From Candidatus Tayloriibacteriota bacterium (GTDB taxonomy: Bacteria > Patescibacteriota > Minisyncoccia > Phycocordibacterales > PALSA-1337): a stretch of 58,879 nucleotides of DNA. Positions 1 to 58,879 of this stretch are shown piece after piece. A model generated the notes under the pieces. That model was given only the letters and a program-made list of their open reading frames with translations, was not told the DNA's origin and ran no database searches. The first letter of the stretch is position 1, and every line of letters starts with the position of its first letter. Both the position numbers and the translations under genes were made by a program. The stretch is taken from contig JBAXSG010000004.1 in NCBI GenBank assembly GCA_037130865.1, forward strand, positions 1 through 58,879. Reading direction: 5' to 3'.

Positions 1-33
1 ATATTAATGCTATTAATTATACAAGGCTAGTGT

Positions 34-132
34 ATGAAATTTGGGGTCCGGGCCACTCCAGAAGAAAATCTCGGAACTATTTTCTATGTTACATTACCAA
101 TAAAGGGAATACCGAAGACTTTAGTAAAGTAA
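34..132 (+). pseudogene. C-terminal remnant of a sensor histidine kinase (HATPase_c tail)
   Basis: Frame 1 reads ...EENLGTIFYVTLP..., the GTxFxxxLP end of HATPase_c. An in-frame TAG lies at 28-30. It sits directly upstream of a receiver-domain gene. Confidence 0.4.
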
Positions 133-151
133 ATAAATTAACCAAATTTTT

Positions 152-607
152 ATGAAAAAACAGCAAAAGAAAAAGACAATTCTAGTTATAGAAGACGAGA
201 GACCACTACTTGAGGCTATCAATACCAAACTTGAAAAGAACGGATTTGGTGTTATCACTGCTCGTAGTGTTGATCAGGTATTCAATGCAAATCTGGAAAA
301 GGAGGAATTGGGTATCATCAGTGCTATGAGTATCAAACGGGCGCTCGATTATCTAGATGATCTAGAAAATGTAGATGCTATCTGGTTAGATCACAATCTT
401 ATAGGCAAAGAAAATGGCCTAGAACTGGTCAAGAAATTTAGAGCCAATGGTGGCCGTTGGAAAAAGATCCCTATATTCGTCGTCTCAAACTCTGACGGTA
501 ATCAAATAATAAGTTCTTATGTAAAATTGGGTGTAAGTAAATATTATGTTAAAAGCGACTATAAACTTGATGAAATAATCAAAGACATAAAATCATCTTT
601 GGATTGA
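152..607 (+). CDS. Stand-alone response regulator receiver domain (CheY-like)
   Basis: ILVIEDE acidic pair, AIWLD phosphoacceptor, IPIFVVSN and YYVKS. Contains a 21-aa internal duplication. Confidence 0.9.
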   Translation: MKKQQKKKTILVIEDERPLLEAINTKLEKNGFGVITARSVDQVFNANLEKEELGIISAMSIKRALDYLDDLENVDAIWLDHNLIGKENGLELVKKFRANGGRWKKIPIFVVSNSDGNQIISSYVKLGVSKYYVKSDYKLDEIIKDIKSSLD

Positions 608-634
608 TATTTACTGTGGTATCATAATGGATAA

Positions 635-1678
635 ATGAAATATCACATATACACCACCTCGAAGAAAGCTTGGGCTGGGATGTTAAATGCTATATATAGT
701 GCCAACAAGAACATTTTTCTGGAGATGTTCATTTTTGAAAATGATACATCGAAATATGATTTCCTTTCAGCTTTGGAGGATAAAGCTCGTGCTGGAGTGC
801 GCGTCGTAGTCATCTTGGATATGATTGGTAGTAAGTCTCTTGGCCATGATGTTATCTTGAGTCTACGCAATGCCGGTGTCGAAGTTCTCTTCTTCAGCCT
901 ATGGTTCAAGCGCTTACACAGAAAGATGCTTATCGTAGATGAACGAGTCGCTTTTGTCGGTGGCGTGAATATAAAGAATCACTTTGCTTTTTGGAAAGAT
1001 CTACAAATCAGAGTCACTGGGCGCGCAGTTAGGAATATGCTTAGTTCATTTGCCACTATGTATCGCCAATGTAACGGCCGCGACGGATCATTTTTCAAAA
1101 ATTTCGAATACATATCTCCGATCAAGAGAACCAGGCTTTGGTTTGTGGAGCGTGGAATAGGGAAGCGTGAACATAATATGCGAAAATATTATACGGAACA
1201 CGTAGGCTCCGCCAAGAAGAAAATTGTTATTGTGACACCGTATCTTTTGCCACCACGTTGGCTGACCGCAAACTTGCATCAAGCTTTGTTACGTGGGGTA
1301 TCAGTGGAAATACTTATGCCAGATGCCTCCGATCATCGTTCAGCAAATATCCTGAATCGTTCTTTTGCTTCATTTTTCTCTTCACTTGGTGCCAAGTGTT
1401 TCTTTGCGCCAGGGATGAATCATGCCAAGGCTATGCTCATCGATGATGAGAGTGCTGTTATCGGTTCGCAGAATCTTGATTTTATTTCATTTGAGTGGAA
1501 TATCGAATCAGGAGTTTTCTTCAATGAAACGAATACAGTGAAAGAGTTGGCAGATATTATAAATGAATGGAAAAAAGATGCGGTACTCTTCGATCCTGCT
1601 GGTAGGTCTGTTTTGCACTGGTATCATTTTGTCGCGACATTCTTGCTGCGTATGTTTCGACTTTTGCCATTGTGGTAG
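635..1678 (+). CDS. Phospholipase D family, cardiolipin synthase-like
   Basis: Two HKD motifs: LHRKMLIVD...GGVN and HAKAMLID...GSQN. Confidence 0.88.
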   Translation: MKYHIYTTSKKAWAGMLNAIYSANKNIFLEMFIFENDTSKYDFLSALEDKARAGVRVVVILDMIGSKSLGHDVILSLRNAGVEVLFFSLWFKRLHRKMLIVDERVAFVGGVNIKNHFAFWKDLQIRVTGRAVRNMLSSFATMYRQCNGRDGSFFKNFEYISPIKRTRLWFVERGIGKREHNMRKYYTEHVGSAKKKIVIVTPYLLPPRWLTANLHQALLRGVSVEILMPDASDHRSANILNRSFASFFSSLGAKCFFAPGMNHAKAMLIDDESAVIGSQNLDFISFEWNIESGVFFNETNTVKELADIINEWKKDAVLFDPAGRSVLHWYHFVATFLLRMFRLLPLW

Positions 1679-1769
1679 TCTCGATCGAATTTTCGGATAA
1701 AATAAATGGCGTGGCGGGGATTGTTGTCCCGCCACGCGCATTCGATGTTCTCCTTTTTTGACATTAAAC

Positions 1770-2678
1770 CTAAGTGCCACCTGGTGGTATGTACCCGATG
1801 GCTGGATAGAGTTGCTGAGCTCTATCTATCCATAGTCTTCGTTCCCGGAGCGCTCCAGCTTTGAGTTGATACGAGTCCCAGGTAAACTGGGTTGCATTTC
1901 TCTCACTACTGGTGGGTTCCTTATCGATTATTCCGGCATAACTATCGCCGAGGAAGTCCATCTGGAATGAGAAATCTTCCTCCAATACAGCAAGCGACTC
2001 CAGAGCACCTTCAGTCATAAGCTTACCCCAGACCCAGCATCCTCCGATGTACATTGGGAGATAGAATGCGTCTGCTGCAACTTTGTCGATGATCTCGATT
2101 GGTTGACAGACACCACTCCTTTTCCTTATATCTATCGGTATAACCATGCATGCTCCTGGTTGCAAGCCGGATATTCTTTCCAGTCCTTGTTTTGATTTCT
2201 CTCTCAACTCCAGTGACTTGTAGAACGGTTTTTCTCTTTCAGCATTGCGTACTTCTTCGGTTAATACGAACGCATCGCCTATGAGATGATTGTGCATACC
2301 GATGCCGCCACGACCACCAATCACATCACGAAGGCGGTCATTCACAAACCGTACACACCTGCAATACTGATGGAAGCTCTCTTCACGACCGAATATAATC
2401 TTCGCAAGCTTCCGACTGGTCGTATTGAACTCAGCGAGACTACCGATCAATGATGGCTTAGGGGCCACGACAACTTTGTCATAATCGGCTGGTATCGCTA
2501 GTTTTGGCAAGACATCAACGATGTATTTTCGGGTCTGCTCGAAAGCATTTCCGACTTCATTTTTTGATTTTTCCGGCACCATTGGTGCCAATGTCTTTTG
2601 CCAGGTATTCAACTGCTTGATTGGGTCATTGTATCCACACAACAACTCATTCACTTTGTTCTGTTTTTGTTCGGGCAT
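1770..2678 (-). CDS. Hypothetical protein
   Basis: 302-aa ORF with a purine-rich RBS-like leader and a downstream hairpin. No motif recognised. Confidence 0.65.
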   Translation of the reverse strand: MPEQKQNKVNELLCGYNDPIKQLNTWQKTLAPMVPEKSKNEVGNAFEQTRKYIVDVLPKLAIPADYDKVVVAPKPSLIGSLAEFNTTSRKLAKIIFGREESFHQYCRCVRFVNDRLRDVIGGRGGIGMHNHLIGDAFVLTEEVRNAEREKPFYKSLELREKSKQGLERISGLQPGACMVIPIDIRKRSGVCQPIEIIDKVAADAFYLPMYIGGCWVWGKLMTEGALESLAVLEEDFSFQMDFLGDSYAGIIDKEPTSSERNATQFTWDSYQLKAGALRERRLWIDRAQQLYPAIGYIPPGGT

Positions 2679-2839
2679 ATTTGCCTTTCTTTGTAAAAGT
2701 TCTCTAACATTTTGTTCTCCCTCACTGCAACAACTGTTTTAACTTATACCAGAAAATCTGTTATTTAGCAAGGGTTGTGACTAGCCCCACACACGCACTA
2801 CTTTTCAGGAACACTCTTACTTTGTGCTAAAATTGGTCT

Positions 2840-3400
2840 ATGAAATCTAGTAACATCCTGACCTATTTTATTTTTTCCATAATAGGATTGTTCGTCCTCG
2901 TCTTTATGGCAAATAAGATGATAGATGAAGGTAGTCTGCCATCATTTCAAAAATACATGGATGAAAATATGCCGGCTGTTGCAACTTCTACTACCAGTCT
3001 CTCTACTTCGACTATTGTGCTGACACCATCAATCACGATTCGCACAGCATCTTCTTCGATCCGTGTCGCTATAGCCGACAATGAAACGACTCGCGATAGA
3101 GGACTCGGCGGTGTGGATTCACTCGGTGATGATGAAGGTATGTTATTTGTCTTCAGTTTTCCTGATATTCCGAATTTTTGGATGAAGGATATGAAAATTC
3201 CACTAGATATGATCTGGATAGATGAGAATAAGACAGTTGTAGGTGTCGCTGACAATATTGCTACAAGCACTTTTCCGAAAACATTTTCATCTGGTAAGCC
3301 AGTTCTTTATGTCTTGGAAATAAATGCTGGCGTATCAAAAAAGCTTGGAATAAAAGCTGGTACTAGATTACAATTCGATCTAAATAAAACAGATTTGTAA
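2840..3400 (+). CDS. DUF192 domain membrane-anchored protein
   Basis: N-terminal TM, RxRGL...GMLFVF...FWMKDMKIPLDMIWID...YVLEINAG. Confidence 0.9.
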   Translation: MKSSNILTYFIFSIIGLFVLVFMANKMIDEGSLPSFQKYMDENMPAVATSTTSLSTSTIVLTPSITIRTASSSIRVAIADNETTRDRGLGGVDSLGDDEGMLFVFSFPDIPNFWMKDMKIPLDMIWIDENKTVVGVADNIATSTFPKTFSSGKPVLYVLEINAGVSKKLGIKAGTRLQFDLNKTDL

Positions 3401-3417
3401 TCAACGCATAATTTTTC

Positions 3418-3426
3418 TGTGGATAA
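3418..3426 (-). promoter_or_regulatory. Perfect DnaA box (TTATCCACA) upstream of the ribonucleotide reductase gene
   Basis: TGTGGATAA on the + strand, in the 340-bp intergenic region before nrdJ. Confidence 0.5.
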
Positions 3427-3627
3427 CTTGGCATTCTTCATCAGATTTGAGTCGATTTTTCCGAAAATCTATACGACAATTTTGTCATCTTGGAAAATGC
3501 TTATGAAAAACATTCTCACAGACGCCGTAAACACTGTCTTTTTTCACTATAGCTCTTCACAAATCCGATTTTTATGTTGACGATAAAAGACTCGCGTTTA
3601 TGTACTAGATTTTTGACATAAAAAGCT

Positions 3628-3655
3628 TTGACGCTATGCGTAAATGGGTTACAAT
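3628..3655 (+). promoter_or_regulatory. Sigma70-type promoter for nrdJ
   Basis: TTGACG-16 nt-TACAAT. Confidence 0.45.
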
Positions 3656-3740
3656 GAACAGTAATAGAACATTTTATTAGCAGTAGTTTATTAAATTAAC
3701 AACGCCTGTTGTGTACCGCCTACATAACAGACGCTAGCAT

Positions 3741-6062
3741 ATGCCAAAAAAGAAAAAAGCCGCATCGGCTGCGGTTAAATCGCCGACGATTCCCACAATT
3801 ATTAAGAGAGATGGTCGAACAGTTCCGTTTGATATAGAGAAGGTCACGAACGCTATACTGAAGGGATTCAATTCCGTCGGTGAGGGATCATTGGAGGAGG
3901 CCAAGATGGTCGCTGGACAGGTATTTGCTGAACTCATCCGCATAAAGAAGAAGTTCGTCAACTTCGTGCCGACAGTTGAAGGTATTCAGGATATCGCCGA
4001 GGCGGAACTGATGCGTGCTGATTATGTGAAGACTGCTAAGCATTATGTTATCTACCGTGAAGAGAGGTCGAAGATCCGTGCGCAGGGCACAGAGATACCG
4101 GCGCATGTCCGCAAGCTTGCAACCGAGTCCCAAAAATCTTTCAGGAACGCACTTGGAGAATTTGTCTACTATCGTTCTTATTCTCGTTGGATAGATGCAG
4201 AGTCTCGCCGTGAGACATATATAGAAACGGTTGATCGTTATGTCACATTCATGCGCGAAAATCTTGGCAACAAACTCAAGGACTCTGAATACAAAGAGAT
4301 TCGTGAATATATTTTGAAACAATGGGCGATGCCTTCTATGCGTCTATTCCAGTTTGCTGGTAAGCCAGCGCAAAATACAAATATCTGCGCATACAACTGT
4401 TCATTCATTGCACCAGAGTCATTCCAAGACTTGGCAGAGATTATGTACATATCTATGTGCGGTACCGGCGCCGGTTGGTCAGTAGAGAGTGCCAACGTCG
4501 AGAAGTTTCCACAGATTATGATGCAGACCGGAGACAAGATATCAACATTTGTCGTTCCAGATAGCAGGGAAGGTTGGGCTGACAGTCTAGCTATCGGTAT
4601 GAAGACATGGGCTTCTGGAAAAGATATAGAGTTCGATTATTCCGGTGTTCGTCCAGAGGGTACTCGTCTAAAAACCATGGGAGGCAAGGCTTCCGGTCCA
4701 GCTCCACTTCAGCGTTTACACCAGTTTACTCGCCAGATCATGTTCGCTAGACAAGGTCGTCGTCTCCGCAATATCGATTTGCATGACATCATCTGTATGA
4801 TCGGTGATTGTGTGGTTGCTGGAGGTGTACGTCGCAGTGCTATGATCTCTCTATCTGATCTCGATGACAGAGAAATCCGTGATGCAAAGAAGGGTGCTTT
4901 CTATATGACTCATCCGCACCGCATGCTTGCTAACAATTCCGCTGTCTATATCAACAAACCAACAAACGAAGAATTTTTGAAAGAATGGATGGCACTCGTT
5001 GAGAGTCGTTCTGGAGAACGCGGCATATTTAACCGTGGTTCGCTTGCTCTGACTCTGCCAGAACGCCGTATCAAGGCTCTCAAGTCTTACAAAGGCTACT
5101 TCGATCCAACTGGTAAGCATATTGTTGGTCCTATTGGTACAAATCCTTGTGGAGAAATAATCCTTCAGTCCAAGCAGTTCTGTAATCTTTCTGAGATCGT
5201 CGCGCGTGCCGAAGATACTGAGTCTACACTCATGAAGAAGATTCGCATCGCTACTATCATCGGAACATATCAGTCATCACTTACGCATTTCCCATATCTT
5301 TCAAAAGAGTGGAAAGAGCATTGTGAACATGAGCGACTCTTAGGAGTTTCGATCACTGGTCAATGGGATTGTCCTGTAGTTCGTAATCCTGCGATCCTAC
5401 GCAAACTCAAAGCCGAGACTATCAAAGTCAACAAAGAATATGCCAAGAGATTTGGTATAAATGAGTCCACAGCTATAACTTGTGTTAAGCCATCTGGTAC
5501 TCTTTCACAGACAGTGGATTGTTCTTCTGGTATGCACCCACGACATTCGAAGTTTTATATACGCCGTGTTCGTATATCTGCTACGGATTCATTATTCAAA
5601 ATGCTTCGCGATCAAGGAGTTCCTTATTTCCCTGAAGTCGGTCAAAATGCCGAGACTGCAAATACTTTCGTCTTGGAATTCCCGATCAAGGCACCAAGTG
5701 GTTCTATATTTAGAGATGATCTGACAGCTATAGAACAGTTGGAGTTCTGGAAGATGGTCAAGGAGAATTACACAGAACACAATCCTTCGGTCACTATTTC
5801 TGTTAGCAATGACGAGTGGATCGAGGTCGCCAACTGGGTCTACAAGAATTGGGATATCTGTGGAGGGTTGTCGTTCTTGCCTCGTGAAGACCATGTCTAC
5901 AAGTTGGCACCTTATGAATCTATAGATGAGAAGACTTACAAGGAGCTTGCAAAGCGTCTCGAGCATATCGACTATTCGAAGATTATTACTTACGAAAAAC
6001 AAAATGAGACTGATCTGAAGAAGGAGTTGGCTTGTGCTGGTGGAGTTTGTGAGATTATGTAG
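3741..6062 (+). CDS. nrdJ: Class II (adenosylcobalamin-dependent) ribonucleotide reductase with N-terminal ATP cone
   Basis: IIKRDGR ATP cone, YNCSF, VVAGGVRRSA, GTNPCGEI, FCNLSE, TCVKPSGT and C-terminal CAGGVC. No beta-subunit gene is adjacent. Confidence 0.9.
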   Translation: MPKKKKAASAAVKSPTIPTIIKRDGRTVPFDIEKVTNAILKGFNSVGEGSLEEAKMVAGQVFAELIRIKKKFVNFVPTVEGIQDIAEAELMRADYVKTAKHYVIYREERSKIRAQGTEIPAHVRKLATESQKSFRNALGEFVYYRSYSRWIDAESRRETYIETVDRYVTFMRENLGNKLKDSEYKEIREYILKQWAMPSMRLFQFAGKPAQNTNICAYNCSFIAPESFQDLAEIMYISMCGTGAGWSVESANVEKFPQIMMQTGDKISTFVVPDSREGWADSLAIGMKTWASGKDIEFDYSGVRPEGTRLKTMGGKASGPAPLQRLHQFTRQIMFARQGRRLRNIDLHDIICMIGDCVVAGGVRRSAMISLSDLDDREIRDAKKGAFYMTHPHRMLANNSAVYINKPTNEEFLKEWMALVESRSGERGIFNRGSLALTLPERRIKALKSYKGYFDPTGKHIVGPIGTNPCGEIILQSKQFCNLSEIVARAEDTESTLMKKIRIATIIGTYQSSLTHFPYLSKEWKEHCEHERLLGVSITGQWDCPVVRNPAILRKLKAETIKVNKEYAKRFGINESTAITCVKPSGTLSQTVDCSSGMHPRHSKFYIRRVRISATDSLFKMLRDQGVPYFPEVGQNAETANTFVLEFPIKAPSGSIFRDDLTAIEQLEFWKMVKENYTEHNPSVTISVSNDEWIEVANWVYKNWDICGGLSFLPREDHVYKLAPYESIDEKTYKELAKRLEHIDYSKIITYEKQNETDLKKELACAGGVCEIM

Positions 6063-6093
6063 GTTGGTTGCGCGCGTAGAATCTTAATTAGGC

Positions 6094-6148
6094 TGAAAAA
6101 CTCTTAAGAAGCATGTGTTCCACCAGTCCGGGTCATTATCCGTATCAT
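6094..6148 (-). repeat. Partial copy (left arm plus upstream flank) of the dispersed hairpin element
   Basis: The reverse complement ATGATACGGATAATGACCCGGACTGGTGGAACACATGCTT matches 44222-44261 exactly. Confidence 0.9.
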
Positions 6149-6204
6149 AAAATGGCTTAAAATTGGAAAACCCGCCTCTATGAGCACGGATTTTCCGTGT
6201 ACAT

Positions 6205-6465
6205 TTAGACGGGTTGGGGATGTCTTCTACAGAGCTTCGATATCGCGGTAGCAATAGATTTTTTATCGAGTATCCTTCCTATGCTTTCTTTTCCGACGAC
6301 GACCTCATTTTTTCCGAGGATCTTTTTTTGCCGCATCAACATTTCCATTTTCTCCAACGGCAATTTTTCCAAAGAACTGATTGATAGTCGTATTTTTCCA
6401 GTCCCGATTTTTTCGATCCGTCGTACAGGTCTCAGGTCTACGGTCTGAATTAATATCAATATCAT
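6205..6465 (-). CDS. Hypothetical protein
   Basis: 86-aa ORF filling the gap between nrdJ and rnpB. No motif. Confidence 0.35.
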   Translation of the reverse strand: MILILIQTVDLRPVRRIEKIGTGKIRLSISSLEKLPLEKMEMLMRQKKILGKNEVVVGKESIGRILDKKSIATAISKLCRRHPQPV

Positions 6466-6561
6466 GAGCGACTCTTTTCTCGTGGTTGAGAGCTTTCAAG
6501 TATCATAATACAGGACTTTTTACGAACTTGTCAACCTTCCCGAAAAATGGTATATTCTTGA

Positions 6562-6920
6562 AGCACCACCAAACAACCGCGCCAGGTTCGCCCGATTCGC
6601 GATACTTCGTGAGCCGAGCGAACCTGGTGAGGAAAGTCCGAACTCCGGCATCGGTCGCAAGGCCGACGCAGCAGGGTAGTGGGTAACGCCCACCAGGATA
6701 ATAACCAGAGGTGCGAACAGTGACGAACCGATTTAGTTCGGGTGAAACGGCAAAATCCTTACCTCGGTGCAAGGCCGTGCTCTGTCCCGTCAAACGGATA
6801 GAGAGAGCCGCTTGAGGTGTGTGGCAACACACATCCTAGACAAATGGTTGTTTAGTCCGTTCGTTTTTCGCCGCAAGGCGGGAGGCGATCGGATGAACAG
6901 AATTCGGCTTATGGTGTGGC
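6562..6920 (+). ncRNA. rnpB: RNase P RNA (bacterial type A-like, reduced S-domain)
   Basis: GAGGAAAGTCCGAAC (P4 5' strand), GGGTGAAACGG, CCTAGACAAATG and ACAGAATTCGGCTTA (P4 3' strand). TGGTATATT -10 upstream and a terminator downstream. Confidence 0.95.
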
Positions 6921-6926
6921 AACATG

Positions 6927-6960
6927 AAGATACCCCGTTTATCGCGGGGTATTTTCTTTT
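6927..6960 (+). terminator. Intrinsic terminator after rnpB
   Basis: ATACCCCG/CGGGGTAT stem followed by a T-rich tail. Confidence 0.75.
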
Positions 6961-7032
6961 GGCGCAACCCGTCAAATTCTTTTCCACATATATTTCGTCG
7001 TGTCTTCTATGTTATCATTACGATAATAAGCG

Positions 7033-8712
7033 ATGGTAAAAAGATTTTTTTCAGCAATGGGACGAGAAATTCGCGGTCTTCATGAGGCCGCTTATGTATT
7101 GGCTATCTTTGCATTACTATCGCAGATACTCGCGCTCTTTCGCGACAAACTTCTTGCGTTCACCTTCGGTGCTGGCCATCAATTGGATATATATTATGCA
7201 GCATTTCGTATACCAGATTTTATATTTGCACTTATCGGTTCATTGGTATCAGCTTCGATCTTACTACCATTTTTCATAGATTCGTTTAGCAAGAGTCAAG
7301 AAGAAGGAAAATCTTTTTCGGATTCTATATTTACATTATTCTTCGGTGTAGTGATCATTATCAGCATAATTATATTTATATTGGCGCCATGGATTGTTCC
7401 ACTAGTTCTACCAGGTTTTGCGCACGATCCAGCATTGCCGCAACTTATATTAGCGATGCGTATTATGCTCTTGTCTCCGATATTCCTCGCGCTTTCGAAT
7501 CTTTTCTCCAGCCTCACACAGATGCGTCATCGTTTTCTGGTCTATGCCTTGTCACCAGTTATGTACAATCTTGGTATTATCATCGGGGTCTTCTTCTTAT
7601 ATCGCTGGATCGGTCTATCTGGACTGGCTGTTGGTGTAGCTATAGGTGCATTTCTGCATATGGGAATACAGTTACCATTTTTGCGTCATGAGAAACTTTT
7701 GCCGGCATTTACGAGGAATCTCCAATGGTCGAAGATGAAGCCGATCTTGCTTACAGCATTTCCACGCACCTTGACTCTTTCAGCAAATGAATTGGCTGAA
7801 TTTATTTTCATATCAATGGCCTCACTCTTGACCGCTGGTTCTATATCCGTCTTCAATCTGGCATTCAATCTCCAATCTGTTCCGTTGGCGCTTATTGGTG
7901 TCAGTTATTCTTCAGCGGTATTTCCAACACTATCGAAACTTTATTATGAGAAAAATGCCGCCGCCTTCTTGCAGAAAATGATCACCGCCGCTCGCCATAT
8001 CATATTCTGGTCGATGCCGATCACAATCCTCTTCATTGTTCTACGTGCACAGATTGTCCGTGTTGTCCTTGGCGCTGGTAAGTTTGACTGGGCTGATACC
8101 CGTTTGACTGCTGCTATGTTGGCACTCTTCATCATATCGACTGTCGGCCAAAGCTTGATTGTACTTTTCGTGCGTGCTTTCTATGCTGAAGGCAAGACTG
8201 CCAAGCCTCTTCTTATAAATATTATTTCAGCTTGTACAATCATTGTCCTCGGTTTCGCCTTGATCCAATTATTTGACCATGTACCACTCTTCAAGTTTTT
8301 CATAGAAGATCTCTTGCGTGTCGATGGTCAGACAGGAACAAATGCTCTCATGCTGCCACTCGCTTATTCTATCGGTGTGATATTGAATACTGTTCTGCAC
8401 TGGGTTACATTTGAGAAATCTTACAAAGGTTTCAGTAAGCCGGTCTTGGAGACATTCTTCCACAGTTTTTCTGCTTCAGTTATAGCCGGTGCAATCGCTT
8501 TCATGGGATTGCGTATATTCGCAAATGTATTTCCATTGGAAAAAGTTTGGGGAATATTTATGCAAGGATTTTGTTCAGGTATACTTGGTTTGACTATCGG
8601 AGTCCTTGTGCTCATAGCTCTCAAGAATACTGAACTAGCCGAAGTTTGGCGTACTTTGCACAGCAAGATCTGGAAAGTCCGTGTGCCTCCGGCAGAGGTG
8701 GAGAGGTTATAG
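7033..8712 (+). CDS. murJ: Lipid II flippase MurJ/MviN
   Basis: LFRDKLLAFTFGAG...DIYYAAFRIPD, about 14 TM segments, VRAFYA motif. Confidence 0.92.
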   Translation: MVKRFFSAMGREIRGLHEAAYVLAIFALLSQILALFRDKLLAFTFGAGHQLDIYYAAFRIPDFIFALIGSLVSASILLPFFIDSFSKSQEEGKSFSDSIFTLFFGVVIIISIIIFILAPWIVPLVLPGFAHDPALPQLILAMRIMLLSPIFLALSNLFSSLTQMRHRFLVYALSPVMYNLGIIIGVFFLYRWIGLSGLAVGVAIGAFLHMGIQLPFLRHEKLLPAFTRNLQWSKMKPILLTAFPRTLTLSANELAEFIFISMASLLTAGSISVFNLAFNLQSVPLALIGVSYSSAVFPTLSKLYYEKNAAAFLQKMITAARHIIFWSMPITILFIVLRAQIVRVVLGAGKFDWADTRLTAAMLALFIISTVGQSLIVLFVRAFYAEGKTAKPLLINIISACTIIVLGFALIQLFDHVPLFKFFIEDLLRVDGQTGTNALMLPLAYSIGVILNTVLHWVTFEKSYKGFSKPVLETFFHSFSASVIAGAIAFMGLRIFANVFPLEKVWGIFMQGFCSGILGLTIGVLVLIALKNTELAEVWRTLHSKIWKVRVPPAEVERL

Positions 8713-8738
8713 AGGTTGTAGGATGGTTTATATAAAAA

Positions 8739-8778
8739 GAAATCCGCCCCAACCTTTGAGTCGCGTTGGGGCGATTTC
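8739..8778. terminator. Hairpin between convergent murJ and 8812-9315
   Basis: GAAATC-CGCCCCAAC / GTTGGGGCG-ATTTC inverted repeat. Confidence 0.6.
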
Positions 8779-8811
8779 AAGGTTGAGGCGGTTAATGGTT
8801 TTGGACTGCCA

Positions 8812-9315
8812 CTATATTTGTGGCATAGGCTTCGCAAACGAGTCACCAGTCGGCGACGGATGTTTCTTCTTGCTCGCCGCCAGCTGCTTATTGTCCATCT
8901 TTTTGATCATCTTTCCGCTGCATTCGCGGAGATCGAATTCAGATGATTTGATTGGTGTTCTTGTTTTCTTCAAGACGCCAGCTGGCTGGACACTGACATG
9001 GAAACAGCCGTTAATATGGCGGATAAACCGAACTGCCATGCCGCTGAATCCACTTGCAGAGTCTGTGACCTGAGTGCCGAGGATTTCGAATGGAATTTCG
9101 ATTTCCTCAATATCTAATGGACGGAAGCTCAGCCGTTCTTCTTCGAGTATAAGTTTGTGGACAGGCTGCCCATCCTCCGGATTCAGCCCTTTCGGCTGAA
9201 AAAGGTATTCGACTTTCTTGCCCATGTCGCAGACCCAGTGAGTAGCGGTACCTTCCAAGCCTGTGGCTTTATCCTTACAGACGGTTCCGAGTTTGAGGAC
9301 TCTGATTTTGATCAT
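8812..9315 (-). CDS. Hypothetical protein with two tandem SH3-like repeats
   Basis: LGTVCKDKATGLEG...YLFQP and LGTQVTDSASGFSG...VSVQP. AAGGAG RBS upstream. Confidence 0.7.
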   Translation of the reverse strand: MIKIRVLKLGTVCKDKATGLEGTATHWVCDMGKKVEYLFQPKGLNPEDGQPVHKLILEEERLSFRPLDIEEIEIPFEILGTQVTDSASGFSGMAVRFIRHINGCFHVSVQPAGVLKKTRTPIKSSEFDLRECSGKMIKKMDNKQLAASKKKHPSPTGDSFAKPMPQI

Positions 9316-9488
9316 GTGTAAACGTGCTCCTTATGCTCTTTGTTCCGACTAAGTTCTTTAGTCATTGAATATAATTGTTAGTTTTAGAAAACAGAGAGCG
9401 ATTCAATCCGAGAATATACTTACATAATTACCACAATCTGTCAACCTCTCAAAAACCCCGCAAAAATGCTATATTTCAAGCACTTCAA

Positions 9489-11321
9489 ATGAATCTCTCC
9501 AACATCCGCAATTTCTCTATCATCGCGCACATCGACCATGGCAAGTCGACATTGGCTGATCGCATGCTCGAGATTACTGGCACGATCGAAAAACGCAAGA
9601 TGCAAGAGCAAGTACTTGATTCTATGGAGCTTGAGCGTGAGCGCGGCATTACCATAAAGATGCAACCGGTGCGCATGAAGTTTAAATCGGGCGGCGCCGA
9701 GTATGTGCTCAACCTCATCGACACGCCAGGACATATAGATTTCTCTTACGAAGTCTCGCGCGCACTACGGGCCGTGGAAGGTTCTATACTTCTCGTTGAT
9801 GCTACACAAGGTGTTCAGGCGCAAACATTGACCACACTCAATATGGCTCGCGAGATCGGACTTGTCATCATACCAGTTGTGAGCAAGATAGATTCTCCAC
9901 TGGCACGCGTGGATGATGTGGTGAAAGAAGTGAGTCAACTCCTTGGGTGTGACGAATCAGAGGTCATAAAAGTTTCCGGCAGAACTGGAGATGGTGTTGC
10001 GAACCTACTTGATGAAGTCATCAAGCGTGTGCCTGCGCCTTCCATAGAAACAGGCGCGAAAAATGACGAAGTTGCGCGCACGGCAGAGCGTGAAGGTCAT
10101 TTCCGTGCGATTATTTTCGATTTCCAATACTCGAACCATACCGGTGTCATCGTTTATGTCAGAGTTTTCAATGGTCACGCCAAGAAGCGCGACCGCCTAG
10201 TTTTCAAGATAGCGGAAAGGGAATTCGAAGCTATAGATGTCGGCATATTTATGCCGCAAGAAACGCCGACGGATACACTCGGTGCAGGTGAGATCGGTTA
10301 TATCGTGACAGGTATCAAAGAGCCGGGCGTAGCTTCTGTTGGAGACACTGTGGCGTCGACGAAGGATACTGAACCACCATTGCCTGGTTATGCAAATCCA
10401 CGACCAGTCGTCTGGGCTTCTATATATCCGGAGAGCCAAGATGATTTACCACTTTTGAAACAAGCACTTGGTCGTCTGAAGCTGTCGGATTCTGCATTTA
10501 CATATGAAGAAGAAGCTTCTGGTACTCTCGGAAAAGGTTATCGTTGTGGATTCCTTGGTATGTTACACCTCGAGATCGTGACGGAGCGTCTTCGTCGAGA
10601 ATTCAATCTCGAGCTCGTCGTGACTATGCCGACTATTACTTATGAAGTTACATTGAAAAATGGAAAAAAGTCGAAGATATATTCGCCAGCACTTTTTCCA
10701 GATGATCATGACATAGCCGAAGTCTCCGAGCCGATCGTGGCGATGAAGATAATCACTCCACCGGCTTATATCGGCGGACTCATGAAGCTTCTTTATGATC
10801 ATGAAGGGGAAGTCATAGCCACAGAAAACTTTGGTGACAACAGGACTATTCTCGTCTTGAATATGCCGCTACGCGAATTGATGCGCAACTTTTTCGATGA
10901 AGTAAAAAGCGTCTCTTCTGGTTATGCCTCGATTTCTTACGATATAGTAGATAGTCGCAAAGCCGATGTGGTGCGTATGGATGTCCTCATCGCTGATGAA
11001 CCAGTTGTCGCTTTCTCACGCGTGGTTTCGCGTCGCCGTGTGACCGAAGATGCTGAAGATGTTGTGGAGAGATTGCACAAGATTTTGCCACGCGAATTGT
11101 TCACTTACAAGATTCAAGCTTGCGCTTTTGGCCGTATCCTCTCATCACGCTCACTTTCAGGAGTGAAGAAAGATGCTGCTGGAACATTGTCTGGTGGAGA
11201 CATTACTAGAAAAATGAAGCTGCGTGAGAAGCAGAAAGAAGGCCGCAAACGCCTGAAGGAGCACGGAAAAGTTACCATCCCGCAGGAAGTTTTCGTGAAA
11301 ATGATGCGAAGTGGAGACTAA
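9489..11321 (+). CDS. lepA: Translation elongation factor 4 (LepA)
   Basis: IRNFSIIAHIDHGKSTLADR, LIDTPGH, GFLGMLHLEI and GGDITRK. Start trimmed to ATG 9489. Confidence 0.97.
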   Translation: MNLSNIRNFSIIAHIDHGKSTLADRMLEITGTIEKRKMQEQVLDSMELERERGITIKMQPVRMKFKSGGAEYVLNLIDTPGHIDFSYEVSRALRAVEGSILLVDATQGVQAQTLTTLNMAREIGLVIIPVVSKIDSPLARVDDVVKEVSQLLGCDESEVIKVSGRTGDGVANLLDEVIKRVPAPSIETGAKNDEVARTAEREGHFRAIIFDFQYSNHTGVIVYVRVFNGHAKKRDRLVFKIAEREFEAIDVGIFMPQETPTDTLGAGEIGYIVTGIKEPGVASVGDTVASTKDTEPPLPGYANPRPVVWASIYPESQDDLPLLKQALGRLKLSDSAFTYEEEASGTLGKGYRCGFLGMLHLEIVTERLRREFNLELVVTMPTITYEVTLKNGKKSKIYSPALFPDDHDIAEVSEPIVAMKIITPPAYIGGLMKLLYDHEGEVIATENFGDNRTILVLNMPLRELMRNFFDEVKSVSSGYASISYDIVDSRKADVVRMDVLIADEPVVAFSRVVSRRRVTEDAEDVVERLHKILPRELFTYKIQACAFGRILSSRSLSGVKKDAAGTLSGGDITRKMKLREKQKEGRKRLKEHGKVTIPQEVFVKMMRSGD

Positions 11322-11428
11322 TATTTCAAAGCTGGAAAATACAATAGGATCATGCTCACGATCACTAATATAGCGACCACGATCATGACGACACCCATGG
11401 CTTTCTTTGTTTTATGGTGAAATAACAT
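11318..11428 (-). CDS. Small single-TM protein (36 aa, MLFHHKTKKAMGVVMIVVAILVIVSMILLYFPALKY)
   Basis: Below the ORF-track cutoff. Basic N-terminus plus a hydrophobic helix, with TATACT 9 nt upstream of the ATG. Confidence 0.6.
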   Translation of the reverse strand: MLFHHKTKKAMGVVMIVVAILVIVSMILLYFPALKY

Positions 11429-11437
11429 AGTGAATCT

Positions 11438-11445
11438 AGTATACT
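11438..11445. promoter_or_regulatory. Palindromic AGTATACT, a putative bidirectional -10 element
   Basis: Gives TATACT on both strands, 7 and 9 nt from divergent ATGs at 11453 and 11428. Confidence 0.55.
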
Positions 11446-11452
11446 GTGATAT

Positions 11453-11866
11453 ATGCAAAACAGCAACCGTAAATATTGGTGGAGACTTATGCACAACCCA
11501 CTTATGATGCTTATTGCATTGGCATTACTTTTTTTCTTGGCTAGAGCTGCTTGGAATGTGCACAGGTCAGCAGGGTTGGTCTCTACTAGACTTTCGCAAG
11601 CTCAAGCGGAAAAAGATAAGCTTGATGCAGAAAAACAGAGCCTTTCTTCTAAGATTGGCGACCTTTCTACTCCTTCAGGATTGGAGTCAGAGCTACGCAT
11701 AAAATATCGTGCAGTGAAAGAAGGTGAGTCTGTGGCAGTTATAGTAAATAAAGATCAGACGACAAGTTCATCAAGTCCGTCAAATCTATTAAATTCATCA
11801 AATTCATCAAACCTATCAAGACAGATGGGTTGGTGGGACAAGATGCTTAGTATGATCGGTCTATAA
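11453..11866 (+). CDS. Septum formation initiator (FtsB/DivIC-like)
   Basis: TM plus coiled coil plus LSTPSGLESELRIKY..VKEGE. Confidence 0.75.
   Translation: MQNSNRKYWWRLMHNPLMMLIALALLFFLARAAWNVHRSAGLVSTRLSQAQAEKDKLDAEKQSLSSKIGDLSTPSGLESELRIKYRAVKEGESVAVIVNKDQTTSSSSPSNLLNSSNSSNLSRQMGWWDKMLSMIGL
11765..11818 (+). repeat. Degenerate 9-mer tandem repeat (about 6 x AATTCATCA) encoding a Ser/Asn linker
   Basis: agttcatca agtccgtca aatctatta aattcatca aattcatca aacctatca. Confidence 0.7.
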
Positions 11867-11868
11867 AA

Positions 11869-11890
11869 AATGCGGGTATGGTTTAGTGGT
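11869..11890 (+). repeat. Direct duplicate of the tRNA-Gly 5' end
   Basis: AATGCGGGTATGGTTTAGTGGT is identical to 11910-11931. Confidence 0.9.
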
Positions 11891-11912
11891 TTATTGTGGT
11901 CTGACAGACAAT

Positions 11913-11983
11913 GCGGGTATGGTTTAGTGGTAGAATGCGGCCTTCCCAAGGCTGAGACGGGAGTTCGATTCTCCCTACCCGCA
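11913..11983 (+). tRNA. tRNA-Gly(CCC)
   Basis: Cloverleaf with GCGGGTA/TACCCGC acceptor, anticodon loop TTCCCAA and GTTCGATTC T-loop. Confidence 0.95.
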
Positions 11984-11987
11984 CAGA

Positions 11988-12224
11988 TTATTTAAGTCCC
12001 AACATCGCACCTAGTTTTGATTCATCGAAGCCGACGACGACTTCACCGTCTACATCTATAACTGGAACACCCATTTGTCCGGTCTTATCGATCATCTCCT
12101 TGCGCTTGGTTAGGTCGGTAGCTACATTGTATTCGGTGTATTCGGCGCCATTGGCCTTAAAGAAGTTCTTAGCTAGATTGCAATAGACACAAGTTGGTGT
12201 CGAATATATAAGTATCTTTTTCAT
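11988..12224 (-). CDS. Glutaredoxin/NrdH-like redoxin
   Basis: CVYC active site, GQMGVPVI..DG..VVGFD. Confidence 0.92.
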   Translation of the reverse strand: MKKILIYSTPTCVYCNLAKNFFKANGAEYTEYNVATDLTKRKEMIDKTGQMGVPVIDVDGEVVVGFDESKLGAMLGLK

Positions 12225-12303
12225 GTTTTTATTTGTATGTGTTGGCTTTTATGTTCAACACGGTTTTAGATTTATATTGTAGCATGTTATAATAGTCTAT
12301 TGT

Positions 12304-13605
12304 ATGGGTTATTCACATTATATTTCTGAACTTACGAAGTTTGTGGAGACGGTCGCTATCATCGGTGGATATCCATTTCTATTTTTGACTGTGCTTTTTG
12401 AGGGTATACCGCTCTTGGGAACTCTTGTACCAGGTCATATTTCTATCATTGTTGCTGGATTCCTTATAAGGATTGGTGTGTTCAATGTCTGGTTTACCTG
12501 TGCATTGGCGGTCATTGCTGCTGTATCTGGAGACTATATCGGTTTCTATCTTGGTAAGAGATACGGGCTTGCACTTATAGACAAAGTGAAGCCATTTTTC
12601 TTCATAACTGACGAACACATAGCGAAGGTTCAGAGACTTCTAGATAAACACACCGGCAAAGCCATGATCTTAGGTAGACTCAGTCCTGTCACCAGATCAC
12701 TCATGCCTTTTATGGTTGGGGCAAATCATTCAGACGACCGCATGGATAAGGCCGCGAAGAAATGTGATGAAAAGAGATTTTGGATATTCAATATCATCGG
12801 TGGAAGCATTTGGGCTGTAGGTTCCATAATATTGGGTTATGTATTTGGTGCTGGTTACCAGATGGCAAATATTTTCACTGGCAAGACCATTCTCATCGTC
12901 ATAGGCGCTGGATTGATAATCATCTGGGGGTATCGTTTCGTAAATGTACGCTTCCATGTATTCAAGAAATATGAATTGTTCATATTGCTTTTCAATATTC
13001 TTTCACTCTGGGGTCTTTTGCAGACTACGAGAGACACATTGCTAGCCAGCTCACAATTGGCGGTTTTCGATATCTCTATAAATACCTTTATATCTTCACA
13101 TGTGACCCCGCAGATCGTCTCTATAGCCTCTAAAATATCAGATGGTGGAGTATTCTTCATGCTGACGCTTGGAATGCTTTGTGCCGCCTTTCTATTGCGC
13201 AAGAGAAAATGGCGCTCAATATCGATATTCGTATTGTCTCTAGGTTCTTCGGCAATAATGATGACTTTCCTGAAGGAATTCTTCATGCGCACCCGCCCAG
13301 AAAATGCTCTTCAATTCCTGACTGATCCAAGTTTTCCAAGTGGTCATGCCACCATGGCGGCTGCATTTTTCCTTGTCATAATGTATCTACTTGTACCGAA
13401 GATACATTCTTGGATAAAAAGGGAAGTCTTTATAGTCGTCTGTGTGCTAAGCGTCATCGCTATCGGATTGAGTCGTGTCGTCCTAAATGTTCACTGGTCT
13501 TCAGATGTCATCGCTGGTTGGTCACTCGGAGTATTTTGTACCACAGCGTCAATACTGCTCGTCAGATATATTGGTGGCATTATTCACAGACAGATTATTG
13601 AGTAG
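12304..13605 (+). CDS. Bifunctional DedA / PAP2 phosphatase membrane protein
   Basis: DedA motifs (FEG...VPG, GD.IGF.LGK, GRLSP). PAP2 motifs K..F.R.RP, SFPSGHA and SRV.L.VHW.SDV.AG. Confidence 0.9.
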   Translation: MGYSHYISELTKFVETVAIIGGYPFLFLTVLFEGIPLLGTLVPGHISIIVAGFLIRIGVFNVWFTCALAVIAAVSGDYIGFYLGKRYGLALIDKVKPFFFITDEHIAKVQRLLDKHTGKAMILGRLSPVTRSLMPFMVGANHSDDRMDKAAKKCDEKRFWIFNIIGGSIWAVGSIILGYVFGAGYQMANIFTGKTILIVIGAGLIIIWGYRFVNVRFHVFKKYELFILLFNILSLWGLLQTTRDTLLASSQLAVFDISINTFISSHVTPQIVSIASKISDGGVFFMLTLGMLCAAFLLRKRKWRSISIFVLSLGSSAIMMTFLKEFFMRTRPENALQFLTDPSFPSGHATMAAAFFLVIMYLLVPKIHSWIKREVFIVVCVLSVIAIGLSRVVLNVHWSSDVIAGWSLGVFCTTASILLVRYIGGIIHRQIIE

Positions 13606-13619
13606 TCAGGCAGAATAGA

Positions 13620-15125
13620 TCACACGAGAGGCTTTCCTGTCATTGATGGAGGGATTTTTATATCCAATATTTTTAGAATCGTTGGTGCGATATCGGACAA
13701 TTCTCCATCATGTAACTTGTATCCATTTGTCGTCAATATACATGGTACAGGATTTGTCGTATGTGCGGTATGTCTTATGCCGGTCTGCTGATCTATATTC
13801 ATTTCGGCGTTGCCATGGTCAGCTGATATGAGAGCTATGCCACCACTTGTTTCAAGTTTTGTTACTATGCGTTCAAGTTGGGTGTCTATGGTTTCTACAG
13901 CCTTTATGATTGCAGGAATGTTGGCTGTATGACCTACCATATCAGCATTTGCAAAGTTTATAAATATGAAATCAGTCCCAGCCGCGATTTCTTCTATAGC
14001 CTTATCTGCTATAGCTTCGGCACGCATTTCTGGAGCTTGGTCGTGTGTCTTCACATCCTTTCGACTATCTATCAGAACATCTCGTTCTTCGGGATATGGT
14101 TTCTCTCGTCCACCATTTAAGAAATATGTCGCATGTGCGAATTTTTCTGTCTCAGATATATGTGCCTGTCTTAGTCCCGCATTGGATATTTCTAGTCCAA
14201 GGGTTGTCTCTATTGGTTGAGGTGGAAAAGCCATATGACAGACGAAATCTACACAATATTCAGTCAAAGTAACTAACATAATATTCTCTCTTTTTTGTCT
14301 TTCCAGGATTTTTTCTGAGAGCATACGTGCACGATCGGCTCTAAAATTGAAGAAGAATACTCCATCATTTTTCTTTATAGCACAACCCAACCCATTTATA
14401 TTGGAGCAAACAGTTGGTTCCAATGTCTCATCCATGGTTCCAATCTTATATTGTTCATCCATGTAAGACGAAGGCTTTATATTGCAGACATTTCCCTTAC
14501 AATCAAACAAAGCCTTCTCTACTTTTGCTAAACGGTCCCAATTATTGTCGCGATCCATAGCGAAGTATCTTCCAGAGATAGTAGCTATGAAGAAGTTTGG
14601 TCCAAGTGTCTTTATAAAATCCTCGAGCTCTCGTAGGTATTCGGAAGCGCTCTGTGGTGCCGTATCTCGACCGTCGGTGAATACGTGAATAGCGACCATA
14701 GGTATGTTATGTTTTTTTGCTAATTTCAAAAAAGCGTACAGATGATTTTGATGGCTATGGACTCCACCTGGACTGACTAGTCCTTGCACATGCAGAGTAG
14801 AGCCGTATTTTTTTACATGATCGAACAGTCGCAAAAATTCAATATTTGTATCAAAAGATCCATCATTGATAGCTTTATTTATACGGACTATGTCTGTATC
14901 TGCTGGTCTACCAGCACCTATGGTCATGTGTCCAACCTCACTGTTTCCCATTTGTCCATTTGGTAATCCAACCGCTTCTCCAGATGCCTTCAGTAGACAA
15001 TGAGGATATTTCTTCCACATTTGGTCCCAAAAGGGTTTCTTAGCAGTAGCAATAGCGTTATTCTCTTTTTTTTCGCTATAACCCCAACCATCGAGAATGA
15101 TTAAGACTACTTGTTCTTTTTTCAT
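13620..15125 (-). CDS. gpmI: 2,3-bisphosphoglycerate-independent phosphoglycerate mutase
   Basis: LIILDGWG, GQMGNSEVGH, DGRD, NADMVGHT, ADHGNAE and TAHT. Confidence 0.97.
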   Translation of the reverse strand: MKKEQVVLIILDGWGYSEKKENNAIATAKKPFWDQMWKKYPHCLLKASGEAVGLPNGQMGNSEVGHMTIGAGRPADTDIVRINKAINDGSFDTNIEFLRLFDHVKKYGSTLHVQGLVSPGGVHSHQNHLYAFLKLAKKHNIPMVAIHVFTDGRDTAPQSASEYLRELEDFIKTLGPNFFIATISGRYFAMDRDNNWDRLAKVEKALFDCKGNVCNIKPSSYMDEQYKIGTMDETLEPTVCSNINGLGCAIKKNDGVFFFNFRADRARMLSEKILERQKRENIMLVTLTEYCVDFVCHMAFPPQPIETTLGLEISNAGLRQAHISETEKFAHATYFLNGGREKPYPEERDVLIDSRKDVKTHDQAPEMRAEAIADKAIEEIAAGTDFIFINFANADMVGHTANIPAIIKAVETIDTQLERIVTKLETSGGIALISADHGNAEMNIDQQTGIRHTAHTTNPVPCILTTNGYKLHDGELSDIAPTILKILDIKIPPSMTGKPLV

Positions 15126-15138
15126 GTTTTTACTTCTT

Positions 15139-16473
<1,335 letters not shown>

Positions 16474-16493
16474 TTAAGCGGTAAATTCCACTC

Positions 16494-16522
16494 TTGACAT
16501 ATGAGTAGTTTCGGTCTATACT
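16494..16522 (+). promoter_or_regulatory. Near-consensus sigma70 promoter with no adjacent ORF
   Basis: TTGACA-17 nt-TATACT. Confidence 0.7.
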
Positions 16523-16527
16523 CCAGA

Positions 16528-16692
16528 AAGATTTAAGTGGTTTTTATTTTCTGAGCGTAGTGGTCCCAGACTCTCTCGTACTTCAGAGGGGTTCCCCACC
16601 CCCTTCCTCCTTGGCGGGATTGTCTGGACCATCTTTAAGAGGAGCGAGCCGTAATAGTTTTTGCACATACTGGTGCCGGCTCCTCTTTTTTA
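16528..16692 (+). ncRNA. Candidate structured small RNA (~165 nt)
   Basis: Promoter upstream. TGGTCC(C)AGAC/GTCTGGACCA stem encloses two sub-hairpins. AAGAGGAGC/GCTCCTCTT stem plus U-tract. Confidence 0.5.
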
Positions 16693-16757
16693 TTATATTT
16701 TTTAGTATGGCCGGTTGATGGTTGGCTGACTGGCGGGCGAGCTAGCTGGCGGGCGGG

Positions 16758-16885
16758 ACACATACTTTTTAAGAGTTTTTCAAAGTGACAGAAAAGTTGT
16801 CACTTTTCAAAAGTGCTTAGGAGGGATGTGTGGGGGACATGTCCTACTGAGCACAGTGGCACTTTTAACGCCTTTTCCGTCAAAA
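16758..16885 (+). repeat. Dispersed hairpin element, copy A
   Basis: Core AAAGTGACAGAAAAGTTGTCACTTT within ACACAT...ATGTGT. Tail shared with copy D. Confidence 0.95.
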
Positions 16886-16903
16886 ATAGTATATAATCAA
16901 ACC

Positions 16904-17701
16904 ATGAAAAAACCTAAAACTTCTTGGGGTAATGTCGCTGGCTGGTATGACAATCTTCTGGAGAAATCTCCAGACTCATACCAAGAAAAAGTGATCCTAC
17001 CAAATCTTTTACGTATAGTAGATCCAAAACCAGGACAAAAAATACTAGACATTGCTTGTGGTCAGGGATATTTCAGTCGCATCCTAGCGAAAAATGGCGC
17101 ACAGGTGACTGGTTGTGATATTTCCTCTGAACTCATTGAGCTAGCAAAGAAAAATTCTCCAAAAGAGATAACATATTTTGTGGCGCCTGCGGAGAAGATT
17201 ATCGATCCTGATACAGCCAACGCAGAAAAAAGTTTCGATACAGCCATTATAGTACTAGCTATTCAAAATATAGAGGATATGCGAGCAGCTTTTTCCGAGA
17301 GTGCACGCCTTTTGAAATCTCCAGATTCGAAATTGGGAACAACCGGAAGACTCATTATCGTCATCAACCATCCAATCTTCAGAATTCCTCAAAACTCAAG
17401 TTGGGAATGGGACGCCAAGGCTCACAAACAATATCGCCGCATCGATTCTTATATGACTGACAATAAGATCAAGATAGATATGGCACCAGGTGGAGGCGCA
17501 AAAGGAAAAGCGCAGACTATTTCATTTCATAGACCTTTGCAAGGATATTTCAAAGCATTGAACTCTGCTGGATTCGCCGTGACTCGTCTAGAAGAATGGA
17601 TTTCTCATAAACAAAGTCAAGAAGGACCACGCGCGCAAGAAGAAGATCGCACCAGAAAAGAGATTCCATTGTTTATGTGCATAGAAGCGCGCAAGCTTTA
17701 G
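16904..17701 (+). CDS. Class I SAM-dependent methyltransferase
   Basis: ILDIACGQG motif I and GCDIS. Start trimmed to the ATG 6 nt after TATAAT. Confidence 0.9.
   Translation: MKKPKTSWGNVAGWYDNLLEKSPDSYQEKVILPNLLRIVDPKPGQKILDIACGQGYFSRILAKNGAQVTGCDISSELIELAKKNSPKEITYFVAPAEKIIDPDTANAEKSFDTAIIVLAIQNIEDMRAAFSESARLLKSPDSKLGTTGRLIIVINHPIFRIPQNSSWEWDAKAHKQYRRIDSYMTDNKIKIDMAPGGGAKGKAQTISFHRPLQGYFKALNSAGFAVTRLEEWISHKQSQEGPRAQEEDRTRKEIPLFMCIEARKL
17493..17513 (+). repeat. Heptamer array (3 degenerate units) inside the methyltransferase CDS
   Basis: gaggcgc aaaagga aaagcgc. Confidence 0.5.
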
Positions 17702-18912
17702 TTTGTATCTTTTATTGTCATTACTGGCCACAAAGCCAACAGAGAGATAATACCTAGAACTATAAAATTGTAAGGATGAAGTGTATCCGAATGTGTGAGA
17801 ATCATCACCAATATCGAACCTGCTGGAGCTATAAAATACGATATTGGTCGAGTCATACGGAACAATCCGAGCGCGGCGGAGTCTCTTGGTGAGACCGTCT
17901 TGAAGAAATATGTTTCTATCATAATCTCAGCAGCAGCGGCACCGATCCTTGTCATGAAAAGTAGAAGTGCCCACAAAGCTATATTTGGTATGTTCACAAA
18001 GCCGAGGATGATGGTAGATATTCCCATAACTACAAATCCGGCGGCCATAATCTCTTTCTCGCCATATTTTTTGTCAGCCAACATACCGAGAGGGTATTGA
18101 ATAAGAGAAAACGGTATAAGCATAATTACCAAAATGATACCGATTTCTTCCCAGCCGAATCCCATGACTTTATTTAAGTAGATAGGACTGTAGACTGTCA
18201 TCCATGCATAGAATATCTGCATGATTGTATTTGCCATAAACAGTTTTATCCAGTTGCTGTTGTGACTAATATGTTTGACTAGTTGCCATGGAGATAGATG
18301 AGTATAGTTTGGATCTTTGAAGCGTGGAAAATTTCTGTAAATAAGATACAAGAGAGGGAAGAGCATTGCCAGAGCCGCCACATATGTATTGTGATAGTTG
18401 CCGTTGCCATTTATTATCATACTGCCTATGAGAGGCGCGATGACCCAAGAGGCATTTAATGTCGCTGTGTACATTCCACGGACAGCTCCGACGTGTAATC
18501 CGTCAGTATAAGCTTCGAGGAATATATCTAGACAGAGTCCTATCACTGATATGACCGCCGTTTGCAATACGAACAATGTTGTCAGCATGATCGGCGATGT
18601 CTGTGTCACTAGTCCCCAGAAAAGTAATATTTGAATGACCACAGCCCACATAGCTATACGATAGTTTCCTAATTTACGGATGAGCCATGGTGACATAAGG
18701 AATGCTAGAACAGTCACAGCCGCACCCATAATGTATATGTAACTGATAGTCCTCTCGTCAGCGAATAGACCCAAGAAACTTGAGTTCGAATACATCGGGA
18801 TCACCAAGTGTAATGTGTATATGAAGCCGATGACAGCGATCGTATATATCACATGAGTCCTACTGTGAGGATGATGATTTGGATGCACGCTTTGTTTGAT
18901 GTCTTTGTCCAT
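17698..18912 (-). CDS. MFS transporter
   Basis: 12 TM segments, G.LADKKYGEK motif A-like loop. Confidence 0.88.
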   Translation of the reverse strand: MDKDIKQSVHPNHHPHSRTHVIYTIAVIGFIYTLHLVIPMYSNSSFLGLFADERTISYIYIMGAAVTVLAFLMSPWLIRKLGNYRIAMWAVVIQILLFWGLVTQTSPIMLTTLFVLQTAVISVIGLCLDIFLEAYTDGLHVGAVRGMYTATLNASWVIAPLIGSMIINGNGNYHNTYVAALAMLFPLLYLIYRNFPRFKDPNYTHLSPWQLVKHISHNSNWIKLFMANTIMQIFYAWMTVYSPIYLNKVMGFGWEEIGIILVIMLIPFSLIQYPLGMLADKKYGEKEIMAAGFVVMGISTIILGFVNIPNIALWALLLFMTRIGAAAAEIMIETYFFKTVSPRDSAALGLFRMTRPISYFIAPAGSILVMILTHSDTLHPYNFIVLGIISLLALWPVMTIKDTN

Positions 18913-18991
18913 GATGTTTAGGTATATGGAGATTATTATAGCAATTACATAAACCTAAAACCACTCGAGCTGGGAGGAGTCTTCATAACTT

Positions 18992-19231
18992 CTTGAACGT
19001 CCTGTATTGATTATTAAGGTCTATTACCAAGGAATGGTATTGGTGATTCCAATAACTAGTAAGAAAAAGAAAGATAAATATCGTGTGCCAATAATAATAA
19101 ACCATACATCATCATTTGCGGTGTTGTCTCAAGCGAAGACGATAAGTACGAAAAGGTTATCAAGAAGATACTTTAAGATTACAAAAGAGGACTTTGATAA
19201 TGTGGTCCGATTGTACAAGGAGCATATATGA
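18992..19231 (+). pseudogene. 5'-truncated MazF/PemK-family endoribonuclease
   Basis: ERPVLIIK...VIPITSK...AVLSQAKTISTKRL. An in-frame TAA lies just upstream of LLERPVL and the N-terminal strand is missing. Confidence 0.7.
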
Positions 19232-19313
19232 GAAAAACCCCACCATGAGGTGGAGTCTTTCGGGGCCCGAAGGCATTATGTTGCAAGTTTAGCAAAAGCC
19301 AGATAGTTGTCAA
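19232..19313 (-). ncRNA. Convergent promoter plus predicted ~50-nt RNA downstream of the mazF remnant
   Basis: Minus strand: TTGACA-16-TAAACT with extended TG, a GCC-TTCG-GGC hairpin, then a GACTCCACC/GGTGGGGTT stem with a U-tract. Confidence 0.55.
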
Positions 19314-19374
19314 ATCTGCTAGCCAGATGCACCGGCTTGCACGCTCTTAAAACACGTGCTATTCTATCCCCACA

Positions 19375-19641
19375 ATGAAAAAAGATATACATCCGAAAGA
19401 TTACCGTCTCGTCATATTCGCCGATAACTCCAGCGGTGCTAAATTCCTCATATCTTCAACTATAGCTACAAAAGAGACCATGAAATGGACCGATGGTAAG
19501 GATTATCCAGTATTCCATGTGGAAATCTCTAGCGCTTCACATCCTTTCTATACAAACCAAGAGAAGACCATAGACACTGCTGGTCGCGTAGAGAAGTTCA
19601 AATCTCGCCAAGCCAAGGCTAAGCCAAAGGCTGGTAAATAG
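19375..19641 (+). CDS. rpmE2: 50S ribosomal protein L31 type B (Zn-free)
   Basis: [22 protein letters not shown] and GRVEKF. No Cys. Confidence 0.95.
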
Positions 19642-20637
19642 ATGGATTTAGAAAAATTCAAAAGTAATCCAAAAACATCATTCCTTGCAGGAATGTATGA
19701 GAAACTCGAGCATGATGAAGCCGAGCTCAATGCTACTGTCACGAAAGATCCTTCATACAAGGAATTGGCTTCGGAAGAGCTTGTCTCGCTTGCTGGACAG
19801 AAAAAAGACCTCTTAAAACAAATGGAGGATATTTTGGCTGCGGATGTTGAAGTGGAAGAGATGCCGAAGGAGATTGTCCTCGAAGTGCGCGCTGGTGCTG
19901 GTGGCGATGAAGCGGCATTGTTCGCATTTGAACTTGTGGAAATGTATCGCCGTTATGCAGAAGCTCGTGGCTGGTCTGTTCGTGTCACTGAAAAGTCTGA
20001 AAATGATCTTGGTGGTTACAAAGACGCTTCATTGGAAATAAAAGGCAATGGAGTCTACGAAGATTTGCGCTGGGAGACTGGTGTGCATCGTGTTCAGCGT
20101 GTTCCTGAAACAGAAAAAATGGGTCGCGTCCACACTTCGACTATCACGGTCGCGATCATGCCTATTCGCAAAAAGTCTACTTTCGTGGTGAATCCGGCAG
20201 ACTTGGAAATGGAATTTTCTCGCGCTGGTGGTAAAGGTGGTCAAAATGTTAACAAGGTTGAGTCGGCTGTACGTATCATTCACAAACCAACAGGCCTCGA
20301 TGTTCGTTCTACTGTTGAGCGTAGTCAGAATGCCAATCGTCAACGCGCCCTTATCTTGCTCACAGCGCGCCTAGAAGCTAGACAAGAAGAGGAAGATGCC
20401 AAGAAATTCGCCGCGCACCGCAAAGGTCAGATCGGCACCGGCGATCGCAGCGAGAAGATCCGCACTTACAATTTCCCGCAGGACCGCGTCACCGACCACC
20501 GCATCAAGGAGTCGTGGCACAATATCCCTGGCATCCTCGAAGGCCGCATCCAACCAATCATCGACGCATTGCATGAATTTGAGAAGACCGGCGGCGCGTC
20601 CGCCGAGGGGAATGAGGGGAATGAGGATGGGGAGTGA
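19642..20637 (+). CDS. prfA: Peptide chain release factor 1
   Basis: [23 protein letters not shown] (PxT), GGQNVNK and [12 protein letters not shown]. Confidence 0.96.
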
Positions 20638-20683
20638 TAAACTTGCGCTTTTACACGGCTTTTGATAAGCTACCACCTACATT

Positions 20684-21436
20684 ATGACAACGGAAAAAAC
20701 GACTTCAGCCAGCGCGCACGCCACTTCAAACGCCGCTACAACCTCTATCGAGGCTATGTTTGCAGCAGGAACTCATTTCGGCCTTGGCCGATCACGCCGC
20801 AATCCTACTATTGCGCCTTTTATTTTTGGAACAAAGAATACAACAGACCTCTTCGATCTCGAGAAGACAAAGCCGTCACTAGAAGCTGCTAAGGCCTATG
20901 TTGCACAGCTGGCTAGCGAAGGTAAGACCATTATCTTCGTCGGTGGTAAGCGCGAAGCTTCTGCTACGATCAAACTTTCTGCACAGTCATTGAATCTTCC
21001 TTATGTTGAAGGTCGCTGGATTGGTGGTACATTTACAAACTTCCCACAGATCAGAAAGCGTATCGATCGTTATGAGAAGATTGTTTCCGATCGCGAGAAA
21101 GGTGAACTTTTGAAATACACGAAGCGTGAGCGCATGCTTATCGGTAAAGAAGTCGAGAAGTTGGAGAAAATGTTCTTCGGCATAGTTTCATCGAAGAAAC
21201 TCCCTGATGCCATGTTTGTCATAGATCCAAAGCGTGAGCACAATGCAGTGAAGGAAGCACAAGATATGAAGATTCCAGTCATTGCTCTTGCGAACTCCGA
21301 CTGTGATATCTCCGACATAGATTTTCCTATCGTTGGTAATGACGGCTCCAGACAGTCCATCCAGTTCTTCGTAGAAGAGATCGCCAAAGCTTATCAAGCA
21401 GGCAAGAAGTTGGCAGCAGTTGCAAAGCCAGTTTAA
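20684..21436 (+). CDS. rpsB: 30S ribosomal protein S2
   Basis: AGTHFG, RWIGGTFTNF and PIVGND. Confidence 0.96.
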   Translation: MTTEKTTSASAHATSNAATTSIEAMFAAGTHFGLGRSRRNPTIAPFIFGTKNTTDLFDLEKTKPSLEAAKAYVAQLASEGKTIIFVGGKREASATIKLSAQSLNLPYVEGRWIGGTFTNFPQIRKRIDRYEKIVSDREKGELLKYTKRERMLIGKEVEKLEKMFFGIVSSKKLPDAMFVIDPKREHNAVKEAQDMKIPVIALANSDCDISDIDFPIVGNDGSRQSIQFFVEEIAKAYQAGKKLAAVAKPV

Positions 21437-21499
21437 GCCATAAGATTGCGTCCTTTCATTTACTTTATTATTAGCTCCTTTTAAATAATCAATAAAACT

Positions 21500-22096
21500 A
21501 TGTCAGTAGTCATCACCACAGAACAAATAAAAGCTCTCCGCGATCAGACTGGAGTGTCTGTTATGCAATGCAAGAAAGCCCTAGAAGAAGCTGGTGGCGA
21601 TGCTGAGAAGGCTATTGTGATCCTACGCAAGAAGAGTGGCGAGATTTCAGCTAAGAAAGGCGACCGTACATTCAAGGCGGGCATTATACAAGCTTATATA
21701 CATTCAAATGGCACAGTCGGCACTATGGTCGAACTCAACTGCGAGTCCGATTTCGTAGCAAACAATGAAGAGTTCAAGACTATGGCGCGCGATATTGCCA
21801 TGCATATCACGGCTACAAATCCCAAGTTCATAACCGCCGCCGAAGTCACAGACGCCGATAAGAAGATTGCGGGTGAAGTCTTCGCAAAGGAAGTTGAAGG
21901 CAAGCCAGAAGCGATGAAAGAAAAGATCCTCCAAGGTAAGCTTGATACTTATTTTGCTGAAATGGTTTTGGTAAACCAGCCTTTCATCAAAAATCCTGAT
22001 ATGACTATCCAGAACCTTATAGATGGTGCTGTGCAGAAGTTCGGTGAGAAGATGGCCGTTGGCCGCTTCCAGCGCTTCAAGGTTCTAGAGCGTTAA
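21500..22096 (+). CDS. tsf: Elongation factor Ts (short form)
   Basis: LRDQTGVSVMQCKKAL and VELNCESDFVA. Follows rpsB. Confidence 0.96.
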   Translation: MSVVITTEQIKALRDQTGVSVMQCKKALEEAGGDAEKAIVILRKKSGEISAKKGDRTFKAGIIQAYIHSNGTVGTMVELNCESDFVANNEEFKTMARDIAMHITATNPKFITAAEVTDADKKIAGEVFAKEVEGKPEAMKEKILQGKLDTYFAEMVLVNQPFIKNPDMTIQNLIDGAVQKFGEKMAVGRFQRFKVLER

Positions 22097-22486
22097 ATGT
22101 ATACAACTATTACAATCTTCTACGTTTCCTTGGTCGGCATCATCGTGCTGATCTTACTCAAGCGTCGTGAAGTTTTGACTGGAGAGCGCAGTATTGTATC
22201 AAGACTTGGTGAAGGAAGTGATCATGTCTTCGCTGCATTTTTCCGTGGTATTCGCCGCGGTATTTCTTATATAAACAAACACACTTTCATCGCTCTTGCT
22301 CAATGGCTAGCTTTTCATGTTTTGGTTCATGTACGTAAAGTGTATGTTGAGATCAAGCATATTTGGCTGCAGAATATCCACACTAGAAAAGTACTTGATA
22401 TGGTCCGTGGAAAAGGTGAGATTAGAAAGCATGGGGTGTCATTTTATTTGCGAAGGATTTCTGGAGAAGAAGAGAAGAAGAAGTAA
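22097..22486 (+). CDS. Hypothetical membrane protein
   Basis: N-terminal TM, abutting the tsf stop. Confidence 0.75.
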   Translation: MYTTITIFYVSLVGIIVLILLKRREVLTGERSIVSRLGEGSDHVFAAFFRGIRRGISYINKHTFIALAQWLAFHVLVHVRKVYVEIKHIWLQNIHTRKVLDMVRGKGEIRKHGVSFYLRRISGEEEKKK

Positions 22487-22488
22487 GT

Positions 22489-22516
22489 AAGGCGCAAGGT
22501 GAAAAGCGCAAAGCGC
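22489..22516 (+). repeat. Heptamer array (4 units), intergenic
   Basis: aaggcgc aaggtga aaagcgc aaagcgc. Confidence 0.85.
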
Positions 22517-22559
22517 GGGAGCTGGCTTTTTCATTAATTTTACGCTATATTCTTGTGGT

Positions 22560-22631
22560 GCCGGAGTAGCTCAATGGTAGAGCAACGCTTTTGTAAAGCG
22601 AAGGCTGGAGGTTCAATTCCTCTCTCCGGCT
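22560..22631 (+). tRNA. tRNA-Thr(TGT)
   Basis: GCCGGAG/CTCCGGC acceptor, loop TTTGTAA, GGTTCAATTCC. Confidence 0.93.
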
Positions 22632-22680
22632 CAGATTTCAGCAAGGATCGGTTAGGATTATTAGTTAATAACGATCAACA

Positions 22681-23133
22681 ATGAGACACCTCTGCGTGTC
22701 TTGCGGTAAACCGTCTACCACAAGACATCAAATAAAATTCTGTTCAAATAAATGCCAAGCCGGTTTTCGTTACAGGCAGTTTTTGTCTAATTGGAAAAAC
22801 CGAAAGACATCTGGAAACATTGGAATAAAGTGCAGAAACATCTCTACTTACCTGCGTAGATATTTACTTGAAAAATATAATGCAAGGTGTTCTGTTTGTG
22901 GCTGGAATAAGAAAAATCCTGTCACAGGCAATGTTCCATTGGAAGTCGATCATATAGACGGCAACGCCGAGAATAATTCAGAAAACAACTTAAGACTAAT
23001 TTGTCCGAACTGTCATTCGTTGACGCCACACTTCAGGAATCTTAACAGAGGCAATGGTAGAAAATGGCGACTGAGAGGACCCATAATTACTTCTGCACTT
23101 GATAAACAACTTCACAAGCTGAAGGTATTTTGA
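22681..23133 (+). CDS. HNH endonuclease with N-terminal Zn finger
   Basis: CVSC...FCSNKC, CSVC...LEVDHIDGNAENN...NLRLICPNCH. Confidence 0.9.
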   Translation: MRHLCVSCGKPSTTRHQIKFCSNKCQAGFRYRQFLSNWKNRKTSGNIGIKCRNISTYLRRYLLEKYNARCSVCGWNKKNPVTGNVPLEVDHIDGNAENNSENNLRLICPNCHSLTPHFRNLNRGNGRKWRLRGPIITSALDKQLHKLKVF

Positions 23134-24529
23134 ACAATCCATCACAACGGTGTTTCGTCCAGTTTAGACTATCCTTGACTAGATCGATACCATTTATCGT
23201 CATAGCTTTCAATTGTGAATCATAGGCTCTGATAGCATCATTTTTTGTAGCTGCAATATCATCTGAGAGTGGTATGTATATTGGCGTATAAGAGAACTGT
23301 TGTGCATCTGCGCGTAACATCTTGATCATATCGAATTTCTTTTGGGCGTTGGCACCAGCCTCTTCGGAATAAGGGAAGTCTTCATATATGAAGAAAGTTA
23401 TCAGGCCGCGCGGTTTATATTGCGCCATGACATTCAGATAAGCTTCATGCAAAATAGTGTGATCAGAATGTCCGATCTCGCCTGGGAATATTGCTGGTCC
23501 ATATATCTCTATAGAAGATGTACTGGTGTCATATGTCTTGATGAGTTTTATGATATCGGCAGTGATTTTATTTTCTAGGGAAGTGGTAGCCGTAGTAATA
23601 CGATATTGAGCATCAAGATAACCCATATTTTTAACTTGTACACCAAGTATGTTAGCCGCATCGTTGTTTTCTTCTAGGCGATGAGTTACAGCTGCGGTGC
23701 TATTGTTGAATCCAGACTTCATATCCCATGTCGTGCTGGCCACTACTTTCGGTATACCAGTAAATACAGTGGTTATGATAGGGGAATTCGCTGAATGGAC
23801 TGATTTTGCCAAGAGACCTCCTAGAGCTGAGACAGCATCATCTAAATGTGGTGACAATACTAAGCGAGTTCTGTTGGATATGATCTTTGGGGCTATAGCG
23901 ACAACATCATCTACGGATTGGAATCCTGCATAGGATTTTCCATTGATAACTATAGCTGGCATAGGTTTTGATACCTTATTCACATTTGCCAATGTACGAA
24001 CAGCTTGTACATCCAGAGAATAGTCGAAAGAATAGACTCTTATATTATCCGGATAATGTTGACGCAAATAAGTGAGAACATCTCCTTGTTTGTCACAGTC
24101 AGCACAATTTGGCTCATAGAAATAAAGTACTGTCGCTGGCCTGATAGGACATTTTGTAGCAGAACTGATCAGCATATAATCCTTGATCTCCAAGAGATAA
24201 TAATATTGTCTTAGACTTACGACATCAGCATCTGTTCTATGACCAGTTGATTCCAAAAATGATAGGCGATCTCCAATATCAGAGAGTTGTGTAGCCAGAT
24301 CAGAGTTGAACAGATCGCTACAGCTAGCATCTTTCAATAAATTGAATTGTGTCTCTGAAGAAAGAATGTTCAATGAAATATTATCTTGCAATGAACGAAC
24401 ATTGTTCACGCGAGCACTATCGATCCACATGCTAACACCTATAGCCGTACCAAAAATTACCAAAGTGATACCTAGTGTTACTAGATATTTTTTCCATTCT
24501 CTGAATACTATGTGATGTTTTAATGCCAT
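23087..24529 (-). CDS. Fusion of a membrane-anchored thioredoxin-like (CxxC) domain and a PIG-L/LmbE deacetylase domain
   Basis: N-terminal TM, LYFY..NCADCDKQG. C-terminal LSPHLDDA, GHSDH, YEDFPY and AIRAYDSQ. Confidence 0.8.
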   Translation of the reverse strand: MALKHHIVFREWKKYLVTLGITLVIFGTAIGVSMWIDSARVNNVRSLQDNISLNILSSETQFNLLKDASCSDLFNSDLATQLSDIGDRLSFLESTGHRTDADVVSLRQYYYLLEIKDYMLISSATKCPIRPATVLYFYEPNCADCDKQGDVLTYLRQHYPDNIRVYSFDYSLDVQAVRTLANVNKVSKPMPAIVINGKSYAGFQSVDDVVAIAPKIISNRTRLVLSPHLDDAVSALGGLLAKSVHSANSPIITTVFTGIPKVVASTTWDMKSGFNNSTAAVTHRLEENNDAANILGVQVKNMGYLDAQYRITTATTSLENKITADIIKLIKTYDTSTSSIEIYGPAIFPGEIGHSDHTILHEAYLNVMAQYKPRGLITFFIYEDFPYSEEAGANAQKKFDMIKMLRADAQQFSYTPIYIPLSDDIAATKNDAIRAYDSQLKAMTINGIDLVKDSLNWTKHRCDGLFKIPSACEVVYQVQK

Positions 24530-24538
24530 ATTATGTTT

Positions 24539-25798
24539 TTATCTCCAAAGAGTTTGTTTGCTTGTTATGAGGTTATAGACCGAACGGATGAGCCATAGTG
24601 GCGCTACTATCGAATAGAGTGCACCATACCAAAGAAAGTCTGTTATTCTAGGCCACTTTGCTTTCGAGAGCTTCGCACCAACCAGGATGAAAGCTATGAT
24701 AATAACAAGTGATACTATACCACCAAACATAATTGGTGAGGTGTGCAAGAAGAACCAATTCCACGAATGCCAATTGAATCCATTCCACTCGAACATCCTA
24801 GTGCCAAGTGCCTCAAAACGGATGATCAGACCATGAAAATAACGCCACATATCATAAGCCCAACCAGAGATGATGAAGATAATACTAGCAGTGGAAAGAA
24901 TCATTATCGGTAAGACAAGAGCACCGAGGTGGCCGGTCTTGGTATTGAAGACTAGTTTCTTGTAGTCGCGTAAGTTCTGCAAGAAGCCGGAAGTCCAACG
25001 GACGCGCTGTTTATAAAGCTTCATAACACTCCTCGGCGAAGAAGTATGGACGACTGCGTCGTTTGCACAGACAATCTTGAGTCCATTTGATTGGATACGC
25101 ATCGCCATCTCCATATCTTCGGTATTATGGGCTTTGTGGTAGAGGCCGACCTTGTCGAAAACCGACTTTCTGAATATGGAAAATGGTCCAGGTGTCACAT
25201 AAAGCGAATTCAATTCTGCCAATATACTGCGCCAAAAAACGCCGAGTGTGTACTCAACCTTTTGCATCTTTTGAATAGGGGTACGTGGCATATGGATATG
25301 TAGAGATGGAACCACAGCCATAACTTCTGGATCATTGAATCTTTTTATTATGCGGAGCAATGCATCCGGATTTACATATGAATCGGCGTCCAAACAACCA
25401 ACGAACTCGCTCTTTGTGCGCGCTATGCCCATGTTGAGGACGGTGTGTTTGCCGCCATTTTCTTTGTGGAGTATTTCGATTTGTGAATGGTCGGCGAATT
25501 CCTGAAGAGCTTTAAATGTTCCGTCAGTTGAGCCATCATCAACCGCCATGATGTGAAGTTTTTCTTTTGGATAATCTAGCGCCAAGAGCGACTTTATGGT
25601 GGCGGCGAGAGTTTTTTCTTCGTTGTAGCAGGGAACTATGATAGTTACATATGGAAGATCTGGATGGGTTTGAGGTTCATGTTTGACTCGGCCATGGAGT
25701 AGACGTCTTCGTCTTACATATGTGACCAGCATAAATACCTCGAAGTAGAGCGACAAGAAAAGTATGCTCAAAGTGGTGATATCTCTCCAAGAAGTCAT
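24539..25798 (-). CDS. GT2 processive glycosyltransferase (IcaA/PgaC/cellulose synthase-like)
   Basis: IVPCYNEE, DDGSTD, LDAD, TEDME and KQRVRW (QxxRW), with flanking TMs. Confidence 0.92.
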   Translation of the reverse strand: MTSWRDITTLSILFLSLYFEVFMLVTYVRRRRLLHGRVKHEPQTHPDLPYVTIIVPCYNEEKTLAATIKSLLALDYPKEKLHIMAVDDGSTDGTFKALQEFADHSQIEILHKENGGKHTVLNMGIARTKSEFVGCLDADSYVNPDALLRIIKRFNDPEVMAVVPSLHIHMPRTPIQKMQKVEYTLGVFWRSILAELNSLYVTPGPFSIFRKSVFDKVGLYHKAHNTEDMEMAMRIQSNGLKIVCANDAVVHTSSPRSVMKLYKQRVRWTSGFLQNLRDYKKLVFNTKTGHLGALVLPIMILSTASIIFIISGWAYDMWRYFHGLIIRFEALGTRMFEWNGFNWHSWNWFFLHTSPIMFGGIVSLVIIIAFILVGAKLSKAKWPRITDFLWYGALYSIVAPLWLIRSVYNLITSKQTLWR

Positions 25799-25840
25799 TT
25801 TTCCAAGTATCGCATATTTGAGCTCTTTTGGGTAGTTTTT

Positions 25841-25956
25841 ATGTCGAAATCTCCACTTCCGTCACTGGGAACATGTCTCCCACATATCCTCCCGAGCACT
25901 TTTGAAAAGTGACAACTTTTCTGTCACTTTGAGAAATACTCAAAAAGCATATGTGT
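25841..25956 (-). repeat. Dispersed hairpin element, copy B
   Basis: The reverse complement contains the core, and the tail GTGGAGATTTCGACAT is shared with copy E. Confidence 0.95.
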
Positions 25957-26015
25957 TGCCGACATATCTCTTTGAATACATGAAATTCTGGCATTTTTTT
26001 GCTACACTTACACGC

Positions 26016-26759
26016 ATGGAAAACAAAGTCAGCCAGCAAACAGAGTCAGGCCACTTACACCCTATAACTTCGGTAATTCGTGAGATAACCACAATCTTCA
26101 ACAAGATCGGCTTTTCTGTGGCACAAGGTCCGGAACTAGAGGATGAATTCCATAACTTTGACGCCTTAAATGTTCCACCAGATCATCCAGCTCGTGATAT
26201 GCAAGATACTTTTTGGGTTGAGACAGGCGCAAAGCGCAAGGCGCAAGGCGCAGAAAAACTTGTTCTGCGCACACATACTTCTTCGGTGCAGATTCGCTTT
26301 ATGGAATCGCTCGCGAAAAAACAGCAGCCATTTAAGATAATAATTCCCGGAAAAGTCTATCGCAATGAAGCGACCGACGCGACTCACGAAGCGCAATTTT
26401 TCCAAATCGAAGGCCTTTATGTAGCTGAAAAAGTAAACATGGCCGAGCTCAAAGGAACACTAGAAAATTTCTTCAAGGAATTCCTAGGTCCAGAGGCTAA
26501 GATTCGTTTTCGTGCCAGCTTCTTCGGTTTCGTCGAACCTGGTGTAGAAGTCGATGTTTGGTACAAAGGCCGCTGGATGGAAATGTTCGGTGCCGGCCTT
26601 GTTCACCCGAGTGTTTTTGAAGCGGCTGGTTGGGACTCGAAAAAATGGCAAGGTTTCGCCTTCGGTGGCGGCGTAGATCGTCTCGTATTGCTTCGTTATG
26701 GAATAGACGATATCAGGCATCTTTATTCAGGGGATTTGAGGTTGATAAATCAGTTTTAA
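26016..26759 (+). CDS. pheS: Phenylalanine--tRNA ligase alpha subunit (lacks the N-terminal coiled coil)
   Basis: GHLHPI, NFDALN.P.DHPARDMQDTF, LRTHTS, YRNEATDATH and GFAFG.G.DRL. Confidence 0.97.
   Translation: MENKVSQQTESGHLHPITSVIREITTIFNKIGFSVAQGPELEDEFHNFDALNVPPDHPARDMQDTFWVETGAKRKAQGAEKLVLRTHTSSVQIRFMESLAKKQQPFKIIIPGKVYRNEATDATHEAQFFQIEGLYVAEKVNMAELKGTLENFFKEFLGPEAKIRFRASFFGFVEPGVEVDVWYKGRWMEMFGAGLVHPSVFEAAGWDSKKWQGFAFGGGVDRLVLLRYGIDDIRHLYSGDLRLINQF
26224..26251 (+). repeat. Heptamer array (4 units) inside pheS
   Basis: caggcgc aaagcgc aaggcgc aaggcgc, encoding GAKRKAQGA. Confidence 0.9.
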
Positions 26760-26774
26760 TACAGACGAATTTCT

Positions 26775-28724
26775 ATGAAAATCTCCTACAACTGGCTACA
26801 ACAATATTTCGATAAACCACTTCCGAAGGCTCACGACCTTGCGGAACTTATCAATTCACACGTCTTCGAAATAGAATCGGTTATAGAAATGAAAAGTGAA
26901 TGGCGCAAGGCGCAAACTGACACAGTCTTCGATGTGAAGGTCTTACCTGATCGTGCGCATTATGCGTTGTGCCACAAAGGTGTCGCTAGGGAAGTCCGAG
27001 CTATTACGGGTATGGAGATGAAAAATATTGCCAATGTTAAGATCACCGTCGGTGAGGCGATCAAACCAGTTGAAGTGAAAGTTACAGAATCCAAACTTTG
27101 TCGCCGTTATATAGCTCGCAGGATCTCTGGTGTGAATGTCACTGATTCCCCAGCTTGGCTTCGTGAGAAACTTGAAGCTATCGATGCGCGTTCTATCAAC
27201 ACCATCGTCGATGCGACGAACTATATAATGTTCGATATTGGCCAGCCACTGCACGCTTTCGATGCTGCAAAAGTGAAAGGGGTGATTACGGTTCGCTTGG
27301 CGAAAAAGGGAGAAAAGATTGAACTCTTGGATGCGCGTGTGCTCGAGTTGAACGAGACAGACTTGGTAATTGCCGATGATGAAGGTCCTCTAGCTATTGC
27401 TGGAGTGAAAGGTGGTCGTCGTGCAGAAATCTCTGCGACCACGAAGGATATCATCTTGGAATCAGCCAATTTCAATCCAGTTTCCGTACGCAGAACTTCC
27501 ACCCGACTCAATATACGAAATGATTCATCGAAGAGATTCGAAAATGAAATCATTCCTGAATTGGCGGAAGAAGCGATGAGCAGAGTGACGGCGCTTATCA
27601 TTAAACTTTCGCAAGAGGCAAATATTGGTACGATTAAAGTCAGCGCCACAACAGATATATTTTCGACTCCAACAAAGCCTTGGACAGTTTCGGTCACTTC
27701 GGATTTTATCTCGGAAAAATTGGGTGCAAATATAACCAACGCTGATTTCCAGGATATCCTTAAACGCTATGATTGTGTGGTGAAAGGTGTGTCAGATATC
27801 ACTCCACCATTGGATCGTCTTGATCTCAAAATCCCTGAAGACTTTGTGGACGAAGTGGCTAGAGTAAATGGTTATGAAGCATTGGAAGCTATTTTACCAG
27901 CTGAATTGCCAGCCAAAGCTGCATCTCAGATTCATGATGATGTTACTTTCTATTGGTCTGAAAAAGTGAAGAATACCTTGGTCGGACTAGGCTTTTCTGA
28001 GGCACTGCTTTATTCGTTAGTACAAAAAGGTTTTTATGAGATTACATATCCATTGGCGAGTGATAAGAGTTCTCTACGTGAATCGATTGTGCCGAAGATG
28101 AATGACACGCTTACTACAAATGCCCTCAATGCCGATTTATTGGGCCTCGATATTATAAAAATGTTCGAGATAGGTAAGGTCTTTCCGAAAGAAGGTGAGA
28201 AGACTGTTTTGTGTATTGGTGTAAAAAATGTAAAAAAGTCCAAGAAGAAAGAACCGGAGATTCTGAAAGAAGTTTTGGCCGAGTTGAAAAAGACGCTTGG
28301 CGTCGAACTCACACCGGAGAAGATAACCGACAATGTTACAGAGATAGATCTCGGTTCTTTGTTCAGCAAAATGAAAGCTGGTCTTATCGACGATCTTCAT
28401 TTCCAAGCTTTGCCACGTGATCAGAAGTATCATCCATTTTCTCCATATCCTTTTATCACACGCGACATCGCCGTGTTTGTGCCAGAAAATGTTCTAGGTG
28501 ACGGTGTTTGGAATTCCGTGAAGCAGGGAATACAAGAAGCCGGCGCTGAAGGATTACTTGTGCGCGGTGCTCTGTTCGATGTCTTCAAGAAAGAAGGAAA
28601 AGTCTCATATGCATATCGCTTAGTATTCCAATCCTACGAAAAAACTTTGACTGATACTGAGGTAAATACGATTATGGAAAAAGTCTATCAAGAAATCCGC
28701 GAAAAAGATTGGGAAGTGAGGTAA
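26775..28724 (+). CDS. pheT: Phenylalanine--tRNA ligase beta subunit (no B2 OB-fold)
   Basis: MKISYNWL, VDATNY.M...GQPLHAFD, RLDL...ED.VDEVAR..GY and C-terminal FDX-ACB (SPYPFITRDIA). Confidence 0.95.
   Translation: MKISYNWLQQYFDKPLPKAHDLAELINSHVFEIESVIEMKSEWRKAQTDTVFDVKVLPDRAHYALCHKGVAREVRAITGMEMKNIANVKITVGEAIKPVEVKVTESKLCRRYIARRISGVNVTDSPAWLREKLEAIDARSINTIVDATNYIMFDIGQPLHAFDAAKVKGVITVRLAKKGEKIELLDARVLELNETDLVIADDEGPLAIAGVKGGRRAEISATTKDIILESANFNPVSVRRTSTRLNIRNDSSKRFENEIIPELAEEAMSRVTALIIKLSQEANIGTIKVSATTDIFSTPTKPWTVSVTSDFISEKLGANITNADFQDILKRYDCVVKGVSDITPPLDRLDLKIPEDFVDEVARVNGYEALEAILPAELPAKAASQIHDDVTFYWSEKVKNTLVGLGFSEALLYSLVQKGFYEITYPLASDKSSLRESIVPKMNDTLTTNALNADLLGLDIIKMFEIGKVFPKEGEKTVLCIGVKNVKKSKKKEPEILKEVLAELKKTLGVELTPEKITDNVTEIDLGSLFSKMKAGLIDDLHFQALPRDQKYHPFSPYPFITRDIAVFVPENVLGDGVWNSVKQGIQEAGAEGLLVRGALFDVFKKEGKVSYAYRLVFQSYEKTLTDTEVNTIMEKVYQEIREKDWEVR
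26893..26913 (+). repeat. Heptamer array (3 units) inside pheT
   Basis: aaagtga atggcgc aaggcgc, encoding KSEWRKA. Confidence 0.7.
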
Positions 28725-28811
28725 AACAGAAATCCGCCGTGGCCACAAGGCACAACGGCGGAACGACATTCTGGTTGATTGTTGAGTTAAATCATTCTCC
28801 GTCCAGGTTAT

Positions 28812-29453
28812 TCACATCTTGAAGAAGAATATCTTATATATCAAGAACATTGGGATCAACCATATTGCTGAGGCGAATCCCATTATATACATCTTGTTGG
28901 CAATCTCAGGCCCTAGTCCTAGGATTCGTATCTGAAAGATCGTGAATCCGACTAATGGCGTGATGTTCAGGATATACAACAGTAGCGGTTGGGACTGCTT
29001 CACTGCAAACCACATATGTCTAATCGGCCCAATCCAACCACTTCCTCCAGCCGATGTGAATGCGAGCGGTATTGAACAGAACCATCCTTGCCAGCCAGTG
29101 AGCATCTTGGTTATTTGCTCTTGGAACACTGGAGTAATTGCTGTACTGAAACCGATAAGCGGCATTAACAGTACAATCGTAAACCAAAACGATGATGCAA
29201 TCCTCATTGTCTCATTGAGACCCCTCCCAAGGGCTGTCCCACTGTAAGGTATAGATTTTCCGTTGATCAATACCGAGACTGGCACGTCGTTATACTTATA
29301 GGCCAAGCATATGACCAATACGAGCATTGCCGCCATCGGCACCACATTCCATAGGAATTGACTGCTACTTATCCTGATTGGATATTGTCTGAACAATCCA
29401 ACCGCTATACAAGCTAGTCCGATTAGGACCAGTACAATGTTTGTCGGTTTCAT
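28812..29453 (-). CDS. Hypothetical multi-pass membrane protein (permease-like)
   Basis: About 6 hydrophobic segments. GAGGAG RBS before the ATG at 29453. Confidence 0.65.
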   Translation of the reverse strand: MKPTNIVLVLIGLACIAVGLFRQYPIRISSSQFLWNVVPMAAMLVLVICLAYKYNDVPVSVLINGKSIPYSGTALGRGLNETMRIASSFWFTIVLLMPLIGFSTAITPVFQEQITKMLTGWQGWFCSIPLAFTSAGGSGWIGPIRHMWFAVKQSQPLLLYILNITPLVGFTIFQIRILGLGPEIANKMYIMGFASAIWLIPMFLIYKIFFFKM

Positions 29454-29668
29454 TCTCTTCTCCTCATTATCCCTGTTTGAAAGGGAAGTTAGTTTCAATC
29501 GTTGGAAATTCTTTTGATGTATACAAACTCAAAGAACCTTTGCTAATAATCTAGCATAGTTGTACTATTTTGTCAAATAAAACGATAAAATATTAATATT
29601 GCCGAAAAAACGACAACAGAAAAAGCGGCGGGTTTCCAGCCAGCCGCTTTCGCAAAAACAATAACTTT

Positions 29669-30166
29669 TTATTGTGTTAGAATTTTCGGCGCCAACCATC
29701 GACCCACACATCCCGCGAAGGCAATGATTATGTCAATTATCAGCGAGTACGGATTTATTTTTCGCAATACCTCCGCAACATCAAGCGCCATTTCTTTGAT
29801 GTATTTTTTCCGCTGGTCGTGGGATCTGAGCCGGTATTCTGTGGCCACATACATGCCGTGTGCTATAGCTATACCGACCACAATCAAGGCGATAATGCCA
29901 GCTACGATGTACAGTAGGACTGACACTACAGGGAGTGTATCCCATAGCCAGAGACCGATGCCAAAGCTTAAGAGACTAATTGTCAGCCAGGTCCCAAAGA
30001 ATGCCAGACTTTCCACAAGGAAGAGCGTCCACCACGGCCAAGCATACTTTGGTACCGGCCCTCGGTCTTCAGCTCTGACTTCCAACACTGTTGGCCAGTC
30101 GTCATTTCCATCTGGGTTATGACCACCAGCGAACTGCATAGATTGCATAGACTGCTTATTTTCCAT
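29669..30166 (-). CDS. Hypothetical membrane protein
   Basis: 2-3 TMs. Hairpin at ~29620-29650 downstream. Confidence 0.65.
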   Translation of the reverse strand: MENKQSMQSMQFAGGHNPDGNDDWPTVLEVRAEDRGPVPKYAWPWWTLFLVESLAFFGTWLTISLLSFGIGLWLWDTLPVVSVLLYIVAGIIALIVVGIAIAHGMYVATEYRLRSHDQRKKYIKEMALDVAEVLRKINPYSLIIDIIIAFAGCVGRWLAPKILTQ

Positions 30167-30224
30167 CTGTCTTCCAGCCTTTCTCCACGTTTTGGGTTAG
30201 ATTTTTTGTGCTTTTACTAGCTAG

Positions 30225-32438
<2,214 letters not shown>

Positions 32439-32463
32439 GCGGATTTTTATATTCACTTATTAC

Positions 32464-32565
32464 CTACTTATATTTCTTCGCGACCAAGACCACTAAGAAT
32501 ATAGCAATAACTAACAGTGTGCCTAATATATAGAAGTTGATCATATTGTTATTTATATTACTCAT
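32464..32565 (-). CDS. Small single-TM protein (33 aa)
   Basis: MSNINNNMINFYILGTLLVIAIFLVVLVAKKYK, 9 nt downstream of the 62-aa ORF. Confidence 0.5.
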   Translation of the reverse strand: MSNINNNMINFYILGTLLVIAIFLVVLVAKKYK

Positions 32566-32574
32566 CCAATTATA

Positions 32575-32763
32575 TTAATTATTTGATAAATAGACACTTC
32601 CTGTCCAACATAATACGCACAGAATAACTCCGATTATGATTGTAGTCAAACTCGTACCCCGTCCTACAATTGGCTCTACAAGTATTGATGCTAGAAAAAC
32701 TTGACCAGCATTATTCAAAATGTCGCATATAGAAGCCAATCTACTATGACTAAGTGTATACAT
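32575..32763 (-). CDS. Small two-TM hypothetical protein
   Basis: 62-aa hydrophobic ORF in an AT-rich islet. Confidence 0.6.
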   Translation of the reverse strand: MYTLSHSRLASICDILNNAGQVFLASILVEPIVGRGTSLTTIIIGVILCVLCWTGSVYLSNN

Positions 32764-32879
32764 GATTTATGACTGATTATTTATAATTCAGTCATAATAA
32801 ACCACCGAGATAAAATTCTGATGAAAAAGTTCTCAAATTTCGATAAAGAAAAGTTCAAGAACTCCTCAAATTACATCTA

Positions 32880-33368
32880 TTATATCGTCTTCACCTTCAA
32901 CCTTGATTGTTTCTTCTTGTCTAGTTTTGGCAATTTCAATATGAGTAGGCCGTGCTTTTCAACAGCTTCTGCGCTGTCTACATCGATCTCTTCTGGTAGG
33001 GAAATCGTGCGAGAGAAAGAACCCCAGTATAGTTCACGTGCGAAGTAGTCTGCCTCATTTATGACGCGTTCTTCCTCACGCTTGCCGCGGATAGTGATCA
33101 TATCGCGAGTTATAGAGACATCGAGATCTTCTGGTCTTACTCCAGCAATCATACTCTTCACCACAATCATCTCTGGGGTTTGATAGACATCGACTGTGAG
33201 CTCACCGTCTTTATCTGAATCTTCATCGATCCACGAAGTTATATCAGCATTGTCGCCACGTGGTGCAATTTTCTTATGATGTTTTTCTTCCGAAGCTGCC
33301 TTGTCGTCAGCATTCATACGTACAGTTCCAGTCAGACGCTCGAAGAATGATTTTTTCTCTTTTGACAT
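32880..33368 (-). CDS. Hsp20/alpha-crystallin small heat shock protein
   Basis: VDVYQT...IAGV..EDLDVSI, ELYWGSFSRTISLP and GLLILKLPK. Confidence 0.92.
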   Translation of the reverse strand: MSKEKKSFFERLTGTVRMNADDKAASEEKHHKKIAPRGDNADITSWIDEDSDKDGELTVDVYQTPEMIVVKSMIAGVRPEDLDVSITRDMITIRGKREEERVINEADYFARELYWGSFSRTISLPEEIDVDSAEAVEKHGLLILKLPKLDKKKQSRLKVKTI

Positions 33369-33394
33369 AGTGTAATTATATACTTTATGGAATT

Positions 33395-34201
33395 TTATGG
33401 CCAATCTCTATAACATGTAGCGAGACCATTTGTGTATCTCTGCTCTCTCATACCATATCCATAAGTCCAATATGTACTTCTAGATGCACATGAAGTCAAT
33501 CCACAACCATTACCATCACAACCCCATTGTGAGTCCACATAGTTTGTACCACAGTTTCCATTTCCTTCACCATATCCAAGATCGCTCCCAAGCCCTGTTG
33601 GGCTATTCTTCATAAAACATTTACAGTAAGAAGAGGCTGCTGATATATAAGAAACCGTACTTCCGCCAGGTATAAGTGTTTCGTTAGGTGCACAGATAGG
33701 ACTTGTTGGTGTTTGCCAGGTAGCGTTACCTGTTGCATCAGAAGTAAGGACCTTGCCTGTACCAGGTGTGCCAGCACCACTGAATCTGACTGTACCATTG
33801 ACATCTAATTTTGCTGAAGGGGTAGCGTTTCCGATACCGACATTACCCAAAGTTGAGACAAACAAATCATAAGTATTTCCCGCCCTAGCTTTGATTGTTA
33901 TTCCTTTGCCACCAGCTTCTGAAGTGAGAACAGCTGTAGGTGTGGGACCAGAACCTCCTCCGCGTATAGAGACATCTCCATTTACATCCAATGCAGACCA
34001 GTTTATCGGATTTATTCCTATACCCAAACTACCCATCTTCCATTGTGGTGACGATCCTACATTTATCGGAGCAGCAACATTATTGCTTGGCGGTGTAGCT
34101 GTAGGGGCTATCCAACTGGATGATTGAGCTAAAACAGAGAGAGCTGAAGCTCCGAGTAGAGCGCCTATGACTACCGCTGTGAATGTTAGAGATTTTTTCA
34201 T
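33395..34201 (-). CDS. Secreted surface protein with GNVGIG fibre-like repeats and a Cys-rich C-terminus
   Basis: Signal peptide, WIAPTATPPSNNVAAPINVG, GNVGIG..P.AKLDVNG, GKVLTSDATG.ATW and 8 Cys in the C-terminal domain. Confidence 0.75.
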   Translation of the reverse strand: MKKSLTFTAVVIGALLGASALSVLAQSSSWIAPTATPPSNNVAAPINVGSSPQWKMGSLGIGINPINWSALDVNGDVSIRGGGSGPTPTAVLTSEAGGKGITIKARAGNTYDLFVSTLGNVGIGNATPSAKLDVNGTVRFSGAGTPGTGKVLTSDATGNATWQTPTSPICAPNETLIPGGSTVSYISAASSYCKCFMKNSPTGLGSDLGYGEGNGNCGTNYVDSQWGCDGNGCGLTSCASRSTYWTYGYGMREQRYTNGLATCYRDWP

Positions 34202-34250
34202 ATGTTTTTTAAAGCTTATAATTTATGACGAGTTACTATCGATAATTATA

Positions 34251-34934
34251 CTATACCTCTCTTGGCCTGACTAGCTTGATCTCTTCGAACAAGACTATCA
34301 TTATGACGACCGCTCCCCAGATCCAAGTAAAAGCCCTCAGTGTGTCCATGGAACTGCCTCCTATCACAAATATATTGAATAATGAGTGCAATGCTATCCC
34401 CGCAGCTAGACCAAAACCCAAGCCTATAACCTTCAGGAATTTATTTTTATAGAAAAGATATCCATAAGCAAATCCAATACAAGCTGTACTGACCGTATGT
34501 ACCAAAGTGGCGCCGATAGCTCGCAGATTTCCGGTTATAAGTGCCGCGACGACATTTCCATTTGCAAAAGGACCCATAACAAAGAGAATGTTTTCCATAG
34601 CAGCAAATCCGAGAGCAATGGTTATGCAGTACATCATTGCGTCTATCGGTTCATTATTGGTTTTTATATTAAGTGCGATAATTATAAAGACTAGGAATTT
34701 CAATACCTCTTCGACTGCGGCAAAAAGTATGTATTTGGTATGTAAATCATATCCCATTGAGAGGATTAGCTTTTCTACAGAAAAAGAAAATAAGACTGCT
34801 ATAGCACCGCCTAAAAATAGGGAGGCAATCAGTGATTTTGGTTCTGGATTTGAATCCTCTCTCAACCAAAAAGCTAGCCATATAAGCGGAGGAATAAGAC
34901 CGGTCAATATGGCATATAGAAAATTTGGATTCAT
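34251..34934 (-). CDS. prsW: PrsW family intramembrane metalloprotease
   Basis: AAVEEVLK, LGFAAMEN, VH...T and LHSLFN. Confidence 0.9.
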   Translation of the reverse strand: MNPNFLYAILTGLIPPLIWLAFWLREDSNPEPKSLIASLFLGGAIAVLFSFSVEKLILSMGYDLHTKYILFAAVEEVLKFLVFIIIALNIKTNNEPIDAMMYCITIALGFAAMENILFVMGPFANGNVVAALITGNLRAIGATLVHTVSTACIGFAYGYLFYKNKFLKVIGLGFGLAAGIALHSLFNIFVIGGSSMDTLRAFTWIWGAVVIMIVLFEEIKLVRPREV

Positions 34935-34977
34935 ATTTCTCTTGGTGAGCGTACAAGAGAATTATAGCAGATTTTAT

Positions 34978-36198
34978 TTAGTAGAGCTTCTTTGTACCGT
35001 CGGCTTTAGGTGTATTGGTTAGGTTGTTGGCCTCGATTTTAGTATTTTCTGTTTTATCTATCGCCGCGACAAGGGCAATCATCAGGGCATTGTCTCCAGA
35101 TATATGATGATCTGGTAGAAAAATCGGTATATCGTATTCTTTTGCAGTAGTACTGAATCTTTCGCGTAGTAGTCGATTTGCGCTGACACCACCACCGATG
35201 ATGATTGCTTTTGCATCTTGTTCGTCTATAGCGCGGCGTAGCTTACTATCAAGAACATCGGCGACAGAATCTTCGAATTCACGTGCCAAACCGGCTTTGA
35301 AATCTTCCGGCGTCATATCTCTCGGAGTTTTTTTTAATGAATACAGTACAGCGGTCTTCAGTCCAGAAAATGAGAAATCGCAATCGCCACTTTTCAGCAT
35401 TGGTCTAGGAAGTTTTATTGGTGAGATTATGTTTTTTTCGCGAGCTTCATGAGCTAGTTTGGAAATATGTGGACCACCTGGATAAGGTAGTCCTAGTAGA
35501 CGAGCGACTTTGTCGAATGCTTCACCGACAGCATCATCTTTTGTTTGGCCGATAATGGTGTATTTTGCGCTTTCTATCTTCACCAACTCTGTATGCCCAC
35601 CACTTATGAGAAGTGCAAGTGCAGGCAAAGGTAATTCCTTCAATTTTTGCCAAGTTCCATAAGGCTTATCAGATTGTAGGAGTGATCCGACGATGTGTCC
35701 CTCCATGTGATTCACTGCTTTTACTGGTATATTCCAGAGCTTTGAAAGTATAAGTGCGAAGTTGATACCAACCCAGAGAGCCGGTTCCAATCCTGGACCT
35801 TCAGTGACGGCTATACAGTCTATATTCGGAATATTCTTCAAGAAACCAGCTTGGTTGTGAGAATCTGCATTCTTGATCGACTCCAACAAATCGGCATTTT
35901 TTTCTGCGAGAAGATTTGTCAGTGCAGTCATTTTCGCGCCAAACTCTTCATCGGATAATGTCTTCGATGCTTTTATGGCTGCTGACCTATCACTTTCCAA
36001 AAGTTTTTTTAATAGCGGCACCAGGTTTTTACTATGCTCTCTTTTTGCTAGAGCAGGGAAGACTCCACCGAAAGCGCTATGTAATTCCGCTTGAGAATGT
36101 ACCAGCGAATCTATGACACGGTATTCTCCTTTCTCTCGTGTTTCAATAAGAGCCAGCGCTGTTTCGTCGCAGGATGTTTCTATGCCGAGGATTATCAT
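34978..36198 (-). CDS. tsaD: tRNA threonylcarbamoyltransferase TsaD
   Basis: ILGIETSCDET, GPGL, NHMEGH, LISGGHT, DDAVGEAFDKVAR and DNALMIA. Confidence 0.96.
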   Translation of the reverse strand: MIILGIETSCDETALALIETREKGEYRVIDSLVHSQAELHSAFGGVFPALAKREHSKNLVPLLKKLLESDRSAAIKASKTLSDEEFGAKMTALTNLLAEKNADLLESIKNADSHNQAGFLKNIPNIDCIAVTEGPGLEPALWVGINFALILSKLWNIPVKAVNHMEGHIVGSLLQSDKPYGTWQKLKELPLPALALLISGGHTELVKIESAKYTIIGQTKDDAVGEAFDKVARLLGLPYPGGPHISKLAHEAREKNIISPIKLPRPMLKSGDCDFSFSGLKTAVLYSLKKTPRDMTPEDFKAGLAREFEDSVADVLDSKLRRAIDEQDAKAIIIGGGVSANRLLRERFSTTAKEYDIPIFLPDHHISGDNALMIALVAAIDKTENTKIEANNLTNTPKADGTKKLY

Positions 36199-36224
36199 GG
36201 TTTAGTTTTCTAGCTTAATATCTG

Positions 36225-36297
36225 TGCGCGATACAGGATTCGAACCTGTGACCCTCCCCACGTCAAGGGGATGCTCTACCAACTGAGCTAACCGCGC
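36225..36297 (-). tRNA. tRNA-Val(GAC)
   Basis: Reverse-complement cloverleaf, loop TTGACGT, GGTTCGAATCC. Confidence 0.95.
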
Positions 36298-36378
36298 GCT
36301 TGGGTGAACCTTATATTCTTACCGGCTTAAATATATCAGAAAATAGAAAAAATGCTATCATATCCATATCTACAATTT

Positions 36379-37071
36379 ATGTCAGCAGTAAATGAGAAAA
36401 CCAATGTGAAAATAGAACCCTCGTGGAAAACCGCCTTGGCCGGCGAATTTATGAAGCCGTACTTCGTTGAATTGACGGAGTTTGTGAAGGAAGAGTACAA
36501 ACAGACGACGGTTTATCCACCACCTGAGGATATTTTCAGAGCCTTCGATCTTTGTCCATTTGATAATGTGAAGGTCGTAATCCTCGGTCAAGATCCGTAT
36601 CATGGAGTAAATCAGGCAAATGGACTTTGCTTTGCTGTGCACGAAGGAATGAAGCTGCCACCATCACTACAAAATATCTTCAAAGAGATCAAAGCTGATC
36701 TAGGAATAAATCCAATAGCCGTAGCCGACGGCGATCTTTCGCGCTGGGCTAAGCAAGGAGTTTTACTACTAAATGCAACTCTAACAGTGCGCGCTGGTCA
36801 ACCAGGTTCGCATCAGGGTAATGGCTGGGAAGAATTCACTGACACAGTCGTGCGCGAGTTGTCGGAGAAAAAAGAGCATATAGTTTTTATCTTGTGGGGA
36901 AATTATGCGAAAAATAAAGGCGCGGCCATAGATCGCTCCAAACATCTCGTCTTAGAAGCGGCTCACCCGTCGCCATTTTCAGCTTACAACGGATTCTTCG
37001 GTTGCAAACATTTCAGCAAGGCGAATAAGTATCTCAAAGAGAATGGACTAGGTGAGATAGATTGGGGGTAG
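36379..37071 (+). CDS. ung: Uracil-DNA glycosylase (family 1)
   Basis: VVILGQDPYH, PPSL.NI, GVLLLN and AHPSP. Confidence 0.97.
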   Translation: MSAVNEKTNVKIEPSWKTALAGEFMKPYFVELTEFVKEEYKQTTVYPPPEDIFRAFDLCPFDNVKVVILGQDPYHGVNQANGLCFAVHEGMKLPPSLQNIFKEIKADLGINPIAVADGDLSRWAKQGVLLLNATLTVRAGQPGSHQGNGWEEFTDTVVRELSEKKEHIVFILWGNYAKNKGAAIDRSKHLVLEAAHPSPFSAYNGFFGCKHFSKANKYLKENGLGEIDWG

Positions 37072-37078
37072 ATTTTCT

Positions 37079-37168
<90 letters not shown>

Positions 37169-37260
37169 AGGAAGCTACAGTATTTTTTGGGCTGTTTTAC
37201 ATTATCAAAAAAAGTGATATATTGCTACTGGCCTTTATTGGCTACGCCGTGCGCACGCAT

Positions 37261-37332
37261 GGCCCTATCGTCTAACGGTTAGGACAGCGGGTTTTCAATC
37301 CGCTAATCGGGGTTCGATTCCCCGTAGGGCTA
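37261..37332 (+). tRNA. tRNA-Glu(TTC)
   Basis: GGCCCTA/TAGGGCT acceptor, loop TTTTCAA, GGTTCGATTCC. Confidence 0.92.
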
Positions 37333-37338
37333 CTGAAA

Positions 37339-37357
37339 CTTGCCGCTTCCGGCAAAT
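37339..37357 (+). repeat. 19-bp hairpin direct repeat, left border of the NYN islet
   Basis: CTTGCCGCTTCCGGCAAAT vs CTTGCCGCCACCGGCAAAT at 38475-38493 (17/19 identical). Confidence 0.7.
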
Positions 37358-37369
37358 AATCACCTCATA

Positions 37370-37397
37370 GAAAAACCGCTCAGTTGAGCGGTTTTTC
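37370..37397. terminator. Bidirectional intrinsic terminator
   Basis: GAAAAACCGCTCA / TGAGCGGTTTTTC inverted repeat. Confidence 0.8.
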
Positions 37398-37424
37398 TTT
37401 TGTCTAGCATTAGACAATATGCTG

Positions 37425-37607
37425 TCAAGACGTCAACCCCTTGAGGGGAGTCGAACTTTCAAAATCTACCCCCTTGCTTTTTTCAAGTTCTCTTCGTTCA
37501 TAGATGCGAAGTACGAGCACAAGATAGCGCTCAATGTTATCTTCTGCTTCCTGGAGCTGCTCCTCGGTGTAGTCTGGATACAAGTCGCGGATTGTTGGTT
37601 CATCCAT
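37425..37607 (-). CDS. Small helical hypothetical protein
   Basis: MDEPTIRDLYPDYTEEQLQEAEDNIERYLVLVLRIYER, within a tRNA-adjacent islet. Confidence 0.6.
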   Translation of the reverse strand: MDEPTIRDLYPDYTEEQLQEAEDNIERYLVLVLRIYERRELEKSKGVDFESSTPLKGLTS

Positions 37608-37707
37608 AGTAATTAGATGTTGGCTGATAAAATCGACCAATTGGAATCATACGGGTAAGATCCACGCTAGTTTTTTCGTTTTCAAATCTTTGATATAATC
37701 GGCAGCG

Positions 37708-38397
37708 ATGGATATTCAAGATTTCAAAAGAGAATATATTGTCGGTACCGAACTTGGTATTGACGCAACCTTCGGTAAAATTCTGACGGTTATTGATTTT
37801 GGTAATGTGAACTATTGGTTCGATGAAGATAGACAAGATGCTGAAAACAAAGCCCTGCAAGAAGATGAAAAGCTACGCATAAAATTGGATGGTCTGTACG
37901 ATTTCGTATCGCTCTTTTCAGATCATATTCGTTTTTATTATGGTCACGATTCAGAGAAGAAAGAGTCGCTGGCTTTCATTTCTGCGGCTAGGCACGTTTT
38001 CGGTAAGAGGGTTTACACCAAGCCAATGCAAAAGGTGCGTCACCATCTTTCTGCTGATGAAATCGAATCGAACAAACGTGCCACATTTACGGATAACGAG
38101 GGTGTATACATTCACCTCCCAAAATGCAATTTTGATGTTGAGATAAGCGTCGATCTGATCCGTCTCATGGATCGTTATGACACTGTGGCTTTGTTTTCTG
38201 GAGATGCAGATTTCGTCAGCCTCATTCGTTACCTCAAGAAGAATAGTAAGAAGGTTATTTTGTTCAAGGCTGGTTTCATTACAACCGACTTAAAAGAAGT
38301 ATCAGATAAGATTATCAATGCTCAGAACATCAAGAGGCATATCGCCGAGGTGGTAAAGCAAAAACCTGGCGTTAAGCCAGGTCTTGCGAATCGATAA
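37708..38397 (+). CDS. NYN domain (PIN-like) ribonuclease
   Basis: IDFGN, KCNFDVEISVD and LFSGDADF acidic catalytic motifs. Confidence 0.9.
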   Translation: MDIQDFKREYIVGTELGIDATFGKILTVIDFGNVNYWFDEDRQDAENKALQEDEKLRIKLDGLYDFVSLFSDHIRFYYGHDSEKKESLAFISAARHVFGKRVYTKPMQKVRHHLSADEIESNKRATFTDNEGVYIHLPKCNFDVEISVDLIRLMDRYDTVALFSGDADFVSLIRYLKKNSKKVILFKAGFITTDLKEVSDKIINAQNIKRHIAEVVKQKPGVKPGLANR

Positions 38398-38451
38398 CCC
38401 GTATCCACGGGCAGGTAGTTACAATATAGCAGATTGTGGATTGGCGGGCAA
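38355..38451 (-). ncRNA. Convergent promoter plus predicted ~60-nt antisense RNA overlapping the NYN 3' end
   Basis: Minus strand: TTGCCC-17-TATATT with extended TG, a GCCCGT/ACGGGT hairpin, then a GACCTGGC/GCCAGGTT stem with a U-tract. Confidence 0.5.
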
Positions 38452-38474
38452 TAGTTGCTGTAATGGTTCAATAG

Positions 38475-38493
38475 CTTGCCGCCACCGGCAAAT
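38475..38493 (+). repeat. 19-bp hairpin direct repeat, right border of the NYN islet
   Basis: Matches 37339-37357. Confidence 0.7.
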
Positions 38494-38686
38494 TTAGCCC
38501 TCTAGTTTTGCTTAACCACTAAGCTACCATCACCACGATGCTTCAATCCGGCCAGTAGACTCAAATCAGGCAACAAGCCCTGGCTATTTAAGGCTGAAAG
38601 CTTGTCGATAATTTGATTCCAAGTTCGAGGTATGTCATGATGTTGGCTACTTGGGAAGTGATGCTGTCGGGCATCTAGAGGAAAGT

Positions 38687-39259
38687 ATGATAAATAGAAA
38701 GAAAGCCGCTTATATAGCGGTTGCGTGTGTATTGGTGCTTGTGTGTGTGACAGCGTTCTGGTCCGGTAAGATATTTGGCAGTGATCTGAAGTTCGATACT
38801 AGTCGATATTATCCAGTGGATTTTGTTGTGGATGGTGATACATTTAAAGTAAATGTCGGCGCAAGCGACCGTGCGATTGCCGACAAGGAAATTATCACCG
38901 TGCGCGTGCTTGGAATAAATACTCCGGAGATTGTTGATCCACGAAAGCCGGTAGAATGTTATGGTCCGGAGGCTTCAATAGAAGCAAAAGAACTTCTAAA
39001 TGGTCGCAAAGTAAAACTGGTTTTCAATCCAAATAGGGAATTGAAAGATAAATATGGCCGCTACTTGGCTTATGTCTATCGCGATGACGGTTTGTTTTAC
39101 AATGAGGTTATGCTAAAAGGTGGCTATGCCAAAGAATATACTTACGGCACGGCATATTCCATGCAGAAAGAATTTCGCGGCATAGAGGCAGTCGCGCAAA
39201 AAGCAAAAGTGGGCTTATGGAGTGCATGTTCTAAAACGAACACCAAACGCTCGAACTAA
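38687..39259 (+). CDS. Thermonuclease (SNase-like), membrane-anchored
   Basis: VVDGDT, VRVLGINTPE, DKYGRYLAYV and N..ML..GYA. Confidence 0.93.
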   Translation: MINRKKAAYIAVACVLVLVCVTAFWSGKIFGSDLKFDTSRYYPVDFVVDGDTFKVNVGASDRAIADKEIITVRVLGINTPEIVDPRKPVECYGPEASIEAKELLNGRKVKLVFNPNRELKDKYGRYLAYVYRDDGLFYNEVMLKGGYAKEYTYGTAYSMQKEFRGIEAVAQKAKVGLWSACSKTNTKRSN

Positions 39260-40206
39260 GTACGTAAGTAGAGATAAATATCCTCAATAGCTTTGACGGC
39301 GTCGCCGGCGGCGATATTATTCTGATGGTAAAGTCCATCTGTGCAATCTCCAGCAGTCCAGATACCATCTACTGTTGTACGCTGATTTCGTGGATCGGTT
39401 ATGACATGGTTTGACTCGTTTAATTTTACGGTGGCATTTTTTGCAAAATCTGTGTTCGGAATAGCACCAATCTCGACGAATATTCCAGTCACTGGAATCG
39501 TGATGTCTTTTTTGCTTGTCGCGTCTGTGTATGTAAATGAAGTGACGAACTTATCTCCAGCGACTTCCTTTGGTACAGCATTGACGATGACTTTCATCTT
39601 CGGATTTTTACTCACAGCTTCGACTGTTCCTGGATCGGCTTTGAAAGTTGTGCCTCTGTAAAGGAGTGTCACACTCTTACAATACGCGAGTAGTTGCGCA
39701 GCACTTTCGAAGGCGGCATTACCTCCACCAATAACGGCGACATCTTGGTCGGAGTACATCGGTCCATCGCAAGTGGCACAGTAGGTGAGGCCTTTGTGTT
39801 CAAATTCTTTTGCGCCTTTTACGTCGAGTTTGCGTCTGCTACTGCCGCTGGCTATAAGCACGGCATTTGCGTTGTAAGAGTCTTTGTCTGTTCTTATTGA
39901 AAATGAACCGCCGGCGCCACTTGGTCGACCAATCTCTATGCAGGATTCACCATCTTTGAAAGTTAGAATCTCTTCGCCACTCACCTGGTCTTTTGCATAA
40001 GTCTTGGCATGTATTTCTAGGTTTTTCGATAGTTCGACTCCAGAAATAGCTGGAGTACCAACCCAATTCTCGATCTTCTCCGAAACCGAGCTCTGACCGA
40101 TCCAATCTTTTGCAATAACCACCGTGCGTAGGCGCTTACGTGCTGCATAAACAGCTGCAGCTGCTCCAGCTGGTCCGCCACCAATGATAGCTAGGTCGTA
40201 AGTCAT
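39256..40206 (-). CDS. trxB: Thioredoxin-disulfide reductase
   Basis: IIGGGPAG, YCATCDG, VIGGGNAA and AGD. Confidence 0.9.
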   Translation of the reverse strand: MTYDLAIIGGGPAGAAAAVYAARKRLRTVVIAKDWIGQSSVSEKIENWVGTPAISGVELSKNLEIHAKTYAKDQVSGEEILTFKDGESCIEIGRPSGAGGSFSIRTDKDSYNANAVLIASGSSRRKLDVKGAKEFEHKGLTYCATCDGPMYSDQDVAVIGGGNAAFESAAQLLAYCKSVTLLYRGTTFKADPGTVEAVSKNPKMKVIVNAVPKEVAGDKFVTSFTYTDATSKKDITIPVTGIFVEIGAIPNTDFAKNATVKLNESNHVITDPRNQRTTVDGIWTAGDCTDGLYHQNNIAAGDAVKAIEDIYLYLRT

Positions 40207-40304
40207 GATGATTGATTTTAGCATAAGATTTCGGATTGGCCAAAATCCTTAAGCTTTTTAAACAATCTTTAAGGTGTGGTCGAGATATGCTTATACTAAA
40301 GGGG

Positions 40305-40378
40305 ACACATACCTCCTAAGCACTTTTTAAAAGTGACAACTTTTCCGTCACTTTTAAAAACACATAAAAAGTATGTGT
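40305..40378 (-). repeat. Dispersed hairpin element, copy C (core only)
   Basis: ACACATAC...AAAAGTGAC-GGAAAAGTT-GTCACTTTT...GTATGTGT. Confidence 0.92.
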
Positions 40379-40467
40379 ACCCCCCTCATCTATTCATCAG
40401 GAAAATCTTAAGACATCATAAACAAAAAGCGCCTCACGGCGCATTTGTTTTCCTATTCAGTTGTTAC

Positions 40468-41688
40468 TTATTTCAACCTCGATCTTCGTAGAAATGCCGG
40501 TACTGCACCCCATTCATCATCGTCATCGGTCTTGGTGGCAGGAGTTGGTGTTGCAGGCTTCTTTATATCGACGACTTTTTCGGCAGAGTTGGAACCAGAA
40601 TTGGAATTATCACGCTTTGCTTCTGGTGCAGAATGGAAGATCTTACCTTTTTCTTTTTCACCACTTCTTCCGATAGAAGTTATTGTTGTCTCACCAAGCG
40701 ACATGCTTGAAGGTCTAGCAGAGGCAGTATTGCCTTCAGGAAAACCTGTGGCGATAACAGTGATCTTGATTTCATTTTTCTTAAGCTTATCATCACGGAC
40801 TGTACCGAAGATAATCTTGGCTTCTGGATCGATAGACTCAGTAATAACTTTCGCTGCGTCTTGGATTTCGAACATAGTGAGATCTTCACCACCAGCGATA
40901 GAGAAGAGAACACCTTTTGAACCGGTGATAGAAACATCAAGAAGAGGTGAGTTGATAGCAGCCTTAGCAGCTTCGATAGCACGATTCTCTCCGGTAGCCA
41001 AACCGATACCCATAAGAGCGGAGCCGGCATTTTCCATAACAGTGCGAATATCGGCGAAGTCTATGTTGATGATACCTGGAGTCGTTATCAAGTCTGAAAT
41101 ACCTTCAACAGCATGACGAAGTATTTCATCACACATTGAGAAAGCGTTTTTGACAGTTGTGCCTTTGTCTATAGCTGAAAGAAGGCGATCGTTCGGAATG
41201 ACGATGATAGCATCGACTTCTTTACGGAGTTCATCCAATCCAGATTCGGCGATACGGCCACGCTGGCGTCCTTCGAAGAAGAATGGCTTTGTGACTACAG
41301 CGACAGTGAGACATCCAAGCTCTTTTGAAATACGAGCGACCAATGGACTAGCACCAGTTCCTGTACCACCACCGAGACCGCAAGTGACGAAGACCATGTC
41401 TGCGCCTTTCAATGTGTCTTGTATCTCATCACGAGTCTCTTCCACAGCACGACGACCTAGGTCGGCATTCATACCAGTACCAAGTCCGCGTGTGAGATTT
41501 TTTCCGATATGGATACGCTTCTTAGCAAAAGATCTGTGGAGGTCTTGCGAGTCAGTATTTACAGCGATGAAATCAACACCCTTAACTTTGCTAGTTATCA
41601 TGTGGTTGACAGCGTTATTTCCGGAACCGCCGACTCCAATGACTTTTATACGGGCAAATGCTTCGATATCTGGGGTGATGTTTGGCAT
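40468..41688 (-). CDS. ftsZ: Cell division protein FtsZ
   Basis: IKVIGVGGSG.NAV, GGGTGTG, INIDFAD and C-terminal VPAFLRR. Confidence 0.98.
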   Translation of the reverse strand: MPNITPDIEAFARIKVIGVGGSGNNAVNHMITSKVKGVDFIAVNTDSQDLHRSFAKKRIHIGKNLTRGLGTGMNADLGRRAVEETRDEIQDTLKGADMVFVTCGLGGGTGTGASPLVARISKELGCLTVAVVTKPFFFEGRQRGRIAESGLDELRKEVDAIIVIPNDRLLSAIDKGTTVKNAFSMCDEILRHAVEGISDLITTPGIINIDFADIRTVMENAGSALMGIGLATGENRAIEAAKAAINSPLLDVSITGSKGVLFSIAGGEDLTMFEIQDAAKVITESIDPEAKIIFGTVRDDKLKKNEIKITVIATGFPEGNTASARPSSMSLGETTITSIGRSGEKEKGKIFHSAPEAKRDNSNSGSNSAEKVVDIKKPATPTPATKTDDDDEWGAVPAFLRRSRLK

Positions 41689-41766
41689 GGCGTCTATATT
41701 ATCACAGGTCGTCCAAGAAACAAGGGCTTTTTATGTGCCCCAAATAATGTTCTAATTTTATGGCAC

Positions 41767-42309
41767 TTATTTCATTAAAACCCAAATAGCCGCGATAGTC
41801 ACCAGTATTTCAACATAACAAGTATAGAGCTTTGTGTATTCTCTTGTGATGAAATGCCAGTAGTAGGAAAAAGTATGTGGTCCACCATCTATACCTTGAT
41901 AAGTATGGTTGAGCATATCAAATCTCTTTTCGGAAAATGGCCACAGCCACATCACACCATCTTCTATAGAATCGAATATCAGATGGCACCATGTACTAGT
42001 CAGAATTATCAATCCGATATATTTTGTAAGCTCTGATCCAAATACATAACCCAAACCAACCACGATGAGGCTCGAGATTAACCAAAAGATCGGTGTATGT
42101 GTGAAATAATTTCTGTGGCTTTCCACTTTCAATTTACCGCGTTTTTCTTCGTAAGAAAGTCTTAGTAGATCAATATCTGGCAAATCTCCAGCCAATGTTC
42201 CGACTATGAGCAATGCTTCTATTTGGCCATGACTTAAAGCTGGATGCGTCAAGGATAATAGCGCGAGTGTTGCTAAATATCCTCCAGCTAAATGTCCTGG
42301 TAAAACCAT
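41767..42309 (-). CDS. Inner-membrane metal-dependent hydrolase (YdjM/DUF457-like)
   Basis: PGH, LPDID, HR..FTHTP and HLIFD. Confidence 0.8.
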   Translation of the reverse strand: MVLPGHLAGGYLATLALLSLTHPALSHGQIEALLIVGTLAGDLPDIDLLRLSYEEKRGKLKVESHRNYFTHTPIFWLISSLIVVGLGYVFGSELTKYIGLIILTSTWCHLIFDSIEDGVMWLWPFSEKRFDMLNHTYQGIDGGPHTFSYYWHFITREYTKLYTCYVEILVTIAAIWVLMK

Positions 42310-42310
42310 A

Positions 42311-43492
42311 TTACGGCAAAAACTTAGCAAACCAGCGACGAGCTGCTCGTACGGAATTTTTCAAGAATTGGACAGAAGTATCTAGCTCAGGACCTTCTTC
42401 GGAATGTAATCCCCAGATACATAGACCGTAAGCAACCGCCCATGTGGCGTCTTTGAAGGAAGAATTGCCGTTTGTGATACCGATAGTTCCTATGCGCGCT
42501 GGAAGCTTGAGAGCAACTTTACCCATAGTGTCTATAGAGTTTAGTCCAGAACCACCACCAGTGATGACAATACCTGCAGGCAACAGACCATTGCGACCAA
42601 TCTTTTTTAAGTGTACTTCTATAAGTTCGAAAATATCCGAAAGTCTGGCGGAGATTATCTCTTCAAGTTTTTTGCGAGGATATGAACTACCAGTTATAGC
42701 ACCGACTTTAATCTGCTCAGCTTCTTCTAGTGGCACTTTCAGTCCAAGAGCAATATCGTTTGTAATGTCGGTAGAGCCGATAGGAAATACTTCGAGCGAA
42801 GTCGGTATATTGTTTTCGAAGACGGCGATAGAGACTGTCTCTGATCCTATGTTAGCCAGAACACATCCGGCGACTTTTTGCGATTTGGTTAGAGTGACGA
42901 AGCCGGCAGCGACTGGTGCGGCCATTATGTCTTCTACTTTTATTCCGGCCTCGTTGACTGCTTGGATAAGGTCGGCCACGTGATGATCGAGACATGTTAT
43001 GAATAATGTCTTGCGCTCTAGTTTATTGCCAGTGAGTCCGATAGGAGTACCAAGTGTTGGTACGCCGTCTATTTTATATTGAAGGGGAATATCGTATATA
43101 ATGCGTCGATTTGCTTTTGCTATATGAGGTATATCATGTTCACCTTGTTCGTCGAGTTTCTTCACATCTAAGTCGGTTATCTCGGCATCGGCACGCGAGG
43201 TTATGAGAGTGCTGTTTACCACAGTACTTGCCAATCCAATACCACCGACACCTATAAAAGCTTGTTTTATTTTTACTCCTGCCTTTTCTTCAGCGACTTC
43301 TACTGCGTGGCGAATACTGTCTGCGACATCGCGAACATTTGTGACATAGCCGTGTCGTAGACCACGAGATTCAGCAACACCGATACCGAGTATTTTCGGG
43401 AGTCCTTTTTCCGTCTTTTCTTTTCCGTCAGCGATAACGACCTTGATGCAGTATGTGCCGACATCTATTCCTGTGACTATTGTTCGTGCCAT
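42311..43492 (-). CDS. ftsA: Cell division protein FtsA
   Basis: GIDVGT..IK, S.GLRHG, IGS..ITNDIA..L and VITGGGS. Upstream of ftsZ. Confidence 0.94.
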   Translation of the reverse strand: MARTIVTGIDVGTYCIKVVIADGKEKTEKGLPKILGIGVAESRGLRHGYVTNVRDVADSIRHAVEVAEEKAGVKIKQAFIGVGGIGLASTVVNSTLITSRADAEITDLDVKKLDEQGEHDIPHIAKANRRIIYDIPLQYKIDGVPTLGTPIGLTGNKLERKTLFITCLDHHVADLIQAVNEAGIKVEDIMAAPVAAGFVTLTKSQKVAGCVLANIGSETVSIAVFENNIPTSLEVFPIGSTDITNDIALGLKVPLEEAEQIKVGAITGSSYPRKKLEEIISARLSDIFELIEVHLKKIGRNGLLPAGIVITGGGSGLNSIDTMGKVALKLPARIGTIGITNGNSSFKDATWAVAYGLCIWGLHSEEGPELDTSVQFLKNSVRAARRWFAKFLP

Positions 43493-43530
43493 ATTACTCT
43501 CAATAATAACATAGCCAGCGCTCTCGTGCA

Positions 43531-43869
43531 TCAAACCCCCAGTTTTTTACGTAAACTCGATTCCATGCGCTCCATCTTCGTGCCATGATCATAACCTTTC
43601 AAATGCACGCAGCCATGGAGGAATAGGAATTCAAGGAAATTCTCTGGTGTACGAGCAAACTTTTTCGCTTCTTTCTTTGCTTCGCTTCGCGAAATATAAA
43701 TCTCACCTTCATTTTTTGAAAGAGGGAAGCTTAAGATATCCGTAGCCTTGTTCTTATCTCTGTAAATGAGGTTGAGCTTGCGCATCTTCTCTGGCGTCGT
43801 AAACGAAAAAGACAGCGCATAGCTCTTGCCAAGCGCCGCTTCTTTTATTTTCTTGAATTTTTTTAGCAT
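43531..43869 (-). CDS. ybeY: rRNA maturation endoribonuclease YbeY
   Basis: LN..YR.K...TDILSF, GEIYI and HG.VHL.GYDH. Confidence 0.93.
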   Translation of the reverse strand: MLKKFKKIKEAALGKSYALSFSFTTPEKMRKLNLIYRDKNKATDILSFPLSKNEGEIYISRSEAKKEAKKFARTPENFLEFLFLHGCVHLKGYDHGTKMERMESSLRKKLGV

Positions 43870-43882
43870 TTTGCGATTGCTT

Positions 43883-43910
43883 GCGCTTTTTCTCTTGCGC
43901 CTTGCACTTC
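43883..43910 (-). repeat. Heptamer array (4 units), between rpsU and ybeY
   Basis: Minus strand: gaagtgc aaggcgc aagagaa aaagcgc. Confidence 0.75.
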
Positions 43911-43912
43911 TT

Positions 43913-44155
43913 TTATCTGCGTCTCTTTGTTTCTATAGGAGCTTTGCCGAGCTTGATGAGTTCTGCTGTTGCTGCTCTACGAGCCAATGTCTTCAATGTC
44001 TTCATCTTGATCTTGTAGTGTGACTGTACGCGGCTGTTATAACGGAGGCTACGCTTGCGAGGAATAACGCCAGAGCTTTGTACTTTGCGGCTGAAACGGC
44101 GCAGCATGCTGATGCCGTTCTCGTTAGGATTTCTGCTGATTTCTACGTTTATCAT
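43913..44155 (-). CDS. rpsU: 30S ribosomal protein S21-like
   Basis: VEI.R..NE....MLRRFSRKVQSSG, highly basic. Confidence 0.75.
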   Translation of the reverse strand: MINVEISRNPNENGISMLRRFSRKVQSSGVIPRKRSLRYNSRVQSHYKIKMKTLKTLARRAATAELIKLGKAPIETKRRR

Positions 44156-44221
44156 TGTGGAGAGTATATTAGCACGGGTTTTATAGGCATGCAAGTGGGG
44201 TTTTCTATTCTTAGTCATTTA

Positions 44222-44380
44222 ATGATACGGATAATGACCCGGACTGGTGGAACACATGCTTTTTGAGTGTTTTTCAAAGTGACAGAAAAGTTGTCACTTT
44301 TTAAAAGTGCCTCGGAGGGATGTGTGGGGGACATGTCCTAGTGAGCACAGTGGTACTTTTAACGCCTTTTCCGTTAAAAC
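44222..44380 (+). repeat. Dispersed hairpin element, copy D (longest)
   Basis: Upstream flank shared with 6094-6148, then the core, then a tail shared with copy A. Confidence 0.95.
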
Positions 44381-44411
44381 CCCCTATGTGCAGAATAATT
44401 TTTTGTCTTAA

Positions 44412-45638
44412 TTACTTCCAATACTGCGCCTCTATCTTCTTCATGTGCTTCGTCAGCTGATCCAGAGGAATGATTTCCTGAGCATGAGTCTCTGTGCGGC
44501 GGATGATTATAGTTTTCTCGACAGCCTCCTTCTTTCCCATAACGATGACATATGGAGTGTGATGTCTCTCAACAGATGATACTTGTGCACCGAGGCGATC
44601 TTTAGCAAGCGACAAGAATAACGGAATCTTCGCCAGGCGTAGTATTTCTATGATTGCTAGCGACATGAGTTTCGATTCGGGACTCAATTGCATGAAGGAA
44701 CTCAACGGCTTCTTTGATTTTGCGAGAGGTTTACGCAAAGCGGCGACATTGTTTTTTATGAGAAGGGAAATACCTACACCTTGAATATCACGCTTCATTC
44801 CTGCGCGCTTAGCTAGACTGTTATATCGAACTCCGATAGCAAGGATCTTCTGTTCGGCATTTACGATAGTGAATATAGTTTCTGTACAATATTTACGATT
44901 GCCAATGAGTCCGTTATTTATAGTATAAGGAATATTCAATGCCTCCAAGTATTCCAATACCTCTTCCAAGTGTCTGCGGCTCTGTTCGGAAAGGAAGTCT
45001 ATAGACTTTGGTGCAGCTGCGTTCAGTGCTTTGCAATCTGCACGATGGGATGAGAGTAGTTCAAAAGGATCACGCTTCAACACTTGGCGACATTCTGGAG
45101 TCATCTCATTTATATTTTTGCGATAATAAGCCGTCAACTCACGACTGAATCTGGTTATGGAATCGCGATCTCCGATCGAATTTATCTCGACTACAGTGTC
45201 AGTATATTTTTCTTCAGACAGCATAGCGCGAGCTGTTTGAATAAGTGTAGCCTCGGCGATACTTCCGGATGCACCCAAGATTTCCAAGTCAGCGTATCTC
45301 TGACCACTCTTTTTGAGCGGGCTTCTGCAAGTATCTTTGAAGTAGAGCATCACTGGCTGCGCGTGGTTGTGCATGTTCTGCTCATGATAAGTTCGTATGA
45401 AAGCGATTTTCTCTTCAGCGTGTAGAGGAAAGCGCGCATGATTTTCTGTTTCATCATCGACGAAGTCTCCATCGAGGATATCTTTCGCGGCTTTTATGTC
45501 GGCGTCATTTACTGTCGGGCTCTTCATTGGCATGAATCCATAGTAAAGAGCGATCTCACCGATCTTGTCTAAGTGATCATGAAATATGAATTTCGACTTA
45601 GAGCTTGATTTGGATTTTTTGCGAGGTTTGTTTTTCAT
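44412..45638 (-). CDS. Histidyl-tRNA synthetase-like protein with degenerate catalytic motifs
   Basis: INSIG, insertion-domain segment (C......PFELLS), L.....E.L.IPY..N..L and C-terminal anticodon-binding domain. Motifs 2 and 3 are eroded. Confidence 0.75.
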   Translation of the reverse strand: MKNKPRKKSKSSSKSKFIFHDHLDKIGEIALYYGFMPMKSPTVNDADIKAAKDILDGDFVDDETENHARFPLHAEEKIAFIRTYHEQNMHNHAQPVMLYFKDTCRSPLKKSGQRYADLEILGASGSIAEATLIQTARAMLSEEKYTDTVVEINSIGDRDSITRFSRELTAYYRKNINEMTPECRQVLKRDPFELLSSHRADCKALNAAAPKSIDFLSEQSRRHLEEVLEYLEALNIPYTINNGLIGNRKYCTETIFTIVNAEQKILAIGVRYNSLAKRAGMKRDIQGVGISLLIKNNVAALRKPLAKSKKPLSSFMQLSPESKLMSLAIIEILRLAKIPLFLSLAKDRLGAQVSSVERHHTPYVIVMGKKEAVEKTIIIRRTETHAQEIIPLDQLTKHMKKIEAQYWK

Positions 45639-45666
45639 GTTTTTGTTTTGCTCTATTTATTATCTA

Positions 45667-46311
45667 TTAATAAGTCGTCGATGATGCTGATCTGTATTCT
45701 CCAGGAAATATCGCTACTGATGTTGGTGGTAAGAGACGAATGAGTGGTCTGCCGGTTATAAAATGTGATTCGAGCGGACCCCAGACTCTGGAGTCGGAGC
45801 TTTGTGAGCGATTGTCTCCCATGACGAAATATTGTGTATTGGTCAAAGTTATATTTGAATTGTCGTGTGCAGCATGATCAGCTTCGATATAAGGTTCGGC
45901 GAGAGTAGTGCTCTGCGTGCTTGAAGCGCCAGTAACACTAGTTTTTTCCGTGACTGTGACTATTCCGTCTTTAATGTTCATCGTTTCGCCTGGAAGTCCA
46001 ATGATACGCTTTATATAGTAGACGCTCGGATCACCGGGATATTGGAAGACGACAACATCTCCACGTTGTGGTTTCTCAAAACGATATGAGAGACGATCGA
46101 CTATAAGGAATTGACCAGTTGAGAAGGTTGGATCCATGGAGGCACCATTTACTATAAATGGTTCAGCGATGAAGTATCTTATTGGTAGAGATATAAGTAC
46201 GGCGATGACGATGACTTTCACCCATTCCCATATAGTTTTCCAGAAAGTAGATGAAGGCGTGGCAATACTTGGCACAAGATTTTCTTTATCATTGTGCGGG
46301 GTTGAATCCAT
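45667..46311 (-). CDS. lepB: Signal peptidase I
   Basis: GASMDPT (Ser), YIKRIIGLPG (Lys) and GDNR..S.DSR. Confidence 0.95.
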   Translation of the reverse strand: MDSTPHNDKENLVPSIATPSSTFWKTIWEWVKVIVIAVLISLPIRYFIAEPFIVNGASMDPTFSTGQFLIVDRLSYRFEKPQRGDVVVFQYPGDPSVYYIKRIIGLPGETMNIKDGIVTVTEKTSVTGASSTQSTTLAEPYIEADHAAHDNSNITLTNTQYFVMGDNRSQSSDSRVWGPLESHFITGRPLIRLLPPTSVAIFPGEYRSASSTTY

Positions 46312-46377
46312 GTTGCGGCCATTTTAGCATTTTAATGAGTTTGACACAATAGAAAAAGATGTGCGACAATGAAAATC

Positions 46378-46977
46378 ATGTCATACATCATTGTAGGTTT
46401 AGGAAATCCAGGTGAAGAATATATCGGTACGCGCCATAATACCGGTCGTATCGTCTTGGATGCTGTCGCAAAAGAGCAAGGTATCGACGGCGAGTTCAAG
46501 TTTAATAAAAAGGTCAATGCTCATGTCGCCGAAACAAAGATCGGAAAAGAAAAAGTGACTTTGGTAGAGCCGGATACATTTATGAATCTTTCGGGGAAGT
46601 CCGTTGCACAGTTGGTGAAGAGCGTGAAGGCGGCAGAGAGGCTCGTCGTCATTTACGATGATTTTGCTTTACCGCTTGGTCGTATAAAAATCTCTTTCAA
46701 TAGAAGTTCTGGCGGACACAATGGAGTGGAGTCGATCATCAAAGCTCTGAAGACTGAAGCCTTCGTCCGCATCCGTGTCGGCACCGCGCCCGAGAAAGCC
46801 AATGGCGACGCCAAAGTTCCGCACGGCGACGAAAAAGTCCTCAAGTTTATTTTGAGTAAGTTCAAAGAAGACGAGTTGAAGGTTTTGAAAAAGGTTGGCA
46901 AACGCGCCGCCGAAGCTGTTGAAGTCTTGGTACGCGAAAGCCGCGAGAAGGCCATGAGTGTTTATAACGCGGGGTGA
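46378..46977 (+). CDS. pth: Peptidyl-tRNA hydrolase
   Basis: IVGLGNPG.EY..TRHN.G, TFMNLSG and SGGHNG. Confidence 0.96.
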   Translation: MSYIIVGLGNPGEEYIGTRHNTGRIVLDAVAKEQGIDGEFKFNKKVNAHVAETKIGKEKVTLVEPDTFMNLSGKSVAQLVKSVKAAERLVVIYDDFALPLGRIKISFNRSSGGHNGVESIIKALKTEAFVRIRVGTAPEKANGDAKVPHGDEKVLKFILSKFKEDELKVLKKVGKRAAEAVEVLVRESREKAMSVYNAG

Positions 46978-47010
46978 TTGCGCTTATTCGTTTTTATTCG
47001 CAGTGCGCTA

Positions 47011-48288
47011 CTATTTCTTCTCACCAGTGAAACTCAAAGCCATCTTCTGATCCTTTGGATCAAATAATACTATCTTGAAACCATAAGTTTTGCCGAGCTC
47101 CAAAGTCTTTCGGAGTTTCTCTTCGGAACCAAATTCGGAGACATGGACTAGACCGGCAACACCTTCCTCTATAGAGGCGAGAGCGCCGTGGCGATTGAAC
47201 TTGATAACAACACCGGTGACGGCCATATCCTTCTTGTATTTCTTGGCAGCTTCAGTCCAAGGATTTGCCTTGAGCTGTTTGAGTGACAAAGAAATTTTGC
47301 CATCTTTGACTTCGATAATCTTGGCGCGGATCTTCTGACCAACCTTAACGAATTGGCGAGGATCTTCCACTAGACCCCAATCAATCTCGGAAATATGGAT
47401 AAGTCCTTCGAGATTTTCTTCAAGCTTGACGAAGACTCCGAAATCAACAACGCCAGTAACGGTGCCATCGACTTCATCTCCAACTTCATACTTGCTGACA
47501 ATCTTTTCCTTTTCTTTTTGTTCGGAACCCTTTTCTGAGAAGATAAGTTTACCTTCTTTTGGATCAGCTGTGATGATAGAAACACCAATATGCGTTCCAA
47601 CAAGTTTCTTTAGTTCATCGAGGATCTTGTCTTTGTCGCCATCAGCGATACGAGGATAATGCTCCGCCTTCAGTTGTGAAGCTGGAAGGAATCCCATAAT
47701 ACCTTGCCATTCTATGAGAAGACCGCCCTTGTTTGCCTCCTTGATAGGAAGTTCAAGAACTTTCTTTTCGCGAATAGCTGTTTCTGCTTCGCTCCAGATA
47801 AGAGCTGTGCGAGCTTCCTTGAGTGATAGTTCATAGTAACCGTCTTTGTGCGCTGTGTCGACAATTTTAGCAGCGATGACGTCGCCAACATTTATCTTCT
47901 TGATAACGTCGCGTGCTGTCATGAATTCACGACCGTAAATAATACCTGTACCAAATGGTGCCAAGTCTATATATACAGCGGACTTCTCAACTGCGATGAC
48001 TGGACCTTCAACGAGGTCGCCGATTATTGGAGGATTCTTTGCTGTAGATGTTAAAGTTCCCATGACTGTCGTTTTTTCTTCCACGACAACAGCCACCTTT
48101 TTCTTAGGTGCATTTGATTTTGTTACGGTTGCAGACTTGCGAGACTTTTTCTTCGGTTCGCCGGTTTCGGTCGCTACGGATTTTGTGGTGACCTTGGTAT
48201 CTGCGACTGTTTTGTCTATCTTCTCGTCTGACTTACTATCCTCGGACTTTTTTGCGTGGCTCAATGTAGCCTTTAATTTATTGAACAT
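47011..48288 (-). CDS. rpsA: 30S ribosomal protein S1 (S1 repeats, long Lys/Thr-rich N-terminal extension)
   Basis: Repeated S1 domains (NKGGL, GFLPASQL, DFGVFV, EGLIHISEI). Confidence 0.88.
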   Translation of the reverse strand: MFNKLKATLSHAKKSEDSKSDEKIDKTVADTKVTTKSVATETGEPKKKSRKSATVTKSNAPKKKVAVVVEEKTTVMGTLTSTAKNPPIIGDLVEGPVIAVEKSAVYIDLAPFGTGIIYGREFMTARDVIKKINVGDVIAAKIVDTAHKDGYYELSLKEARTALIWSEAETAIREKKVLELPIKEANKGGLLIEWQGIMGFLPASQLKAEHYPRIADGDKDKILDELKKLVGTHIGVSIITADPKEGKLIFSEKGSEQKEKEKIVSKYEVGDEVDGTVTGVVDFGVFVKLEENLEGLIHISEIDWGLVEDPRQFVKVGQKIRAKIIEVKDGKISLSLKQLKANPWTEAAKKYKKDMAVTGVVIKFNRHGALASIEEGVAGLVHVSEFGSEEKLRKTLELGKTYGFKIVLFDPKDQKMALSFTGEKK

Positions 48289-48472
48289 TTGTGTGACGCG
48301 CTCCGCTTTTTAGATTAATAATAATATTGCGGGATAACGCGAAATTGTTAATGACTTGCTTCTAACTCGACTCTAACTTGCTTATCACTGACTGCGACAA
48401 ATCTAGCATGAATAAGGGTTATTTGTCCAATTTGGATGTTGAATGATCGCGCTCGTTTCTGGCACCCCTATG

Positions 48473-48590
48473 ACACATGCTTTTTGCATGTTTTTCAAAG
48501 TGACAGAAAAGTTGTCACTTTTCAAAAGTGCCTCGGAGGGATGTGTGGGAGACATGTCCTAGTGACAGGGGTGGAGATTTCGACATGAAA
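48473..48590 (+). repeat. Dispersed hairpin element, copy E
   Basis: Core plus tail GTGGAGATTTCGACAT shared with copy B. Confidence 0.95.
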
Positions 48591-48678
48591 TACGTCCATT
48601 TGGCTTAAAATCGTGCACATTGAAAATATTCAGAACTTCCGGAATGGTTTCAATTTTTCATCTTACCAGTGAGATATT

Positions 48679-48703
48679 ACGGGTTCGATTCCCGTCGGCT
48701 CCA
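48679..48703 (+). other. Isolated tmRNA/tRNA-Ala-like 3' end (T-arm plus acceptor 3' strand)
   Basis: ACGGG-TTCGATT-CCCGT-CGGCTCC-A with no matching 5' half upstream. Confidence 0.55.
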
Positions 48704-48730
48704 TATAATCAAATTAGTTGTACAAAACCC

Positions 48731-48878
48731 TTGACTTTTTAAATGGTTGGCCTAGAATTATTCACGTCGAGACATTCTCTCGGCTGGTGGAGTCGACAGG
48801 AAATGTCCTGTGCCCAGATCCCCTCAAAAGGATCTTCACCGGTAACACAAATCTCGCTTCGGCGGGATTTTGTGTTTT
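48731..48878 (+). ncRNA. Candidate structured small RNA (~115 nt) with own promoter and terminator
   Basis: TTGACT-16-TAGAAT. Hairpin GTCGAGA/TCTCGGC. Three-way junction CTGGTGGA/TTCACCGG with ACAGGA/TCCTGT and AGATCC/GGATCT. Terminator with a C-TTCG-G loop. Confidence 0.55.
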
Positions 48879-48954
48879 AGCCCAGCAATACTGCCACGCG
48901 ACCTATTACATGCACACCTTGGCGAGCTGTACATTTTCTGCTAAACTCATCCAC

Positions 48955-49605
48955 ATGATTATCACTTACCTAGGTGGCGAATCGGTGAAAGTGCAATTTG
49001 GCGACACGATACTCGCTTTCAATCCGATCTCAAAAGACTCCTCACTTAAACCGTCAAAGTTTGGCGCGGACATCGTTCTGTCATCTCTCAATAATCCCGA
49101 CACAAACGGTGTCGACCAGGTGACATTTGGAGAGAAGAAACCATTTGCTATAACTGGCCCGGGTGAATATGAAGTGCGCGGTGTTTTCATAAAAGGTCTT
49201 CCTTCGGAGTCTAACTACGATGGCGGCAACTCGGCCAGCAAGGACAAGTTTATCAATACTATATATACAGTGGCGTTGGAGGGTATGAATATCTGCTTCT
49301 TGGGTGCATTGAGCCAGACCGAGCTCCCGAAAGATACCGACGAGGAGATCGATGGTGTGGATATCTTATTCGTACCGATTGGTGGCAATGGTGTCCTCGA
49401 CGCGGCGAAGGCCTACAAATTGGCGGTCGCTATGGAGCCAAAAATAATAATTCCGATTCATTATGGAGATATTGGCGCAAAAGAGGCACTTAAGGTATTC
49501 TTGAAAGAAGCGGGGGAGAATCCAGCACCAGTTGCAAAACTGACTTTGAAGAAAAAAGATATTGAAGGCAAAGATGCTGAGGTTGTCGTTTTGGAAAAAG
49601 AATAA
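48955..49605 (+). CDS. Metallo-beta-lactamase-fold protein (Lactamase_B_3-like), metal motif degenerate
   Basis: MIITYLG, ITGPGEYEV.GV, VDILFVPIGG and PKIIIPIHY. HxHxDH is replaced by SLNNPDT. Confidence 0.85.
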   Translation: MIITYLGGESVKVQFGDTILAFNPISKDSSLKPSKFGADIVLSSLNNPDTNGVDQVTFGEKKPFAITGPGEYEVRGVFIKGLPSESNYDGGNSASKDKFINTIYTVALEGMNICFLGALSQTELPKDTDEEIDGVDILFVPIGGNGVLDAAKAYKLAVAMEPKIIIPIHYGDIGAKEALKVFLKEAGENPAPVAKLTLKKKDIEGKDAEVVVLEKE

Positions 49606-49626
49606 ATAATCTCGCAGAATATATCC

Positions 49627-49929
49627 ATGGAAAATTTCATTGCAAAACTAAAAGCTAAACCCGAGAACACACGCAAGCAGATTGCTCTTTGGTCATCTAT
49701 TGGGGTAACGCTTGTCATATTTATATTTTGGCTAGCCTCTGCCACTGGTTTAACTTCATCCGCAACTAGTTCAGTTACCACAGCAGTCACGCAAGTAGTT
49801 GATCGTGCCGGTACACCAGCACAATCCATGCTCGCTAGCGTCGGTTCACTTTTTGGCGACATCAAGGACATAGTATTTACTCCGAAAAAGATATCTTATT
49901 CTTCTGTTGAAGTGAGAGCGGGGAAGTAG
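49627..49929 (+). CDS. Hypothetical single-TM protein
   Basis: L..KPE..RKQIA plus TM, in operon position. Confidence 0.7.
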   Translation: MENFIAKLKAKPENTRKQIALWSSIGVTLVIFIFWLASATGLTSSATSSVTTAVTQVVDRAGTPAQSMLASVGSLFGDIKDIVFTPKKISYSSVEVRAGK

Positions 49930-49954
49930 GATACTATCAATCTACAAACTAGTG

Positions 49955-50377
49955 ATGATTAAAGAATTCAATATAGGAATTAAAGGTGTTATAAAAGCCG
50001 AAGGTAAATGTCTTGTATTGAAGAGTGTTAGAGATGGTAAATCATATTGGGATATACCAGGTGGTCGAATAGATGACGATGAGAGAATAGAAGATACATT
50101 GAAAAGAGAGCTTTCTGAAGAATTGCCAACCATAGGCAAGTATTCTATTGGAAGACTTTTAAATGCGTTCCGTTTAAGTCATGATTTGAAAGATGGTAAA
50201 GGTCTGATGTTACTTTTCTATGAGATAAATGCAGATATGTTTAATGTAGAATTAAATTCCGAACACTCTGATTTTAGATGGGTATCCAAAAATGATTTGC
50301 ATGGATTATTGAATGATTCACCTGTTTCTATCGAGGATGGCTATTATAAAGCATTGAGTATTGCTTTGGATGCGTAG
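49955..50377 (+). CDS. NUDIX hydrolase
   Basis: WDIPGGRIDDDE....TLKRELSEE Nudix box, EHSDFRWV. Confidence 0.9.
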   Translation: MIKEFNIGIKGVIKAEGKCLVLKSVRDGKSYWDIPGGRIDDDERIEDTLKRELSEELPTIGKYSIGRLLNAFRLSHDLKDGKGLMLLFYEINADMFNVELNSEHSDFRWVSKNDLHGLLNDSPVSIEDGYYKALSIALDA

Positions 50378-50493
50378 TAATTATCTTCATTTTCCCCACA
50401 TTTTTCAGGTGACTTTTCGCTCCATATTTGCTATAATGTACTGGTAATAGGCCATGTGCCTTTTTAATTTCGCGCTGACAAAGCGACCTGAAA

Positions 50494-53046
50494 ATGCCCA
50501 AGAAATCAGAAACAAATAAAGACAAAGATTCAGGCTCAAACGAGCCTGTTGTTGCAGGTGCTCCTGCACGCGCCGCTGGTGCCGGTGTCATAAACCGCAG
50601 CATTACGACCGAGATGCGTGAGTCATTCCTCGACTATGCGATGTCAGTTATCACAGATCGTGCACTTCCAGATGTTCGCGATGGACTCAAACCTGTGCAT
50701 CGTCGCATACTTTACGCCATGCACGAGAAAGGTCTTACTTATCAAGCAAAATTCCGCAAGTCCGCTGTTCCAGTCTCTGACGCCATGGGAAGTTACCACC
50801 CGCACGGCGATGCCGCGATTTACGAGTCGCTGGTGAAGATGGCTCAGCCATTTACGATGCGTAATCCGCTTATTCAGGGTCAAGGTAACTTCGGTACAGT
50901 TGATGGTGATCCAGCCGCTGCTATGCGTTATACCGAAGCTCGCATGTCTCGTCTTTCAAGCGAGCTCTTGCGTGATATTGGCAAGAACACCGTGGACTTC
51001 AGACCGAACTATGACGGAACAAAGAAAGAGCCGGTTGTTTTGCCGACTGCTGTTCCAAACCTTCTTTTAAATGGAACGCTGGGTATCGCTGTCGGTATGG
51101 CGACGAACATTCCTCCACATAATTTACGTGAAGTCGTGGATGCTACAACTCACATGATCGACAATCCAGATGCTACAGCCGCCGATCTTTTTGGCTTTAT
51201 AAAAGGCCCGGATTTTCCACTTGGCGCAGTCGCTTATGGCGAGAAAGATATACATCATGCATATACGACCGGTCGCGGCAGCATAACTGTTCGCGGTGAA
51301 GCCGAGATCGTGGAAGACAAGAAGGGTCAATACCAGATTATCATCACTTCGATTCCATTTCGTGTTAATAAGTCTGAGCTCATCATCAAGATCGCCGACT
51401 TGGTGCGTGACAAGGTTGTCGAAGGTGTACGCGCTCTCCGTGATGAATCCGACAAGGATATACGTATCGCTATAGATTTGAAGCAAGGTTCATTCCCAGA
51501 GAAAGTACTCAATCTGATCTACAAGCACACACAGCTTGAAGAAGCTTTCCATGTGAACATGGTTGCACTGGTTGATGGCGTCCCTCATACACTTTCGCTC
51601 AAGACTATTCTTGAAGAATTTGTGGAACATCGTATAGAAGTCATTCGTCGTCGTACTCAGTTCGACCTCACAGCCGCTGAAGATCGTGAGCATATTTTGC
51701 TTGGTCTGAAGAAAGCACTGGATCATATCGATGAAATCATCACTCTTATTCGTGCATCGAAAGACGGAATAGAAGCTCATGCCAACTTGATGAAGAAGTT
51801 CAAGTTCTCTGACAAACAAGCAACTGCTATTTGTGAAATGAGACTTGTTAAGCTTGCTGGACTCGAACGCAAGAAAGTCCTCGATGAACTCAAGGCTGTA
51901 GAAGATTTGATCGCCGATCTGAAGAGTATTCTTGCTAGTGACAAGAAAGTTCGTGGCATTATCAAAACCGAACTCACTGAGATTCGCGAAAGATATGGCA
52001 ATGACCGTCGCACCAAGATTGTTAAACATGGAGTGAAAGAATTCAGTGCCGAAGATCTGATAGCCGACGAAGAGTCTGTGCTCATTCTTACAAAAGGTGG
52101 CTATATCAAGCGCACTGATCCTGCTGAATATCGTAAGCAGAAGCGCGGTGGCGTTGGAGTTGTTGACCTCGATACAAAGGAGGAGGATTTTATCACGCAC
52201 CTTATATATGCCTCGACTCACAATGATCTTCTATTCTTCACTGACAAAGGCAAGGCTTATCAGATAAAGATGTTCGAAATCCCAGAAGGTAAGCGTGCCA
52301 CAAAAGGAAAGTCGATTATGAACTTCTTGTCGCTTGCAGAAGGTGAGCGTGTCACTTCTATTTTGCCAATGCCGAAGAATAAAAAAGATGCTGAAGGTTT
52401 GGATCTGATGATGGTCACGAAAAATGGTACTGGTAAAAAAACTTCCGCTAAACATTTCAAGGATGTACGCCGTTCCGGTCTGATCGCTATTACACTAGAT
52501 GCTGGTGATGAGTTGATTTCAGCCAGCTTCATTTCAAAAAATGACGAAGTCATGATCGCTACACGTGAAGGTCAATCTATCCGTTTCAAAGAGAGCGATG
52601 TTCGCGAAATGGGTCGCAACGCCGCCGGCGTTCGTGTTATTCGCTTAGCAGAAGGCGCAAAGCGCAAAGTGAAAGGCGCAGAAGAAAAGGCACAAAGTGG
52701 TGATGCCGTTATCTCCGCTGACATAGTTTCCAAAGACGCTCAGAATCCATGCCTCTTCGTGATGGGTGCAAATGGTTATGGCAAGAAAACCAAACTCTCA
52801 GAATACAAGACACAAAATCGTGGTGGTTCAGGTATCCTCACCATGAATGTAACGCCGAAGACCGGTTCGCTCATGGCCGCCAAGGTCGTCACAGAGACAG
52901 ATGAAGAGATTGTAGCAATGTCCAAGAAGAGCCAAGTCATCCGCGTCGACATAAAGGAGATTCCTGCTTTGAGTCGTGCTACACAAGGTGTTCGTGTCAT
53001 GAAGCTTCGTGAAGGAGATGAATTGGCGAGTTTGATTTGTTTATAA
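50494..53046 (+). CDS. gyrA: DNA gyrase subunit A
   Basis: [29 protein letters not shown] and GyrA-box QKRGGVG. Confidence 0.97.
52652..52700 (+). repeat. Heptamer array (7 units) inside gyrA
   Basis: aaggcgc aaagcgc aaagtga aaggcgc agaagaa aaggcac aaagtgg. Confidence 0.9.
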
Positions 53047-53065
53047 AAATAATACCAATCATTTT

Positions 53066-53857
53066 ATGATAGAACAACCATTAACTTTACCTGACCAAAA
53101 GGAAAATGACGAAGTTGGGGATTCTTTCATAAGTAGAGAAGAGCTGGCTGCTGCTAAGAGAGATATGGAGAGTGCTGTGATTGAAGGTCAGCAGATATTA
53201 GAAGATGAAGGAAAAGTTACGCAAGCTAATTTGAAAAAACAACAGGAGATCTCAGACAATCTACGTATAGATTCACTTCGTGAATCATTGAATATATCAT
53301 CAATAACTGGAGCAGAGACATCTTCTGTAGAGAGTCTATCTACAGGTATGGAAAATGAGAGAACTATTAATAATACAACTGATTCGGAGATGGTCGAGCG
53401 ATATGTCTCGAAACATGAGACCGTAGAAAGACTTATCAAGAAAGCTTATGCGGAGTCCGTAGTCTATCACAAAGAAGACGGGGCCAAACTTGCTGATACT
53501 AAGATTGCCTTTGTACGTACACTGGATGGTAAATGGGTATTACCAAAAAGAAGCATTGATCCAGATAAGAACGAGAGAAGTGAAGCTAAAGATTCTATAG
53601 AAGAAGCGACGGGTCTCAATATAGATGTCGAGGCAAAACTTGGAGAGACTAAAGAAGAGATGATTGAAGGTAATACCACATTGGAAGTAGAGTCCAAGTA
53701 TTTCTTGGCTCGCTCCAGTACTGATAAGATTCCATCTAGACGAGCAGGAGAGTCAGAAGTTAAGTGGTTTACTCTAAAAGATATAGTGGAGAATACAGAT
53801 ATCAGACTGAATACTAAGCAGATAAAGCTCATAAAGAGAGCTATGGGAGAGATTTAG
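53066..53857 (+). CDS. Acidic coiled-coil protein with a degenerate C-terminal NUDIX-like domain
   Basis: GKWVLPK...E....EA...IEEATGL...KYFLA...EVKWF. Confidence 0.65.
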   Translation: MIEQPLTLPDQKENDEVGDSFISREELAAAKRDMESAVIEGQQILEDEGKVTQANLKKQQEISDNLRIDSLRESLNISSITGAETSSVESLSTGMENERTINNTTDSEMVERYVSKHETVERLIKKAYAESVVYHKEDGAKLADTKIAFVRTLDGKWVLPKRSIDPDKNERSEAKDSIEEATGLNIDVEAKLGETKEEMIEGNTTLEVESKYFLARSSTDKIPSRRAGESEVKWFTLKDIVENTDIRLNTKQIKLIKRAMGEI

Positions 53858-53964
53858 GTCGACTAACTACCACTGATATCTTTGTGTCTATATGATTATT
53901 TTGTCCCCACCTCACGCCTGAAACAGGCCTTTAACCGCGCCTACTATTGCGCTATAATACATCC

Positions 53965-54483
53965 ATGTTTTCTGATCCATCCGCCAATATTTCTAAACTC
54001 GGACTTGCCGATGGTATGAAAGTTGTGGACCTCGGTGCCGGTTCTGGTTTCTATACTCTAGAAGCCGCCAAGCGTGTCGGTGCAAGCGGTCGTGTCTACG
54101 CCGTGGAAGTTCAGAAAGATTTGCTGGAACGCATTCGATCAAATGGAAAAACTCAAGGATTGAGCAATATCGAAGTTATCTGGGGCAACGCCGAGAAGAT
54201 AGGTGGTACAAAGGTAAAGGACGCTTTGGCCGACAGGGTCATAGCTTCGAACATTCTATTTCAGATAGAAAAGCCGGAGGATTTTGCTCTGGAGATAAAG
54301 CGTATCTTGAAACCAGGCGGTAAGGTCTTGATCGTAGACTGGAGCGATGTCAGCCCACTTGGACCGAAGACACCTTTTTCAGCAGTCAGAGCTCAGGCTC
54401 TCTTCGAGAAATCCGGTTTCAAACTAGATCAGACATTTGGTGCTGGAGATCATCATTATGGAATAGTTTTTGTGCGGACCTAG
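53965..54483 (+). CDS. Class I SAM-dependent methyltransferase
   Basis: VVDLGAGSG, VYAVE and RILKPGG..LIVDW. Confidence 0.9.
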   Translation: MFSDPSANISKLGLADGMKVVDLGAGSGFYTLEAAKRVGASGRVYAVEVQKDLLERIRSNGKTQGLSNIEVIWGNAEKIGGTKVKDALADRVIASNILFQIEKPEDFALEIKRILKPGGKVLIVDWSDVSPLGPKTPFSAVRAQALFEKSGFKLDQTFGAGDHHYGIVFVRT

Positions 54484-54485
54484 TT

Positions 54486-54506
54486 GCGCTCTGCGCCTTT
54501 CACCTT
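54486..54506 (-). repeat. Heptamer array (3 units), intergenic
   Basis: Minus strand: aaggtga aaggcgc agagcgc. Confidence 0.75.
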
Positions 54507-54519
54507 TAAACTTAATCAT

Positions 54520-55830
54520 ATGGATTCCAAATTCAGTAAATTTCAAATAATAACCTTGGTAGCTTTCGGCCTTTTTATCGTCATTGGCGTAGCATCATTC
54601 TCTTTATACAAAGGTAATTCGTCATCGAGTACAGCATTACCGATGATAACGGTCTGGGGTACATTTCCGAAAGCTTCATTTGATAAATATCTATCAAATA
54701 TGAGCAATACATCGGGGACACGAATAGATGTAAGTTATGTAGAAAAGTCACAAGATCAATTCTCTTTGGACTTTATTTCGGCTTTGGCACGCAGCCAAGG
54801 ACCTGATGCCATACTTATACCAAGTGAGCTTCTTTTGCCACACAAGGACAAGTTGTACACCATTCCTTTTACCACCATGACTCAGTACGATTTCTCAAAC
54901 ACTTATATTGGTGAGGCTGCCATGTATATCAACAAAGACGGCATTACTGGTCTTCCATTTATAATAGATCCTCTGGTCATGTACTGGAATGTAGATATGT
55001 TTGACGCTGCGGGTCTAGCTACTTATCCTAGATATTGGGATGATTTTACTGCATTGAACAAGACTTTGACTGTAAAAGACAAGAACGGCAATGTCAGAAA
55101 AAGTGCCATCGCTATGGGGCAGTTCGGTAATATTGTCAATGCCCGCGAGATACTCGGTACACTCTTTATGCAAGCCGGAAATCCTGTAACAACACAGAAC
55201 AGCGCCGGATCAGTTTTTTCGAATATAAAAAATGGTGCAACCGTCAGTCCGGTTTCGGCTATAAGATTTTTCACACAATTTGTAAATCCTTCCAGCGCCA
55301 ATTATTCTTGGAATAACAGCATGTCTGATTCTAAGTCGGCTTTCTTGTCTGGAACATTGGCTACTTACTTCGGTTTTGCCTCAGAACTGGCCGATATCAA
55401 GATTAAGAATCCGAACTTGAGGTTTGATGTAGCTCTTATGCCAAGTCCTAAGGTCGGTGGTTCGAGTTCTACATATGGTCATATGTACGGTTTCTCTATA
55501 GTTCGTACATCACAAAATATCAATGCTGCTCTTCAGATCATATCGACACTTTCTATGCCACAGTATCTTGGCGAGCTATCAGCTGCTCTATATCTACCAA
55601 GTGTGCGTCGCGATATTATCGCCGCTGGATCAAATGATCCTTATATAACTCTGTTCAATAAAGCCGCACTAGTCTCAAAAGCATGGCTAGATTATGATCC
55701 AACAAGTACAAGTCAGATATTCAGTGAAATGATACAATCTTTTACAAGCGGTCGTAGCACCATTGAGCAGGCTATACAAAATGCCGGCGATAAGATGGAT
55801 GCTTCTTTGGGTAAAGCCATAATACAATGA
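54520..55830 (+). CDS. Extracellular solute-binding protein (SBP_bac_1-like), membrane-anchored
   Basis: ITVWG, GPD, LPF..DPLVMYWN.DMF..AG...P..WDD and F.SG..A.YFG. Confidence 0.85.
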   Translation: MDSKFSKFQIITLVAFGLFIVIGVASFSLYKGNSSSSTALPMITVWGTFPKASFDKYLSNMSNTSGTRIDVSYVEKSQDQFSLDFISALARSQGPDAILIPSELLLPHKDKLYTIPFTTMTQYDFSNTYIGEAAMYINKDGITGLPFIIDPLVMYWNVDMFDAAGLATYPRYWDDFTALNKTLTVKDKNGNVRKSAIAMGQFGNIVNAREILGTLFMQAGNPVTTQNSAGSVFSNIKNGATVSPVSAIRFFTQFVNPSSANYSWNNSMSDSKSAFLSGTLATYFGFASELADIKIKNPNLRFDVALMPSPKVGGSSSTYGHMYGFSIVRTSQNINAALQIISTLSMPQYLGELSAALYLPSVRRDIIAAGSNDPYITLFNKAALVSKAWLDYDPTSTSQIFSEMIQSFTSGRSTIEQAIQNAGDKMDASLGKAIIQ

Positions 55831-56330
55831 AAAATAAAATAATCATTATAGGTTTAGCTTTTTTGGTTTTGAGTTCTGTAAATGTAAGCGCACAAACTAT
55901 TGCTCCAAATGCCAACGAAAACCCAAGTCAGACAGACTTCAAACTGGTCAATTGTGATGGGCCGGCATTACCAACCAATGGTACTGTCAAATCAGAGTTT
56001 TTAAAGACATGGTCAGCACAAACCGGCAAGGTTCCAGGCGACTACAAAGCTTGTGACTTCAATGGTGCACTCGCGCAAGTCCAGCACCTCATGAATATTG
56101 CTATTATCTTAGGAGTCTTGGCTGCTATTCTTCTATTTTCCTTTGCAGGATTCAAACTGGTCTCGGCTTCATTTACTGGAAAAGTTGCAGATGTTGATAG
56201 AGCCAAGGATATATTCCAAAAGGTCGCGATAGGTTTTATAATAATGTTAGTTGCATGGTTCGTCGTTTATCAGATAATCTCATGGCTGTCTGGCGGTTCA
56301 TCGGCAGGAACGGCTTTGTTGAGTAAATAA
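55827..56330 (+). CDS. TrbC/VirB2-like pilin
   Basis: Signal peptide, Cys pair, two TMs joined by ...RAKDIF..VAIG. Confidence 0.7.
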   Translation: MKNKIIIIGLAFLVLSSVNVSAQTIAPNANENPSQTDFKLVNCDGPALPTNGTVKSEFLKTWSAQTGKVPGDYKACDFNGALAQVQHLMNIAIILGVLAAILLFSFAGFKLVSASFTGKVADVDRAKDIFQKVAIGFIIMLVAWFVVYQIISWLSGGSSAGTALLSK

Positions 56331-56331
56331 T

Positions 56332-57141
56332 ATGAAGACAAAATTTATTTTTTCAGGAATAGTCGCGCTCGCACTGTTAGCTGTGGTGACTATAAAGCCA
56401 GTCGGAGTGAAAGCCAGTGCGTATAGTGATTGTACAGACCTAATCTCCGGAACAGATTTCAGCTCATGTAGAGGCCTTGAAGGTGACCCAAGCATTACAA
56501 CAGACCCTCTACCAGATCCAGCTTATCAAACATGTATAGATGCTGGTTATTATGCTGATCAATGTAATGGTGGTCAGAATCCAGCCAATACACCAGGTTC
56601 TAGTGGTGATCAAGGGAGCGGTTCTACACCAGTTGCTCCTGCCCAATCAACCCCTAGTACTTTTAATCCTTCTAATATAGATCCATATGGAGTTAATGTC
56701 GGTACTGTTCAGCAAAATAAAAACGGCACCACCTATGGTTCCGGTGTCGCTCCTATCAGTAATTCCGGCGTAAGCTCTACTAAAGGCCTAGCACCTTATG
56801 CTACAGCTATTGTCCAGACGGGAACATTCACTATAAAAAATCCTCTTCAAGCCAATTCTGTCAGTGAACTAGTCCAGACCGCTTCACAGATATTTGCATA
56901 TGTAGTGGTATTGATCGGAGTGATGGCTCTTATTTGGACTGGCCTACTATATGTCCTTGCTCAAGGTAATTCAGAGAAACTTACACAATTGAAGAAACAG
57001 CTACTCTGGATTGTGGTAGGTATAGCCATAGTTATAGGTGCAAGGATCATTATAAACATAGTGGTTACAACCCTTTCAAAGTCGGGGGCTGTCAATCAAA
57101 GTATTATTAATAACGCCTATAATGGTCTAGAAGTTAAATAA
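56332..57141 (+). CDS. TrbC/VirB2-like pilin with a long Cys/low-complexity N-terminal domain
   Basis: IKNPL...; IWTGLLYVLAQGNSEKL...KK.LLW.VVG. Confidence 0.75.
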   Translation: MKTKFIFSGIVALALLAVVTIKPVGVKASAYSDCTDLISGTDFSSCRGLEGDPSITTDPLPDPAYQTCIDAGYYADQCNGGQNPANTPGSSGDQGSGSTPVAPAQSTPSTFNPSNIDPYGVNVGTVQQNKNGTTYGSGVAPISNSGVSSTKGLAPYATAIVQTGTFTIKNPLQANSVSELVQTASQIFAYVVVLIGVMALIWTGLLYVLAQGNSEKLTQLKKQLLWIVVGIAIVIGARIIINIVVTTLSKSGAVNQSIINNAYNGLEVK

Positions 57142-57163
57142 AAAGGGCATAGCCAACAAAATT

Positions 57164-57775
57164 ATGAAAATGAAAACAAATACAAAAAAAGTGAGTATTG
57201 TTTCTTCGGTACTACTGACAATTTTATTTATAGGACTAACAATAACAACAGTTAGAGCACAGAACCAATATTCCGGTGCAGATAATCCTGGTGCAAACCC
57301 AGCCGATGTAACTGGTGCCAATGTCAACGGAGTCGATTATGGCGCCACCACTGTAGTGTCTAGCCCTACCGCAGAAACTCAATCTACGGGCGACATCAAC
57401 GCCGGTAGTCAAGTTCTTCCACCAGCAGGCGGAAGTTTACTCAATATAAGTGGCAGTTTCAACTATGATAACGGTGGTTCGGGTAAAGATCTTAGATACC
57501 TCATAGCCGTGATCATCAGCTATCTAAATCAAGCAATGTTCCTGATTGTCGGTGTAGCGGTCGTTATGTTCGTATTCTATGTTGTTAAGTATTTCATAAA
57601 GCCAGCAGATGGTGCAGAGAGAAAAGAAGCTGGTACATATGTTATGTACAGCGTCCTTGGTTTCTTCATCATCATATCGTTGTGGGGTATAGTCAATATA
57701 GTGAAAAATACATTCAAACTGGACTCTAGTTCAACGAGCTTATCCGAATTCCAGAATATATTCCCATCAAGGTAA
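57164..57775 (+). CDS. TrbC/VirB2-like pilin
   Basis: C-terminal two-TM unit VVKYF.....ERKEAG..MYS..GFFII.SLWG. Confidence 0.75.
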   Translation: MKMKTNTKKVSIVSSVLLTILFIGLTITTVRAQNQYSGADNPGANPADVTGANVNGVDYGATTVVSSPTAETQSTGDINAGSQVLPPAGGSLLNISGSFNYDNGGSGKDLRYLIAVIISYLNQAMFLIVGVAVVMFVFYVVKYFIKPADGAERKEAGTYVMYSVLGFFIIISLWGIVNIVKNTFKLDSSSTSLSEFQNIFPSR

Positions 57776-57868
57776 TAATCCCCAGAACCCACCATTTACT
57801 TATCAGAGTGTGTTATAATGTCGTCTAGCAAGTAATATTATTAATTATTAGTCATTATCATAAAGAAA

Positions 57869-58258
57869 ATGAAAAAATTCATCACAGTTCTCGCAGTCTT
57901 GGCTCCTTCTATAGCTATGGCCGATACTATAGTAAATGCCGATAACCTTGTCTTTACATTGACAAGATTGGGCAATGTCCTTATCGGTCTTCTTATCGCT
58001 GCAGCCGTCATATTTATCATATGGCATGCCGTTATGTTCATCTTCAAGGCTTCAGATCCAGAAGGTCGCTCAGCACACAGAACAGGAGTTTTGTGGGGTA
58101 TTGTTGGTCTAGCTATCATATTGTCTATCTGGGGTTTGGTAGGAATTCTTACAAATACATTCTCAACAACAAACAATCCAAATCAAGTCGGAACACCTCC
58201 TGTGATTCCAACATATGCGCCAAATATTCAGAACAGTAGAGCAACATATTCTTATTAA
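57869..58258 (+). CDS. TrbC/VirB2-like pilin
   Basis: Signal peptide (APSIAMA), FI....DPE.R......LWGIVGL.II.SIWG. Confidence 0.75.
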   Translation: MKKFITVLAVLAPSIAMADTIVNADNLVFTLTRLGNVLIGLLIAAAVIFIIWHAVMFIFKASDPEGRSAHRTGVLWGIVGLAIILSIWGLVGILTNTFSTTNNPNQVGTPPVIPTYAPNIQNSRATYSY

Positions 58259-58261
58259 AAG

Positions 58262-58549
58262 ATGTTTAGCATCGTCTCTATAGCTCACGCCGCTGTCGAT
58301 ATGACACAGTTTAGTACTGTGGTCAGTCCCATCATCAGCAACATCGTCAACCCAGTGGTTTGGTTGATGTTCGCTGTGGCTACAGTTGTGTTTGTCTACG
58401 GAGTCTTACAGATGGTTATAAAAGGTAATGATCCAGAGGCACGCAAGACTGGCCAGATGAGCATACTTTATGGAGTCATCGGAATGTTCATAATGTTCTC
58501 AGCTTGGGGCATCATATATCTGATCTCAAATACAGTGAAGGGGATTTAA
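58262..58549 (+). CDS. TrbC/VirB2-like pilin
   Basis: IAHA, YG...VI.G.DPEARKTG...ILYG.IG.FIMFSAWG. Confidence 0.78.
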   Translation: MFSIVSIAHAAVDMTQFSTVVSPIISNIVNPVVWLMFAVATVVFVYGVLQMVIKGNDPEARKTGQMSILYGVIGMFIMFSAWGIIYLISNTVKGI

Positions 58550-58551
58550 GT

Positions 58552-58624
58552 TAGGCGCAAGCGATTCCTCAAATCGTCCTGGGGAGGGCAAAGCGCAAGG
58601 TGCAAGGTGAAAAGCGCAAGGCGC
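58552..58624 (+). repeat. Heptamer array (5-6 units plus one detached unit), intergenic
   Basis: taggcgc ... ggagggc aaagcgc aaggtgc aaggtga aaagcgc aaggcgc. Confidence 0.9.
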
Positions 58625-58668
58625 AAAATAAAAACCGCACAAAGTAGATAATGTGCGGTTTTTATTTT
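58625..58668. terminator. Bidirectional intrinsic terminator
   Basis: AAAATAAAAACCGCACA / TGTGCGGTTTTTATTTT. Confidence 0.85.
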
Positions 58669-58669
58669 A

Positions 58670-58879
58670 TGTGCCGGGGAGAGGACTCGAGTCTTACAGA
58701 CTCGGTACAGGTTTCGCATTCCTCCTCGTCTGTGACTCGTCGGAATATGCTCAACCTTTTCTCGTCCTCTCTCGTAAGCCGAATATTCGGCTTACTCCCA
58801 TCACAAAACTCTCTTCGTTCGTTTTGTGCCGGGGAGAGGACTCGAGTCTTACAGACTCGGTACAGGTTTCGCATTCCTC
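58670..58879 (-). repeat. 155-bp tandem repeat ending in a tRNA-Leu-like 3' end (second copy cut by the window edge)
   Basis: 58671-58724 is identical to 58826-58879. On the minus strand each unit ends TCGAGTCCTCTCCCCGGCAC. Confidence 0.85.

What the first reader, a model, noticed from the sequence alone, without database searches (positions are those of the whole stretch)
6094..48590. Dispersed modular hairpin element in six intergenic copies
Seen: copies at 6094-6148(-), 16758-16885(+), 25841-25956(-), 40305-40378(-), 44222-44380(+) and 48473-48590(+). The ~75-bp core ACACAT(A/G)C-TTTTT...AAAGTGAC(A/G)GAAAAGTTGTCACTTT...GGAGG-(G/T)ATGTGT folds into one long hairpin. The outer stem needs G-U pairs on one strand only, and copy A (TAAG/CTTA) vs copy B (TGAG/CTCG) looks compensatory. 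The flanks are modular: A and D share one right tail, B and E share another, and D and the 6094 copy share a 40-bp left flank. No transposase or target-site duplication is visible. Five copies lie upstream of a gene start. Inference: a non-autonomous mobile element (MITE/REP/ERIC-like) or a multicopy structured RNA acting single-stranded. I do not recognise the family.
Basis: partly seen in the sequence, partly recalled or inferred. Interest (0 to 1): 0.75.

Follow-up and report, generated by a model that had tools for sequence, protein, structure and literature searches.

The report
Modular hairpin repeat family in a CPR genome
The six sites are real copies of a small, non-coding, hairpin-forming repeat that has been gained and lost between genes in one genus of ultra-small (CPR) bacteria; it is a new family of an already familiar kind of selfish DNA, and what moves it is unknown.

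Summary
The window has five full copies and one half copy of a 75-nt imperfect palindrome. The whole 678-kb genome has 17 full and 2 half copies, all between genes. The hairpin is supported by covariation across 48 copies from at least 10 species. Its wobble pairs fall on one strand. The apical stem-loop (GTGAC-N9-GTCAC) is found in 24 of 93 genomes of this genus, with species-specific variants, and essentially not elsewhere in the order. Related metagenome genomes show clean filled versus empty sites. One is a 196-nt insertion with no target duplication. They also show in-place inversion of the apical loop and of the whole core. No Rfam family, Ssn motif, phage or plasmid matches. The genome holds no Y1, TnpB, DDE, rve or IS110 transposase. 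Orientation is random relative to genes and to GC skew.

Best reading: a non-autonomous REP/BIME/BOX-like mobile repeat that depends on a hairpin in one single strand. This scan has already noted similar families in other CPR genomes. Interest is moderate.

The parts
6094..6182 (-). Half copy. It has the first 25 nt of the core's 5' arm (6094-6118), cut at the base of the apical hairpin, plus the 64-nt left-flank module (6119-6182). It lies 31 nt after the stop codon of the ribonucleotide reductase gene.
   Evidence: (I1, I9)
16752..16885 (+). Full copy. Core hairpin 16758-16832, a short GGACATGTCC palindrome, then tail type 1 (to 16885) with its own small hairpin. It lies between the divergent enolase and methyltransferase genes.
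   Evidence: (D1)
25837..25956 (-). Full copy. Core 25881-25956, tail type 2 at 25837-25870. It lies about 40 nt upstream of the glycosyltransferase gene start. A congener (G070) and a metagenome relative (L094) also carry a copy at this site; G070's is in the opposite orientation.
   Evidence: (I8)
40304..40385 (-). Full copy with the best-paired hairpin (-33.4 kcal/mol) and no tail. It lies between ftsZ (after that gene's own terminator at 40429-40442) and the thioredoxin-reductase-like gene.
44188..44422 (+). Longest composite. Left-flank module 44188-44251, core 44252-44326, palindrome plus tail type 1 to 44379, then a 43-nt extension (44380-44422) shared with G000:C29:8287-8330. The extension contains the stop codon of the HisS-like gene on the opposite strand.
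48467..48613 (+). Full copy. Core 48473-48547, tail type 2 to 48600, then the accessory module GGCTTAAAATCG at 48602-48613. It lies in the 650-nt spacer after the divergent ribosomal protein S1 gene.

Best explanation
This is a genus-specific family of small, non-coding, non-autonomous mobile repeats. It belongs to the same broad kind as REP/BIME, BOX, ERIC and MITE elements.

Each unit is a roughly 75-nt imperfect palindrome with three layers:
- an outer clamp, ACACATG...CATGTGT, which includes a pyrimidine-rich 5' arm opposite a GGAGG-containing 3' arm;
- an apical stem-loop, GTGAC-N9-GTCAC;
- exchangeable flank modules.

Shown:
- Copies are gained and lost at orthologous intergenic sites between related genomes.
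- The one exact event has no target duplication.
- The arms stay complementary through compensatory changes.
- The wobble pairs fall on one strand.
- The apical loop, and sometimes the whole core, inverts in place.

Inferred:
- The element spreads and persists through a hairpin formed by one defined single strand, most likely single-stranded DNA during replication or repair, as with REPIN and IS200/IS605-type elements.
- It is moved in trans by an enzyme that is not recognisable in this genome, or by host replication or repair (template switching).
- It has no essential cell function. It survives only where insertion is harmless, which means next to stop and start codons of housekeeping genes.
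For: Copy number and placement
- 17 full and 2 half copies in 678 kb, all intergenic.
- Two cores are identical, and mean pairwise identity is 86.5%.

Structure
- 94.8% of cells are paired within the genome.
- Across 48 copies from G000, G070, ten other congener loci and six metagenome relatives, 85.8% are paired against 43-59% for slid controls. 19 of 29 pairs have changes on both sides, and 0 of 500 shuffles reach this.

One-strand wobble
- The RNA fold is about 10 kcal/mol better on one strand.
- Wobble pairs number 89 against 9 on the other strand in 17 G000 copies, and 66 against 24 in 13 G070 copies.
- P is about 0.004 for 12 representatives, even when orientation is chosen per element to maximise the bias.

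Distribution
- The apical motif occurs in 24 of 93 genomes of the genus, at 1-17 copies, with species-specific inner stems that stay complementary. The reversed-pattern control hits 1 of 93.
- It occurs in 4 of 299 genomes of other genera of the order, at 1-2 hits each with unrelated loops.

Mobility
- G000:C29:16305-16428 (124 nt with a copy) corresponds to 12 nt in L075.
- L077 has a 196-nt insertion with a copy where G000:C23 is contiguous at 36696|36697, directly after a stop codon and with no duplication.
- L075 has a full copy where G000 keeps only a 5' remnant, and a half copy where G000 has a full one.
- 11 of 12 congener copies checked lie at places where G000 has none.

DNA-level hairpin behaviour
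- The apical loop is reverse-complemented between orthologous copies: L073 versus C28:34588, and L072 versus C7:2990. The same occurs among G000 paralogs.
- The whole core is inverted relative to its flanks in G070 at the 25881 site, and in L077 relative to the accessory module.

No orientation rule
- In co-directional gene pairs, 4 copies are sense and 3 antisense. Four copies lie between convergent genes (my reading).
- 10 copies agree with local GC skew and 7 do not.

Neighbours
- Neighbouring genes are ordinary housekeeping genes.
Against: - No mobilising enzyme was found. G000 (93.9% complete) has no hit for Y1_Tnp, the TnpB zinc-ribbon domain, rve, DDE_Tnp_1 or IS110.
- Y1 transposases in congeners do not track the motif. 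They occur in 12 of 24 motif-bearing genomes against 37 of 69 without it. Their loci carry no hairpin.
- Only two clean gain/loss events were seen, and no event within a population.
- Copies at the same site in genomes about 85-89% identical are as conserved as the flanking coding DNA, while the other spacer DNA is unalignable. This fits selection for a host function, or gene conversion, as well as it fits selfish persistence.
- A one-strand wobble bias with random orientation is not explained by any demonstrated mechanism.
- The composite units differ from site to site, so no single fixed mobile unit can be defined.
Confidence: 0.6

Rival explanations
1. The hairpin is a host-serving element that acts in RNA. 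It would mark mRNA boundaries as a 3'-end stabiliser, weak bidirectional terminator or insulator between transcription units. It is kept by selection, and its spread is secondary.
For: - The wobble pairs are G-U type, and the RNA fold is much stronger on one strand.
- Cores at orthologous sites are conserved about as well as coding DNA, while neighbouring spacer is not.
- Copies sit right at gene ends and starts.
- The apical stem is flanked by an A-run and a T-run.
Against: - Orientation relative to flanking genes is random: 4 sense and 3 antisense in co-directional pairs.
- The loop and the whole core flip in place. A strand-specific RNA role would not tolerate this.
- The consensus scan does not list the three copies in 40000-50000 among its 16 terminator-like sites. 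The 40304 copy sits behind a separate classical terminator.
- 69 of 93 congeners lack the motif entirely.
- Orthologous spacers are empty in relatives with no visible substitute.
Confidence: 0.15
2. The conserved GTGAC...GTCAC palindrome is a binding or action site in double-stranded or cruciform DNA. The binding protein would be a host or mobile-element protein, such as a nucleoid protein, a regulator or one of the recombinases. The surrounding repeat would only be its carrier.
For: - The five outer bases of each apical half-site are nearly invariant across species whose outer arms have diverged.
- A third half-site-like AGTGAC follows the core in the tailed copies.
- The genome encodes four large serine recombinases and one Xer-like tyrosine recombinase.
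Against: - The two variable inner stem pairs stay complementary through double changes. At one of the two pair positions the counts are A-U 17, C-G 14 and G-C 13. A double-strand binding site does not require this.
- The wobble bias is one-stranded.
- The half-site is not enriched outside the elements: 17 occurrences outside, against 40 for the reversed word.
- No recombinase gene lies on a contig that holds a copy of the main family.
Confidence: 0.12
3. The element is copied through an RNA intermediate by one of the genome's reverse transcriptases. This would be retro-mobilisation, and it would explain G-U pairing and flanks that vary as carried-along sequence.
For: - G-U-type asymmetry.
- Variable flank modules shared between subsets of copies.
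- Four RVT_1 genes in the genome, which earlier notes describe as DGR-type.
- All three half copies keep the 5' arm.
Against: - There is no poly-A or priming signature.
- No reverse transcriptase gene lies near any copy.
- DGR reverse transcriptases are known for template-to-target copying at fixed sites, not for dispersal (recalled, not tested).
- Differences between copies show no adenine-specific pattern by eye.
Confidence: 0.06

Closest known systems
REP / BIME elements and REPINs of Proteobacteria (mobilised by RAYT Y1 transposases)
   Same: - Short extragenic imperfect palindromes in many copies.
- The hairpin matters on one strand.
- Mosaic combination with other short motifs, as in BIMEs.
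- No target-site duplication.
- Clustered, with either orientation.
   Different: - No RAYT or any Y1 gene in this genome. Y1 genes of congeners do not track the motif.
- The unit is a single 75-nt hairpin, not a 20-40-nt REP or a REP doublet.
- There is no GTAG-type 5' tetranucleotide (that feature is recalled).
- Only 17 copies.
- Found in CPR bacteria.
BOX elements of Streptococcus pneumoniae, and ERIC/IRU of enterobacteria (features recalled, not checked in a paper here)
   Same: - 100-200-nt intergenic units that fold into a long stem-loop.
- Built from exchangeable modules, with end modules that pair.
- No own coding capacity and no assigned transposase.
- They sit next to housekeeping genes.
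   Different: - No sequence relation was tested, because no library of these elements was on hand. Rfam gave nothing.
- Different phylum.
- The apical hairpin and the outer clamp are each conserved separately here.
MITEs (miniature inverted-repeat transposable elements)
   Same: - Size.
- 7-nt terminal inverted repeat (ACACATG/CATGTGT).
- Non-coding and multicopy.
- Presence/absence polymorphism.
   Different: - No target-site duplication at the one exact insertion.
- No parent IS with matching ends, and no DDE transposase, in the genome.
- The inserted unit varies from site to site.
NTS / Ssn-related motifs cut by SsnA GIY-YIG single-strand nucleases (PMC11893778; abstract and sections 6 and 17 read)
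   Same: Dispersed hairpin repeats with an oriented, non-palindromic flank, clustered around genes and acting as single-stranded DNA.
   Different: - The published degenerate SRM pattern matches 0 of 17 cores. It matches 5 places in the genome against 0-5 in shuffles.
- The only GIY-YIG gene is a 404-aa UvrC next to uvrA.
Hairpin repeat families noted earlier by this scan in other CPR genomes (e1-994213, e1-781197, e1-1020755 and others)
   Same: - Same host group.
- Same anatomy of conserved ends clamping a paired stem.
- Intergenic, at gene boundaries.
- No partner enzyme.
   Different: No shared sequence: the look-up by sequence found no look-alike in any window. Those notes are unchecked AI notes.

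Membership tests
REP/REPIN (RAYT-dependent) | A RAYT (Y1 HUH transposase) gene in the same genome | tested here: not met
   PF01797 has no match in G000, which is 93.9% complete. The control genomes ring in 6 of 14.
REP/REPIN (RAYT-dependent) | Extragenic imperfect palindromes forming a hairpin on one strand, in many copies | tested here: met
   17 intergenic copies. One-strand fold and wobble bias.
MITE | Terminal inverted repeats | tested here: met
   The ends ACACATG and CATGTGT pair in 13-16 of 16 distinct copies, depending on the position.
MITE | Target-site duplication flanking the insertion | tested here: not met
   The 196-nt insertion in L077, compared with the contiguous G000:C23 36696|36697, has no duplicated bases. 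The second event (C29:16305-16428) is ambiguous.
MITE | A related autonomous IS with the same ends, or a DDE transposase in trans | tested here: not met
   No rve, DDE_Tnp_1 or IS110 hit in G000. No phage or plasmid match to the composite.
IS200/IS605-derived palindrome-associated elements | Hairpins like those at the ends of a Y1 (TnpA) or TnpB-bearing IS in the genome or its kin | tested here: not met
   No Y1 or TnpB in G000. The model finds no hairpin in four congener Y1 loci, L060-L063.
Ssn-related motif (NTS/SRM) | Match to the published degenerate SRM pattern | tested here: not met
   0 of 17 cores match. Genome count is 5 against 0-5 in 10 shuffles.
Ssn-related motif (NTS/SRM) | A small ssnA-type GIY-YIG nuclease gene | tested here: not met
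   The single PF01541 hit is a 404-aa UvrC beside uvrA.
Described structured RNA (Rfam) | Match to a curated covariance model | tested here: not met
   At gathering thresholds, only 5 tRNAs in the window. At E up to 1 on 44100-49000, which holds two copies, nothing falls on the elements.
Intrinsic terminator | G+C-rich stem directly followed by a U-run | tested here: not met
   None of the three copies in 40000-50000 is among the 16 terminator-like sites. The run after the stem is only 4 T.
BIME/BOX-type mosaic repeats | Units assembled from a small set of exchangeable modules | tested here: met
   Two tail types, two left-flank modules and an accessory 12-mer next to 6 copies. There are also sibling units with the same clamp but another apex.
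BIME/BOX-type mosaic repeats | Binding of host proteins (IHF, gyrase) or sequence kinship with those families | not testable with these tools
   No binding data and no library of those repeats were on hand.

The most novel reading that the evidence does not exclude
The family, with its look-alikes in other CPR lineages, could be a mobile hairpin system that works without any known transposase class.

- A strand-specific hairpin with separately swappable apex and clamp modules would be copied to new gene-boundary sites by a CPR-specific enzyme. The four large serine recombinases, the reverse transcriptases, or an unrecognised single-strand nuclease are candidates. Alternatively it could be copied by replication template-switching alone.
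- The strictly conserved GTGAC/GTCAC apex would be the recognition site.
- Conservation of old copies would reflect domestication as gene-boundary elements in genomes that have almost no spacer DNA.
Probability: 0.15. Interest if true: 0.7.

Novelty: new member of a known kind. Interest (0 to 1): 0.4.

Why it matters
CPR bacteria have some of the smallest and most streamlined genomes known. This 678-kb genome still keeps about 20 copies of a repeat with no recognisable enzyme to move it.

Why that is useful:
- **Open question.** Together with similar families this scan has noted in other CPR lineages, it points to an unstudied route of small-element mobility or maintenance in these organisms. 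Two full-text searches found no paper on MITE or REP elements in CPR bacteria.
- **Assembly.** The copies break short-read assemblies at their edges, so they help explain why such MAGs are fragmented.
- **Strain and species markers.** Presence/absence at orthologous sites and the species-specific apex variants can serve as markers.
- **Hairpin behaviour in vivo.** The in-place loop inversions are a natural read-out of DNA hairpin formation in uncultured cells.

Tried and rejected
Population polymorphism
- Logan contigs of four lake-water runs were laid on 30000-49900.
- Contigs end at the element edges (44251/44393, 48502/48531), and depth in the element bins is about 3 times that of neighbouring bins.
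- No contig joins across an element, so this gives no evidence on empty sites within the population.

Expression
- No RNA holder was listed, so nothing can be said about transcription.

Partner enzymes
- Y1, the TnpB domain, rve, DDE_Tnp_1 and IS110 gave no hit.
- The Y2_Tnp search was uninformative, because its controls rang nowhere.
- Phage_integrase gave one Xer-like gene.
- The Resolvase and RVT_1 hits lie on contigs without main-family copies.

Other readings tested
- DNA-uptake-sequence idea: the half-site is not enriched outside the elements.
- Own promoter: none of the 30 promoter-like sites in 40000-50000 lies in a copy.
- Replication-strand bias: 10 copies agree with GC skew and 7 do not.
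- Ssn/NTS: rejected.
- Integron attC and CIRCE-like operators were considered from memory. Both were dropped because there is no integron integrase, the neighbours are housekeeping genes rather than cassettes, and the half-sites differ.

Orthologs versus paralogs
- Same-site copies in relatives rank 4th, 10th, 14th and 8th of 17 in similarity to their G000 counterpart. Copy history could not be resolved.

Polarising the C29:16305-16428 event
- In the genus-wide search, the spacing between the two flanking matches in several congeners is about 55-105 nt shorter than in G000. Examples are G009, G084, G035 and G080.
- I worked these figures out by hand from the listed coordinates. Synteny is not kept everywhere, so this is only a hint that the empty state is ancestral.

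Full report
**1. The observation**

All six sites are present.
- a 134-nt direct family (16752, 44246, 48467);
- inverted matches to 25888-25954 and 40305-40385;
- an 89-nt inverted match between 6094-6182 and 44188-44276.

The window is contig C26 of a 678-kb, 31-contig genome.

BLAST and a covariance model built from the copies (alignment A1, model R1) find 17 full cores:
- C26: 5
- C29: 4
- C28: 2
- C5: 2
- C3, C7, C30, C2: 1 each

They also find two half copies, at C26:6094-6118 and C29:18875-18900.

The apical motif GTG[AT]C-N9-G[AT]CAC occurs 18 times against 0-5 in shuffles, and 17 of the 18 are the cores. All copies lie between the long open reading frames. In the window the neighbours are ordinary housekeeping genes: ribonucleotide reductase, enolase, a methyltransferase, a family-2 glycosyltransferase, PheS, a thioredoxin-reductase-like protein, FtsZ, a HisS-like protein and ribosomal protein S1.

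**2. Anatomy**

The core is a 75-nt imperfect palindrome.
- Its ends (ACACATG / CATGTGT) pair.
- A run of T in the 5' arm lies opposite GGAGG in the 3' arm, giving four or five wobble pairs.
- The apex is a 9-10-bp stem with a 5-nt A/T-rich loop.
- As RNA the named strand folds at -27.4 to -33.4 kcal/mol (z -4.5 to -8.6). The complement folds at -17.6 to -22.2 kcal/mol. DNA parameters give the same ranking with smaller gaps.

Ten copies continue with a short GGACATGTCC palindrome and one of two tails, each with its own small hairpin. Five copies end in a C-rich stretch that extends the palindrome.

Several modules are shared between subsets of copies:
- A left-flank module is shared by 44188-44251, 6119-6182 and, in part, C29:2988-3006. 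Another left-flank module is shared by the C7 and C30 copies.
- A 12-mer, GGCT[TA]AAAATCG, occurs 7 times in the genome. All 7 are intergenic and 6 lie beside a copy.
- The composite at 44188-44422 and the copy at C29:8394 share a further 43 nt. This stretch contains the stop codons of two unrelated convergent genes, read in different frames.

Sibling units carry the same clamp around a different apex, at C28:32783-32857, C27:32992-33066, C1:3146-3221 and partly C29:2880-2935. So apex and clamp behave as separate modules.

**3. Structure evidence**

Within the genome:
- 94.8% of pair cells are standard pairs, against 42-66% when the partner is slid.
- The apical pair switches between A-U (10 copies) and G-C (5 copies).

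I then aligned 48 copies (A3): 17 from G000, 6 from metagenome relatives, 13 from congener G070 and 12 from eight other congeners. On this alignment:
- 85.8% of cells pair, against 43-59% when slid.
- 19 of 29 pairs show changes on both sides.
- No shuffle of 500 reaches any of the five measures.

The shuffle control ignores relatedness, so it is support rather than a probability.

Wobble bias:
- Wobble pairs fall on one strand: 89 against 9 in G000 copies and 66 against 24 in G070 copies.
- G070's arms differ in sequence from G000's and have wobble pairs at additional positions.
- For 12 species-level representatives the bias has P of about 0.004, even when each element's orientation is chosen to maximise it.

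**4. Distribution**

- Earlier notes of this scan describe the genome as a Paceibacteria-type CPR bacterium. The only record with two matches in the all-species scan is titled Candidatus Taylorbacteria.
- The model hits 10 of 36 congeners and 1 of 24 other families, at 25-49 bits.
- The strict apical pattern occurs in 24 of 93 genomes of the genus, at 1-17 copies. The reversed-pattern control occurs in 1 of 93.
- In a sample of the order, the pattern occurs in 4 of 299 genomes of other genera. Each has 1-2 hits with loops of a different kind.
- Each species has its own inner-stem variant, always complementary.
- No Rfam family, phage or plasmid record matches. No earlier window of this scan shares the sequence.

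**5. Gain, loss and rearrangement**

A scan of metagenome contigs returned two kinds of result.
- Contigs identical to this genome. One 79-kb contig joins C29, C3 and C5, so 7 full copies lie within 79 kb.
- Relatives at 77-95% identity.

Four sites are filled in both G000 and a relative, in the same orientation: C28:37450, C28:34588, C26:25881 and C7:2990. The copy at 48473 also aligns with a copy in a 95%-identical relative (L088), where it is cut by the end of the locus.

Two sites differ cleanly.
- G000:C29:16305-16428 holds a copy (124 nt) where L075 has 12 nt between two convergent stop codons.
- L077 has a 196-nt insertion where G000:C23 is contiguous at 36696|36697. The insertion consists of an accessory module, a core and a C-rich right part. 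It lies directly after a stop codon and has no duplicated target bases.

Other differences:
- L075 has a full copy next to the remnant that G000 keeps at C29:18875-18900. It has only a 5' half where G000 has the full C29:24224 copy.
- All three half copies keep the 5' arm and break at the apical hairpin.
- Of 12 congener copies examined, 11 lie at places that are empty in G000.

Inversions:
- The apical loop is reverse-complemented between orthologous copies (L073 versus C28:34588, L072 versus C7:2990) and among G000 paralogs.
- The whole core is inverted at the site upstream of the glycosyltransferase gene in G070 compared with G000.
- The whole core is also inverted relative to the accessory module in L077 compared with G000:C2.

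These inversions are what replication template-switching or recombination at DNA hairpins produces.

**6. What it is not**

- *A structured RNA gene or terminator.* Orientation is random relative to genes: 4 sense and 3 antisense in co-directional pairs, with 4 convergent spacers. No promoter-like or terminator-like site falls on the copies in 40000-50000, and one copy follows a separate classical terminator.
- *Tied to the replication strand.* 10 copies agree with GC skew and 7 do not.
- *An uptake sequence or a common operator.* The half-site is not enriched outside the elements.
- *An Ssn/NTS motif* (PMC11893778, sections 6 and 17 read).
- *Paired with a known transposase.* No Y1, TnpB, rve, DDE_Tnp_1 or IS110 transposase is present. 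Y1 genes in 49 of 93 congeners do not track the motif, and their loci lack the hairpin.
- The genome does encode one Xer-like recombinase, four large serine recombinases and four reverse transcriptases. None lies on a contig with a main-family copy.

**7. Reading**

The best-supported explanation is a non-autonomous, modular hairpin repeat of the REP/BIME/BOX/MITE kind.

- *Shown:* multicopy, intergenic placement; a conserved and covarying hairpin; one-strand wobble pairs; restriction to the genus with species-specific variants; gain and loss at orthologous sites without target duplication; in-place inversions.
- *Inferred:* it depends on a hairpin in one defined single strand, probably DNA. 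It is moved in trans by something not yet recognisable, or by host replication or repair. It persists where it does no harm.

Two points weigh against a purely selfish reading.
- Old copies are about as conserved as the flanking coding DNA, while other spacer DNA is unalignable.
- The wobble bias has no demonstrated cause.

**8. Novelty**

Two full-text searches found no paper on MITE or REP elements in CPR bacteria (listings only). This scan's own unchecked notes report at least 34 comparable hairpin families in other CPR genomes. This is therefore a new family of a familiar kind. It fails the defining tests of REP/REPIN, MITE, IS200/IS605-derived and Ssn-type elements, while working much like them. 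I rate interest as moderate.

Noticed in passing
window 48639-48880: Just after the 48473 copy lies a tRNA-like 3' half with a T-arm and acceptor end (48639-48706). It gives a weak tmRNA match at 21 bits, E 1e-5. Next come a good promoter-like site (48731-48758) and a structured stretch ending in a terminator (48849-48870). A weak permuted-tmRNA match spans 48679-48798. ARAGORN finds no tmRNA anywhere in the MAG. Pieces of this stretch are conserved in several congeners on other contigs. It may be a divergent or two-piece tmRNA gene.
   Followed up: partly
window 44380-44422 and G000:C29:8287-8330: A 43-nt extension of the repeat supplies the last codons and stop codons of two unrelated convergent genes, read in different frames. 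One is the HisS-like gene. The other is a 901-aa ORF.
   Followed up: partly
G000:C28:32783-32857, C27:32992-33066, C1:3146-3221, C29:2880-2935: Sibling hairpin units share the outer clamp of the main family but carry different, G+C-rich or unrelated, apical hairpins.
   Followed up: partly
G000:C28:40515-40578 and C5:15354-15428; G070 loci L051-L057: A second palindromic repeat family. In G070 it sits about 60-120 nt to one side of six of the 13 main-family copies. In G000 it occurs alone at two places.
   Followed up: no
G000 contigs: All 17 main-family copies lie on 8 contigs (about 249 kb). None lies on the other 23 (about 429 kb, including C1, C12, C23 and C27). C29, C3 and C5 are one 79-kb stretch in another assembly, so the copies are regionally clustered.
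   Followed up: partly
window 22490-22523, 26225-26258, 26887-26920, 52639-52686, 58584-58645: Short runs built from 7-nt units of the AAGGCGC / AAAGCGC type recur at eight places, some in tandem with a 14-nt spacing.
   Followed up: no
window 58667-58724 and 58822-58879: Two 58-nt direct repeats, 98% alike and 155 nt apart, lie at the very end of the window.
   Followed up: no
window 11869-11902 next to tRNA-Gly (11913-11984): A 34-nt near-duplicate (85%) of the 5' part of the tRNA-Gly gene lies directly upstream of it.
   Followed up: no
G000:C12:34234-34677, C12:5169-5606, C27:41009-41440, C6:15159-15596; C23:58609-59211, C1:43868-44509, C9:937-1545, C6:51-485: Four large serine recombinases (473-568-aa frames) and four reverse transcriptase genes sit in a 678-kb genome.
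   Followed up: no
G000 contigs C14, C18, C19, C21, C22: Five small contigs (1.6-3.9 kb) have 59-64% G+C, against about 43% for the rest. They are probably binning contaminants.
   Followed up: no

Follow-up and report, generated by a model that had tools for sequence, protein, structure and literature searches.

The STRR sequences of cyanobacteria are lineage-specific, dispersed tandem heptanucleotides for which polymerase slippage is the proposed source. Like the long simple sequence repeats, they are mainly intergenic arrays of variable length, and we know of no STRR or long-repeat paper that describes a fixed four-unit block with a common tail inserted in frame. The Rickettsia palindromic elements, which are palindromes of 100–150 nt, do lie in frame in conserved, essential protein genes, at surface-exposed sites. 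DNA uptake sequences are single 9–12-nt motifs that arise by substitution and number hundreds to thousands per genome, approximately 1 per kb; in the original report they are said to lean towards genome-maintenance genes. In Neisseriaceae and Pasteurellaceae they form species-specific dialects (PMC2817400, PMC2346458, PMC3630211), with a bias in orientation and frame within genes and a placement at poorly conserved residues (PMC2817400, PMC2346458). The TAACTGA direct repeats of Beggiatoaceae, cyanobacteria and Bacteroidetes are reported in 2–6 copies at many loci, with one identical unit across phyla; in some cases the repeat overlaps the upstream gene's stop codon, while coding copies are described as rare, reversed and peripheral because of stops in all forward frames (PMC4679880). 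The same paper summarises surveys of ‘long simple sequence repeats’ of 5–11 nt. The GGGNATC-type repeats of Xanthomonas and Nostoc also have a 7-nt unit with copies spread over the genome, and are described as lying mostly between co-oriented ORFs near stop or start codons, with extensive length and sequence variation at the same intergenic sites in related species (PMC4692102). Slippage as a source of heptanucleotide repeats is already in print (PMC4679880, PMC4692102). Finally, Borg tandem repeats are reported to evolve rapidly, to create new disordered protein segments as well as intergenic arrays, and to arise independently at each locus (PMC9879509).

The repeat analysed here belongs to a freshwater bacterium represented by a 678-kb Patescibacteria/Paceibacteria metagenome-assembled genome (G000 in the comparisons below). 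In the window, the whole 58,879-nt stretch of DNA under analysis, we observed 13 degenerate two-unit heptamer matches, whereas 100 dinucleotide shuffles averaged 0.08 and never gave more than 1, so the arrays exceed what base composition would give by chance. The genome-wide spread that the first-pass annotation proposed was borne out by a pattern scan, which found 38 arrays, each with two or more perfect units, distributed over 13 of the 31 contigs, and by an nhmmer profile search, which found 46 copies (E ≤ 0.05), or about 1 per 15 kb. Single units outside arrays were not over-represented (86 observed versus 83 expected for AAGGCGC, 89 versus 86 for AAAGCGC). The consensus comprises four units, AAGGCGC-AAAGCGC-AAGGCGC-AAGGCGC (28 nt). 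After extension, 26 of the 38 arrays comprise exactly four units; the remainder have five (two arrays), three (two arrays) or two units (eight arrays), and the range of 3–7 units given earlier was too broad. Across the 46 copies the four unit positions differ in make-up: AAGGCGC occupies unit 3 in 29 copies, while AAGGTGA is found at unit 2 in 11 copies and at unit 3 in only one. The variation reaches bases other than adenines. In coding copies, a common 14-nt tail extends the block to 42 nt (14 codons); this non-periodic sequence lies directly 3′ of unit 4 in six unrelated genes (up to two mismatches allowed). The repeat is thus a discrete element rather than a variable array. In the seven pairs of copies separated by under 1 kb, resemblance is somewhat closer (5.3 versus 7.0 mismatches; permutation p = 0.036). 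Predicted folding of the arrays revealed no significant structure (z-scores −0.75 to −1.4), with a minimum free energy of 0 for an array of the sister genome G062.

Its closest known counterparts are found among cyanobacteria, Xanthomonas and Beggiatoaceae, whose genomes also carry dispersed heptanucleotide repeats. Unlike the Xanthomonas and Nostoc repeats, 27 of the 46 copies here lie in frame within genes, the unit carries only GG, no structure is predicted, the host is a 0.7-Mb Patescibacteria genome and the unit suffix changes with the species. In contrast to TAACTGA, the units differ between sister species, and the forward orientation is translatable and used inside conserved enzymes. 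As with the Rickettsia elements, small in-frame repeats add peptide without destroying function, but here they are direct repeats of 28–42 nt with no significant fold. Dialects, orientation and frame bias and poorly conserved sites are shared with uptake sequences, whereas these approximately 46 tandem copies are insertions, with no enrichment of single units. The Borg repeats are similar in their rapid evolution and dual placement, but here one family occupies approximately 46 loci and its 7-nt unit is not a multiple of three.

The first-pass annotation had placed eight arrays in the window, and all eight exist to within a few bases; five are clear and three degenerate. In pheS, an in-frame copy on the forward strand (26224–26262; four units at 26224–26251) encodes TGAKRKAQGAEK, a 10-aa insertion relative to a solved PheS. 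The protein is 7 aa longer than in L039 and 8 aa longer than in an array-less homologue that is 97% identical elsewhere, yet a homologue of 89% identity carries the array. The array occurs in P0006 and in the syntenic metagenome contig L192. A partial copy of 2–3 units in pheT (26890–26916, forward, frame 0; nhmmer E 0.012) encodes KSEWRKAQ. In an assembled contig of run X6, approximately 91% identical, 24 nt are missing from the pheS array and 15 nt from the pheT array. The forward-strand gyrA copy (52652–52700) lies in the C-terminal domain, with four units at 52652–52679 and degenerate units to approximately 52700. The loop segment is 32 aa here; of 30 genus genomes, 17 have 16–18 aa and seven have 25 aa, the length also found in G062. 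GyrA is 7 aa longer than in four close relatives and 15 aa longer than the genus basal form; G018 and G053 carry an AAAGTCG-type array in the same loop. A degenerate remnant (17494–17514, forward; nhmmer E 5.7) within a SAM-methyltransferase gene (16826–17701) encodes GGAKGKAQ; L192 has a clear array at the same codons, 7 aa longer.

Four further arrays lie between genes. A four-unit forward copy (22489–22516) starts 2 nt past the stop of the ORF at 22097–22486, upstream of tRNA-Thr; the site is empty in L192 and holds at least eight units of its own dialect in G062. On the reverse strand, a degenerate array (43870–43912; nhmmer match at 43894–43907, E 0.31) fills the spacer from a small basic-protein gene (43913–44218) to ybeY (43531–43869), where G062 has a 10-unit array and G015, G018 and G001 have none. 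Each of the three degenerate arrays (pheT, methyltransferase and 43894–43907) has a relative with a longer array, or without those bases, at its site. A three-unit copy, also on the reverse strand (54486–54513; units at 54486–54506), lies antisense to both neighbours, a methyltransferase gene (53947–54483) and a solute-binding-protein gene (54520–55830); G062 has six units in the same antisense orientation and G015 none. Finally, a five-unit forward array (58590–58624, with a partial unit at approximately 58552) is followed by a hairpin and T-run (58625–58668). Tandem Repeats Finder reported period-7 arrays at 26225, 52655 and 58588 in the window.

Relatives in the genus carry arrays that keep the AAAG core and have their own three-base suffixes, or ‘dialects’, often at the same sites. 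An excess of at least three arrays over a reversed-pattern control was seen in 10 of 61 genus genomes, whereas approximately 50 of the 61 have few or none. In G062, eight arrays are at G000 sites, eight are found in G062 only and at least three could be assigned to neither class. Arrays are gained and lost between near relatives. Although flanks are 70–88% identical, the unit types differ between G000 and G062, so that orthologous arrays resemble the other arrays of their own genome; this is concerted evolution. The peptides that G062 encodes at the same sites are different and K/E-rich, which weakens the earlier idea of an added basic peptide. Several length differences are exactly 7 aa (21 nt), in keeping with the 21-nt multiples that had been expected, but differences of 2, 4, 5, 8 and 12 aa are also found. 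Given that relatives have their own versions, we regard this family as fast-evolving and of a broadly known type; it does not constitute evidence of a new repeat-writing enzyme.

Selection has left footprints. Every one of the 27 coding copies is in sense orientation; 23 use one frame (frame 2), four use the second open frame and none uses the stop-containing frame. TGA at unit 2 is found in 0 of 23 frame-2 coding copies versus 11 of 19 non-coding copies (p = 1.8e-5). Orthologues and solved structures confirmed the proposal that coding copies have been inserted in frame into variable loops or linkers, and the loops concerned are lysine- and glutamate-rich. The UvrB linker, for example, exceeds the basal form by 12 aa in G000, 8 in G062, 12 in G015 and 7 in G042. 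The host proteins mostly handle DNA or RNA, as previously suggested (21/24 versus 10–11/30 random controls, p approx. 1e-4), and include all six excision-repair proteins; copies lie inside or adjoin all six of these genes and many tRNA or ribosome genes. Nucleic-acid-enzyme genes have a higher charge and a 1.2-fold higher density of AARG seeds, which account for the bias only partly. Copies outside genes occupy stop-to-start spacers in operons, and at five junctions the array fills the spacer, ending −3 to +4 nt from the stop on one side and from the start on the other. In total, 44–45 of 46 copies are in mRNA sense, including copies against the local GC skew; among non-coding copies the count is 14–15 of 17. 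Upstream of 392 starts in this genome there was no Shine-Dalgarno signal (GGAG in 4%, G depleted).

The explanation we favour, at roughly even chances, is a lineage-specific, dispersed heptanucleotide family with an AAAG/AAGG core, shaped by slippage and array-to-array copying and filtered by selection. The molecular processes, slippage and conversion, are inferred, as are the reasons for the bias in orientation and gene class. Replication slippage would lengthen and shorten arrays in 7-nt steps. The genus is without MutS: this assembly has MutS only on a stray 62%-GC contig, no MutL was found in a mismatch-repair search of this genome, and MutS was found in none of the 60 other genus genomes. 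The absence of MutS/MutL would remove the mismatch repair that normally suppresses such slippage. Copying between arrays, in which short homologous blocks would allow ectopic gene conversion or template switching, might then seed the family in A/G-rich, lysine-coding loops and stop-codon-proximal spacers, and would keep copies within one genome alike, hence a separate dialect for each lineage. In genes, probably only sense-strand, stop-free, in-frame copies in tolerant surface loops would survive, encoding a flexible charged peptide such as GAKRKAQGASESQ; in spacers, a purine-rich, unstructured sense orientation may be tolerated at stop-to-start junctions in an organism using no Shine-Dalgarno sequence. 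Several observations fit less well. Blocks of 28–42 nt are short for RecA-type recombination, which counts against gene conversion, and some length differences are not multiples of 21 nt. The absence of MutS is genus-wide and so does not explain the scarcity or lack of arrays in approximately 50 of 61 genomes. Array load also shows a weak correlation with the number of reverse transcriptase genes. The bias to nucleic-acid enzymes and all six excision-repair proteins is not predicted, and the sense orientation of the non-coding copies requires an extra assumption.

Alternatively, the arrays could be a selected cis-acting RNA signal, an unstructured purine-rich platform for a putative RNA-binding protein (S1-, KH-, Csp- or CsrA-like) or for a ribosome working without Shine-Dalgarno sequences, a reading we consider rather unlikely. 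Such a signal would link translation on either side of a stop-to-start junction and define a post-transcriptional repair/tRNA regulon, its dialect set by coevolution with the reader. The near-uniform mRNA sense, the five filled spacers, the lack of a Shine-Dalgarno signal, the predicted lack of structure, the copies in or beside repair, tRNA and ribosome genes and the conserved AAAG core are all consistent with this, and TAACTGA repeats that lie upstream of start codons have been proposed to act in a similar way (PMC4679880). However, the same junctions and loops are array-free in close relatives with no visible compensation, most genus genomes have few or no arrays, a regulatory element within coding loops would be unusual, and this reading alone does not explain how copies arrive at new sites. 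A dedicated trans-acting enzyme, either a reverse transcriptase (DGR-, retron- or telomerase-like) or another polymerase/nuclease pair, could use a template to write the repeat at AAAG-like seeds. The overwriting of orthologous arrays by each genome's own dialect would fit, as would the PheS array of G066 and G006, which starts at an AAA Lys codon after the conserved DMQDTFW motif. The genome has four reverse transcriptase genes, and at least three are present in five of six array-rich genomes versus 10 of 55 others (p = 0.0026, overstated because relatives are not independent); the correlation of gene number with array load is weak (Spearman 0.34, or 0.20 after control subtraction). Yet all four, at 320–360 aa, fall in the group-II/DGR-like size class and most resemble group II intron enzymes, with matches below the family cut-off, and one is an ordinary DGR, since 15 of the 16 mismatches in its 122-nt template/variable repeat pair are at adenines of its strand, a confinement that the heptamer units do not share. 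No array lies within 1 kb of any reverse transcriptase gene genome-wide, and no array-like template was found beside the four. The 100% complete relative G060 has 10 arrays (versus 0 controls) and no reverse transcriptase, and nine genomes with at least three show no array excess. Arrays are internal and mostly of exactly four units, hence not open-ended additions. The telomerase- or reverse transcriptase-like writer of the first-pass annotation is thus improbable.

More doubtful still is that the arrays are species-specific uptake or recombination signals, comparable to DUS/USS or Chi, spread by biased uptake and homologous recombination. Dialects with a conserved core, concerted evolution at orthologous sites and the bias to genome-maintenance genes fit this idea, as do the single orientation, preferred frames and poorly conserved sites described for uptake sequences (PMC2346458, PMC2817400). 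The genome carries ComEC, DprA and type IV pilus genes, but these do not discriminate because 10–11 of 14 control genomes have them too. Against it, single units are not enriched outside arrays, the density is low, the arrays are insertions and not substitutions, the strand bias extends to non-coding copies, and uptake bias does not explain a tail common to unrelated loci. Independent local slippage at each array, with units made alike by base composition or by convergent selection towards a charged peptide, has little to commend it, even though the heptanucleotide is reported as the commonest long simple repeat in many bacteria (PMC4679880) and the host loops are lysine- and glutamate-rich. 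Independent origin is contradicted by the shuffles and by the recurrence of the four-unit order and the non-periodic tail at unrelated loci; moreover, non-coding copies have the same sequence, and the peptides differ at the same sites in the sister genome. With unit positions that differ and genome-specific units at orthologous sites, local slippage alone is insufficient, as had been argued from the window. Besides the heptamer repeat, the genus appears to hold a separate palindromic in-frame element.

All eight loci at which the first-pass annotation had reported tandem 7-nt units are real, their sequence being confirmed in the window, but three of them (the methyltransferase gene, pheT and the 43.9-kb spacer) hold degenerate arrays. 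Two consecutive AA[AG]G[CT]G[CA] units were matched 13 times in the window, compared with 0.08 times on average, and never more than once, in 100 dinucleotide-preserving shuffles, which puts the arrays far above base-composition expectation; TRF reported period-7 arrays at 26225, 52655 and 58588. Across the whole assembly of the genome under study, G000 (677,924 bases, 31 contigs, 93.9% complete), in which the window is contig C26, 38 arrays with at least two perfect units are spread over 13 contigs, and a profile built from the arrays found yielded 46 copies genome-wide at E ≤ 0.05. The array-bearing contigs are all of approximately 43% GC, and there are no arrays on the small contigs of 59–64% GC. 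The latter (C14, C18, C19, C21 and C22; 1.6–3.9 kb) are probably foreign to the 43%-GC genome. Relatives of its PheS in public genomes are labelled as Paceibacterota, Parcubacteria-type or Patescibacteria MAGs, and the sequencing runs with matching sequence as lake or freshwater metagenomes.

Extending the 38 arrays unit by unit, with at most one mismatch per unit, gave exactly four units (28 nt) in 26 cases, five in two, three in two and two in eight. The units are not equivalent by position: AAGGCGC occupies unit 3 in 29 of the 46 copies, and AAGGTGA is found at unit 2 in 11 copies versus one at unit 3, counts that come from a profile-derived alignment which itself leans towards this outcome. 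In coding copies, unit 4 is followed by a 14-mer tail, AAGTGAATCGCAAG, found directly 3′ of unit 4 in six unrelated genes (≤2 mismatches); about four similar matches occur elsewhere in the genome on both strands at the same threshold. The coding form, being four units and then a 14-nt tail, is thus 42 nt or 14 codons long and reads x-G-A-K-R-K-A-Q-G-A-S-E-S-Q, with GAKRKAQGASESQ as an example of an encoded peptide. Two copies separated by less than 1 kb resemble each other slightly more than other pairs do (n = 7, p = 0.036). The arrays fold no better than shuffled sequences (z-scores −0.75 to −1.4), and RNA or DNA structure was rejected as their basis on this ground.

Long ORFs contain 27 of the 46 copies, every one on the sense strand. 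The main frame is used by 23 of these, a second open frame by four, and the frame in which the tail gives TGA by none. One coding copy, C9 4601, counted as frame 0, may lie 5′ of the true start. A unit-2 variant carrying TGA, a stop in the main frame, is missing from all 23 main-frame copies and present in three of the four other-frame copies and 11 of the 19 remaining ones (p = 1.8 × 10⁻⁵); selection therefore keeps the coding copies open, which argues that they are translated. Outside long ORFs lie 17 of the 46 copies, in 11.9% of the sequence (p = 1 × 10⁻⁵; C30 2613 and C5 3006, exactly between stop and start, are counted as intergenic). These occupy spacers between co-directional genes, and the array is often the entire operon spacer: in five cases its ends lie within −2 to +3 nt from the upstream stop and −3 to +4 nt from the start that comes next. 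Orientation follows the neighbouring genes in all but one or two copies, 54486–54513 being the exception. The G-rich strand holds 37 of the 46 copies, while those at C23 7155, C23 7612, C29 34524 and window 43883 follow gene direction against the local skew. We do not claim a replication-strand explanation, since skew and gene direction are confounded and several copies run against skew.

Pfam gave names to 24 host proteins. Those of DNA replication and repair are RecJ, a UvrD-type helicase, DNA polymerase I, NAD-ligase, RecG, UvrA, UvrB, UvrC, an SMC-type protein, primase, RNase HII and GyrA; those of tRNA, rRNA and the ribosome are two class I tRNA synthetases (one with three copies), PheS, PheT, RsmH, MnmA (two copies), Dus, TrmD and ribosomal protein L25; the others are a family-2 glycosyltransferase, a DHO-dehydrogenase-like protein (two copies) and a SAM methyltransferase. 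With gene calls from ORF heuristics and functional classes assigned by hand from Pfam names, 21 of the 24 act on DNA or RNA, including all six nucleotide excision repair components, compared with 10 or 11 of 30 random length-weighted ORFs (Fisher p = 8 × 10⁻⁵ to 2 × 10⁻⁴), a control that includes four array-bearing genes and one ambiguous TraG-like protein. Without their arrays the host genes are no longer than controls (p = 0.63). Their K+R+E fraction is higher (0.212 versus 0.172, p = 3 × 10⁻⁴) and AARG seeds are 1.2-fold denser in them (p = 0.017), an excess too weak to cause the gene-class bias alone. Non-coding copies are flanked by genes for L10|L12, IF-2|RbfA, S3, Obg, Tgt, YbeY, MnmA|NrdR-like, PilB|PilC and GAPDH. 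The gene-class bias is the observation least explained. The synthetase with three heptamer copies, a 1229-aa class I enzyme at C23:31240–34929, has a His_Phos_1 domain inserted at residues 537–700.

In conserved genes that bear arrays, the insertions are in frame relative to relatives, and copy number and sequence at a single locus differ between relatives. The GyrA loop has 32 aa in G000, 16–18 aa in 17 of 30 genus genomes and 25 aa in seven of the 30 and in the relative G062; in G018 and G053 it holds an AAAGTCG-type array of a length similar to that in G000. The PheS loop after DMQDTFW (compared over the 74 of 80 genome loci that matched the loop pattern) has 6–10 residues in most relatives, and carries arrays of differing dialect, that is, with a genome's own three-base suffix on the AAAG/AAGG core, in G000, the syntenic metagenome contig L192, G066, G006 and several more distant MAGs; in the loci L055, L058, L059 and L063 the periodicity was judged by eye. 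In a PheS homologue that shares 97% identity beyond the loop, a gap of 8 aa replaces the array; an 89% homologue and L192 retain the array. Four sequencing runs were compared as assembled contigs, leaving out uncovered parts of X4 and X5; the contig from X6, approximately 91% identical, is missing 24 nt where pheS has its array and 15 nt where pheT does. L192, the only one of the 80 metagenome loci listed that was close enough for use, has an empty site at 22489 and a methyltransferase array 7 aa longer than that of G000. Against solved structures there is an 18-aa insertion in a UvrB inter-domain linker and a 10-aa insertion in PheS. For UvrB across the genus, the linker pattern matched all but four of 30 genomes (G052, G004, G019 and G056). 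The expectation that insertion lengths would be multiples of about 21 nt held in part: four comparisons differ by exactly 7 aa (GyrA versus close relatives, PheS versus the homologous locus L039, the methyltransferase versus L192, and UvrB of G042 versus the basal form), but others differ by 2, 4, 5, 8 or 12 aa.

Other insertions were seen in the same proteins. UvrB, at C28:38290–40413, has a second insertion, of 7 aa, relative to a solved UvrB, AVASKTE at residues ~515–522, which may be an old decayed array. In several genus genomes (G007, G066, G058, G017, G023, G041 and others) the UvrB match splits within one open frame at residue ~430–440, the array site, or at ~220, which suggests much longer insertions at those linkers. 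In the same tolerant loops as the arrays, a second kind of in-frame insertion, of ~45–100 nt with an internal inverted repeat and encoding …SPSPSLSPK…, occurs in the UvrB linker of G043 (L360), in the PheS loop (L040 and the homologous proteins P0010–P0012) and in the GyrA loop of G010 (L025). By eye, its DNA is ~85–90% alike when UvrB from one species is set against PheS from another, and it is reminiscent of in-frame palindromic elements.

The exact three-unit pattern of G000 has 24 matches there and one or two, of other unit types, in three of 40 relatives. A four-unit AARGNNN pattern has a match in 31 of 61 genus genomes and exceeds a reversed-pattern control by at least three matches in 10 of the 61, which shows that the phenomenon is genus-wide. 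Each dialect is distinct: AAAGTTG, GTGG, GTAG and GAGA in arrays of 5–10 units in G062 (117 matches versus 15 in the control), AAAGGCA and AAGGGCA in G060, AAAGTTC and GTGC in G006, AAAGCTC in G066, and AAAGAGC and GATT in G055. G062 is among the closest relatives of G000 (GyrA 90–95%, UvrB 91%). When its arrays (from a 66% complete draft MAG, as the relatives are draft MAGs) were placed on G000 by BLAST of 400-nt flanks, eight fell at sites with a G000 array, eight were found in G062 only and at least three were undecided. The common sites include loops of SMC, a class I synthetase and RsmH, and the spacers at window 22489, 43883 and 54486. Their flanks are 70–88% identical, yet the arrays are in each genome's own dialect and the coding ones encode different peptides. 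G062 arrays often terminate in AAAGGCGCAAG, the G000 unit. Another relative, G015, has no arrays at three of the spacers common to G062 and G000, and its UvrB linker holds GGCGC…AGTGAATC remnants.

How the arrays arise is best approached, in our view, through a combination to which we would give about an even chance: the arrays would change length by slippage, sequence would be copied from array to array, both would proceed in a genus background presumably devoid of mismatch repair, and selection would filter the surviving copies. Loss of MutS and MutL increases simple-repeat instability and weakens the barrier to recombination between diverged repeats. The sole MutS match in the G000 assembly is on C21, a stray contig of 1.6 kb and 62% GC; MutL was not found in G000, nor MutS in any of the 60 other genus genomes. 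A signal acting at the RNA level and under selection could coexist with slippage and copying, and is a possible but unlikely explanation. Some units in relatives look SD-like. A reading of the arrays as poly-Shine-Dalgarno sequences was rejected for G000, which shows no use of SD motifs and whose 16S fragment is without the usual tail after the last helix. Upstream of 392 G000 starts a purine-rich signal is absent (GGAG 4%, G 9–14% from −12 to −1). The Rfam SSU model found no 16S in the G000 assembly; the sole 16S 3′ fragment found, on the minus strand of C13 at ~540 nt from the end of the contig, continues beyond the last helix with extra sequence at the point where the canonical tail should start. 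Sequence upstream of G000 start codons is A/T-rich and G-poor, with TAAT, ATAA and TATA words enriched. That the repeat serves as an uptake or recombination signal is very improbable. ComEC and DprA are encoded by G000, as they are by 10–11 of 14 control genomes. Against such a signal, single units are not enriched outside arrays (AAGGCGC 86 versus 83 expected, AAAGCGC 89 versus 86). We give least credence of all to an independent local origin of each array, against which stands the non-periodic tail common to unrelated loci.

The first-pass annotation had proposed a telomerase- or reverse transcriptase (RT)-like writer, a proposal that is not supported, as RT adjacency is absent, no template was found and the arrays are not open-ended. 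G000 has four RT genes (on C1, C23, C9 and C6) of 320–360 aa, whose closest resemblance, to group II intron RTs, falls below the cut-off. None of the four has an array within 1 kb. At C1:43868–45708, a 360-aa RT gene accompanies a pair of 122-nt repeats (45137–45258 and 45587–45708) that differ at 16 positions, 15 of them adenines on the RT strand; this is therefore a diversity-generating retroelement. No repeat pair was found around the RTs on C23, C9 and C6, the last two being short or cut contigs. Reading the arrays as targets of such an element fails because the C1 template/variable pair is unrelated to them and unit variation extends beyond adenines, and telomerase-like addition because the arrays are internal, mostly of exactly four units, with RTs that resemble those of group II introns or diversity-generating retroelements. 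RT number correlates weakly with array count over the 61 genomes (ρ = 0.34; 0.20 after control subtraction), and at least three RTs are found in five of six array-rich genomes versus 10 of 55 others (p = 0.0026), tests that overstate the association since relatives are not independent; G060 carries 10 arrays without any RT, and nine RT-rich genomes lack an array excess. A dedicated templated writer is improbable, if a little less so than an uptake signal. Scarcely better placed is a broader idea, which we also consider improbable: rather than passive repeats, the arrays would be traces of a trans-acting system that continually writes a heptamer word particular to the species anew in the sense strand of information-processing genes (all six excision-repair genes, replication, tRNA synthetases and modifiers, ribosomal operon junctions), whether through templated synthesis or through a molecular drive, for instance biased uptake plus recombination.

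We place the family among the dispersed heptanucleotide repeats known from other phyla. PMC4692102 describes repeats with a four-unit preference that lie between co-oriented ORFs and vary at conserved sites between relatives, and PMC4679880 places heptanucleotide repeats just 5′ of start codons where ribosome-binding sites are rare. With the STRR/long-SSR class the arrays share head-to-tail 7-nt units, one unit at many unlinked loci far above chance, enrichment between co-oriented genes, and copy number and sequence that vary between relatives at each locus; unlike the described families, more than half of the copies here (27/46) are coding. Rickettsia palindromic elements also insert in frame in conserved protein genes. 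They are palindromic, hairpin-forming and ~100–150 nt long, whereas the present elements are direct repeats of 28–42 nt with the shuffle-level folding noted for the arrays (z −0.75 to −1.4). The uptake sequences DUS/USS were reportedly found, in the original report, to be biased to genome-maintenance genes. DUS/USS are single short motifs strongly over-represented across a genome; here the single units are not over-represented outside the arrays. Several traits set this family apart. Most copies are inserted in, and translated as part of, essential enzymes that act on nucleic acids, with strict orientation and frame; unrelated loci have a non-periodic tail in common; and species dialects change in concert at orthologous sites. 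Heptamer repeats of this kind are new for the host phylum: our literature search, supplementary files apart, gave no description of them from Patescibacteria or the candidate phyla radiation.

Patescibacteria genomes are tiny and streamlined, yet this lineage tolerates a single repeat family within loops of GyrA, Pol I, ligase, primase, UvrABCD, RecG, RecJ and SMC and in several tRNA synthetases and modifiers, one that is gained and lost between genomes differing by a few percent and whose unit suffix is species-specific at the same sites. It offers a natural system for the spread and uniformity of short repeats without a recognisable mobility gene, for the birth of disordered protein segments in essential enzymes and for the replacement of Shine-Dalgarno-based coupling at operon junctions. 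The arrays also create lineage-specific indels in the marker proteins GyrA, PheS, UvrB and tRNA synthetases, affecting alignments and trees of the phylum, and could serve as fine-scale strain markers.

Further features were observed in the assembly. An intein that includes a LAGLIDADG endonuclease domain (Pfam Intein_splicing, LAGLIDADG_3) splits the FtsH gene at C8:6100–9342. At the end of the window, a 58-nt direct repeat, 98% identical and without an Rfam match at E ≤ 0.1 or a tRNA call, occupies 58667–58724 and 58822–58879, the second copy 155 nt from the first and cut by the contig end. Directly 3′ of the five-unit array at 58590–58624, a perfect inverted repeat of 17 nt with a T-run after it (58625–58668; fold z = −4.7 for 58580–58660) looks like an intrinsic terminator, separate from the array.

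Follow-up and report, generated by a model that had tools for sequence, protein, structure and literature searches.

A conserved small RNA gene convergent with an NYN nuclease gene defines a candidate RNA-controlled cassette in Patescibacteria

Introduction

Among type I toxin-antitoxin (TA) systems, the Bacillus subtilis loci txpA/RatA and bsrG/SR4 stand out for their convergent, 3'-overlapping RNAs. In both, a small antisense RNA gene with a promoter and terminator of its own faces the toxin gene, and the 3' ends of the two overlap; the toxin is a small membrane peptide, and no protein antitoxin takes part. A different pairing of toxin and RNA characterizes the type III TA systems. These systems, ToxIN, CptIN, and TenpIN (PMC3401426, PMC8860590, PMC13682666), combine an endoribonuclease-type toxin with a structured non-coding RNA. 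The RNA is a tandem repeat array that precedes the toxin gene on its own strand; the toxin processes it, and the two assemble into a cyclic ribonucleoprotein.

Patescibacteria carry many solitary toxin-like RNases for which no antitoxin is visible. For bacterial proteins of the NYN family (PF01936), a PIN-superfamily survey gives the function as unknown (Matelska 2017, PMC5499597); the characterized NYN enzymes, exemplified by MARF1, are described as RNases.

Here, we analyze a 58,879-nucleotide (nt) stretch of DNA (the window) from a genome assembly of Candidatus Tayloriibacteriota (678 kb, 31 contigs, 94% complete). An initial reading made from the letters alone (the sequence-only reading) had proposed that an intact NYN nuclease gene in the window is met at its 3' end by a small RNA gene on the opposite strand, and that a MazF locus in the same window shares this layout.

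Results

An intact NYN gene with little or no leader

The nuclease gene (Table 1) is indeed intact. Its product matches PF01936 over profile positions 3 to 142 of 145, scoring 54.7 bits where the cut-off is 24.2 (E = 2.2e-14), and its stop codon, TAA, lies at 38395-38397. NYN matches from NCBIfam and PADLOC were partial or sub-threshold only, the "NYN" model of PADLOC-DB 2.0 matching residues 143-216 alone (E = 5.8e-9). Five residues (D30, N33, D143, D166, and D168), among which we take the catalytic ones to be, are invariant across 31 homologues and are all present in the window protein. An AF2 model (pLDDT 90, pTM 0.85; residues 226-229 below 50) has the PIN-like/NYN three-dimensional fold; its best Foldseek match is the LabA-like protein 2qip (E = 1.3e-7, TM 0.72 on the target), and the NYN domain of MARF1 (5yaa/6fdl) is also among the best matches. 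By analogy with the characterized NYN enzymes, the product is most likely an RNase.

The extended -10 box of the gene, TGATATAAT, ends 8 nt upstream of the ATG and there is no Shine-Dalgarno sequence, so the NYN mRNA is probably leaderless or nearly so. By eye, the same -10 box stands close upstream of the ATG in many of 61 homologue starts (13 of the 74 loci described below gave no start), and many homologues likewise lack a Shine-Dalgarno sequence. Pairing of the RNA at the ribosome-binding region of NYN was ruled out, since the gene lacks a leader. The genome's second NYN gene (C1:71141) is a different, core paralogue, with matches in the majority of 60 relatives searched.

Table 1. Positions of the features of the NYN and MazF loci in the window and the basis of each assignment
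Feature	Position	Strand	Basis
NYN-domain nuclease gene, 229 aa, intact	37708-38397	+	Pfam PF01936
Extended -10 box of the NYN gene	37691-37699	+	sequence
Predicted small antisense RNA, ~62 nt	38416 to 38355 (about)	-	R1 model, fold, covariation
RNA promoter, TTGCCC, 17 nt, TG-n-TATATT	38451-38423	-	sequence, scanner, conservation
Hairpin 2, GCCCGU GGAU ACGGGU	38412-38397	-	compensatory changes
Hairpin 1, intrinsic terminator, inside NYN coding sequence	38387-38358	-	double changes
RNA promoters with DnaA-box-like 9-mer	L037-L116; window copy degenerate, ~38433-38441		sequence match
Accessory island, ~1.3 kb, NYN-RNA cassette and 71-aa orphan ORF	37334-38644		relatives' empty site
71-aa orphan ORF, divergent from NYN, in island	37425-37640	-	sequence
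Convergent small RNA behind truncated MazF (19007-19231)	19224-19281	-	R2 51.9 bits, covariation

A predicted antisense RNA converges on the 3' end of NYN

The minus-strand promoter that had been proposed, TTGCCC-17-TATATT with an extended TG, is present. Its -35 box occupies 38451-38446 and its -10 box 38428-38423, the latter preceded by TGC as in an extended -10; a consensus scanner scored it 9/12 with the TG, and the -10 box ends 7 nt before a conserved CCUG. The two proposed hairpins are likewise in the sequence. Hairpin 2 is GCCCGT-GGAT-ACGGGT, and hairpin 1, the terminator, has the core GACCTGGC-TTAAC-GCCAGGTT at 38383-38364, to which GCAA/UUGC adds the outer part of the stem. On the 3' side of hairpin 1 stands the U-rich TTT GC TTT, with five consecutive T including two of the stem. 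Read 5' to 3', the RNA would thus run from A-CCUG through hairpin 2, a linker, and the long terminator hairpin 1 to a U-tract. With its ends placed by the promoter and the U-tract, the predicted transcript covers the last 43 nt of the NYN coding sequence (CDS), close to the RNA of about 60 nt over the last 40 nt or so that the sequence-only reading had envisaged. A 67-nt transcript folds into the shape described, at -26.4 kcal/mol (z = -4.2), and none of 200 shuffles folded as well. The closing pairs of both stems are G-U on the minus strand and become A-C on the plus strand, in agreement with the proposal that the wobble pairs work only on the minus strand.

These elements might be nothing special: the hairpins could serve solely to terminate NYN transcription on the sense strand, and chance could account for the promoter match. 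The window promoter scores only 9/12, and the scanner found 14 such promoters in 4.5 kb against 9.0 +/- 2.8 expected, a count that alone is near chance. It did not report a terminator at hairpin 1, in our own reading because greedy stem extension consumes the T-run. By itself, then, the window with its 9/12 promoter and missed terminator proves little. However, both here and in most relatives the stop codon comes after hairpin 1 in the NYN reading direction, the plus strand has no T-run after hairpin 1, the G-U pairs fit the minus strand only, and the position of the promoter is conserved in relatives though its sequence varies. The sense-terminator account, which the sequence-only reading had itself raised, is contradicted by the covariation, strand, stop positions, and promoter conservation detailed below, and we consider it extremely improbable.

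As had been noted, no small co-oriented ORF that could encode an antitoxin flanks NYN in the window. A small ORF on the RNA strand (38322-38471) was rejected: it would start ahead of the RNA promoter, and the covarying stems of the RNA enclose loops that contain indels.

Beyond the RNA promoter, at a distance of 55 nt, positions 38506-38519 hold a 14-nt inverted copy (93%) of 38350-38363, the RNA 3' tail and the NYN codons for VVKQK. This copy could be what is left of a second cassette in inverted orientation.

The RNA is conserved and its stems covary

In contigs representing one genome per species, 183 stretches encode NYN relatives; we fetched 80 of these loci and built a covariance model, R1, from 33 of them. 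R1 scored 85.5 bits in the window (38348-38418) and gave 74 matches of 28 to 87 bits in 73 sources, namely 72 fetched loci and the window. The matches lie at the 3' end of the NYN gene and on the strand opposite to it; on this comparative evidence, the RNA is a conserved gene, convergent with NYN and overlapping its 3' end. Eight distant NYN loci (34-41% identity) that R1 missed carry divergent versions of the layout, with a convergent promoter, hairpins with a GGAU-type loop, and a terminator; L103 ends at a contig edge.

Covariation in the regions downstream of NYN homologues, proposed earlier as a check, was found. Across the R1 alignment, which was fitted to a model of this strand and so favors pairing, 93.0% of cells are paired, versus 80.6% after column shuffling and at most 51.6% with slid partners, and 16 of the 17 pairs have changed on both sides. 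All five pairs of hairpin 2 show compensatory changes (96.7% of cells paired), and 11 of the 12 pairs of hairpin 1 have changed on both sides (91.4%). An orthologue with 57% protein identity (G036) keeps both hairpins by compensatory changes, and there the ORF runs through hairpin 2. In the same alignment, with the same bias toward the modeled strand, G-U cells outnumber A-C cells by 68 to 12, which identifies the folded strand as the one antisense to NYN.

While the stems covary, the loops are fixed. In 46 loci, the unpaired 5' CCUG and the GG..A of the loop fall outside the coding sequence, and there their conservation is still at least 90%; the RNA is thus under sequence constraints of its own, beyond the needs of antisense pairing. 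In G015, G005, and L228, the RNA persists although the NYN gene is not intact; in the first two, the RNA scores in full and NYN at that locus is deleted or degraded. Such copies could also point to an independent function of the RNA.

Among seven weak R1 matches inspected in relatives (20-30 bits; L122-L128), six were set aside, as they look like ordinary terminators behind housekeeping genes and have no promoter, and the seventh (L126) looks like a degenerate RNA remnant. An RNA-first pattern scan of a metagenome sample gave 80 loci, 76 of which were discarded as chance matches to a 16-base pattern; the four real ones comprise three with a full NYN gene and one with a remnant only.

A conserved promoter position and a DnaA-box-like 9-mer

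Conservation of the RNA promoter among NYN homologues, which had also been suggested as a check, is evident. In the expected interval upstream of CCUG, a promoter of at least 9/12 is found at 61 of 73 loci, versus 5/73 for the reverse complement and 8/73 for a shuffle; for at least 10/12 the figures are 39/73 versus 0 and 1. It is this conservation in relatives that raises the window promoter above chance. For promoters of at least 9/12, the distance from the -10 end to CCUG is mostly 7 nt (the short form, to which the window copy belongs) or 20-26 nt (the long form), and long-form RNAs have an extra 5' hairpin with a GNRA or UUCG loop.

Many of these promoters carry a further element. A perfect DnaA-box 9-mer, TTATCCACA, is present in either orientation in 21 of the 74 RNA promoter regions, just upstream of the -35 box or in the spacer, and 39 regions have it with at most one mismatch. 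Its density is 2.87 per kb in the promoter regions versus 0.032 per kb in the remainder of these loci, and it is also present in the divergent NYN loci. Genome G000 holds 15 perfect boxes versus 7 expected, several of which adjoin a -35 box. As a putative operator, this DnaA-box-like element hints that release of the nuclease could be tied to the state of replication.

The nuclease tail is encoded across the RNA gene

The NYN CDS overlaps the modeled RNA stretch in 72 of the 74 loci, and its stop codon falls in seven different places relative to the RNA gene: in the loop of hairpin 1 (26/74), in its 5' arm (15/74) or 3' arm (3/74), in the linker (12/74, the window included), upstream of the whole core (14/74), in the 3' tail (2/74), or beyond the RNA (2/74, both L070). 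In the alignment of 31 homologues, a tail of the form KQKPGxKPGLADRNPESTGR... is conserved and ends at several places, which points to a nucleotide-level element rather than a protein motif. The strand complementary to the RNA gene encodes the tail of the window protein, KQKPGVKPGLANR, which is predicted to be disordered. Given the seven stop positions and the overlap in 72 of 74 loci, the RNA dictates the protein tail. The C-terminal tail of NYN is thus the reverse complement of the RNA gene, a feature that the sequence-only reading had not contained.

The cassette occupies a tRNA-Glu island

Among 36 genomes of the same genus, NYN orthologues are found in G026 (94% identity) and G036 (57%), with a 31% relative in G015 and a broken remnant in G005, a patchy distribution. 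In the window, the accessory island that holds the cassette is bounded on one side by tRNA-Glu (37261-37333) and on the other by a degenerate repeat of the 3' end of this tRNA (38623-38650); the duplicated GTTCGA...GGCTAC-TGGGAAG, made up of the tRNA-Glu 3' end and its flank, covers 38623-38658. G010 and G027 have an empty site, in which tRNA-Glu is followed by about 45 nt and then the start of an SNase gene, with no insert. By comparison with these relatives, the NYN-RNA module is a mobile cassette in a tRNA-Glu island, a further point absent from the sequence-only reading. The 71-aa orphan ORF of the island was rejected as a partner, as it has no Pfam, PADLOC, or NCBIfam match and is not conserved beside NYN elsewhere.

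Across relatives, NYN alone recurs among the ORFs within 3.5 kb of the RNA (73 of 73 sources), and the neighbors in these sources include no conserved protein partner or antitoxin, which bears out the earlier observation beyond the window. The genomic contexts are otherwise very diverse; hsdM lies just upstream in seven loci, hsdS in five, and a serine recombinase gene in five (named by reading the sequences). Loci with 56-58% GC on long contigs labeled as other phyla suggest that the cassette has spread beyond CPR, and one close relative was found among three matches on viral contigs. A search for longer homologues returned only an NYN N-terminal fragment fused to PilC and no intein-embedded form of the clade, the latter being weak evidence.

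Long flanking direct duplications of local sequence accompany four of 59 loci (101 nt in L054, 84 nt in L039, 54 nt in L090, and 31 nt in L081; null maximum score 14). A 19-nt direct repeat in the window (37339/38475) scored 13, within the null, and was not accepted as the footprint of an insertion.

One account of these data is that NYN is a DNA-cutting, homing-type nuclease and that the RNA serves mobility or limits host damage. Such an enzyme would suit the diverse contexts, the duplications at four loci, the island with its empty site in relatives, the hsdM, hsdS, or recombinase genes that adjoin in a few loci, and the PilC fusion. However, 55 of the 59 loci have no duplication above the null, the window repeat lies within it, no intein-embedded form turned up, and the characterized NYN enzymes, as described for MARF1, cut RNA. 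We regard this account as quite improbable.

Several loci add observations of their own. The L054 repeat starts with ATG and, by eye, resembles the first ~30 codons of the neighbor gene, with a lipoprotein-type signal peptide. At L070 (GC 0.57, on a contig labeled Xanthobacteraceae), a transposase gene or IS element splits NYN from its RNA. A MazF-like gene there has a second NYN-type RNA copy upstream of it, and the vicinity also holds a serine recombinase gene. L302 (G021) and L291 (G003) contain, upstream of the SNase gene, inserts of about 190-200 nt whose flanks are exact duplicates of the 3' end of tRNA-Glu or tRNA-Ser and which have the internal motifs GAAAAGGTTAAG ... CGAAACCTGTACCG in common. 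The shared motifs and duplicated tRNA ends point to a small non-coding element that targets tRNA ends.

A second RNA family faces MazF genes

The sequence-only reading had held that two unrelated RNase folds in the window share one layout, and this is both correct and general. The truncated MazF gene of the window is met on its 3' side by a convergent unit of promoter, UUCG hairpin, and terminator. Of 201 genomes of the order, 55 have MazF relatives, many of them more than one copy, and all 31 loci considered (30 fetched, L133-L162, and the window) have the convergent RNA unit. Its layout is promoter, GGC-UUCG-GCC hairpin, CCGAG, and terminator (MazF and RNA together at 19007-19314 in the window and at C4:9327-9700 in G000). 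In the corresponding covariance model, R2, 30 copies have 90.3% of cells paired versus 74.6% in shuffles, and 12 of 14 pairs show double changes. No mazE-like ORF is conserved upstream of MazF in any of 30 loci. The MazF ORF sometimes reads into its RNA, as NYN does into the NYN-RNA. We take the RNA behind the window MazF to be a second RNA family, analogous to the NYN-RNA.

The two families resemble each other in part. A hairpin-UCCGAGAU-terminator design is common to deep NYN-RNA variants and MazF RNAs (alignments compared by eye). Perfect copies of TTATCCACA occur in three of 30 MazF-RNA promoters, fewer than in the NYN-RNA promoters.

An RNA-first search for the MazF-type RNA gave two matches with no ORF of at least 60 aa nearby. 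In L318 (1501-1966; G157), a strong copy (49 bits) is convergent to a gene for a 133-aa aspartyl-protease-like protein (PF13650, E = 6e-6), and there is no MazF there. This type of RNA may therefore serve several partner genes.

Discussion

From an RNA gene of defined structure, strand, and promoter that is strictly linked to NYN in a mobile cassette, we infer transcription of the RNA, repression of NYN, and toxicity of NYN. We lean, with moderate conviction, toward a selfish nuclease cassette in which the RNA serves as cis-antisense repressor or antitoxin. The cassette would consist of two genes and be self-contained, pairing an NYN-fold nuclease with a convergent, structured RNA of 60-90 nt. 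A near-consensus RNA promoter would fire into the 3' end of the nuclease gene, with its terminator within the CDS, and abundant antisense RNA would hold the nuclease silent. Pairing of the RNA with the 3' end of the NYN mRNA would create a duplex cleavable by RNase III, which the genome encodes; colliding transcription could provide a second route to silencing. When RNA synthesis drops, the nuclease would be made. Such a scheme would be that of a type I TA system with 3' overlap and an enzyme as the toxin, and its role could be that of an addiction or defense module or of a selfish mobile nuclease gene in need of a throttle. The promoter directed into the 3' end, the terminator in the CDS, the lack of a protein partner, and the RNase III gene all fit cis-antisense repression.

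The conserved unpaired bases count against cis-antisense repression, as pure antisense pairing has no need for them. Together with the RNAs that outlive NYN, they leave room for a protein-binding (type III-like) or independent role. The folded RNA might instead bind NYN as an inhibitor, decoy, guide, or activator, in which case the overlap of the two genes would be a matter of linkage only. CCUG and the loop GG..A, conserved where non-coding, would then be features of the kind expected, as would loops held fixed while stems covary and the extra 5' hairpin of the long form with its GNRA or UUCG loop. Set against this are the near-universal overlap of CDS and RNA (72/74), the lack of tandem repeats and of the same-strand upstream layout of ToxIN, and two observations that speak against recognition by a single fold, namely the hairpin-UCCGAGAU-terminator design seen by eye across NYN and MazF RNAs and the close RNA copy behind the aspartyl-protease-like gene. 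We judge a type III-like or cofactor role to be rather unlikely.

A broader reading would unite the two families as branches of one undescribed class of mobile modules, widespread in Patescibacteria and spilled into other phyla. Each module would consist of an RNA-cutting enzyme under a dedicated, structured, convergent small RNA; the RNA would pair with the enzyme's message, a common partner would read the conserved unpaired bases, and the promoter would be wired to DnaA, such that a disturbance of host replication or transcription, for example by phage, would release the nuclease. We count this reading as unlikely; if true, it would amount to a new toxin-antitoxin type.

The proposal of a general and possibly undescribed class of toxin or anti-phage modules is upheld in part. 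In Rfam 15, tRNAs are the only matches at gathering score in the window, and the RNA element has none, its best sub-threshold match in a search up to E = 10 reaching 21.3 bits versus 55 (E = 0.28). Our full-text literature searches turned up no paper in which a convergent RNA accompanies NYN or MazF. What stands is that the RNA lacks an Rfam family and a description in the literature searched and that the layout is general across NYN and MazF; a toxin or anti-phage role is putative.

A conserved antisense RNA partner would explain how solitary toxin-like RNase genes are tolerated, and RNA-controlled toxin-antitoxin biology would gain a branch in which the toxin is an enzyme. For annotation, the two candidate RNA families concern NYN relatives in at least 183 species and MazF relatives in 55 of 201 genomes of the order. 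At about 0.9 kb, the NYN-RNA and MazF-RNA cassettes are also simple, portable test objects.

How does this locus compare with known systems? As in txpA/RatA and bsrG/SR4, NYN is accompanied by a convergent, 3'-overlapping RNA with its own promoter and terminator, without a protein antitoxin, and the cis-antisense RNA gene overlaps the putative toxin mRNA, as judged by sequence. Unlike the type I toxins, the protein is a 229-aa soluble NYN nuclease (or MazF) and not a small hydrophobic peptide. The NYN-RNA further differs from the RNAs of these two loci in that its terminator lies inside the CDS and writes the protein tail, in its conserved unpaired bases, and in the DnaA-box-like 9-mer of 21 of its 74 promoters. 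With type III systems, the cassette shares the pairing of a putative endoribonuclease-type toxin with a structured non-coding RNA and the lack of a protein antitoxin, but here the RNA is single, downstream, and convergent, and the NYN fold is not the ToxN fold; a direct-repeat search of 36900-39300 gave short two-copy matches only and no type III repeat array.

On the protein side, the nuclease has the domain, fold, and conserved acidic residues of the LabA-like NYN proteins (PF01936/COG1432; 2qip, MARF1), from which its clade is set apart by a helix at the N-terminus, an insertion that follows the first strand, the RNA-encoded tail, and an obligatory antisense RNA partner. The MazF loci share the MazF/PemK toxin domain with type II MazEF, but the upstream mazE-like ORF is absent in 30 of 30 and a convergent UUCG-hairpin RNA is found instead. 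Taken together, the NYN-RNA and the MazF-RNA would represent two new RNA families and a variant within the known class of RNA-controlled toxin modules.
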